A DNA stretch of 64,000 bases from Haliotis cracherodii (lineage: Eukaryota). Every line of letters starts with the position of its first letter. Position 1 is the first letter of the stretch. The stretch lies in contig NW_027266308.1 of assembly GCF_022045235.1 (NCBI RefSeq), forward strand, positions 57,598,001-57,662,000, given 5' to 3'. Shown here piece by piece: positions 1-64,000 of this stretch. Position numbers and translations under genes: made by a program. A model generated the notes under the pieces. That model saw nothing but the letters and a program-made list of their open reading frames with translations. It was not told the origin of the DNA and searched no databases.

Positions 1-1650
1 CGGGTCCGGGACTGGTGATACAAACAACGGGAGTTGATTGTTGAACCGTGTTGCGAACAGGTCGACCATCGGACGACCCAAACGTCCGCACAGCCACTGA
101 AACACTACTGGGTTTAGCATCCACTCTGTGGGGCTCGGATCCTGAGGCCTCGATAGAGCATCGGCCAGTATGTTCCGCACACCTGGGATGTGACGGGCGC
201 GTATCTGGCACTGGACACTGTCCACCAGAGCGTAAAACTCGAACGTGAGATCGAGTAGCGAGTGACTGTGGGTTCCCCCCAGTTTGTTCACATAGGACAC
301 TACCGTCGTGTTGTCGGTCGCCAGCATGAGCCGGGCGCGTATCTGGCACGGGACACTGTCCACCAGAGCGTAAAACTCGAACGTGAGATCGAGTAGCGAG
401 TGACTGTGGGTTCCCCCCAGTTTGTTCACATAGGACACTACCGTCGTGTTGTCGGTCGCCAGCATGAGCCGCATAGAGACTCCTGATAAGACATTGTAAG
501 GGAGCGTCCACCACTCCAGATGCGGTCGGAGCCGATCCGGGAGGGCGACGGTCGCACTGTTCACCTCCGTTGCTAACAACTGGATTAAAAACCGTTGCAG
601 CGGGCGGAGTTGGAGACGACCCCGTTCGGTGCAGTCCTGGGCTGATACAAGTAGCCCTAACAGCTGTTCCCAAAAGTGAACAGTCTGTTGCACCGCTAAG
701 ACTTTGGCAATCATCGCCTGAATTTTGTGCCACCGGTCTGGGGGGACAAATAGGCGATGGGACACCATGTTGAACCGACCTCCGATGAACTGCAAGTTCT
801 GAGAAGGGGTTAACTCGCTCTTGGGGAGATTGACAATCCACCCCAATTGCTCCAAGAGCCGACGCGCGAAAACGAGATGGCGTGACAGGGTGTCCGTCAT
901 TCGATTTGCTACTAGCGAGTCGTCCAGGTACGCGAAGTACCGGACACCCCTCCGGTGGAGGAACCCCACTATGGGGGTGGTTAACCGGGTGAACAGCCAG
1001 GGAGCAGATGAAAGACCGAATGGGAGTACAACCCACTCGTAGTGCCTGCCTTGAAAGACAAACCTGAGATACTTGTGATGATCCGAGTGAATCGGAACAT
1101 GCAGATAAGCATCCTTCAGGTCGATCGAAGCTAGCCAGTCGGCCGGCATGATCAGTGCTTTCAGGTCCGTCAAGCTCAACATTCTGAACTTGGGCGGCTT
1201 GCGCAGGTAGAACTCGTTGAACGATTTCAAGTTGTGAATCATTCTGAGTTCGGCACTGTCCTTCTTGGGAACGAGAAATATCCTGGAGTAAAACCCCGGT
1301 GTTATTTCTGGTAGAGCTAACTCCCGAACTGCCCTCTTCTCCACCAACCTGCCGATGGCATCGGCGAGGAAGGGAAGATTGGTTTCCGAATAGAAACCTG
1401 CCGACGGGGCAACGGTGAGCGGCTGATTCGCTTTGAGATCGAGCCGATAGCCGTACCGAATCGTGTTGACCACCCACGGGTCGTCGAACACTTGTTCCCA
1501 ATTCTCCCAGTAAGTCTGGAGTCTGGCTCCCACTGGGGAAAGAGAGGGGGGCCGGACGGGCTGCGGCAGGCGCAACTGTCCAGGGCCAAGTGACTCGGGT
1601 TCGCCTACGGGCCAACCGAAGTTGGCGCTGTCGGCATACGAACCCCTCCA
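1..1650 (-). pseudogene. DIRS pol: reverse transcriptase, RNase H (internally deleted and partly duplicated), start of the adenine-methyltransferase-like domain
   Basis: Manual translation is open from about 1650 to the window edge: PVGARLQTYWENW...YFAYLDDSL...HLEWW...GVSMR/LMLATDNTTVVSYVNKLGGT...HIPGVRNILADALSR...PMVDLFATRFNNQLP. The TDAS and LE catalytic segments of RNase H are missing. Confidence 0.85.
194..469. repeat. 138-bp in-frame tandem duplication inside the DIRS RNase H region
   Basis: CGGGCGCGTATCTGGCAC starts at 194 and again at 332; the two copies are nearly identical. Confidence 0.95.
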
Positions 1651-1657
1651 ATGAGAG

Positions 1658-3082
1658 TCACCTGGAGGGGCCCTTGCCGTCCTTAGACGACTTGGGCTTC
1701 CCCCAGTTCCCCTTCTTCCCGCGAAAGGGCTGCTGAGAACCCTTACCGGAGCCCTCAGAGCGGGGCTTCTTCCCGGAGGAAGAAGGACCCGACCCCTTAG
1801 GCCTGCCGGACGCAGCATCCTGGGGCGCGCTCCGCTTCGGAGCGGCACCCAGGCGCCTATGCAAGGACCCCACAAGATCCAGTGTGTGCCGAGAGGCCTC
1901 GGCAGCCACAGCGGCCTGTTGTTCCTTCAGAACCCCAGGGATCTTGTTATTAAACAGGGTCCGAGCAGACCAAGGCTGCGAAAGGAGCACCTCCTGATTG
2001 GCAGCGTCCAACCCTGAAGCAACCAGATACGACTGGCGCCGAAGAAAATGGCACGTCCCGGAAACAAAGGCCGAAGCCCCGGCAACGTACTCCAGGGAAG
2101 CATTCAAACCGAGCAAGCAGTTGTAAATGCGCTGGTCTCGGTCCGTAGGAGAACCTTCGACCAGACTGTCCGCTGCAGCCAGGTATGTGTCTCCGTGAGA
2201 CATTGCCAGCATGGAGTGTCGAGCGAGGGTGTCCAGCTGTTGCAAGGTACCTTGTGGTACCGTGGCAACTGGTGGGGCACGGACCCCCAAACGCTCCACA
2301 TGGGCTTCCGCAGAAGGACCAGCCTCGGGAAAGGCAAGGTCATGTACTGGAAAAGACCCTTTTCTCCACGACGGGGGAGGTAACGGGAGACCCCGACCGG
2401 AGGCAGCCGTGAAGGCCTTCTCCAAAGAAGGCTTAATCCCGCGCAGCAAGGTTGATGCCGGGAAAGCCTTGTCGGACGTCTCGTCGTATACCTCGGAGGA
2501 ACCCATGGAACCGTGGATTCCCCGCGGTATCGGCAGGGGCTTTGGCATGTCCTCGAAGAGGTCATACACCATGGCCACGCGGTCCTTAACCGATAGCGGA
2601 AGCAACGGTTCGGGGGAAGGACCGGTAACCACGGCAGCCGCCGCCATACCGGTGGACCCCGCGTCAGAACCCGCAGCCACCGAAGAGGCCGGGGACGGTA
2701 CAGCCAGCGGCCTATCTTGCGATAAGGCCGCCAGCTAGGAGTCCACAAGTTTCGACAACAATGCGGCGACGGAATCCCCAGACAGCCCGAGGGCCGCAAG
2801 GGGATCCGCCGCAGCCGAGGAGGTGGTACCCGCACGGGGACCCCGACCGGACGAACCGGCCACCACAGGGGTGGAGACGGACTGCACGTACAGCCGGTAC
2901 CACACAAACTCCGCAGGCCCCAGACCTTCGCACAGGGTGCACCGGGTGTCCCCGCAAGGAACCCTGCACCGCGGGCAACAATCGTGTGGATCCCGGGACG
3001 ACAAAAACTTTCTGCACACCGCGCAACTCCGAGGAGCAGGGGTAGAGGGGGTGGATACTGGGGACATATCCATGTCAGACAT
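1658..3082 (-). pseudogene. DIRS gag-like ORF1, interrupted by one in-frame TAG at 2735-2737
   Basis: Track ORFs 2735..3187 and 1658..2680 are in the same frame. N-terminal CAVC...DPHDCCPRC...C...CTLC knuckle; basic C-terminus. Likely start is MSDMDMSP at 3082. Confidence 0.8.
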
Positions 3083-3678
3083 TGATTGTTTGCTATAAAC
3101 AAAGAACAAAACATGGTTACAACGCACGCACCACAATGATTCACAAACGAGCATTTTCACAAGAAAATAAACGAGCAATGTGAACATATAACATACACAT
3201 ATAACTTTTATTAAAGAAATAAGTTATGTTAACCCCCAAAACATACAAGAACAGGGGAAACGTAAAACACAATGTGCATACGCGAACCCCGCAAGTATAT
3301 AGAAAAAAGGGCGGGAAAAATTTTCCGTTTGGCGGGAAAATTATAACCAAGCGTAGCTACCGCAACGCCCAATAAAAGCACAGTTTATTAGAGAATAAAC
3401 TATAATAAATATCACCAAATCTTCAAGGAACGCTTCAGCAGGAGAAAACACGTCTTGCTAAGCAGACGAAGGAGACAAGAGTGAAGGGTGTCACATGGCA
3501 GCTAGGTGGCTACGCACGTGCTGCATGAGGTAATTGAGATCTCTGTGGTAGATTTCGCTATAGCAGCAGTTGTGGGAGACAACAGCCTCGGTATAACAGT
3601 GGTAACGTATTACTTAATGTAATTGTCTTACTAAAAGCGATCACAATCATTAGAAACCAATAAATAAAGAATGTTACT

Positions 3679-5070
3679 CTGTGACATTGCTTATCGCATG
3701 AATACTCTGTGACATTGCTTATCGTATGAATACTGTGACATTGCTTATCGTATGAATACTGTGACATTGCTTATCGTATGAATACTGTGACATTGCTTAT
3801 TGTATGAAAACTGTGACATTGCTTATCGAAAGAATACTGTGACATTGCTTATCGTATGAATACTGTGACATTGCTTATCGAAAGAATACTGTGACATTGC
3901 TTATCGTATGAATTCTGTGACATTGCTTATCATATGAATACTGTGACATTGCTTATCGTATGAATTCTGTGACATTGCTTGTCATATGAATACTGTGACA
4001 TTGCTTATCGTATGAATACTGTGACATTGCTTATTGTATGAAAACTGTGACATTGCTTATCGAAAGAATACTGTGACATTGCTTATCGTATGAATACTGT
4101 GACATTGCTTATCATATGAATACTGTGACATTGCTTATCGTATGAATTCTGTGACATTGCTTATCGTATGAATTCTGTGACATTGCTTATTGTATGAATA
4201 CTGTGACATTGCTTATTGTATGAAAACTGTGACATTGCTTATCATATGAAAACTGTGACATTGCTTATCATATGAAAACTGTGACATTGCTTATCATATG
4301 AATTCTGTGACATTGCTTATTGTATGAAAACTGTGACATTGCTTATCGTATGAATACTGTGACATTGCTTATCGTATGAATTCTGTGACATTGCTTATCG
4401 TATGAATACTGTGACATTGCTTATTGTATGAAAACTGTGACATTGCTTATCGAAAGAATACTGTGACATTGCTTATCGTATGAATACTGTGACATTGCTT
4501 ATCGAAAGAATACTGTGACATTGCTTATCGTATGAATTCTGTGACATTGCTTATCATATGAATACTGTGACATTGCTTATCGTATGAATTCTGTGACATT
4601 GCTTGTCATATGAATACTGTGACATTGCTTATCGTATGAATACTGTGACATTGCTTATTGTATGAAAACTGTGACATTGCTTATCGAAAGAATACTGTGA
4701 CATTGCTTATCGTATGAATACTGTGACATTGCTTATCATATGAATACTGTGACATTGCTTATCGTATGAATTCTGTGACATTGCTTATCGTATGAATTCT
4801 GTGACATTGCTTTTTGTATGAAAACTGTGACATTGCTTATCATATGAATACTGTGACATTGCTTATCGTATGAATTCTGTGACATTGCTTATCGTATGAA
4901 TTCTGTGACATTGCTTATCGTATGAATTCTGTGACATTGCTTATTGTATGAAAACTGTGACATTGCTTATCATATGAAAACTGTGACATTGCTTATCGTA
5001 TGAATACTGTGACATTGCTTATTGTATGAAAACTGTGACATTGCTTATCATATGAATACTGTGACATTGC
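3679..5070. repeat. 26-bp minisatellite (CTGTGACATTGCTTATCGTATGAATA), about 53 copies
   Basis: Direct tandem repeats with point variants and no spacers. Confidence 0.97.
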
Positions 5071-5223
5071 ATATTGTGACAATGTACGTGTACATGTATA
5101 TGGAAACAATATGGACCTATTTTTAAAAAATTTTAAATTAAGAATGAAAACATTGAAAACACATTAACCACTTCTTAATGAGACAGACACCTTTGTTGAC
5201 ATAGAGCCCTGTAAGGCAAGTAC

Positions 5224-5343
5224 CTGACAGCTCTGGATGGGAAGTGCATGATCTGCCAGGAACGACACAGGAAGCCGGTGTGATCAATGATTCTCTCGTA
5301 GTCCTTGTCATCCATCGACACCTCGATGTAGTAGGAGTACGAC
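5224..5343 (-). CDS. BTBD9: BTB/POZ domain-containing protein 9, coding exon 6 (gene continues left of the window)
   Basis: SYSYYIEVSMDDKDYERIIDHTGFLCRSWQIMHFPSRAVR; AG/GT boundaries, phase 2/2. Confidence 0.92.
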
Positions 5344-5654
5344 CTGCAACACACAACATGCTCTCAATCAGGTGAGACTTTATTGCGAAAACGGTTTACT
5401 TTTTTGCAAAGCTCAGCTTTCATCACTGATTTTAATGATCCATTCATATAATTTTCACCATTGCCTTTTACACCCAATGGAATCTGTTTCTGATAATCGG
5501 TTATTCTTGTTTTATACATACAGATACCAATATTACCAAAGACTCTGAAAAAAGGTTACCCATGTCAGCTTTGGCCACAGACTATTTCAAGCCACAGTTA
5601 GAAGCACACCAGGTTGATGCCACACAGTGTGAAGCTTGTGACACAGGCACTCAC

Positions 5655-5874
5655 CTCATGTCCTTGTCCCACAGGAGCAGCTTGGCAGTGTTGAGGATGT
5701 AGGCCTGGCCCAGCTTGATGACCACGCCCTGGCCATTATTCTCATCTATGGGGTGGCGTGAGAAACCCCGGTCCAGGTCGTAGTTCTGACTGTCCCCATC
5801 CAACAAGGCTGCCTTCATCTCCCCCCGCAACACTTGACTCCCAAACCTAGTGGTCGCCACATTCTCCTCATGGA
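5655..5874 (-). CDS. BTBD9: BTBD9 coding exon 5
   Basis: HEENVATTRFGSQVLRGEMKAALLDGDSQNYDLDRGFSRHPID...LLWDKDMR; canonical splice sites, phase 1/2. Confidence 0.94.
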
Positions 5875-6080
5875 CTGAAAAAGTTCAAATGTCGGTTACC
5901 ATGGTAACTCTTTAAAACAATCCATCATACACAAAGCCAAAACCAAATCACTAAAACATTAAAACAATGAATGTGATTGCCCATACCCGAATAATACACC
6001 ATGCAAGAATCTGCAGTGCAATCATTATCCACAAAATCATATCCAACTTCCAGATGCCACCCAAAATGCTAACTTCGGTT

Positions 6081-6220
6081 GAGTGAGTGAGTATGGTTTT
6101 ACGCCCCTTTTAGCACTATTCCAGCAATATCATGGCAGGCTTCACACATTGTATCCATATGGGGAATCGAACCTGTGTCTTCGGCATGACAAGCAAATGC
6201 TTTAACCTCAAGACTACCCA
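6081..6220 (-). mobile_element. tRNA-derived SINE, family A (degenerate)
   Basis: A/B-box head, GCTGGAATA..GCTAAAAG..GCGTAAAA tail and (ACTC)n end; matches the copy at 48416. Confidence 0.75.
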
Positions 6221-6257
6221 ACCACCACTAACTTTATTTGAGACCGACTGCACTTAC

Positions 6258-6522
6258 TGAGACAGCCTCTGTACTTGAGTTCCATGTCCCTGGACTCCGT
6301 CTGTGTCTTGATGGCGTCCAGGATGGCATCCGCCGACACGAGACCAGTTGGCCGGACATCGTTGAGTAGTTCCTGCATGGTCATCAGAGAGAACCTGACA
6401 GAGTCCAGGATGGGGGTGGGATCCTGGCCCTGGTTCTGGTCCGCCCAGCTCTTGATGGCCTTGAAGATGTCTATCTCCGGAGCACAGAAGGAATCGGTGC
6501 AGATGAGCTGTTTTACTGACGA
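6258..6522 (-). CDS. BTBD9: BTBD9 coding exon 4 (BACK domain end)
   Basis: SSVKQLICTDSFCAPEIDIF...DAILDAIKTQTESRDMELKYRGCL; phase 0/1. Confidence 0.94.
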
Positions 6523-6556
6523 CTGAAACAAACAATCAAACATGTCTTATGATCTG

Positions 6557-6950
6557 GACACGTGGGGATTCTGGGTAAGAATATATGTCCCCAGCAACCT
6601 ATGCTTGTTGTAAGAGCCAACTTAATGGATCAGGTGGTCAGGCTCAGTGACTTGGTTGAACGCATATTATCCTATGCGAGTTGAGTGGATGGATGCTCAT
6701 GATGTCAATCACTGAATTGTCTGGTCCTGACTTGATTTTTTACAAACCACTGTTATATAGCTGGAATATTGCTGAGTGCGGCACTTAACAGACAATCCAG
6801 TGATTGATATTATGAGCAACTATCCATGCCTTTGGGGTACACTGACATGCCATCAACCAAGTCACTAAGCCTGACCACCCAATCCATTAAGTTGCCTTTA
6901 ACAACCAGCTGCTTAGGTTACTAGGGACTTTTTATCACAGGGAATCCAAA
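6557..6950. mobile_element. Two family-C SINE-like repeats, tail-to-tail
   Basis: GGTGGTCAGGCTC..GACTTGGTTGA..ATAGCTGGAATATTGCTGAGTGCGGC on plus, followed by an inverted partial copy. Confidence 0.65.
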
Positions 6951-7012
6951 TGGGATGCCAAAGAAGAAAGTTGATATAGGTGGGACAAAGGTATTTGAAT
7001 TAAAGAATGAGA

Positions 7013-7259
7013 GAGTGAGTTGGCTTTAACGCCACTTTTAACATTATACCAGTTATATCACGGCGTGTCAGCTTAATGTGGGAGGAAAGCCCGAAGTGAT
7101 GCAGGTCTCAGACGTTTACCATTTCGGTGAAACCCAGGAGCACGGGTATGGTGCTGACAAACCTAGAAACCACAATCATAAATTTCTGGCGTGCCCAAGG
7201 GACGCAACTCTGCACAGCGAATCGCGGCGCCTTAGACGACTGGGCCACCCATGCCCCCT
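7013..7259 (-). mobile_element. tRNA-derived SINE, family B
   Basis: Homologous to the copies at 50697, 57461 and 58760. Confidence 0.8.
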
Positions 7260-7830
7260 CTGAATGAATTGTAGTAATCTAACAATTTCAACAAATGATC
7301 ATGCAATTTTTTTGCAAGAACTAAACTAAAAATCTTTATCAATCTGAGTAAGGATAAAATGCCCTTGTAATGTTAAAACAACGGGGAAGTTGGGAAATTT
7401 AAACGAGGCCACAGGAATTTGTACTAGCTCCGGGCCAGGAGGCTAGTGTTAATTTCTACCAATGTATTGTTTAATATGCAAATGTTTATCCGCATTACAG
7501 TTTTAGAGTGAAGCATGTCAAGACCAAATTGATACGATTGAAACTCACTGGCCTGCATGGCTTGGTTATGGTGCCAAGGATCATAATCAAGGTGGATCTG
7601 AGATTCAAACCCAAGACCTTGCACCGCTAACAGGTCTAAGGGGCATAACTCTGCACATAATTAAGCAGTGCCTTGCACAAATACTGGACCAGCCATGCCC
7701 ACATTATCTGGTGACTCAACACACATTAAGCAAGGCAATGACACATTCACAATGATCATTTTCCATTTCACCGGTTATCTCATCTTCATGTGGTGATATT
7801 TGCTGCAATAACACATCAGCAGATACATAC

Positions 7831-8061
7831 CTGGGATAATGTTAGAAAGGGTTCACTGTGGAGAATATCAGATGCATTTCTATCGATATACTCCTTGCAT
7901 ACTTGACAGAGGGACGCTAGGTTGTACATGTTGGCCAAGTCATAGATGAAGCACACGTTGCGGCTGTTGAGAATCGCCTTTAAATAGTCCGAGATGGCAC
8001 CTTCAAGCTCAACAAATCCAAACCGGTGTGCCAGGCCAAGAATATCTAACAAATTTTCCTC
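7831..8061 (-). CDS. BTBD9: BTBD9 coding exon 3
   Basis: EENLLDILGLAHRFGFVELE...EPFLTLSQ; 231 nt, phase 0/0. Confidence 0.94.
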
Positions 8062-8924
8062 CTGGAAAGAAAGTGAGGAACATAATCAACAATGATCAAA
8101 TGATTCACTTAGCAAACAAATGTGTTTCTCCACACTGAAGAAACTAAATCTGACAAGCATTTGTACTTTTAGAAGGGTAGTAAGTTCTCATGAAACTAAG
8201 TTAGTTTGTTTGTTGTCTAACACTGCACTCAGCAATATTCCAGCAATATGATATCATAAGCATCGATCCACACAATTGGGATACGATGACATGCATCAGC
8301 ACGCCTGACCACCTGATCCCGTTAGTCGCCTGGGTAGCTGAAGACCAATTCTAACCAGGATCTCCAAAAGTTACTGACACAATATTAGCATTTGCCAAAA
8401 ACACTGTCAGCTGAAACAAATTACCATGCTTACCAAACTGTGAATATATGTCCCTACATGTAGGAATTTATCTATGATTCTGAACTAAGTGACCTTGGCA
8501 GTAAAGTTTGGTAAATAACATTATTTTTTTCACAATTGTCATTTTTCTTCAAATATTTATTCCCCAAATTCAGAGGTACGTTAACAATAACATTACATTC
8601 AATGGAATAATGTAGGAGCAAGTATAACATCATCTTCCTCTTTATCAATGTTTATTGGTCCTGTTACCACTGAAATACATGTCACCATGATCAAGTCATC
8701 ACTTTATCATATAACTTTGACAGCAGGAAGAGAGAAAATTGTCAGTTCAACTTTGGGAATATTGGCTGACATTTGCTACAGATTTGGGGCCGAATATTGT
8801 GTCCCTGAGCAAGACTAGAAAAATGCCAGATATGTAACATCTTGTTTTCCAGAAAATTCAGTTGTATGCAGTTCTACAGAATTTATGAACAAACAACTAT
8901 ATACTATAAGCAAATGACAAGGGG

Positions 8925-9078
8925 GGTAAGTATGGTCTATGAAACTTTAGGCGATATTCCCGCAATATCACGGCAGGGAATGCCAGAAATAGGCTTCATA
9001 CATCATACCCATTTAGGGGATCTAACCCAGGTCTTTCTGCGTGACAAGCAAACACTTTGACCATTAGGCTACCACACC
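8925..9078 (-). mobile_element. SINE family A (degenerate)
   Basis: Similar to the 48416 copy across head and tail. Confidence 0.65.
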
Positions 9079-9126
9079 ACACCTATATCTTATGACTCTC
9101 AGTAACAGCTTGTCCAGCTTCTGTAC

Positions 9127-9262
9127 CTTGATTTCGATGAGATTCATGCGTCCTGTGTACATGTACTTGAGCAGTGCTGAAAAGGCTATGTTTGGTGTAT
9201 CCTGCAGCTCTATCTCCGTCGTCCCTGGCTGCGACTCCTTCATCCCACCAAACAACAGTGCT
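9127..9262 (-). CDS. BTBD9: BTBD9 coding exon 2 (BTB domain)
   Basis: ALLFGGMKESQPGTTEIELQD...LLKYMYTGRMNLIEIK; phase 2/0. Confidence 0.94.
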
Positions 9263-9664
9263 CTGATCAAAATAAACATCCTTATTACCCATCAGGCAAA
9301 GAATAGGTCATTTCATTAAAAGGTCAAATACAATCTTTCAACATTCCCTATCACATTCATCCATCATGTTACTCATGTATGCATGGTATGTTTGCCCATG
9401 GAAAAGAATTCCAAACTGGAAACATCACATTATCAGTGAGTTTGCTGGAGACAATTGGCAAAAGGAAATTTTCATGGATTTATCAACATTTGACAAGACA
9501 TTCTTCGATATAATGACAAAGAACCAGTCTAGAAAATAAACTGATCTGAAACTCAGCCATATATCTGACACAAGTGGTAAAAGTATCATCAACAAATAAG
9601 ACTGTCAAACGAATCCACTTAAAACATATGGAATCAGAATTAACTTGATGTACATGGTGTATGC

Positions 9665-9806
9665 CAGTGTTAGAACTAAACTCAAAAGATTCAAAAGATA
9701 AAATGCCCTTGTAATGTTAAAACAATGGGAAAATTTTGAAATTTGTACTATCCCGCAGGAATTTGTACTAGCCCCGAGCTAGCGGGTTAGTGTTCATTTC
9801 TAACCC
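9665..9806. mobile_element. Short non-autonomous DNA-element relic; related copy at about 7315-7460
   Basis: Both share GATAAAATGCCCTTGTAATGTTAAAACAA...CAGGAATTTGTACTAGC; imperfect GTTAGAA/TTCTAAC inverted ends. Confidence 0.5.
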
Positions 9807-10363
9807 ATTATCATGATTATGCTATGTAATCATAATAGTTCTCAAACTATTGACAAAATGTTCTTTAATAAATGATGTTGCAGACTGAGATGTAAGTATT
9901 AGTAAACTGCAACTATTCTTACTAGATGATGTACTTTTACTAGTCCCTCTGAGATGTTTCTCTGGTTAATGCCCAACATTTGACACAGCCACCAATCTGC
10001 TAGCGGAAGAATTGGCTGTTTAAGTACAACTGGACTTATTCCCCATGTTCACTGGGTGATGTTGAAATATACTACACAAAATAGTCATGGGTCATGAATA
10101 TTTTGTGGGAAATTTTTATGAAAGTGTGTGATCACTCTTTACAACAAAATATCTTCCCAAACATCATGAACATATTCATGATCCCTAACTTTTTGGTTCA
10201 GAATACTTAAATTAGACCTCATGCTAAGTTATTCCAACCCATCATTCACAACTGCCAGCAAATGTCACATTCCTGGTCCCAACAATTTCCTGCTACAACT
10301 AGCATTACACCTACAAAAAGATAGCAAACCAACTGAAGACAACAGATTAGCTGCATGGCATAC

Positions 10364-10548
10364 CTGAAGTATTCTGATCGAGCAGCCAGAATGACCTTGT
10401 GAGCATGGAAGCGCACACCTTCAACGAGCAGTGTAATGTCACTGTAGTCTTCATTTTCTACAAGTTCACCAAGGTTGTCAGACAGGTAGCCGACGTGGTC
10501 AACAATTCCTGCAGGAGTTGGTGAACGTAGATGACGATGGTCACACAT
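10364..10548 (-). CDS. BTBD9: BTBD9 coding exon 1 (start codon, BTB domain)
   Basis: MCDHRHLR...DHVGYLSDNLGEL...YSDITLLVEGVRFHAHKVILAARSEYFR; acceptor at 10608, GTATG donor. Confidence 0.93.
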
Positions 10549-11630
10549 TTTGATTTTCCTCTAATATGTCACACTGACCTTACATCATAGCATTGGTAGG
10601 AGTTGATCTGTGGGGAAAAAATGCCATTGTGAGTTTTAAAAGTTATACCACCTGGTTATACACCTGGCATTGCCTTATCGGCAGGGAAGGAAATTTGCAC
10701 AAGCATGTTAGTCCGTACCACTCTTTTTAATGTTATCCTAAGAATGCTAAGGGCTAGAAGAATTTCAAACATTTTGGGGGGTACAGACATGATTGCTATA
10801 TGTTATCAGTAAATGGGCAGGTAGACATTTTTGGTTAAGTTCCATCCCTGATTAGAGAGTATCCCTCCTATCTCTATTCACACCTGTATCAAAATACACT
10901 TATTCTAGCTCCCTTTTATTAATTTGTTTCCTCCTCTGCTTGACAGTGGACATACTTATCCAGCGTCTACTTTGCCTATGTACAAATGACACAAATCTAT
11001 TTTCAAATTTAATACTAATTTCTATATGTTGAATTTTCATAGGTTTATATTCTCAGAAGCTCTGCGAGTGACGTTAAATGTTGATTCACACTATAGCTAT
11101 ATCACCAGATCTCTAAAACACTACAAGCCCTATACCACCCGACCCCTAGAACTCTTTCAGGACTGCAGACTGTATCTTCATAAGTTAATCATAACCACAA
11201 TCAGTCTAAACATACACACATCTTCTTTGATAGATCTAGTGAAGAAAAAAATGGGGCTTCATTATTTGGCCTAATTTTATATTTGTTAATGTTGAACTGC
11301 TGGAAAAACATTTTAGCGCAACAAAACAATTAATACAAAAGATTTATTTGATAAGTCATTGAAAAATCAAGTGCGATAACAAGTACACTTTGTAATTACC
11401 TACACCAAGTACATAGTGTTACCTAAACTGTCCATTCAGCAACAGAAACATGCAAGTTGACAATCTCTTCCTAATTTCTCACGAGTGAAACTACCATATT
11501 TTTACAAACTGTAGTGTATCAACACGCATATCTACCACCCGGATGTCATGTTAAAGCGTATGCCAGTACAATCACCATGGGAACATTAATAGAGTTGTAT
11601 GCAGTGATTATCGTGATGCTCTTCTCTTAC

Positions 11631-11700
11631 CGAAAGCCGATCAAAACAACGGCCATGTTGCTTTTAGCCTTATCACATATGACGTAATTGCTACTTCGGA
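11631..11700 (-). promoter_or_regulatory. Probable BTBD9 first (5' UTR) exon and core promoter
   Basis: G|GTAAG donor at 11630, YY1-like AACATGGCC, CRE-like TGACGTAA near 11680, local CpG enrichment. Confidence 0.5.
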
Positions 11701-13231
11701 AGAAAGATAGTGCATCGGTGTGTACCCATATATTTAGCCCGTAAGCTCTCAATTAGTAATGAAAAACACGCGCTGATAATCGACATGCTTATGTGCCGTG
11801 CATACATTTAATACTGAATTAATCTCACACAATGTACATGAAAATGATATCACTCCGCAAGGGACCATTCATTACTTCACACGGCGGGATCCTTCGTTAA
11901 TTCAAACAACATCTGACGAGTGGACACACTGCTCTGTTTACAAGGAAATGTGGTGCTAAGAAACACACGCACGCACGCACACCAAACAAAAACACCTTAA
12001 GACTTTACATTGTATTTTAACACAAGCAAATGTTTCTAAATCATAAGAAAGTCTTGGTTTATATGTGCTAACGAGAAACTCACTCATGTTGCATCTCAAG
12101 TACATATGTATATAGCATGTATTATTGATGTATATTGACGCAGGGATTGAGCAATTTTAAAAGAAACAAAAACTTGTATTCGCCATGTTTCCCCTATTAA
12201 CACAGACCGAGGTAATTTATTTCATGGTCTCTGGTCTGATGCAGTATATCTGGGTATTATAAATAAAATTACCGGAGAAAAAGATAACGGTCCTCGGTTA
12301 AAATGTGTCCCCCGAACGACATGGACTTGTAGGATCTTGTAAACGATATGGCATACGTGAAACAGCAAGTGAATACCATTTATTCAAGGCATGCCCTATT
12401 TTGTACTATATTCAAAGTATATGCATGCGTGACCATGCTTAGCTAAATATAAGATGTCTGAAGTGAAAACCTCAAAGCGTTATGGTTAAAATATAATAGA
12501 TCTTAATTGACACTGTAATCCACATACAATTATATTATTTATGCGATCTCTGAGTGGTGATTCATGTCACATATCAAAATGTAAGTAATACATTCAATAC
12601 AAGCATGTACTATTTGCAGCTCAAGTGACTACTTGCATTGTTAGAATATATCTTTGATCACTGTCGCCTACCTTACAGCCTTTCGACATTACCAATTATT
12701 TCTAATTCAGATTATGCCGAACTTAAAACTTCTACTATTTTATGATTGTGTATGAGACCCTCACCTCTTTTATTTCTATGTCCTTCACACATATATTATT
12801 TTATGAACTTAAGAACTTATGGATGTCAACTTCTATACTATGATAAAACACATAGTGACGATGTTGACATCCACATATTCTCTTCCTTATGTGTATCACT
12901 TCTAAAAGTCTTTCAAAGACTTGATTCCGTATATCATTTATTGTTTTTCCTTGTTTGTTTCTATGATAACTGTATTATTTTATGATTGAGTATGATACCT
13001 GAAAAGTGCGTTTTTCTTTGATTGGATGTTTCCATGACAACCACACAGTGCAGTGCTCCTGGACGCTGTGAGGATTTTACAGTGATCACTACATGTACCA
13101 GACGCAGATAAGACGCCAGTCTCTGAACAAGACACAGTTTAATAGTGGACGGAATCTCCACACACGGCTATCTGACTGTGTGCATGCCAAGGAAGACAGA
13201 CAACAAACCACCTCACGTTTCATTCATTCCA

Positions 13232-13237
13232 TTTAAT
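13232..13237 (-). terminator. Probable polyadenylation signal ATTAAA of array copy 1 (present in every unit)
   Basis: About 245 nt after the stop, followed by a GU-rich tract GTGGTTTGTTGTCTGTC. Confidence 0.5.
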
Positions 13238-13480
13238 GTCTGCATATACCAAACTGGCAATATCAGACTTCGGTTATTAGAATGATGAAGTAATGCTTTA
13301 GAGAATTTTCAAATTACAAATAAAACAGGATTTACAGAAGTTGTATAATGTTTTCCATGTAATGAATTACAACATCATGATTTACAGGGATGTATAACGT
13401 CAGACAATATGTACAACTTCAAACAAATCAAATTAGATATACAGAAATTCAAACAGATTTTACAATACATGTGTATGTTT

Positions 13481-14757
13481 TCACACAGGGAGAACCTGGT
13501 TCTTGCTACTGACGATGTTCCTGATACACTGCACAACACGACCAAAGACAGAGTTGTGGCCAAATGTGTCTTTGACATGTGATTTGGCAGCAGAAACGTC
13601 TGTGGGTTTCACCTTGTTTTTGAATGCGATAGATGCCAGTCTAGTACGGACACTGGTGATGAAACGCCTGAGCTTCCCGGCTTTAGGGGGCAGGGTCGGG
13701 GGGACAAGTTCTCCCTGGACGAAGATCGGTGGCGGGAGAAGTCGCGAAAGCCTGTAGTGAGCGGCGGCCGATGTGACGGCGTTGTGGATTTCGATGAGTG
13801 AGTTGCGCACGCTTGGGTGGCGATCATTGCTGAGGAAAAGTTTGGACATCTGTGTCCAGCCACAATCAACCTCTCTCTGTAACATCCACAAATGTCGCTT
13901 GCATCTCTTGTTCTCAGTCACCTGTTATAAAGAAATAAACACACACATTGCACAGATCCATACAGTAAACCGTTTTCGATCACAAGAATTAACTTAAACT
14001 AATATGAGGACGAATGATGTTCTAAAAACATATTTGGTAAATTAAGTTTACTCCCCAGGTCCGTTTAGGGGCAAAGGAAATACCGGAATATGATGCTACA
14101 CCATCCTAATTATGCAGGCCGTACTGCTTACCTCATTTTCTTGGAGAATGGCAGCAGTCCGGATCAGATGGAGCCAAAGGCGGATGGCGTCAAACTCATC
14201 CAGAAGTTCACTGGTGAACAGATGCTGCAGGTCTGTAAGATGAAGTAAGTCTACAGTCTTAAATTACATCTCTTCACATTCAAACCTGCTGTTATACAGT
14301 CATACAGGAAGTTAACACAAATCACAATAAAATTCAAATGTATTACATTAATTTGGAGTAGGTTTGAAAATAAGATGCTCGTTATATTTCAGTTTGCCAT
14401 CAAGCTGGTCACATTCCTTTTTAACCTGTTCATTATGGAATCTGTTTCGGCAGATAATCCAGACTGATTATTCTTTGGGGTGGACGTTTTATACTTGTCA
14501 AAATTGTATCCACTGAGACAAACTTCAAGCTAAACTCTTCTCCATGAGACATCAATTAAATATCTTCATGAGCGATCACATGACTTATCTGATTAATTAT
14601 TGCCAGCGAAACGTTTGGAGAAGGGAGACGATAAATAACATTCCTTTTTCAAACATGAAATCGTTTTCTCGTTTTTAAAAATCACATTAACTGTAAAATG
14701 AAACTAACCTGGAGCTGTTCGTGCTCCTCGGAGCCAGTCGCGGCCACAAAACGTCAT
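13481..14757 (-). CDS. Orphan three-exon gene, copy 1 (196 aa); exons 14757-14709, 14232-14132, 13921-13481
   Basis: AAAATG start; CAG|GTTAGT, TTACAG|, GAG|GTAAGC and TAACAG| splice sites; phases 1 and 0 join into one frame: MTFCGRDWLRGARTAP-DLQHLFTSELLDEFDAIRLWLHLIRTAAILQENE-VTENKR...KNQVLPV. Carries a 3-nt in-frame insertion relative to the other copies. Confidence 0.8.
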
Positions 14758-14852
14758 TTTCAACACTTGCTTCAAGGAAAGATTCGCAAATATTCACTGA
14801 GCAAAACTGGAGCGTGTTGACATTACCGAATCAATGTCGGAGTGATTGTCGA

Positions 14853-14892
14853 TGACGTCATGTCATTGTGACGTCACGTAATTGTGACGCCA
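14853..14892. promoter_or_regulatory. CRE cluster upstream of copy 1 (two perfect TGACGTCA plus TGACGCCA, 16-bp spacing)
   Basis: Sites at 14853, 14869 and 14885, about 95-135 bp upstream of the ATG; Inr-like TCAGT near 14800. Confidence 0.7.
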
Positions 14893-16137
14893 TAGTACCA
14901 CGGGAGGTAACTGGATTCATTAAAGACACCCGTACCGCTAAATCAAACCATGTATATGGTCAAACCCTAGCAGTTTCTCATACTATGGGCATTTTTTTTT
15001 TAGGATTACTGAATACATGTTCCTGTGTTAAAGACATGGAAACTGTTTCACTTAAAATGAGAACAACTACATGACAGAACATGAGATATCGCCTGTATCT
15101 TGGACATAATGATGCAGGTGGCATTGTGGAGTTACTAGCGATCGCTGTTGTTCTCTTCTGTCTGGCACACCTACTTCTCATGCATGGTATATGGTCATTA
15201 AAATCTTCAGTGTCAGTGGGATATTGTGTATATGCCATAGTTTATTCAACAAGACATGTCCAAATAGCGGGAGGATTTTATGACCGCAACGCCAGGTGTC
15301 ATCGGTTTCAATTTACAATGATTGTCGAGTGACGCTTTTTTTGTGAATTCATGCTTCCAATTTGATCGGAATAGGCCTTTTTCTTGTGGTTGGTTGACAA
15401 GCATTGATAAGCATTGACACGTCAAGTCAAAGTCTCCCCTTCGATATCCCACATGCGTACAATGTGTGGAACCCATTCTGGGTTTTCTCTGTCGTGATTT
15501 CATTTGGACTATTGCCGAAAGCGGCGTAAAACCCTACTCATTCACTATTTCGTTCATGTGAAATGGACGAAATGAACAGTTTACATACAGTGTTTGTCTT
15601 CGTGTAGCAACTATCAAAGACATTCGGGTTCTTACTATATATGGCACCATCCCACTTATAGTGTATCTTTCCTCTTTTAGAAGACAGCTATACGACCACA
15701 CTAACAATCGTTTATGTAACACACATAGGTACAGAAATACTTTTTCTATTGCATGCAGATAAGACGCCAGTCTCTGAACAAGACACAGTTTAATAGTGGA
15801 CGGAATCTCCACACACGGCTATCTGACTGTGTGCATGCCAAGGACGACAGACAACAAACCACCTCACGTTTCATTCATTCCATTTAATGTCTGCATATAC
15901 GCGTACCAAACTGGCAATATGAGACTTCGGTTATAAGAATGATGAAGTAATGCTTTAGAGAAATTTCAAATTACAAATAAAACAGGATTTACAGAAGTTG
16001 TATAATGTTTTCCAAGTAATGAATTACAACATTATGATTTACAGGGATGTATAACGTCAGACAATATGTACAACTTCAAACAAATCAAATTAGATATACA
16101 GAAATTCAAACAGATTTTACAATACATGTGTATGTTT

Positions 16138-17401
16138 TCACACAGGGAGAACCTGGTTCTTGCTACTGGCGATGTTCCTGATACACTGCACAACACGACC
16201 AAAGACAGAGTTGTGGCCAAATGTGTCTTTGACATGTGATTTGGCAGCAGAAACGTCTGTGGGTTTCACCTTGTTTTTGAATGCGATAGATGCCAGTCTA
16301 GTACGGACACTGGTGATGAAACGCCTGAGCTTCCCGGCTTTAGGGGGCAGGGTCGGGGGGACAAGTTCTCCCTGAACGAAGATGGGTGGCGGGAGAAGTC
16401 GCGAAAGCCTGTAGTGAGCGGCGGCCGATGTGACGGCGTTGTGGATTTCGATGAGTGAGTTGCGCACGCTTGAGTGGCGATCATTGCTGAGGAAAAGTTT
16501 GGACATCTGTGTCCAGCCACAATCAACCTCTCTCTGTAACATCCACAAATGTCGCTTGCATCTCTTGTTCTCAGTCACCTGTTATAAAGAAATAAACACA
16601 CACATTGCACAGATCCATACAGTAAACCGTTTTCGATCACAAGAATTAACTTAAACTAATATGAGGACGAATGATGTTCTAAAAACATATTTGGTAAATT
16701 AAGCTTACTCCCCAGGTCCGTTTAGGGGCTAAGGAAATACCGGAATATGATGCTACACCATCCTAATCATGCAGGCCGTACTGCTTACCTCATTTTCTTG
16801 GAGAATGGCAGTCCGGATCAGATGGAGCCAAAGGCGGATGGCGTCAAACTCATCCAGAAGTTCACTGGTGAACAGATGCTGCAGGTCTGGAAGATGAAGT
16901 AAGCCTACGGTCTTAAATTACATCTCTTCACATTCAAAACCGCTGTTATAGGAAGTTAACACAAATCACAATAAAATTCAATTGCATTACATTAATTTGG
17001 AGTAAATTTGAAAATAAGATGCTCGTTATATTTGAGTTTGCCTTGAAGCTTATCACATTCCCTTTTAACCTGTTCATTATGGAATCTGTTTCGGCAGATA
17101 ATCCAGACTGATTATTCTTTGGGGTGGACGTTTTATACTTGTCAAAATTGTATCCACTGAGACAAACTTCAAGCTAAACTCTTCTCCATGAGACATCAAT
17201 TAAATATCTTCATGAGCGATCACATGACTTATCTGATTAATTATTGCCAGCGAAACGTTTGGAGAAGGGAGACGATAAATAACATTCCTTTTTCAAACAT
17301 GAAATCATTTTTTCGTTTTTAAAAATCACATTAACTGTAAAATGAAACTAACCTGGAGCTGTTCGTGCTCCTCGGAGCCAGTCGCGGCCACAAAACGTCA
17401 T
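16138..17401 (-). CDS. Orphan gene copy 2 (195 aa); exons 17401-17353, 16886-16789, 16578-16138
   Basis: Splice sites and frame intact. Confidence 0.8.
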
Positions 17402-17496
17402 ATTCAACACTTGCTTCAAGGAAAGATTCGCAAATATTCACTGAGCAAAACTGGAGCGTGTTGACATTACCGAATCAATGTCGGAGTGATTGTCGA

Positions 17497-17536
17497 TGAC
17501 GTCATGTCATTGTGACGTCACGTTATTGTGACGTCA
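17497..17536. promoter_or_regulatory. Triple perfect CRE (TGACGTCA x3) upstream of copy 2; same arrangement in copies 3-10
   Basis: Sites at 17497, 17513 and 17529. Confidence 0.72.
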
Positions 17537-18837
17537 TAGTACCACGGGAGGTAATTGGATTCATTAAAGACACCCGTACCGCTAAATCAAACCATTTGTA
17601 AGGTCAAACCCTAGCAGTTCCTTCATACTATGGGCAGTGTTTTTTAGGATTACTGAATACATGTTCCTGTGTTAAAGACATGGAAACTGTTTCACTTAAA
17701 ATGAGAACAACTACATGACAGAACATGAGATATCGCCTGTATCTTGGACATAATGAAGCAGGTGGCATTGTGGAGTTACTAGCGACCGCTGTTGTTCTCT
17801 TCTGTCTGGCACACCTACTTCTCATGCATGTTATATGGTCATTAAAATCTTCAGTGTCAGTGGGGTATTGTGTATATGCCATGGTTTATTCAACACGACA
17901 TGTCCAAATAGTGGGAGGATTTTATGACCGCAACGCCAGGTGTCATCGGTTTCAATTTACAATGATTGTCGAGTGACGCTTTTTTGTGAATTCATGCTTC
18001 CAATTTGATCGGAATAGACCTTTTTCCTGTGGTGGGTTGACAAGCATTGACAAGCATTGACACGTCAAGTCAAAGTCTCCTCTTCGATATCCCACATGTG
18101 TACAATGTGTGGAACCCATTCTGGGTTTTCTCTGTCGTGATTTCAGTTGGAATATTGCCGAAAGCGGCGTAAAAAAAATTCTCATATACTGTTTCGTTCA
18201 TGTGACATGGACGAAATGAACAGTTTACCTATAGTGTTCGTCTTCGTGTAGCAACTATCAAGTTTATGTTATTTGTCTTCGTCCAATTCCGCATCTTCTA
18301 CAAAGACATTCATGTACTTACTATATATGGCACCATCCCACCTACAGCATATCTTTCCTCTTTTAGAAGCAGCTATACGACCACACTAACAATCGTTTAT
18401 GTAACACACATAGGTACAGAAATACTTTTTCTATTGCATGCAGATAAGACGCCAGTCTCTGAACAAGACACAGTCTAATAGTGGACGGAATCTCCATACA
18501 CGGCTATCTGACTGTGTGCATGCCAAGGACGACAGACAACAAACCACCTCACGTTTCATTCATTCCATTTAATGTCTGCATATACGCGTACCAAACTGGC
18601 AATATGAGACTTCCGTTATAAGAATGACGAAGTAATGCTTTAGAGAAATTTCTAATTACAAATAAAACAGGATTTACAGAAGTTGTATAATGTTTTCCAT
18701 GTAATGAATTACGACATTATGATTTGCAGAGATGTATAACGTCAGACAATATGTACAATTTCAAACAAATCAAATTAAATATACAGAAATTCCAATAGGT
18801 TTTACAATACATGTTTTTGTTTTCACACTGCATGTTT

Positions 18838-20111
18838 TCACACAGGGAGAACCTGGTTCTTGCTACTGGCGATGATCCTGATACACTGCACAACACGACC
18901 AAAGACAGAGTTGTGGCCAAATGTGTCTTTGACATGTGATTTGGCAGCAGAAACGTCTGTGGGTTTCACCTTGTTTTTGGATGCGACGGATGCCAGTCTA
19001 GAACGGACACTGGTGATGAAACGCCTGAGCTTCCCGGCTTTTGGGGGCAGGGTCGGGGGGACAAGTTCTCCCTGGACGAAGATCGGTGGCGGGAGAAGTC
19101 GCGAAAGCCTGTAGTGAGCGGCGGCCGATGTGACGGCGTTGTGGATTTCGATGAGTGAGTTGCGCACGCTTGAGTGGCGATCATTGCTGAGGAAAAGTTT
19201 GGACATCTGTGTCCAGCCACAATCAACCTCTCTCTGTAACATCCACAAATGTCGCTTGCATCTCTTGTTCTCAGTCACCTGTTATAAAGAAATAAACACA
19301 CACATTGCACAGATCCATACAGTAAATCGTGTTCGATGACATGCATTAACTTAAACTAATATGAGGACGAATTACGTTCTAAAAACATATTTGGTAAATT
19401 AAGTTTACTCCCCAGGTCCGTTTAAGGGCAAAGGAAATATCGGAATATGATGCTACACCATCCTAATCATGCAGGCCGTACTGCTTACCTCATTTTCTTG
19501 GAGAATGGCAGTCCGGATCAGATGGAGCCAAAGGCGGATGGCGTCAAACTCATCTAGAAGTTCACTGGTGAACAGATGCTGCAGGTCTGGAATATGAAGT
19601 AAATCTACAGTTTTAAATTACATCTCTTCACATTCAAACCCGCTGTTATACAGTCATACAGGAAGTTAGCACAAATCACAATAAAATTCAAATGTATTAC
19701 ATTAATTTGGAGTAGGTTTGAAAATAAGATGCTCGTTATATTTGAGTTTGCCTTCAAGCTAATCACATTCCTTTTTAACCTGTTCATTATGGAATCTGTT
19801 TCGGCAGATAATCCAGACTGATTATTCTTTGGGGTGGACGTTTTATACTTGTCAATTTTGTATCCACTGAGACAAACTTCAAGCTAAACTCTTCTCCATG
19901 AGACATCAATTAAATATCTTCATGAGCGATCACATGACTTATCTGATTAATTATTGCCAGCGAAACGTTTGGAGAAGGGAGACGATAAATAACATTCCTT
20001 TTTCAAACATGAAATCGTTTTCTCGTTTTTAAAAATCACATTAACTGTAAAATGAAACTAACCTGGAGCTGTTCGTGCTCCTCGGAGCCAGTCGCGGCCA
20101 CAAAACGTCAT
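18838..20111 (-). CDS. Orphan gene copy 3; exons 20111-20063, 19586-19489, 19278-18838
   Basis: Splice sites and frame intact. Confidence 0.8.
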
Positions 20112-21540
20112 TTTCAACACTTGCTTCAAGGAAAGATTCGCAAATATTCACTGAGCAAAACTGGAGCGTGTTGACATTACCGAATCAATGTCGGAGTGAT
20201 TGTCGATGACGTCATGTCATTGTGACGTCACGTAATTGTGACGTCATAGTACCACGGGAGGTAACTGGATTCATTAAAGACACCCGTACCGCTAAATCAA
20301 ACCATTTGTAAGGTCAAACCCTAGCAGTTCCTTCATACTATGGGCAGTGTTTTTTTAGGATTACTGAATACATGTTCCTGTGTTAAAGACATGGAAACTG
20401 TTTCACTTAAAATGAGAACAACAGAACATGAGATATCGCCTGTATCTTGGACATAATGAAGCAGGTGGCATTGTGGAGTTACTAGCGATCGCTGTTGTTC
20501 TCTTCTGTCTGGCACACCTACTTTTCATGCATGGTATATGGTCATTAAAATCTTCAGTGTCAGTGGGATATTGTGTATATGCCATAGTTTATTCAACAAG
20601 ACATGTCCAAATAGCGGGAGGATTTTATGACCGCAACGCCAGGTGTCACCGGTTTCAATTTACAATGATTGTCGAGTGACGCTTTTTTGTGAATTCATGC
20701 TTCCAATTTGATCGGAATAGGCCTTTTTCTTGTGGTTGGTTGACAAGCATTGATAAGCATTGACACGTCAAGTCAAAGTCTCCTCTTCGATATCCCACAT
20801 GTGTACAATGTGTGGAACCCATTCTGGGTTTTCTCTGTCGTGATTTCAGTTGGAATATTGCCGAAAGCGGCGTAAAAAAAATTCTCATATACTGTTTCGT
20901 TCATGTGACATGGACGAAATGAACAGTTTACCTATAGTGTTCGTCTTCGTGTAGCAACTATCAAGTTTATGTTATTTGTCTTCGTCCAATTCCGCATCTT
21001 CTACAAAGACATTCATGTACTTACTATATATGGCACCATCCCACCTACAGCATATCTTTCCTCTTTTAGAAGCAGCTATACGACCACACTAACAATCGTT
21101 TATGTAACACACATAGGTACAGAAATACTTTTTCTATTGCATGCAGATAAGACGCCAGTCTCTGAACAAGACACAGTCTAATAGTGGACGGAATCTCCAT
21201 ACACGGCTATCTGACTGTGTGCATGCCAAGGACGACAGACAACAAACCACCTCACGTTTCATTCATTCCATTTAATGTCTGCATATACGCGTACCAAACT
21301 GGCAATATGAGACTTCGGTTATAAGAATGATGAAGTAATGCTTTAGAGAAATTTCAAATTACAAATAAAACAGGATTTACAGAAGTTGTATAATGTTTTC
21401 CATGTAATGAATTACGACATTATGATTTACAGGGATGTATAACGTCAGACAATATGTACAATTTCAAACAAATCAAATTAAATATACAGAAATTCCAATA
21501 GGTTTTACAATACATGTTTTTGTTTTCACACTGCATGTTT

Positions 21541-22814
21541 TCACACAGGGAGAACCTGGTTCTTGCTACTGGCGATGTTCCTGATACACTGCACAACACG
21601 ACCAAAGACAGAGTTGTGGCCAAATGTGTCTTTGACATGTGATTTGGCAGCAGAAACGTCTGTGGGTTTCACCTTGTTTTTGGATGCAACGAATGCCAGT
21701 CTAGAACGGACACTGGTGATGAAACGCCTGAGCTTCCCGGCTTTTGGGGGCAGGGTCGGGGGGACAAGTTCTCCCTGGACGAAGATCGGTGGCGGGAGAA
21801 GTCGCGAAAGCCTGTAGTGAGCGGCGGCCGATGTGACGGCGTTGTGGATTTCGATGAGTGAGTTGCGCACGCTTGGTAGGCGATCATTGCTGAGGAAAAG
21901 TTTGGACATCTGTGTCCAGCCACAATCAACCTCTCTCTGTAACATCCACAAATGTCGCTTGCATCTCTTGTTCTCAGTCACCTGTTATAAAGAAATAAAC
22001 ACACACATTGCACAGATCCATACAGTAAACCGTTTTCGATCACAAGAATTAACTTAAACTAATATGAGGACGAATTACGTTCTAAAAACATATTTGGTAA
22101 ATTAAGTTTACTCCCCAGGTCCGTTTAAGGGCAAAGGAAATATCGGAATATGATGCTACACCATCCTAATCATGCAGGCCGTACTGCTTACCTCATTTTC
22201 TTGGAGAATGGCAGTCCGGATCAGATGGAGCCAAAGGCGGATGGCGTCAAACTCATCTAGAAGTTCACTGGTGAACAGATGCTGCAGGTCTGGAATATGA
22301 AGTAAATCTACAGTCTTAAATTACATCTCTTCACATTCAAACCCGCTGTTATACAGTCATACAGGAAGTTAGCACAAATCACAATAAAATTCAAATGTAT
22401 TACATTAATTTGGAGTAGGTTTGAAAATAAGATGCTCGTTATATTTGAGTTTGCCTTCAAGCTAATCACATTCCTTTTTAACCTGTTCATTATGGAATCT
22501 GTTTCGGCAGATAATCCAGACTGATTATTCTTTGGGGTGGACGTTTTATACTTGTCAATTTTGTATCCACTGAGACAAACTTCAAGCTAAACTCTTCTCC
22601 ATGAGACATCAATTAAATATCTTCATGAGCGATCACATGACTTATCTGATTAATTATTGCCAGCGAAACGTTTGGAGAAGGGAGACGATAAATAACATTC
22701 CTTTTTCAAACATGAAATCGTTTTCTCGTTTTTAAAAATCACATTAACTGTAAAATGAAACTAACCTGGAGCTGTTCGTGCTCCTCGGAGCCAGTCGCGG
22801 CCACAAAACGTCAT
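21541..22814 (-). CDS. Orphan gene copy 4; exons 22814-22766, 22289-22192, 21981-21541
   Basis: Splice sites and frame intact. Confidence 0.8.
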
Positions 22815-24244
22815 TTTCAACACTTGCTTCAAGGAAAGATTCGCAAATATTCACTGAGCAAAACTGGAGCGTGTTGACATTACCGAATCAATGTCGGAGT
22901 GATTGTCGATGACGTCATGTCATTGTGACGTCACGTTATTGTGACGTCATAGTACCACGGGAGGTAATTGGATTCATTAAAGACACCCGTACCGCTAAAT
23001 CAAACCATGTATATGGTCAAACCCTAGCAGTTCCTTCATACTATGGGCAGTGTTTTTTAGGATTACTGAATACATGTTCCTGTGTTAAAGACATGGAAAC
23101 TGTTTCACTTAAAATGAGAACAACTACATGACAGAACATGAGATATCGCCTGTATCTTGGACATATTGATGCAGGTGACATTGTGGAGTTACTAGCGACC
23201 GCTGTTGTTCTCTTCTGTCTGGCACACCTACTTCTCATGCATGTTATATGGTCATTAAAATCTTCAGTGTCAGTGGGGTATTGTGTATATGCCATGGTTT
23301 ATTCAACACGACATGTCCAAATAGTGGGAGGATTTTATGACCGCAACGCCAGGTGTCATCGGTTTCAATTTACAATGATTGTCGAGTGACGCTTTTTTGT
23401 GAATTCATGCTTCCAATTTGATCGGAATAGACCTTTTTCCTGTGGTGGGTTGACAAGCATTGACAAGCATTGACACGTCAAGTCAAAGTCTCCTCTTCGA
23501 TATCCCACATGTGTACAATGTGTGGAACCCATTCTGGGTTTTCTCTGTCGTGATTTCAGTTGGAATATTGCCGAAAGCGGCGTAAAAAAAATTCTCATAT
23601 ACTGTTTCGTTCATGTGACATGGACGAAATGAACAGTTTACCTATAGTGTTCGTCTTCGTGTAGCAACTATCAAGTTTATGTTATTTGTCTTCGTCCAAT
23701 TCCGCATCTTCTACAAAGACATTCATGTACTTACTATATATGGCACCATCCCACCTACAGCATATCTTTCCTCTTTTAGAAGCAGCTATACGACCACACT
23801 AACAATCGTTTATGTAACACACATAGGTACAGAAATACTTTTTCTATTGCATGCAGATAAGACGCCAGTCTCTGAACAAGACACAGTCTAATAGTGGACG
23901 GAATCTCCATACACGACTATCTGACTGTGTGCATGCCAAGGACGACAGACAACAAACCACCTCACGTTTCATTCATTCCATTTAATGTCTGCATATACCA
24001 AACTGGCAATATGAGACTTCCGTTATAAGAATGACGAAGTAATGCTTTAGAGAAATTTCAAATTACAAATAAAACAGGATTTACAGAAGTTGTATAATGT
24101 TTTCCATGTAATGAATTACGACATTATGATTTGCAGAGATGTATAACGTCAGACAATATGTACAATTTCAAACAAATCAAATTAAATATACAGAAATTCC
24201 AATAGGTTTTACAATACATGTTTTTGTTTTCACACTGCATGTTT

Positions 24245-25450
24245 TCACACAGGGAGAACCTGGTTCTTGCTACTGGCGATGTTCCTGATACACTGCACAA
24301 CACGACCAAAGACAGAGTTGTGGCCAAATGTGTCTTTGACATGTGATTTGGCAGCAGAAACGTCTGTGGGTTTCACCTTGTTTTTGGATGCAACGAATGC
24401 CAGTCTAGAACGGACACTGGTGATGAAACGCCTGAGCTTCCCGGCTTTTGGGGGCAGGGTCGGGGGGACAAGTTCTCCCTGGACGAAGATCGGTGGCGGG
24501 AGAAGTCGCGAAAGCCTGTAGTGAGCGGCGGCCGATGTGACGGCGTTGTGGATTTCGATGAGTGAGTTGCGCACGCTTGGTAGGCGATCATTGCTGAGGA
24601 AAAGTTTGGACATCTGTGTCCAGCCACAATCAACCTCTCTCTGTAACATCCACAAATGTCGCTTGCATCTCTTGTTCTCAGTCACCTGTTATAAAGAAAT
24701 AAACACACACATTGCACAGATCCATACAGTAAATCGTGTTCGATGACATGCATTAACTTAAACTAATATGAGGACGAATTACGTTCTAAAAACATATTTG
24801 GTAAATTAAGTTTACTCCCCAGGTCCGTTTAAGGGCAAAGGAAATGGCAGTCCGGATCAGATGGAGCCAAAGGCGGATGGCGTCAAACTCATCTAGAAGT
24901 TCACTGGTGAACAGATGCTGCAGGTCTGGAATATGAAGTAAATCTACAGTTTTAAATTACATCTCTTCACATTCAAACCCGCTGTTATACAGTCATACAG
25001 GAAGTTAGCACAAATCACAATAAAATTCAAATGTATTACATTAATTTGGAGTAGGTTTGAAAATAAGATGCTCGTTATATTTGAGTTTGCCTTCAAGCTA
25101 ATCACATTCCTTTTTAACCTGTTCATTATGGAATCTGTTTCGGCAGATAATCCAGACTGATTATTCTTTGGGGTGGACGTTTTATACTTGTCAATTTTGT
25201 ATCCACTGAGACAAACTTCAAGCTAAACTCTTCTCCATGAGACATCAATTAAATATCTTCATGAGCGATCACATGACTTATCTGATTAATTATTGCCAGC
25301 GAAACGTTTGGAGAAGGGAGACGATAAATAACATTCCTTTTTCAAACATGAAATCGTTTTCTCGTTTTTAAAAATCACATTAACTGTAAAATGAAACTAA
25401 CCTGGAGCTGTTCGTGCTCCTCGGAGCCAGTCGCGGCCACAAAACGTCAT
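24245..25450 (-). pseudogene. Orphan gene copy 5; 68-bp deletion removes the end of exon 2 and its splice donor
   Basis: At about 24845 the sequence reads AAAGGAAAT-GGCAGTCC, lacking the segment containing CTTACCTC found in all other copies; span is 68 bp shorter. Confidence 0.7.
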
Positions 25451-26879
25451 TTTCAACACTTGCTTCAAGGAAAGATTCGCAAATATTCACTGAGCAAAAC
25501 TGGAGCGTGTTGACATTACCGAATCAATGTCGGAGTGATTGTCGATGACGTCATGTCATTGTGACGTCACGTAATTGTGACGTCATAGTACCACGGGAGG
25601 TAACTGGATTCATTAAAGACACCCGTACCGCTAAATCAAACCATTTGTAAGGTCAAACCCTAGCAGTTCCTTCATACTATGGGCAGTGTTTTTTTAGGAT
25701 TACTGAATACATGTTCCTGTGTTAAAGACATGGAAACTGTTTCACTTAAAATGAGAACAACAGAACATGAGATATCGCCTGTATCTTGGACATAATGAAG
25801 CAGGTGGCATTGTGGAGTTACTAGCGATCGCTGTTGTTCTCTTCTGTCTGGCACACCTACTTTTCATGCATGGTATATGGTCATTAAAATCTTCAGTGTC
25901 AGTGGGATATTGTGTATATGCCATAGTTTATTCAACAAGACATGTCCAAATAGCGGGAGGATTTTATGACCGCAACGCCAGGTGTCACCGGTTTCAATTT
26001 ACAATGATTGTCGAGTGACGCTTTTTTGTGAATTCATGCTTCCAATTTGATCGGAATAGGCCTTTTTCTTGTGGTTGGTTGACAAGCATTGATAAGCATT
26101 GACACGTCAAGTCAAAGTCTCCTCTTCGATATCCCACATGTGTACAATGTGTGGAACCCATTCTGGGTTTTCTCTGTCGTGATTTCAGTTGGAATATTGC
26201 CGAAAGCGGCGTAAAAAAAATTCTCATATACTGTTTCGTTCATGTGACATGGACGAAATGAACAGTTTACCTATAGTGTTCGTCTTCGTGTAGCAACTAT
26301 CAAGTTTATGTTATTTGTCTTCGTCCAATTCCGCATCTTCTACAAAGACATTCATGTACTTACTATATATGGCACCATCCCACCTACAGCATATCTTTCC
26401 TCTTTTAGAAGCAGCTATACGACCACACTAACAATCGTTTATGTAACACACATAGGTACAGAAATACTTTTTCTATTGCATGCAGATAAGACGCCAGTCT
26501 CTGAACAAGACACAGTCTAATAGTGGACGGAATCTCCATACACGGCTATCTGACTGTGTGCATGCCAAGGACGACAGACAACAAACCACCTCACGTTTCA
26601 TTCATTCCATTTAATGTCTGCATATACGCGTACCAAACTGGCAATATGAGACTTCGGTTATAAGAATGATGAAGTAATGCTTTAGAGAAATTTCAAATTA
26701 CAAATAAAACAGGATTTACAGAAGTTGTATAATGTTTTCCATGTAATGAATTACGACATTATGATTTACAGGGATGTATAACGTCAGACAATATGTACAA
26801 TTTCAAACAAATCAAATTAAATATACAGAAATTCCAATAGGTTTTACAATACATGTTTTTGTTTTCACACTGCATGTTT

Positions 26880-28153
26880 TCACACAGGGAGAACCTGGTT
26901 CTTGCTACTGGCGATGTTCCTGATACACTGCACAACACGACCAAAGACAGAGTTGTGGCCAAATGTGTCTTTGACATGTGATTTGGCAGCAGAAACGTCT
27001 GTGGGTTTCACCTTGTTTTTGGATGCAACGAATGCCAGTCTAGAACGGACACTGGTGATGAAACGCCTGAGCTTCCCGGCTTTTGGGGGCAGGGTCGGGG
27101 GGACAAGTTCTCCCTGGACGAAGATCGGTGGCGGGAGAAGTCGCGAAAGCCTGTAGTGAGCGGCGGCCGATGTGACGGCGTTGTGGATTTCGATGAGTGA
27201 GTTGCGCACGCTTGGTAGGCGATCATTGCTGAGGAAAAGTTTGGACATCTGTGTCCAGCCACAATCAACCTCTCTCTGTAACATCCACAAATGTCGCTTG
27301 CATCTCTTGTTCTCAGTCACCTGTTATAAAGAAATAAACACACACATTGCACAGATCCATACAGTAAACCGTTTTCGATCACAAGAATTAACTTAAACTA
27401 ATATGAGGACGAATTACGTTCTAAAAACATATTTGGTAAATTAAGTTTACTCCCCAGGTCCGTTTAAGGGCAAAGGAAATATCGGAATATGATGCTACAC
27501 CATCCTAATCATGCAGGCCGTACTGCTTACCTCATTTTCTTGGAGAATGGCAGTCCGGATCAGATGGAGCCAAAGGCGGATGGCGTCAAACTCATCTAGA
27601 AGTTCACTGGTGAACAGATGCTGCAGGTCTGGAATATGAAGTAAATCTACAGTCTTAAATTACATCTCTTCACATTCAAACCCGCTGTTATACAGTCATA
27701 CAGGAAGTTAGCACAAATCACAATAAAATTCAAATGTATTACATTAATTTGGAGTAGGTTTGAAAATAAGATGCTCGTTATATTTGAGTTTGCCTTCAAG
27801 CTAATCACATTCCTTTTTAACCTGTTCATTATGGAATCTGTTTCGGCAGATAATCCAGACTGATTATTCTTTGGGGTGGACGTTTTATACTTGTCAATTT
27901 TGTATCCACTGAGACAAACTTCAAGCTAAACTCTTCTCCATGAGACATCAATTAAATATCTTCATGAGCGATCACATGACTTATCTGATTAATTATTGCC
28001 AGCGAAACGTTTGGAGAAGGGAGACGATAAATAACATTCCTTTTTCAAACATGAAATCGTTTTCTCGTTTTTAAAAATCACATTAACTGTAAAATGAAAC
28101 TAACCTGGAGCTGTTCGTGCTCCTCGGAGCCAGTCGCGGCCACAAAACGTCAT
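26880..28153 (-). CDS. Orphan gene copy 6; exons 28153-28105, 27628-27531, 27320-26880
   Basis: Splice sites and frame intact. Confidence 0.8.
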
Positions 28154-29583
28154 TTTCAACACTTGCTTCAAGGAAAGATTCGCAAATATTCACTGAGCAA
28201 AACTGGAGCGTGTTGACATTACCGAATCAATGTCGGAGTGATTGTCGATGACGTCATGTCATTGTGACGTCACGTTATTGTGACGTCATAGTACCACGGG
28301 AGGTAATTGGATTCATTAAAGACACCCGTACCGCTAAATCAAACCATGTATATGGTCAAACCCTAGCAGTTCCTTCATACTATGGGCAGTGTTTTTTAGG
28401 ATTACTGAATACATGTTCCTGTGTTAAAGACATGGAAACTGTTTCACTTAAAATGAGAACAACTACATGACAGAACATGAGATATCGCCTGTATCTTGGA
28501 CATATTGATGCAGGTGACATTGTGGAGTTACTAGCGACCGCTGTTGTTCTCTTCTGTCTGGCACACCTACTTCTCATGCATGTTATATGGTCATTAAAAT
28601 CTTCAGTGTCAGTGGGGTATTGTGTATATGCCATGGTTTATTCAACACGACATGTCCAAATAGTGGGAGGATTTTATGACCGCAACGCCAGGTGTCATCG
28701 GTTTCAATTTACAATGATTGTCGAGTGACGCTTTTTTGTGAATTCATGCTTCCAATTTGATCGGAATAGACCTTTTTCCTGTGGTGGGTTGACAAGCATT
28801 GACAAGCATTGACACGTCAAGTCAAAGTCTCCTCTTCGATATCCCACATGTGTACAATGTGTGGAACCCATTCTGGGTTTTCTCTGTCGTGATTTCAGTT
28901 GGAATATTGCCGAAAGCGGCGTAAAAAAAATTCTCATATACTGTTTCGTTCATGTGACATGGACGAAATGAACAGTTTACCTATAGTGTTCGTCTTCGTG
29001 TAGCAACTATCAAGTTTATGTTATTTGTCTTCGTCCAATTCCGCATCTTCTACAAAGACATTCATGTACTTACTATATATGGCACCATCCCACCTACAGC
29101 ATATCTTTCCTCTTTTAGAAGCAGCTATACGACCACACTAACAATCGTTTATGTAACACACATAGGTACAGAAATACTTTTTCTATTGCATGCAGATAAG
29201 ACGCCAGTCTCTGAACAAGACACAGTCTAATAGTGGACGGAATCTCCATACACGACTATCTGACTGTGTGCATGCCAAGGACGACAGACAACAAACCACC
29301 TCACGTTTCATTCATTCCATTTAATGTCTGCATATACCAAACTGGCAATATGAGACTTCCGTTATAAGAATGACGAAGTAATGCTTTAGAGAAATTTCAA
29401 ATTACAAATAAAACAGGATTTACAGAAGTTGTATAATGTTTTCCATGTAATGAATTACGACATTATGATTTGCAGAGATGTATAACGTCAGACAATATGT
29501 ACAATTTCAAACAAATCAAATTAAATATACAGAAATTCCAATAGGTTTTACAATACATGTTTTTGTTTTCACACTGCATGTTT

Positions 29584-30857
29584 TCACACAGGGAGAACCT
29601 GGTTCTTGCTACTGGCGATGTTCCTGATACACTGCACAACACGACCAAAGACAGAGTTGTGGCCAAATGTGTCTTTGACATGTGATTTGGCAGCAGAAAC
29701 GTCTGTGGGTTTCACCTTGTTTTTGGATGCAACGAATGCCAGTCTAGAACGGACACTGGTGATGAAACGCCTGAGCTTCCCGGCTTTTGGGGGCAGGGTC
29801 GGGGGGACAAGTTCTCCCTGGACGAAGATCGGTGGCGGGAGAAGTCGCGAAAGCCTGTAGTGAGCGGCGGCCGATGTGACGGCGTTGTGGATTTCGATGA
29901 GTGAGTTGCGCACGCTTGGTAGGCGATCATTGCTGAGGAAAAGTTTGGACATCTGTGTCCAGCCACAATCAACCTCTCTCTGTAACATCCACAAATGTCG
30001 CTTGCATCTCTTGTTCTCAGTCACCTGTTATAAAGAAATAAACACACACATTGCACAGATCCATACAGTAAATCGTGTTCGATGACATGCATTAACTTAA
30101 ACTAATATGAGGACGAATTACGTTCTAAAAACATATTTGGTAAATTAAGTTTACTCCCCAGGTCCGTTTAAGGGCAAAGGAAATATCGGAATATGATGCT
30201 ACACCATCCTAATCATGCAGGCCGTACTGCTTACCTCATTTTCTTGGAGAATGGCAGTCCGGATCAGATGGAGCCAAAGGCGGATGGCGTCAAACTCATC
30301 TAGAAGTTCACTGGTGAACAGATGCTGCAGGTCTGGAATATGAAGTAAATCTACAGTCTTAAATTACATCTCTTCACATTCAAACCCGCTGTTATACAGT
30401 CATACAGGAAGTTAGCACAAATCACAATAAAATTCAAATGTATTACATTAATTTGGAGTAGGTTTGAAAATAAGATGCTCGTTATATTTGAGTTTGCCTT
30501 CAAGCTAATCACATTCCTTTTTAACCTGTTCATTATGGAATCTGTTTCGGCAGATAATCCAGACTGATTATTCTTTGGGGTGGACGTTTTATACTTGTCA
30601 ATTTTGTATCCACTGAGACAAACTTCAAGCTAAACTCTTCTCCATGAGACATCAATTAAATATCTTCATGAGCGATCACATGACTTATCTGATTAATTAT
30701 TGCCAGCGAAACGTTTGGAGAAGGGAGACGATAAATAACATTCCTTTTTCAAACATGAAATCGTTTTCTCGTTTTTAAAAATCACATTAACTGTAAAATG
30801 AAACTAACCTGGAGCTGTTCGTGCTCCTCGGAGCCAGTCGCGGCCACAAAACGTCAT
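29584..30857 (-). CDS. Orphan gene copy 7; exons 30857-30809, 30332-30235, 30024-29584
   Basis: Splice sites and frame intact. Confidence 0.8.
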
Positions 30858-32281
30858 TTTCAACACTTGCTTCAAGGAAAGATTCGCAAATATTCACTGA
30901 GCAAAACTGGAGCGTGTTGACATTACCGAATCAATGTCGGAGTGATTGTCGATGACGTCATGTCATTGTGACGTCACGTAATTGTGACGTCATAGTACCA
31001 CGGGAGGTAACTGGATTCATTAAAGACACCCGTACCGCTAAATCAAACCATTTGTAAGGTCAAACCCTAGCAGTTCCTTCATACTATGGGCAGTGTTTTT
31101 TTAGGATTACTGAATACATGTTCCTGTGTTAAAGACATGGAAACTGTTTCACTTAAAATGAGAACAACAGAACATGAGATATCGCCTGTATCTTGGACAT
31201 AATGAAGCAGGTGGCATTGTGGAGTTACTAGCGATCGCTGTTGTTCTCTTCTGTCTGGCACACCTACTTTTCATGCATGGTATATGGTCATTAAAATCTT
31301 CAGTGTCAGTGGGATATTGTGTATATGCCATAGTTTATTCAACACGACATGTCCAAATAGCGGGAGGATTTTATGACCGCAACGCCAGGTGTCACCGGTT
31401 TCAATTTACAATGATTGTCGAGTGACGCTTTTTTTGTGAATTCATGCTTCCAATTTGATCGGAATAGGCCTTTTTCTTGTGGTTGGTTGACAAGCATTGA
31501 TAAGCATTGACACGTCAAGTCAAAGTCTCCTCTTCGATATCCCACATGTGTACAATGTGTGGAACCCATTCTGGGTTTTCTCTGTCGTGATTTCAGTTGG
31601 AATATTGCCGAAAGCGGCGTAAAAAAAATTCTCATATACTGTTTCGTTCATGTGACATGGACGAAATGAACAGTTTACCTATAGTGTTCGTCTTCGTGTA
31701 GCAACTATCAAGTTTATGTTATTTGTCTTCGTCCAATTCCGCATCTTCTACAAAGACATTCATGTACTTACTATATATGGCACCATCCCACCTACAGCAT
31801 ATCTTTCCTCTTTTAGAAGCAGCTATACGACCACACTAACAATCGTTTATGTAACACACATAGGTACAGAAATACTTTTTCTATTGCATGCAGATAAGAC
31901 GCCAGTCTCTGAACAAGACACAGTCTAATAGTGGACGGAATCTCCATACACGGCTATCTGACTGTGTGCATGCCAAGGACGACAGACAACAAACCACCTC
32001 ACGTTTCATTCATTCCATTTAATGTCTGCATATACCAAACTGGCAATATGAGACTTCCGTTATAAGAATGACGAAGTAATGCTTTAGAGAAATTTCAAAT
32101 TACAAATAAAACAGGATTTACAGAAGTTGTATAATGTTTTCCATGTAATGAATTACGACATTATGATTTGCAGAGATGTATAACGTCAGACAATATGTAC
32201 AATTTCAAACAAATCAAATTAAATATACAGAAATTCCAATAGGTTTTACAATACATGTTTTTGTTTTCACACTGCATGTTT

Positions 32282-33555
32282 TCACACAGGGAGAACCTGG
32301 TTCTTGCTACTGGCGATGTTCCTGATACACTGCACAACACGACCAAAGACAGAGTTGTGGCCAAATGTGTCTTTGACATGTGATTTGGCAGCAGAAACGT
32401 CTGTGGGTTTCACCTTGTTTTTGGATGCGACGGATGCCAGTCTAGAACGGACACTGGTGATGAAACGCCTGAGCTTCCCGGCTTTTGGGGGCAGGGTCGG
32501 GGGGACAAGTTCTCCCTGGACGAAGATGGGTGGCGGGAGAAGTCGCGAAAGCCTGTAGTGAGCGGCGGCCGATGTGACGGCGTTGTGGATTTCGATGAGT
32601 GAGTTGCGCACGCTTGGTAGGCGATCATTGCTGAGGAAAAGTTTGGACATCTGTGTCCAGCCACAATCAACCTCTCTCTGTAACATCCACAAATGTCGCT
32701 TGCATCTCTTGTTCTCAGTCACCTGTTATAAAGAAATAAACACACACATTGCACAGATCCATACAGTAAATCGTGTTCGATGACATGCATTAACTTAAAC
32801 TAATATGAGGACGAATTACGTTCTAAAAACATATTTGGTAAATTAAGTTTACTCCCCAGGTCCGTTTAAGGGCAAAGGAAATATCGGAATATGATGCTAC
32901 ACCATCCTAATCATGCAGGCCGTACTGCTTACCTCATTTTCTTGGAGAATGGCAGTCCGGATCAGATGGAGCCAAAGGCGGATGGCGTCAAACTCATCTA
33001 GAAGTTCACTGGTGAACAGATGCTGCAGGTCTGGAATATGAAGTAAATCTACAGTCTTAAATTACATCTCTTCACATTCAAACCCGCTGTTATACAGTCA
33101 TACAGGAAGTTAGCACAAATCACAATAAAATTCAAATGTATTACATTAATTTGGAGTAGGTTTGAAAATAAGATGCTCGTTATATTTGAGTTTGCCTTCA
33201 AGCTAATCACATTCCTTTTTAACCTGTTCATTATGGAATCTGTTTCGGCAGATAATCCAGACTGATTATTCTTTGGGGTGGACGTTTTATACTTGTCAAT
33301 TTTGTATCCACTGAGACAAACTTCAAGCTAAACTCTTCTCCATGAGACATCAATTAAATATCTTCATGAGCGATCACATGACTTATCTGATTAATTATTG
33401 CCAGCGAAACGTTTGGAGAAGGGAGACGATAAATAACATTCCTTTTTCAAACATGAAATCGTTTTCTCGTTTTTAAAAATCACATTAACTGTAAAATGAA
33501 ACTAACCTGGAGCTGTTCGTGCTCCTCGGAGCCAGTCGCGGCCACAAAACGTCAT
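32282..33555 (-). CDS. Orphan gene copy 8; exons 33555-33507, 33030-32933, 32722-32282
   Basis: Splice sites and frame intact. Confidence 0.8.
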
Positions 33556-34966
33556 TTTCAACACTTGCTTCAAGGAAAGATTCGCAAATATTCACTGAGC
33601 AAAACTGGAGCGTGTTGACATTACCGAATCAATGTCGGAGTGATTGTCGATGACGTCATGTCATTGTGACGTCACGTAATTGTGACGTCATAGTACCACG
33701 GGAGGTAACTGGATTCATTAAAGACACCCGTACCGCTAAATCAAACCATTTGTAAGGTCAAACCCTAGCAGTTCCTTCATACTATGGGCAGTGTTTTTTT
33801 AGGATTACTGAATACATGTTCCTGTGTTAAAGACATGGAAACTGTTTCACTTAAAATGAGAACAACAGAACATGTATCTTGGACATAATGAAGCAGGTGG
33901 CATTGTGGAGTTACTAGCGATCGCTGTTGTTCTCTTCTGTCTGGCACACCTACTTTTCATGCATGGTATATGGTCATTAAAATCTTCAGTGTCAGTGGGA
34001 TATTGTGTATATGCCATAGTTTATTCAACACGACATGTCCAAATAGTGGGAGGATTTTATGACCGCAACGCCAGGTGTCACCGGTTTCAATTTACAATGA
34101 TTGTCGAGTGACGCTTTTTTGTGAATTCATGCTTCCAATTTGATCGGAATAGGCCTTTTTCTTGTGGTTGGTTGACAAGCATTGATAAGCATTGACACGT
34201 CAAGTCAAAGTCTCCTCTTCGATATCCCACATGTGTACAATGTGTGGAACCCATTCTGGGTTTTCTCTGTCGTGATTTCAGTTGGAATATTGCCGAAAGC
34301 GGCGTAAAAAAAATTCTCATATACTGTTTCGTTCATGTGACATGGACGAAATGAACAGTTTACCTATAGTGTTCGTCTTCGTGTAGCAACTATCAAGTTT
34401 ATGTTATTTGTCTTCGTCCAATTCCGCATCTTCTACAAAGACATTCATGTACTTACTATATATGGCACCATCCCACCTACAGCATATCTTTCCTCTTTTA
34501 GAAGCAGCTATACGACCACACTAACAATCGTTTATGTAACACACATAGGTACAGAAATACTTTTTCTATTGCATGCAGATAAGACGCCAGTCTCTGAACA
34601 AGACACAGTCTAATAGTGGACGGAATCTCCATACACGGCTATCTGACTGTGTGCATGCCAAGGACGACAGACAACAAACCACCTCACGTTTCATTCATTC
34701 CATTTAATGTCTGCATATACCAAACTGGCAATATGAGACTTCCGTTATAAGAATGACGAAGTAATGCTTTAGAGAAATTTCAAATTACAAATAAAACAGG
34801 ATTTACAGAAGTTGTATAATGTTTTCCATGTAATGAATTACGACATTATGATTTGCAGAGATGTATAACGTCAGACAATATGTACAATTTCAAACAAATC
34901 AAATTAAATATACAGAAATTCCAATAGGTTTTACAATACATGTTTTTGTTTTCACACTGCATGTTT

Positions 34967-36240
34967 TCACACAGGGAGAACCTGGTTCTTGCTACTGGCG
35001 ATGTTCCTGATACACTGCACAACACGACCAAAGACAGAGTTGTGGCCAAATATGTCTTTGACATGTGATTTGGCAGCAGAAACGTCTGTGGGTTTCACCT
35101 TGTTTTTGGATGCGACGGATGCCAGTCTAGAACGGACACTGGTGATGAAACGCCTGAGCTTCCCGGCTTTTGGGGGCAGGGTCGGGGGGACAAGTTCTCC
35201 CTGGACGAAGATCGGTGGCGGGAGAAGTCGCGAAAGCCTGTAGTGAGCGGCGGCCGATGTGACGGCGTTGTGGATTTCGATGAGTGAGTTGCGCACGCTT
35301 GGGTGGCGATCATTGCTGAGGAAAAGTTTGGACATCTGTGTCCAGCCACAATCAACCTCTCTCTGTAACATCCACAAATGTCGCTTGCATCTCTTGTTCT
35401 CAGTCACCTGTTATAAAGAAATAAACACACACATTGCACAGATCCATACAGTAAATCGTGTTCGATGACATGCATTAACTTAAACTAATATGAGGACGAA
35501 TTACGTTCTAAAAACATATTTGGTAAATTAAGTTTACTCCCCAGGTCCGTTTAAGGGCAAAGGAAATATCGGAATATGATGCTACACCATCCTAATCATG
35601 CAGGCCTTACTGCTTACCTCATTTTCTTGGAGAATGGCAGTCCGGATCAGATGGAGCCAAAGGCGGATGGCGTCAAACTCATCTAGAAGTTCACTGGTGA
35701 ACAGATGCTGCAGGTCTGGAATATGAAGTAAATCTACAGTCTTAAATTACATCTCTTCACATTCAAACCCGCTGTTATACAGTCATACAGGAAGTTAGCA
35801 CAAATCACAATAAAATTCAAATGTATTACATTAATTTGGAGTAGGTTTGAAAATAAGATGCTCGTTATATTTGAGTTTGCCTTCAAGCTAATCACATTCC
35901 TTTTTAACCTGTTCATTATGGAATCTGTTTCGGCAGATAATCCAGACTGATTATTCTTTGGGGTGGACGTTTTATACTTGTCAATTTTGTATCCACTGAG
36001 ACAAACTTCAAGCTAAACTCTTCTCCATGAGACATCAATTAAATATCTTCATGAGCGATCACATGACTTATCTGATTAATTATTGCCAGCGAAACGTTTG
36101 GAGAAGGGAGACGATAAATAACATTCCTTTTTCAAACATGAAATCGTTTTCTCGTTTTTAAAAATCACATTAACTGTAAAATGAAACTAACCTGGAGCTG
36201 TTCGTGCTCCTCGGAGCCAGTCGCGGCCACAAAACGTCAT
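34967..36240 (-). CDS. Orphan gene copy 9; exons 36240-36192, 35715-35618, 35407-34967
   Basis: Splice sites and frame intact. Confidence 0.8.
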
Positions 36241-37651
36241 TTTCAACACTTGCTTCAAGGAAAGATTCGCAAATATTCACTGAGCAAAACTGGAGCGTGT
36301 TGACATTACCGAATCAATGTCGGAGTGATTGTCGATGACGTCATGTCATTGTGACGTCACGTAATTGTGACGTCATAGTACCACGGGAGGTAACTGGATT
36401 CATTAAAGACACCCGTACCGCTAAATCAAACCATTTGTAAGGTCAAACCCTAGCAGTTCCTTCATACTATGGGCAGTGTTTTTTTAGGATTACTGAATAC
36501 ATGTTCCTGTGTTAAAGACATGGAAACTGTTTCACTTAAAATGAGAACAACAGAACATGTATCTTGGACATAATGAAGCAGGTGGCATTGTGGAGTTACT
36601 AGCGATCGCTGTTGTTCTCTTCTGTCTGGCACACCTACTTTTCATGCATGGTATATGGTCATTAAAATCTTCAGTGTCAGTGGGATATTGTGTATATGCC
36701 ATCGTTTATTCAACACGACATGTCCAAATAGCGGGAGGATTTTATGACCGCAACGCCAGGTGTCACCGGTTTCAATTTACAATGATTGTCGAGTGACGCT
36801 TTTTTGTGAATTCATGCTTCCAATTTGATCGGAATAGGCCTTTTTCTTGTGGTTGGTTGACAAGCATTGATAAGCATTGACACGTCAAGTCAAAGTCTCC
36901 TCTTCGATATCCCACATGTGTACAATGTGTGGAACCCATTCTGGGTTTTCTCTGTCGTGATTTCAGTTGGAATATTGCCGAAAGCGGCGTAAAAAAAATT
37001 CTCATATACTGTTTCGTTCATGTGACATGGACGAAATGAACAGTTTACCTATAGTGTTCGTCTTCGTGTAGCGACTATCAAGTTTATGTTATTTGTCTTC
37101 GTCCAATTCCGCATCTTCTACAAAGACATTCATGTACTTACTATATATGGCACCATCCCACCTACAGCATATCTTTCCTCTTTTAGAAGCAGCTATACGA
37201 CCACACTAACAATCGTTTATGTAACACACATAGGTACAGAAATACTTTTTCTATTGCATGCAGATAAGACGCCAGTCTCTGAACAAGACACAGTCTAATA
37301 GTGGACGGAATCTCCATACACGGCTATCTGACTGTGTGCATGCCAAGGACGACAGACAACAAACCACCTCACGTTTCATTCATTCCATTTAATGTCTGCA
37401 TATACCAAACTGGCAATATGAGACTTCCGTTATAAGAATGACGAAGTAATGCTTTAGAGAAATTTCAAATTACAAATAAAACAGGATTTACAGAAGTTGT
37501 ATAATGTTTTCCATGTAATGAATTACGACATTATGATTTGCAGAGATGTATAACGTCAGACAATATGTACAATTTCAAACAAATCAAATTAAATATACAG
37601 AAATTCCAATAGGTTTTACAATACATGTTTTTGTTTTCACACTGCATGTTT

Positions 37652-38925
37652 TCACACAGGGAGAACCTGGTTCTTGCTACTGGCGATGTTCCTGATACAC
37701 TGCACAACACGACCAAAGACAGAGTTGTGGCCAAATGTGTCTTTGACATGTGATTTGGCAGCAGAAACGTCTGTGGGTTTCACCTTGTTTTTGGATGCGA
37801 CGGATGCCAGTCTAGAACGGACACTGGTGATGAAACGCCTGAGCTTCCCGGCTTTTGGGGGCAGGGTCGGGGGGACAAGTTCTCCCTGGACGAAGATGGG
37901 TGGCGGGAGAAGTCGCGAAAGCCTGTAGTGAGCGGCGGCCGATGTGACGGCGTTGTGGATTTCGATGAGTGAGTTGCGCACGCTTGGTAGGCGATCATTG
38001 CTGAGGAAAAGTTTGGACATCTGTGTCCAGCCACAATCAACCTCTCTCTGTAACATCCACAAATGTCGCTTGCATCTCTTGTTCTCAGTCACCTGTTATA
38101 AAGAAATAAACACACACATTGCACAGATCCATACAGTAAATCGTGTTCGATGACATGCATTAACTTAAACTAATATGAGGACGAATTACGTTCTAAAAAC
38201 ATATTTGGTAAATTAAGTTTACTCCCCAGGTCCGTTTAAGGGCAAAGGAAATATCGGAATATGATGCTACACCATCCTAATCATGCAGGCCGTACTGCTT
38301 ACCTCATTTTCTTGGAGAATGGCAGTCCGGATCAGATGGAGCCAAAGGCGGATGGCGTCAAACTCATCTAGAAGTTCACTGGTGAACAGATGCTGCAGGT
38401 CTGGAATATGAAGTAAATCTACAGTCTTAAATTACATCTCTTCACATTCAAACCCGCTGTTATACAGTCATACAGGAAGTTAGCACAAATCACAATAAAA
38501 TTCAAATGTATTACATTAATTTGGAGTAGGTTTGAAAATAAGATGCTCGTTATATTTGAGTTTGCCTTCAAGCTAATCACATTCCTTTTTAACCTGTTCA
38601 TTATGGAATCTGTTTCGGCAGATAATCCAGACTGATTATTCTTTGGGGTGGACGTTTTATACTTGTCAATTTTGTATCCACTGAGACAAACTTCAAGCTA
38701 AACTCTTCTCCATGAGACATCAATTAAATATCTTCATGAGCGATCACATGACTTATCTGATTAATTATTGCCAGCGAAACGTTTGGAGAAGGGAGACGAT
38801 AAATAACATTCCTTTTTCAAACATGAAATCGTTTTCTCGTTTTTAAAAATCACATTAACTGTAAAATGAAACTAACCTGGAGCTGTTCGTGCTCCTCGGA
38901 GCCAGTCGCGGCCACAAAACGTCAT
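37652..38925 (-). CDS. Orphan gene copy 10; exons 38925-38877, 38400-38303, 38092-37652
   Basis: Splice sites and frame intact. Confidence 0.8.
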
Positions 38926-40338
38926 TTTCAACACTTGCTTCAAGGAAAGATTCGCAAATATTCACTGAGCAAAACTGGAGCGTGTTGACATTACCGAATC
39001 AATGTCGGAGTGATTGTCGATGACGTCATGTCATTGTGACGTCACGTAATTGTGACGTCATAGTACCACGGGAGGTAACTGGATTCATTATAGACACCCG
39101 TACCGCTAAATCAAACCATTTGTAAGGTCAAACCCTAGCAGTTCCTTCATACTATGGGCAGTGTTTTTTTAGGATTACTGAATACATGTTCCTGTGTTAA
39201 AGACATGGAAACTGTTTCACTTAAAATGAGAACAACAGAACATGAGATATCGCCTGTATCTTGGACATAATGAAGCAGGTGGCATTGTGGAGTTACTAGC
39301 GATCGCTGTTGTTCTCTTCTGTCTGGCACACCTACTTCTCATGCATGTTATATGGTCATTAAAATCTTCAGTGTCAGTGGGATATTGTGTATATGCCATA
39401 GTTTATTCAACACGACATGTCCAAATAGCGGGAGGATTTTATGACCGCAACGCCAGGTGTCACCGGTTTCAATTTACAATGATTGTCGAGTGACGCTTTT
39501 TTTTGTGAATTCATGCTTCCAATTTGATCGGAATAGGCCTTTTTCTTGTGGTTGGTTGACAAGCATTGACAAGCATTGACACGTCAAGTCAAAGTCTCCT
39601 CTTCGATATCCCACATGTGTACAATGTGTGGAACCCATTCTGGGTTTTCTCTGTCGTTATTTCAGTTGGAATATTGCCGAAAGCGGCGTAAAACCCTACT
39701 CATTCACTGTTTCGTTCATGTGACATGGACGAAATGAACAGTTTACCTATAGTGTTCGTCTTCGTGTAGCGACTATCAAGTTTATGTTATTTGTCTTCGT
39801 CCAATTCCGCATCTTCTACAAAGACATTCAGGTACTTACTATATATGGCACCATCCCACCTACAGCATATCTTTCCTCTTTTTAGAAGCAGCTATACGAC
39901 CACACTAACAATCGTTTATGTTACACACATAGGTACAGAAATACTTTTTCTATTGCATGCAGATAAGACGCCAGTCTCTGAACAAGACACAGTTTAATAG
40001 TGGACGGAATCTCCACACACGGCTATCTGACTGTGTGCATGCCAAGGAAGACAGACAACAAACCACCTCACGTTTCATTCATTCCATTTAATGTCTGCAT
40101 ATACCAAACTGGCAATATCAGACTTCGGTTGTTAGAATGATGAAATAGTAATGCTTTAGAGAAATTTCAAATTACAAATAAAACAGGATTTACAGAAGTT
40201 GTATAATGTTTTCCATGTAATGAATTACAACATCATGATTTACAGGGATGTATCACGTCAGACAATATGTACAATTTCAAACAAATCAAATTAAATATAC
40301 AGAAATTCCAATAGGTTTTACAATACATGTGGATGTTT

Positions 40339-41595
40339 TCACACAGGGAGAACCTGGTTCTTGCTACTGGCGATGTTTCTGATACACTGCACAACACGAC
40401 CAAAGACAGAGTTGTGGCCAGGTGTGTCTTTGACATGTGATTTGTCAGCAGAAACGTCTGTGGGTTTCACCTTGTTTTTGAATGTGATAGATGCCAGTCT
40501 AGTACGGACACTGGTGATGAAACGCCTGAGCTTCCCGGCTTTTGGGGGCAGGGTCGGGGGCACAAGTTCTCCCTGATCGAAGATGGGTGGCGGGAGAAGT
40601 CGCAAAAGCCTGTAGTGAGCGGCGGCCGATGTGACGGCGTTGTGGATTTCGATGAGTGAGTTGCGCACGCTTGGGTGGCGATCATTGCTGAGGAAAAGTT
40701 TGGACATTTGTGTCCAGCCACAATCAACCTCTCTCTGTAACATCCACAGATGTCGCTTGCCTCTCTTGCTCTCAGTCACCTGTTATAAAGAAATAAACAC
40801 ACACATTGCACAGATCCATACACTAAATCGTGTTCGATGACATACATTAACTTAAACTAATATGAGGACGAATGACGTTCTAAAAACATATTTAGTAAAT
40901 TAAGTTTACTCCCCAGGTCCGTTTAGGGGCAAAGGAAATATCGGAATATGATGCTACACCATCCTAATCATGCAGGCCGTAGTCCTTACCTCATTTTCTT
41001 GGAGAATGGCAGTCCGGATCAGATGGAGCCAAAGGCGGATAGCGTCAAACTCATCTAGAAGTTCACTGGTGAACAGATGCTGCAGGTCTGGAAGTTGAAG
41101 TAAGTCTACAGTTTTAAATTACATCTCTTCACATTCAAACCCGCTGTCATACAGTCATACAGGAAGTTAGGACAAATCACAATAAAATTCAAATGCATTA
41201 CATTAATTTGGAGTAGGTTTGAAAATAAGATACTCGTTATATTTGGGTTTGCCTTCAAGCTAATCACATTCCTTTTTAACCTGTTCATTATGGAATCTGT
41301 TTCGGCAGATCCAGACTTATTATTCTTGGCGGTGGACGTTTTATACTTGTACGTTAAATAGTATCCATTGAGACAAACTTTACGCTAAAATCTTCTCCAT
41401 GAGGCATCAATTAAATATCTTCATGAGCGCTCACATGACTTTGGAGAAACGTTTGGAGAAGGGAGACGATAAATAACATTCCTTTTTTAAACATGAAATC
41501 ATTTTCTCGTTTTTAAAAATCACATTAACTGTAAAATGAAACTCACCTGGAGCTGTTCGTGCTCCTCGGAGCCAGTCGCGGCCACAAAACGTCAT
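40339..41595 (-). CDS. Orphan gene copy 11 (most divergent); exons 41595-41547, 41087-40990, 40779-40339
   Basis: Frame intact; exon-1 donor is the consensus CAG|GTGAGT, exon-2 donor GAG|GTAAGG. Confidence 0.8.
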
Positions 41596-41690
41596 TTTCA
41601 ACACTTGCTTCAAGGTAAGATTCGCAAAGAATCATTGAGCAAAACTGGAGCGTGTTGACATTACAGAATCAATGTCGGAGTGATTGTAGA

Positions 41691-41714
41691 TGACGTCATG
41701 TCATTGTGACGTCA
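41691..41714. promoter_or_regulatory. Double CRE between array copy 11 and APMAP
   Basis: TGACGTCA at 41691 and 41707. Confidence 0.65.
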
Positions 41715-42238
41715 TAGTACCACGGGAGGTAATTGGATTCATTAAATGTCATAGAAATAAACCGGTTCCATCAAAATACAATCGCTCTTTGCCTCCCTTC
41801 TTTTAACCGCCGTGATATTGCCGGAATATTGCTAAAAGCAGTGTAAAATCATACTCACTCACTCTTTTTTTATGCTAAATATATTTTGAAGCAGATAAAG
41901 TGCACCGATTTAATGAGCTGAGTTGCAGAAGTGGATCCTATCGTTCTTACCAGTAGATGAGATGTGTTGATTTTAGTAAAGTACAGATACAGAAGAAAAT
42001 ACTGATGGAATTCAACTCTTTAATAAAGAACCTTTACAATAGAGCTTTTGAGGTCTCTTGTTTAATTATGCAGACTGTATGGCATTTTAAGCTTGATAAT
42101 ACAATGCATTTCGTACATTTATTACAAATATAGATAAGAACCATATGGGTCAATGTCACACACGCAATACAAAAATAACGTTTAGCGGTATCTTTCATAT
42201 AAGTTGAGTTGTGTCCCTTTGAAAGTTTGCCGAGCAGC

Positions 42239-42339
42239 ATGGAATCCAACGTAAGACAGAGAAAGTTCGACTCTCACACAGATAAAGCAAGAGAATCCCC
42301 AGATGACGATGCGAAGCAAAATACAGTGGCGTCTCAAGG
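42239..42339 (+). CDS. APMAP: Adipocyte plasma membrane-associated protein (strictosidine-synthase-like beta-propeller), exon 1
   Basis: AGCATGG Kozak context; MESNVRQRKFDSHTDKARESPDDDAKQNTVASQ with the RQR motif of APMAP N-termini; phase 2 joins exon 2. Confidence 0.78.
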
Positions 42340-42489
42340 GTATTCTGATATTATTTTCCTCCAATCAGCCGGTAATGACAAAGCATGATAATACGAACAA
42401 ATGTATAACAACCAACGTAATCTTTACGGATGTTAAACAATTTTATGATTTGTCTGATCTGTTATTGTTATATACTATGTTATGGTTAT

Positions 42490-42901
42490 TAGGGCTGGGA
42501 CGAGTCCAAATTTAATACCCGTGTACCCATCCCCCTATTACCCGACCCAACCAGGGTACCCACTGTAGGTCTCAGAGGTGTCTCAAAATGTCCGATTGGG
42601 AGCATTTTTAGCATAGCCCTGGCAAAGCGTATTTATATACACGTATTAAACGATCTGGTCATTCATACAATGAAGTTGAATTAAGTTATATATTTAATCA
42701 ACCATATTATAAATCAGAAGGGTGCATGTTCAGAAAGAAATTCGAACATTAGCATGATTAGTGACTTGTAGTGTATATTATAGAGTTCTAGATAATTTGT
42801 TTCATTAAACAACATATCACGAGACTAACCACTGGTCCAGGTAGTCCTGTTGGTCCCCAGGTCCTACTCAGTACCTACCCGAGTTACGCGTCCCAGCCCT
42901 A
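42490..42901. mobile_element. hAT-type MITE
   Basis: TIR TAGGGCTGGGACG/CGTCCCAGCCCTA; 8-bp TSD ATGGTTAT/ATCGTTAT (7 of 8 match). Confidence 0.85.
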
Positions 42902-43512
42902 ATCGTTATGATCGTTTAGAATATAGTACAGACTTTTATCAAGCTTGTCTACCCTTGTCATGGCAGATGTATTTGAGGGAAATAGCTTTTCCTGGATAAG
43001 TTGTGACTGTATGAAGCTCATGCTTTCGTTGGTGGTTCATGTAATTGTACAGATTTTGTTCTTACATTTGATGTAATCATTTTGTTCTGTATTGAATCTC
43101 ATAGTTTCACTGTAAATGTTCTTGTTATGAATGTTTTTTAATTGTTCCCTTTGCTCTGTTGCCAAGATATTTGTCACATTATGTCAACAACATTACAGTT
43201 GAACTCACTCCTCACATTTGTGTCGCTATGGACCTAATGACTGAAATTTGGTTGGACAAATATTTGAACAATTGTCTTCTGATAAGGTGCATGTCTTCCA
43301 CCACAGGGCCATATGTAACTTATATATCAGACGCGATATGCCGATATATGGTCTATGCTTATATTCTATACCAACAAGTTTGTTAGTGTAGAATGTTTGT
43401 TCCATGTTCCTGAATTTAGACACAACTACCATTTTTATGTACACACTTGTTTCATGTAATTACACATTCATATTTTTATGAGTATACTGTCAACAATAAT
43501 AATACCCCAGAC

Positions 43513-43933
43513 TAGGGCTGGGACGGGTAACTCGGGTACTCGGGTCGGGTGGGTACTGACTAGGACCCGGGTACCCACAGCACTACCCGGACCCGTGGTT
43601 ACTCAGGTGATTATATAGTTTAATGACAAAAAATATCTAGAACTCTATGGTTACACTATAAGTGACAAATGTTCACATTTCTTTCCGACTATGCACACAT
43701 TCCTTCTGACTTTATATGTTTGCATAAAGATAAAACTTCAGTCAACTTCAGTGTATGCATGGCCAGATCATTTTATACCTGTATCTAAATACATTTTGAC
43801 AGGGATACGGTCAAATGTTTCCCAATCGGACATTTTGTACCTATCTCTTGAGACCTACAGCGGGTACCCGGGTGGGGTCGGGGAAAAGGGGGGTGGGTAC
43901 CCGGGTAGTAAATTTGGACTCGTCCCAGCCCTA
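43513..43933. mobile_element. hAT-type MITE, same family, opposite orientation
   Basis: Same TIRs; perfect 8-bp TSD CCCCAGAC at 43505 and 43934. Confidence 0.9.
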
Positions 43934-44144
43934 CCCCAGACCACTACTGATGAGTAAGTTGGATGCATGACTCCAACCATAGAGACATATTTTCCCTAAC
44001 TTTAAGTTAAGAAAGATTGTTAGAAACTATCCCCAGATCTCACCCTTAAGACATCGTACAATAAACTCAAACTTAGAGTTGATATAATGATCATAAGCAT
44101 GTTTTCTGGAAGATGTTTGATGTCGGTGTTTGTATCTCACAAAG

Positions 44145-44243
44145 ATGGGGGGCTTTTGGTGCTGCATTCATCCTGGCAAGTGTTACATGTGCCGTGCTCA
44201 TCCTGGTGATCCTGCCATCACCGATACAACCGCTGCCATACAG
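44145..44243 (+). CDS. APMAP: APMAP exon 2 (transmembrane anchor)
   Basis: WGAFGAAFILASVTCAVLILVILPSPIQPLPY; AAG acceptor, AG|GTAAAC donor. Confidence 0.85.
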
Positions 44244-44310
44244 GTAAACAGTTCATATCTATTGCAAGATGTAGATGATAGCTGGTGACATATGATACAT
44301 ACTATGTACC

Positions 44311-44421
44311 TGGGTCCCATTCCACAAAGTGATCGTAGCGCTACGATTGTCGTAAGTCTATGTTAAAGTATGGGAGTTACGATTGTCTTAGTGCTACAAT
44401 TGCTTTGTGGAACAGGGCCCA
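44311..44421. mobile_element. Short palindromic MITE; related inverted copy at about 49690-49800
   Basis: TGGGTCCCATTCCACAAAG...CTTTGTGGAACAGGGCCCA imperfect inverted repeat. Confidence 0.65.
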
Positions 44422-44524
44422 GAATAGGCATAGATTCCTTGGGTCAGAATAGGTCCCCGCTACCTCATGCTTGTCATAAAAAAATGGGGATCGATGGTCA
44501 GGTTCTGTCACTATGTTGAATGTG

Positions 44525-45118
44525 TGCTTGTTTTTTGGGTTTTTTAACGTCGCACTCAGCAATATTCCAGCTATATGACGTCAGTCTGTAAACGATCGAA
44601 TCTGGACCAGACAATCTAGCGATTGACATCATGAGTATCGATCTACGCATACGGATACAATGACATGCATCAACCAAGTCAGCGAGCTTGACCAATCGAT
44701 CCCGTCAATCACTTCTTACGACAAGCATAGTCACCTTTTACGGCAAACATGGGTTGTTGAAGACCTATTCTACCCCGAATCTTCTCAGGTCGGTACCCGT
44801 TTGATGTTTGACGATGAAAATGCTATCAACCTATGGTGTGACTGGCCCAGATTCAATGCATACAATAGACCCATGAAGATCCGGGGTAGGATAGGTCTTC
44901 AGCAACCCATGCTTGCCGTAAAAGGCGACTATGCTTGTCGTAAAAGGCGACTAACGGGTTTGGGTGGTCAGGCTCGCTGACTCTGTTGATGCATGTCATC
45001 AATGTTCATGATGTAAATCACTGGATTGTCTGGCCCAGGCTCGATTATTTACAGACCCACATCATAAAGCTGGAATATTGCTGAGTGCGGCGTTAAACAA
45101 CAAACCAAACCAAAACCA
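44525..45118. mobile_element. Two family-C SINE-like repeats, head-to-head (about 44525-44790 minus; 44868-45118 plus)
   Basis: Full-length copies ending in GCTGGAATATTGCTGAGTGCG..GTTAAA(CAA)n. Confidence 0.75.
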
Positions 45119-45266
45119 AAAAAGCATGCAATATAAATGAATGTGACAACAGGTTACCATCAATAATAGCCATGTAGTAAGTCCAGATGGACAAACATGA
45201 GTAGTGGACTGATGGGCTGAATGTCAGTAACTGACCCCGTAACTCTCACTCCTTGTTTGCCCTCAG

Positions 45267-45382
45267 TCTTCCACCTCGCCCCACCCTGACAGGTGCCCTG
45301 ACCCCCAATAACAGGCTGACAGAGGCGGAGCATCTGTTTGAGGACAACATTGAGGGACCCGAGTCACTGGTGTTTGATGGAG
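45267..45382 (+). CDS. APMAP: APMAP exon 3
   Basis: LPPRPTLTGALTPNNRLTEAEHLFEDNIEGPESLVFDG; phase 2/1. Confidence 0.92.
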
Positions 45383-45425
45383 GTAATGGCCCAGCGAGGA
45401 CAATTGTTGTCAAGATATATGATGT

Positions 45426-45971
45426 CAGGCCTCAAAGTTGCGACTAAAATGGTCGCCAATTCAATTTGTCTACTGTCTACTGTCTACTGTCTAAAATTCA
45501 GAGCTAGCCATAAGACTACCTTGAAAAATATCTTGTGGCAACTAAATTCTATTGCTTCACACTTGAATACACAAAAATTAATAACAGCTGATTGTGGAAA
45601 ACATGTCTGCTAATAATAGTACTTACGTATAATACCTCCTATAGTCGACAATGAACAGAAATAGATAAATATTAATGTAAGTAGTATTTTATTTCAGTTG
45701 ATAGAGCTTATTGAATAAGCAAAGTATACCTAAATAATCAAGTAACATAAATTGCATCATTGTTTGAGTCACAAATAACAAGAATCAAGTACAGTTTCCA
45801 ATGATATACAATTCCAACACTAGTGCTATTATAATAGTTATTTGATAAAAGATAATTTCAAATGCTTTTGGCTATCTACAATAATTCTTCTTGATTTTAC
45901 CAGTGGCTACCTGGAAAAAAAATACTTGTAGCCATACAGCTACTTGGTGAAAATTTATACTTTGAGGCCTG
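45426..45971. mobile_element. MITE-like element with 13-bp TIR
   Basis: CAGGCCTCAAAGT...ACTTTGAGGCCTG; AT-rich interior; no clear TSD. Confidence 0.6.
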
Positions 45972-46068
45972 GACACTTAATATTATTACTAACCAGAAGG
46001 GATTTAATTCATACATGAAGTTTGGAAAGAGGCCAACTACAATTAGAAAACAATAACATAAGAATTTT

Positions 46069-46230
46069 GGGGCGGTCGGGGAGCCTAGTCGCTAGAGCGT
46101 TCGCTCATGATGCCGAAGACCCGGGTTCGATTCCCGACATGGGTACAATGTATGAAGCCCATTTCTGGTGTCCCCAACCATGATATTGCTCGAATATTGC
46201 TAAAAGTGGCGTAAAACCATACTCACTAAC
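46069..46230 (+). mobile_element. tRNA-derived SINE, family A
   Basis: A box, GGTTCGATTCC B box; TSD-like AACATAAGAATTT/AACATGAGAATTT. Confidence 0.82.
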
Positions 46231-46393
46231 TAACATGAGAATTTAGAATATGAATATTGGACATATTAGACACTTTTGTTGATACATATCTTCCCTAGGT
46301 AGCTGAAGATCTGGGTTCTACCATAGGTACATGTAAACACCATGAGGACAGAGGAAGGATTGTGATATATGTATGTTATGTTCTACCCCGTAG

Positions 46394-46486
46394 ATCACCT
46401 GTACACTGGGACCATGGATGGAACGATCCTTGACATATACAAGGGGCAAAAGAGGGTGCTAGCCAGACTGGGCAGGGAGCCGTGTG
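46394..46486 (+). CDS. APMAP: APMAP exon 4
   Basis: DHLYTGTMDGTILDIYKGQKRVLARLGREPC; 93 nt, phase 1/1, G|GTAAGT donor. Confidence 0.9.
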
Positions 46487-47217
46487 GTAAGTCTAGATGG
46501 ACGTGTACAAGGGGCAGGAGTAGGTGCTAGCCAGACTGGGCAGGGAGCCATGTGGTAAGTCTAGATGGACATGTACAAGGGGCAGGAGAGGGTGCTAGCC
46601 AGACTGGGCAGGGAGCCGTGTGGTAAGTCTAGATGGACGTGTACAAGGGGCAAAAGAGGGTGCTAGCCAGACTGGGCAGGGAGCCCTGTGGTAAGTCTAG
46701 ATGGACGTGTACAAGGGGCAGGAGTAGGTGCTAGCCAGACTTGGCAGGGAGGCCGTGTGGTAAGTCTAGATGGACGTGTACAAGGGGCAGGAGTAGGTGC
46801 TAGCCAGACTGGGCAGGGAGCCGTGTGGTAAGTCTAGATGGACGTGTACAAGGGGCAGGAGTAGGTGCTAGCCAGACTGGGCAGGGAGCCGTGTGGTAAG
46901 TCTAGATGGACGTGTACAAGGGGCAGGAGAGGGTGCAAGCCAGACTTGGCAGGGAGCCGTGTGGTAAGTCTAGATGGACGTGTACAAGGGGCAGGAGTAG
47001 GTGCTAGCCAGACTGGGCAGGGAGCCGTGTGGTAAGTCTAGATGGACGTGTACAAGGGGCAGGAGTAGGTGCTAGCCAGACTGGGCAGGGAGCCGTGTGG
47101 TAAGTCTAGATGGACGTGTACAAGGGGCAGGAGAAGGTGCTAGCCAGACTGGGCAGGGAGCCGTGTGGTAAGTCTAGATGGACGTGTACAAGGGGCAGGA
47201 GAGAGTGCTTGCCAGAC
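46432..47217. repeat. 68-bp minisatellite built from the 3' half of APMAP exon 4 plus its splice donor (about 11.5 units)
   Basis: Unit GTAAGTCTAGATGGACGTGTACAAGGGGCAGGAGTAGGTGCTAGCCAGACTGGGCAGGGAGCCGTGTG; GTG|GTAAGT recurs 11 times from 46487 to about 47168. Confidence 0.95.
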
Positions 47218-47289
47218 CGGATTGTATTTTTTGCCAAACCTATAAAACAAAATACAAACTGTCTGATGGATGTATGGATTTGATTGCAG

Positions 47290-47406
47290 GAGGTTATGCG
47301 AACGAGCCAACATGTGGACGACCTCTTGGCATGAGATTGAACAAAGATGGCTACCTTATTGTAGCAGACGCCTACCTTGGCCTTTTCCAGGTCAATGTAG
47401 CAACAG
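47290..47406 (+). CDS. APMAP: APMAP exon 5
   Basis: GYANEPTCGRPLGMRLNKDGYLIVADAYLGLFQVNVAT. Confidence 0.94.
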
Positions 47407-47594
47407 GTGAGAGAGCCAGTTACCAAGGAGACAATACATTATAAGATAAACCTCATCAAGATTCCATGTCAGAGCAGGTCCCTGACACCTAGGCTGGTTG
47501 TAACAGGCGACTGAATGGATTGGTATCCTCCCATTGGTTACACATCCCATTTGTCACACACCTCAAAACAACAAGGGTCATGGCTGAAGGCACT

Positions 47595-48101
47595 GACTGG
47601 TCTCAGCTAATAGCACCGGTAGTAGAAACGGGCTCTGTCCATCCCTCCGTCACGTTTTGTTTCCGGAGCATAACTCAGAAACCGTTCAATATTTTTTCAA
47701 GTCAAGTACATGCTGAACTGGTGCCTTTTGCTATTTAGAAATTTTATAAATTTTTATTTTTACGTTTCCATGGCAACAAGATGGACTTAGGTTCTGTGAG
47801 GGTAGGGTTCGTTTCCGGAGCATAACTCATAAACCGTTTAATATTTTTTCACGAAACTTTGCAGGTTTGTCAGATACATGCTGAATTGGGGCCTTGTGCT
47901 ACTTAGAAATTTTAGAAATTTTATTTTTTATGTTTCCATGGCAACAAGATGGACTCAGGTTCTAAACTCTTCCTTTTTTTACAATTTCCATGACAAGTTC
48001 CACCTCGGTTAAAAAAGGTTAGGGTTTGTTTAGATTTAATTATGTCATAAATTCTGCAACAGGGGCGGGGGATATAGCCACATTAGTGGCAAACTCTTGT
48101 T
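47595..48101 (+). mobile_element. Helentron/DINE-1-like non-autonomous element relic with an internal ~150-bp duplication
   Basis: Degenerate (GTCC)n block, repeated GTTTCCGGAGCATAACTC..AAACCGTT, terminal GGGGGATA followed by a GCCAC-N-GTGGC hairpin and CTTGTT. Confidence 0.5.
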
Positions 48102-48415
48102 AATTAATTGAATGTCTCTGAGGAGTCTTTGTTTACTCAAACCCTGCATAGAAGTCGGCAGCACCCAGGAACTGGAGTGGAGTCTTGAGTCCCTGGCAAA
48201 GCTGATCTTTCAATCTCTCCAGACTATTGATAGGGATAATCAGATATGTCTGTAAATATACACTTGACATGTTATGAGAATAAGTGTTGTGTATCATGGA
48301 AAGATAAAGATATCCTTATCAAAAGTGGAGTAATATACATATACACATCCATTAGTATGGATTTCTGGCATTTACGCAAGGAGCATGTGAGTCTGTTAGG
48401 TTTTAGACTCTCACA

Positions 48416-48573
48416 GGGCAGTCGGGTAGCCTAGTGGTTAAAGCGTTCGCTCGTCACGCCGAAGACCGGGGTTCTATTCCCGACATGGGTACAATGTGTG
48501 AAGCCCATTTCTGGTGTCCCCCGCCGTGATATTGCTGGAATATTGCTAAAAGCGGCGTAAAAACCATACTCAC
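48416..48573 (+). mobile_element. tRNA-derived SINE, family A (young)
   Basis: TAGCCTAGTGG A box, B box, and a perfect 12-bp TSD TAGACTCTCACA. Confidence 0.88.
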
Positions 48574-49086
48574 TAGACTCTCACATCTAGTCCTCCCCTT
48601 CACTATCGGCCCTACTCTACTCTCTCTAGGTGAAATCATGCTACAATTAATAGCTTCTAATAGTTTATGTCTTTGTCACATTCTCAATCTGAACGACATA
48701 TTTTTCCATGGTCAGATAGAAAAGACCAGAATTTAATGCCCCACCTGTTTTAAGACTCATGTCAACACAACAACAGTTTTGCTGTTGACCCCGACAGACA
48801 AATTTACCCCTGAAGTAAACATGGTGTATATATGACAGTAAACACAGCTGCTTTATTGTTCGGGTGAAGCCCACTAGCTGGGGTATGGTGCTGACAGACC
48901 GAAAAATCATTATCCAAATGAATCTTAGATTTGAACCAACGATCATAGGATTCTGGAATGCCTAAGGGAGGTAACACTACACAGTGAATTGTTGCCCCAC
49001 CCATGCCCCCTTTGACACAAGGGACAGTACTGTGCAGTGACCTTGTCTGGAGAAGGTAAACAATTAACACACTTACTCTACTTCAG

Positions 49087-49258
49087 GCGATGTTCATCAG
49101 ATCTACTCTTCACAAGACCCTATCAATGGTCAGAAGCCGCAGTTTCTGAATGACCTTGACGTTGCAAGTGATGGAACTATTTACTTCAGTGACTCCAGCA
49201 CAAGGTGGGGGAGAAGAGAGAACAGATACTGTATCATGGAGGCTGAGGAAACAGGAAG
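49087..49258 (+). CDS. APMAP: APMAP exon 6
   Basis: DVHQIYSSQDPINGQKPQFLNDLDVASDGTIYFSDSSTRWGRRENRYCIMEAEETG. Confidence 0.94.
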
Positions 49259-49286
49259 GTTGGTCTGAGTGGGATACAGAGTTATT

Positions 49287-61730: not shown

Positions 61731-63699
61731 ATACACAAACAATCAATGAATTCAAGTACATCATGACTGTATGATAAACGAATCCATAAGAATGACAGAA
61801 ATAACGGTCCATGGACACTAATCGACCTTCCTTGATAGTGTTAAAATCAGGAATGACACCCTACGTGTGTGGCGCTACTGCGCGCGTAACATGCAAACTG
61901 TAGGATATGTTTTAGTGTGAAGTTTTAAAGGCATTCTAAACGTTCTTGCAAAGGATGTTTGTCGTCAACACTAATTTTTATTCTAATACTTGGTATTAAC
62001 ATTTATATTTCATAATCCCATTCTTTTTTCAGAGTACGTCTTCAAACCATATAACCACGCCGTACATAAGACTTAAAAATATCTGCAAGAAACAGTTACC
62101 AGAAAGTAATAATCTCATTTTACACTGACCTTTACTGTGATCATGGCCTGATATGTCACTCAAGACCTTTGCCCTAAGGATGTCTTATGATTCACTGACC
62201 TATATAAGATGCTGCCAAACGAATAAACACATTATTATTTGTTAAAAAATTATATATATGAGACAGAGCTTGTCATTTGATAGCAACGTTAGCTAAAATA
62301 TTTTCAATACAATGTCATACAACCGAGCTGCAAAGCCTGGCCACCCGATCCAGCACACACGGTCAGCGATCTGACCCACTCAGCCTCCGAGGCTTCCACA
62401 AAAATGGAAGTCCGACAACTGGTGGTCTAGATCACGTACTTTGTGTACCCCTCTGACAAGTGTAAATTGGCATGGCTCCCATGGATGAAAGCTATGAATA
62501 CACAATTCAATTTAGAAAGTGGTCAAATGTAACAAATGTTATATTTGAGATTCTAGTACTGTTTTGGGTTGAGTCCAAGAGGGGGCTCGAACCTATACTG
62601 CCAGAGTGAGGCACCTAATCGCCAGCACACAAATTCAGTGATCTAACCTACTCAGCCACCGATGCAAGCGAATTTATTCATGTTACTGGAAGTATCTCTT
62701 CACCAAAGCTTTGATAAAATATTGATAAAATATTTTGGATTAATGCTATTAAAATGGGTTACCTTTATCATATCAAAGGTTATTCTGTAATTAATAATTC
62801 CTGTTTTCTCATATCCAAACAATTCTTGAAATACATACATATGTTCACATATATGTTTTCTATTTTTTTTAAATTTTGATGACCTTATACATGTACTTGT
62901 ATAAAAAGCTCATTCAACTTCAACTGGCCTTGTTGGGGAATACAGGTGTTCATAGTTTGGTGAATACCTTATCATAAACTATCAAGTTATTGAAGCTATA
63001 AGCATTAAGCATTCTAATTTCATAAGTATTGACCTTGACCTTCAAAATCAACCAATCATATGCAAGAATAAACACTTTATACTATAAACGGGTGCTTAAG
63101 AAATGAACAGTACGCTTAGTAGACAAAAACTGAATATTCAAAAGATTGCAAAGACCTTATTTCTGATAAGTGCTGTGTCGACAGTTTTTTCTTCCAAAAT
63201 GATAAAAACAACTTCACTGTAAAGAACGATCTTATGAACAACCTCTCAAATTCTAAAACTTTACGTCAAAGGGTTTCTGAGATTAGACTGAAGCGAAGGT
63301 TGTTGTTTTTCGCTAAATTAAACCGCCGCGTTTGTCACTTCGAATGTTTCATTTGATAAATTTACTTAGTTGTAGACACGGACGTGTAGAACATGCTATG
63401 TGAAAATGATATTGATATGTTAAATAGAGTTGGAAATAATATTGTAAGTTTCAGTGGTAACGGACAGATGGACTGACGGTCAGGTTGATGGACGAAGACC
63501 CAAACACCCTGACATTTTCAATGTGAGCTAAAACCTCAGGGACTACAGTGAAACCTCAATAACATTTGTGTTCCTGTTTATCATCCAGTTAACACAGTTC
63601 GGTATCAACGCATCATGGAGTAATATCACTTTGTTGTGGAAGCACTTCTAGCAGCAATCGTCCGAATTACGGAGATTCCAGATTAAAGGGGTCCGAACT

Positions 63700-64000
63700 A
63701 ACGAGGGTTCAGTTCATGGAATGAACCAGGCGTCAAACAAAGTCCTGTGGAATATCTGTCCATATCTGCTTGAGCATGTTTCGAAGTTCCTGGAGTGTCT
63801 GTGGAACACGTGATTGACGTCGAAGGCGCCGATCCATCTCATCCCACATGTGCTCGATTGGTGAGATATCATGGGAGCGAGCCGGCCAGGGGATGACATT
63901 CACGCTGTTTTGTTGAAGAGAATCCCAAACAAGTCGATCAATATGAGGCCGGGCGTTGTCATGTTGAAAGGTAATGCCTGGGTAATGACGACGCAAAAAC
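63700..64000 (-). pseudogene. Tc1/mariner (DD34E) transposase, C-terminal relic; continues beyond the right edge
   Basis: FQHDNARPH...WPARSHDISPIEHMWD with 34 residues between D and E; premature stop near 63733. Confidence 0.88.

What the first reader, a model, noticed from the sequence alone, without database searches (positions are those of the whole stretch)
13104..41746. Eleven-copy tandem array of an unrecognised three-exon gene between BTBD9 and APMAP
Seen in sequence: the repeated 146-aa track ORF is only the last exon (its GTG follows a TAACAG acceptor). Two upstream exons (49 nt, and 98 or 101 nt) with GT-AG sites and matching phases give a 195-196 aa protein, MTFCGRDWLRGARTAP-DLQHLFTSELLDEFDAIRLWLHLIRTAILQENE-VTENKR...KNQVLPV. 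Each unit also has a CRE-rich upstream region and an ATTAAA/GU-rich 3' end. Ten of 11 copies are intact. Among those ten the only coding indel is 3 nt, while introns and spacers carry many frame-breaking indels. I see no signal peptide and no domain I recognise. Inference: a lineage-specific gene recently amplified for dosage, resembling the ampliconic germline/sperm gene arrays known in other animals.
Basis: partly seen in the sequence, partly recalled or inferred. Interest (0 to 1): 0.88.

Follow-up and report, generated by a model that had tools for sequence, protein, structure and literature searches.

The report
Abalone-only gene in 11-copy tandem array

Summary
Window 13104-41744 is a head-to-tail array of eleven ~2.7-kb units that are 97-100% identical. 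Each unit carries a minus-strand three-exon gene (49 + 98/101 + 441 nt, GT-AG introns) coding for 195-196 aa.

- **Splicing:** contigs from two other abalone organisms show exactly the predicted junctions.
- **Species and annotation:** the window is Haliotis cracherodii. Eight of the eleven copies match RefSeq "uncharacterized protein" entries exon piece by piece, so the gene is annotated but unstudied.
- **Family:** an HMM profile search of 1.84 billion proteins found only Haliotis proteins. This genome has 15 members: 11 in the array, one singleton 125 kb away and three distant paralogs on another contig. All 15 have the same exon layout.
- **Promoter:** 2-3 perfect CRE palindromes sit upstream of exon 1 or exon 2, 70-135 bp before the ATG in the array, the singleton and paralog C.
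- **Constraint:** coding sequence is conserved three-fold better than introns and promoter (p = 1e-9); pN/pS is about 0.3-0.6.
- **Protein:** 22 kDa, pI 10.3, no signal peptide or membrane span. It has a confident N-terminal three-helix bundle with an invariant LPPP motif and a basic, variable tail. There is no Pfam, PDB or fold match.
- **Array history:** the central units were duplicated or homogenised recently; the edge units are older.

Dosage selection and germline expression remain untested. This is a new member of a known kind, of moderate interest.

The parts
13104..41744 (-). Tandem array: ten full ~2.7-kb units plus a final gene-only unit (U11)
   Evidence: limits by local alignment, unit identity 96.9-100% among U01-U10.
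13481..14757 (-). Gene U01, CDS span (exon 2 is 101 nt; 196 aa); older edge copy
16138..17401 (-). Gene U02, CDS span (195 aa)
18838..20111 (-). Gene U03, CDS span (195 aa); unit 99.8% identical to U05
21541..22814 (-). Gene U04, CDS span; whole unit 100% identical to U06; product matches P0023
24245..25450 (-). Gene U05, CDS span. A 68-bp deletion (junction at 24845/24846) removes the normal exon-2 donor. An in-frame cryptic GT donor after 24816 would give 199 aa (matches P0024)
26880..28153 (-). Gene U06, CDS span (matches P0023)
29584..30857 (-). Gene U07, CDS span (matches P0023)
32282..33555 (-). Gene U08, CDS span (matches P0002). Exons are 33507-33555, 32933-33030 and 32282-32722. Spliced contigs were laid on this copy
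   Evidence: joints 32722/32933 and 33030/33507, CT..AC on the plus strand..
34967..36240 (-). Gene U09, CDS span (matches P0001)
37652..38925 (-). Gene U10, CDS span (matches P0002)
40339..41595 (-). Gene U11, CDS span (matches P0004). Divergent edge copy; shares only ~150 bp of upstream sequence with the other units
33651..33690 (.). CRE cluster of U08: three perfect TGACGTCA palindromes 16 bp apart, 96-135 bp upstream of the ATG. The same cluster is in every unit (two sites in U01 and U11)
   Evidence: The singleton has the same triplet; paralogs have CRE pairs.
32018..32023 (-). ATTAAA poly(A) signal of U08, followed by a GT-rich stretch; present 244-265 nt after the stop in all 11 units
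   Evidence: The RNA-like contigs of X1 and X6 do not extend below about 32081.
34188..34320 (.). Fragment of a dispersed repeat inside the inter-gene spacer, amplified together with the unit
   Evidence: 643 first-look candidates genome-wide, the 30 scored hits outside the array at 75-84% identity; depth spike.
33233..33276 (.). Fragment of a high-copy dispersed repeat inside intron 1
   Evidence: depth spike with many loose ends.
6214..10548 (-). Flanking BTB/BACK-domain gene exons (BTBD9-like)
47178..50819 (+). Flanking strictosidine-synthase-like (APMAP-like) gene exons

Best explanation
Shown:
- This is a real, transcribed, correctly spliced protein-coding gene in black abalone.
- It belongs to a 15-member family that the protein databases hold only for Haliotis.
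- Eleven copies form a head-to-tail array of a 2.7-kb unit. Each unit holds a CRE-bearing promoter, three exons, a 3' UTR and a spacer with transposon fragments.
- The protein is about 22 kDa, basic and non-secreted. Its conserved ~125-aa N-terminal domain has a near-invariant Cys4, a three-helix bundle and an invariant LPPP motif. A variable basic tail follows, ending in a V-x-P-x motif.

Inferred:
- The array grew by unequal crossing-over. An old duplication left the edge copies (U11, U01, U02). Later rounds expanded or homogenised U03-U10, including a 5.4-kb two-unit duplication (U03-U04 to U05-U06).
- Transcription is driven by a CREB/ATF-type bZIP factor bound to the CRE triplet. Extra copies raise the output of one nearly identical product (a dosage effect).
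- The N-domain is a protein-binding module, and the basic amphipathic tail docks the protein on membranes or cytoskeleton.

The cell type and the partner are unknown.
For: - Copies and frames.
- Exact spliced junctions in a 588-nt contig of run X1, with no intron coverage. Run X6, from another organism and study, shows the exon 1-2 junction as a joint, and a loose end at 32931 that reads the start of exon 3.
- Words of the stretch occur in 14 RNA-guessed runs from 6 studies and 4 organisms.
- RefSeq H. cracherodii proteins match 8 of 11 copies.
- The profile search of 1.84e9 proteins found 5 clusters, all Haliotis.
- The genome holds 12 subfamily-A genes plus 3 paralogs, all with the same three-exon layout.
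- Exon-1 and exon-2 residues are invariant across subfamilies.
- Singleton versus array: coding 3.4% versus promoter plus introns 11.9% mismatches, p = 1.3e-9.
- pN/pS is 0.3-0.6; exon 2 has only synonymous changes.
- Within the array, coding sequence has fewer substitutions (p = 0.014) and fewer indels (P = 0.016) than non-coding.
- CRE sites: 31 of the window's 32, where about 1.2 are expected for the whole window. They recur upstream of the first located coding exon of the singleton and all three paralogs.
- AlphaFold2 core pLDDT is 84-96 (residues 31-80) and 85-95 (residues 91-120), and all five models agree.
- pI 10.3, tail pI 11.7, no hydrophobic span.
- U03-U10 form a clade; the edge copies are unresolved among H. 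rufescens copies.
- A tandem joint is present in DNA runs of another abalone organism from two studies.
Against: - No tissue, protein-level or functional data exist.
- Dosage benefit is pure inference.
- pN/pS in the tail is near 1 (11 non-synonymous to 4 synonymous), and U05 has lost its normal donor, so some copies may be drifting.
- Three RNA-guessed runs carrying the window's own species label hold almost none of the words.
- CRE pairs at this spacing are common genome-wide, mostly inside a dispersed repeat, so CREs alone do not prove regulated transcription.
- Copy number rests on one HiFi assembly, and U04 and U06 are 100% identical.
- Restriction to Haliotis rests on annotated proteomes only.
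Confidence: 0.72

Rival explanations
1. The array is a germline or sperm-specific ampliconic gene family. It is expressed post-meiotically from CRE (CREM-like) promoters, evolves fast, and is amplified by sexual selection or genomic conflict.
For: - Near-identical tandem copies of a small lineage-restricted gene.
- A TATA-less promoter with CREs about 100 bp upstream, read from the sequence; CREM-dependent spermatid genes are recalled from general knowledge, not tested.
- Fast protein divergence between abalone species, 77-84% identity to H. rubra and H. asinina, concentrated in the tail.
- Absence from three same-species RNA-guessed runs could mean tissue restriction.
- The C-terminal V-x-P-x motif is conserved in subfamilies A and D.
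Against: - No tissue information at all.
- pN/pS is below 1 overall.
- No signal peptide and no likeness to the known abalone sperm proteins lysin and sp18.
- Sex linkage is unknown.
- CRE clusters are widespread in this genome.
Confidence: 0.15
2. The gene is real, but the high copy number is a selectively neutral, young structural variant produced by unequal crossing-over. The extra copies are redundant and have begun to decay.
For: - U05 has lost its donor.
- The tail evolves nearly neutrally among copies.
- Within-array coding versus intron differences are weak for single pairs (p = 0.13-0.14).
- U04 and U06 are identical, implying very recent duplication.
- H. rubra and H. asinina have only two annotated copies each.
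Against: - All 11 copies keep open frames, splice sites, CRE clusters and poly(A) signals.
- Coding indels are depleted.
- Arrays persist in at least two further abalone lineages.
Confidence: 0.25
3. The copy number is inflated by assembly error, that is, haplotypes or reads mis-stacked in a repeat.
For: - Units U04 and U06 are 100% identical and U03 and U05 are 99.8% identical.
- The 28.6-kb array is longer than the 15-20 kb HiFi reads used for the published black abalone assembly (PMC9709981).
Against: - Most units carry their own substitutions and indels.
- RefSeq lists at least six distinct array protein variants.
- DNA contigs of another abalone organism close on themselves across the unit junction.
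- H. rufescens has five consecutive annotated loci on one scaffold.
Confidence: 0.07
4. The repeat is a satellite or transposon, and the ORF is fortuitous or belongs to a mobile element.
For: The unit contains fragments of dispersed repeats, and the CRE core resembles that of a dispersed CRE-bearing repeat over about 40 bp.
Against: - The ORF occurs only at 15 loci, all with conserved intron positions.
- No transposase, reverse-transcriptase or other Pfam domain.
- The mRNA is spliced.
- Constraint acts at protein level.
- Paralogs at 31-47% identity keep the motif set.
Confidence: 0.02

Closest known systems
Ampliconic / tandemly amplified lineage-specific gene arrays in animals (examples recalled from general knowledge: Drosophila Sdic and Stellate, mouse Slx/Sly, primate TSPY)
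   Same: Head-to-tail, near-identical copies of a small, taxonomically restricted gene that carries its own promoter. The centre of the array is homogenised and the edge copies are older.
   Different: Germline-restricted expression, sex linkage and conflict-driven evolution, which characterise those arrays, are untested here. pN/pS is below 1.
Abalone sperm acrosomal proteins lysin and sp18
   Same: Haliotis-restricted, small, basic, helical-bundle proteins that diverge quickly between species.
   Different: No signal peptide. No sequence match to any PDB chain in the profile search at E up to 10, and lysin and sp18 are absent from the fold-search hit lists. The gene structure is different.
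CRE-driven (CREB/ATF/CREM) promoters
   Same: Two or three perfect TGACGTCA palindromes lie 70-135 bp upstream of the ATG in the array, the singleton and paralog C, and farther upstream of the first located coding exon in paralogs B and D.
   Different: Factor binding and cAMP responsiveness are untested. Similar CRE clusters are spread through this genome by a dispersed repeat.
RefSeq 'uncharacterized protein' models LOC124141002-7 and LOC124140965 (H. rufescens), XP_0710813xx (H. cracherodii), LOC124284427 and LOC124259412 (H. rubra)
   Same: These are the same gene. Eight window copies match the H. cracherodii models exon piece by piece.
   Different: The annotation gives no name, domain or function. 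No paper in the searchable library cites these identifiers.

Membership tests
Any Pfam family or solved-structure family | Significant profile match | tested here: not met
   Pfam gave 0 families at E up to 10 for exon-3 products. The PDB profile search gave only a chance hit at E 1.9. The ESM Atlas gave no usable hit.
Any known fold family | Structural match standing above the helical-bundle background | tested here: inconclusive
   Foldseek against PDB found nothing at E <= 1e-3 for either model. The best VIA-align Z was 10.0 (pectin methylesterase inhibitor), below the ~13 level that the tool gives as background for helical bundles.
Abalone lysin / sp18 | Signal peptide and secretion | tested here: not met
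   The N-terminus is polar and charged and is conserved as a motif. The highest 19-residue Kyte-Doolittle mean is 0.77.
Abalone lysin / sp18 | Sequence or fold similarity to solved lysin or sp18 structures | tested here: not met
   Neither appears in the PDB profile hits or in the listed hits of three fold searches.
Transposable-element protein | Transposase, RT, integrase or other TE domain; many dispersed copies | tested here: not met
   No Pfam domain. Only 15 loci genome-wide, all with conserved introns.
Ampliconic germline gene array | Multiple near-identical tandem copies of an intact gene | tested here: met
   Eleven copies at 97-100% identity, all with open frames.
Ampliconic germline gene array | Germline- or testis-restricted expression | not testable with these tools
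   Run metadata are coded and give no tissue.
Ampliconic germline gene array | Sex-chromosome linkage or sex-specific copy number | not tested
   No sexed DNA data were available.
CREB/ATF-regulated gene | Full palindromic CRE(s) in the proximal promoter | tested here: met
   Two or three per unit, 96-135 bp before the ATG. None of 100 shuffles reached 32 sites. The sites are conserved in the singleton and the paralogs.
CREB/ATF-regulated gene | Factor occupancy or cAMP inducibility | not testable with these tools
   Needs ChIP or a reporter assay.
   Subfamily A ends in QVLPV, QILPV or RVLPM and subfamily D ends in KVAPL. The motif is absent from subfamilies B and C.
   No membrane span. Only a near-invariant Cys4 that could be acylated. 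Localisation is untestable here.

The most novel reading that the evidence does not exclude
The family founds a new abalone-specific protein domain: Cys4, a three-helix bundle and the LPPP[IV][FVY] motif. The tandemly amplified, CRE-driven subfamily A would supply large amounts of a lipid-anchored basic protein, targeted by V-x-P-x, to sperm flagella or larval or gill cilia. Copy number and the fast-changing tail would then differ between species and contribute to reproductive or ecological divergence in a free-spawning group already known for rapid evolution of fertilisation proteins.
Probability: 0.1. Interest if true: 0.6.

Novelty: new member of a known kind. Interest (0 to 1): 0.35.

Why it matters
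Abalone are a classic model for the rapid evolution of reproductive proteins and are of conservation concern. A 15-member protein family restricted to the genus has one branch amplified to 11 near-identical copies and a conserved CRE promoter. It is a tractable case for asking how orphan genes arise, gain regulation and expand. The array may also serve as a copy-number marker between species and populations. As it stands, it is one more unstudied lineage-specific tandem array, and automated pipelines have already annotated it.

Tried and rejected
- **Bacterial-type scan:** the promoter/terminator scan is irrelevant for a eukaryote and was ignored.
- **Global intron alignment:** singleton-versus-array alignment gave ~30% divergence and p ~ 1e-41. 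I rejected this as inflated. Alignment A3 shows that part of intron 2 has been replaced by unrelated sequence. I recomputed on local homologous blocks.
- **ESM Atlas:** two searches, no usable hit.
- **Papers:** two searches for the LOC and XP identifiers found none. The abalone gene copy-number paper PMC9936805 has no passage on this family for the terms tried.
- **Spacer origin:** the 850-bp spacer has no homologue in either array flank apart from a dispersed-repeat fragment, so the first duplication junction could not be reconstructed.
- **Protein tree:** too short to resolve orthology between H. cracherodii and H. rufescens copies.
- **Copy number from depth:** not possible.
Full report
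**1. The observation**

The window has no N stretches. Eleven 146-aa ORFs lie on the minus strand, 2635-2704 bp apart. Aligned whole units are 96.9-100% identical among U01-U10. Local alignment puts the array limits at 13104 and 41744.

- Exon 1 (49 nt) is letter-identical in all eleven copies.
- Exon 2 is 98 nt, or 101 nt in U01.
- All four splice sites per gene are GT..AG, and the phases give an open 195-196-aa frame.

In one search a script concatenated the exons only to check length, frame and stops. Searches used exon 3 by reference, or database proteins returned by the tools.

U05 has a 68-bp deletion that removes 18 nt of exon 2 and its donor. The read-through meets an in-frame GT donor after 24816, which would give 199 aa. 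That is exactly the RefSeq model P0024.

**2. Is it expressed and spliced?**

I laid a single unit, 31950-34634.
- Run X1 (organism A) has one 588-nt contig lying on 32305-32720, 32931-33030 and 33507-33574. The skipped parts end CT..AC on the plus strand, which is GT..AG on the minus strand. There is no intron coverage apart from high-copy repeat spikes.
- Run X6 (organism C, a different study) shows the 33030/33507 joint. It also has a loose end at 32931 that reads the start of exon 3.

These are exactly the predicted junctions. Words of the stretch occur in 14 RNA-guessed runs from 6 studies and 4 organisms. Three RNA-guessed runs carrying the window's own species label hold almost none, which may point to tissue restriction.

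Runs X15 and X16 (organism B, two studies) cover exons and introns alike, so they are DNA. Their contigs run from 34634 back to 31950, so the tandem junction also exists in that abalone.

**3. What organism, and is the gene known?**

The exon-3 product finds eight proteins, all Haliotis "uncharacterized protein" entries of 190-195 aa. Cluster look-up gives their RefSeq accessions. For eight of the eleven copies, all three exon pieces match H. cracherodii proteins.

So the gene is annotated but unstudied. No paper in the library cites the LOC or XP identifiers.

H. rufescens has five annotated copies on one 1.9-Mb scaffold, with LOC numbers between 124141002 and 124141007, plus one elsewhere. 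H. rubra and H. asinina have two each.

**4. The family**

A six-frame search of the whole genome finds the 11 array copies, a twelfth copy 125 kb away on the opposite strand, and three distant paralogs on contig C12. That makes fifteen genes in all.

An HMM profile of the family, searched against 1.84 billion representative proteins, finds five clusters, all from Haliotis. They fall into four subfamilies:
- A: the 195-aa array type.
- B: 237-314 aa.
- C: 196-200 aa.
- D: 566 aa.

The paralogs have the same three-exon layout, although exon 1 of paralog D was not located.

The full-length alignment shows these conserved positions:
- Invariant: M1, E25, R34, W36, L37, S75, L91, V98, A102, L111, P112, P114, G119.
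- Near-invariant: C4, W8, P113, I115, F116.

The residues encoded by exons 1 and 2 are therefore conserved at 31-47% overall identity. That independently validates the gene model.

There is no Pfam match, no PDB sequence match and no ESM Atlas look-alike.

**5. Constraint**

Between the singleton and U08, coding sequence differs at 20 of 588 sites (3.4%). Promoter and intron sequence differ at 115 of 963 sites (11.9%) in locally homologous blocks (Fisher p = 1.3e-9). An earlier global-alignment figure was discarded, because part of intron 2 has been replaced.

Pairwise pN/pS in exon 3 is 0.3-0.6. Exon 2 has only synonymous changes. Non-synonymous changes are concentrated in the C-terminal tail:
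- Helical core part of exon 3: 6 non-synonymous to 6 synonymous.
- Tail: 11 non-synonymous to 4 synonymous.

Within U01-U10, coding columns vary less than non-coding ones (2.7% against 5.1%, p = 0.014). Indels avoid coding sequence: 1 event where 5.5 are expected (P = 0.016).

**6. The protein**

The product is 22 kDa with pI 10.3. The tail alone has pI 11.7. There is no hydrophobic span and no signal peptide.

With the 13-sequence alignment, AlphaFold2 gives a three-helix bundle (residues 24-104). The LLPPPIF segment packs against it. By 10-residue blocks, pLDDT is 84-96 for residues 31-80 and 85-95 for residues 91-120, dipping to 75 over 81-90. All five models agree (an earlier, weaker model is).

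The tail has low confidence and contains two amphipathic helices. Foldseek finds nothing at E <= 1e-3. The best VIA-align Z is 10, within the helical-bundle background the tool describes. Lysin and sp18 do not appear in any hit list.

Subfamilies A and D share a C-terminal module that ends in V-x-P-x. Without a membrane span or localisation data it remains a hypothesis.

**7. Promoter and 3' end**

Thirty-one of the window's 32 perfect TGACGTCA sites lie in the array. There are three per unit, 16 bp apart and 96-135 bp before the ATG; U01 and U11 have two. About 1.2 sites are expected for the whole window.

CREs elsewhere in the family:
- The singleton has the same triplet.
- Paralog C has two CREs 71-103 bp before its ATG.
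- Paralog B has a pair about 0.75 kb upstream of exon 1.
- Paralog D has a pair, 16 bp apart, about 2.1 kb upstream of exon 2; its exon 1 was not located.

Caveat: CRE-N8-CRE occurs 284 times in the genome against 6 for the control pattern. Most of the sites I sampled belong to one dispersed ~300-420-bp repeat that carries CRE clusters. The array promoter shares only the ~40-bp CRE core with that repeat.

ATTAAA followed by a GT-rich stretch lies 244-265 nt after each stop. The X1 and X6 contigs, which cover only exons, end above it.

**8. History of the array**

- U04 and U06 are identical, and U03 and U05 are 99.8% identical, which points to a recent 5.4-kb two-unit duplication.
- U03-U10 form a clade. 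U01, U02 and U11 are unresolved among H. rufescens copies.
- U11 is as far from U01-U10 (pS 0.05-0.08) as the singleton is, and it shares only ~150 bp of upstream sequence with them.
- Organism B's units differ from U08 by about 4%. That is more than the differences among U03-U10.
- Each spacer and intron 1 carry dispersed-repeat fragments, which were copied along with the unit.
- The spacer has no match in the array flanks.

Together these suggest an old duplication, followed by recent unequal crossing-over or homogenisation in the black abalone lineage.

**9. Verdict**

"Unrecognised" is wrong in the sense that RefSeq already lists the genes. "Lineage-specific and recently amplified" is supported. 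"For dosage, germline-like" is untested.

The most likely mechanism is CRE-driven transcription of many near-identical copies, yielding a non-secreted basic protein whose conserved N-domain is a binding module. Function is inferred only weakly.

Noticed in passing
Genome-wide; examples L020-L030 and L033 (G000 contigs C1-C4): A dispersed ~300-420-bp repeat family (pairwise identity mostly 75-96%) carries clusters of two to four perfect or near-perfect CRE sites (TGACGTCA) at roughly 16-bp spacing. The CRE-N8-CRE pattern occurs 284 times in the genome against 6 for the reversed control. This mobile element could seed cAMP-responsive promoters.
   Followed up: partly
G000:C5:3455502-3583929 (L031, L032): Four CRE pairs with the same spacer lie 26-57 kb apart. 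Two of the sampled loci are 97% identical over 686 bp, which suggests another segmental or tandem duplication with a CRE promoter.
   Followed up: no
window 3679-5074; 46438-47217; 194-471: A 26-bp satellite (53.6 copies), a 68-bp tandem repeat (11.5 copies, next to an APMAP-like exon) and a 138-bp duplication.
   Followed up: no
window 1658-3187 (minus strand): A GC-rich block (57% GC) with a 340-aa ORF rich in Pro, Ser and Gly and ending in a basic tail. Long ORFs overlap it in other frames. No Pfam match. It could be a retroelement gag-like gene or an unrelated exon.
   Followed up: partly
window 63733-63996 (minus strand): An ORF fragment that reads like the C-terminal part of a Tc1/mariner-type transposase (motif HDNARPH ... 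WPARSHDISPIEH). This is judged by eye only.
   Followed up: no
window 33507-33934 (run X6, record 28): In organism C a 450-nt contig runs from the exon-1 donor to about 380 nt upstream of the ATG, through the CRE cluster. This suggests a second, upstream transcription start or a longer 5' UTR in that species.
   Followed up: no
G000:C45:57472034-57473682 (L018 6034-7682): The singleton twelfth copy lies on the opposite strand, 125 kb from the array. It is intact, has a longer intron 1 (823 nt against 476) and has the same CRE triplet. It resembles H. rufescens LOC124140965 (shared MTYCG N-terminus), possibly its orthologue.
   Followed up: partly
G000:C12:35240182-35254720 (L015, L016, L019): Paralogs B and D lie 12 kb apart on opposite strands. 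Paralog D has a long Ser/Pro-rich insert with a repeated L-P-P-L-x-I-S-P-R-S-T motif between the conserved N-domain and the shared C-terminal module.
   Followed up: partly
window 51388-51934 (minus strand): Overlapping ORFs made of G-W-G-G-V repeats, that is, a low-complexity GC-rich microsatellite-like stretch.
   Followed up: no
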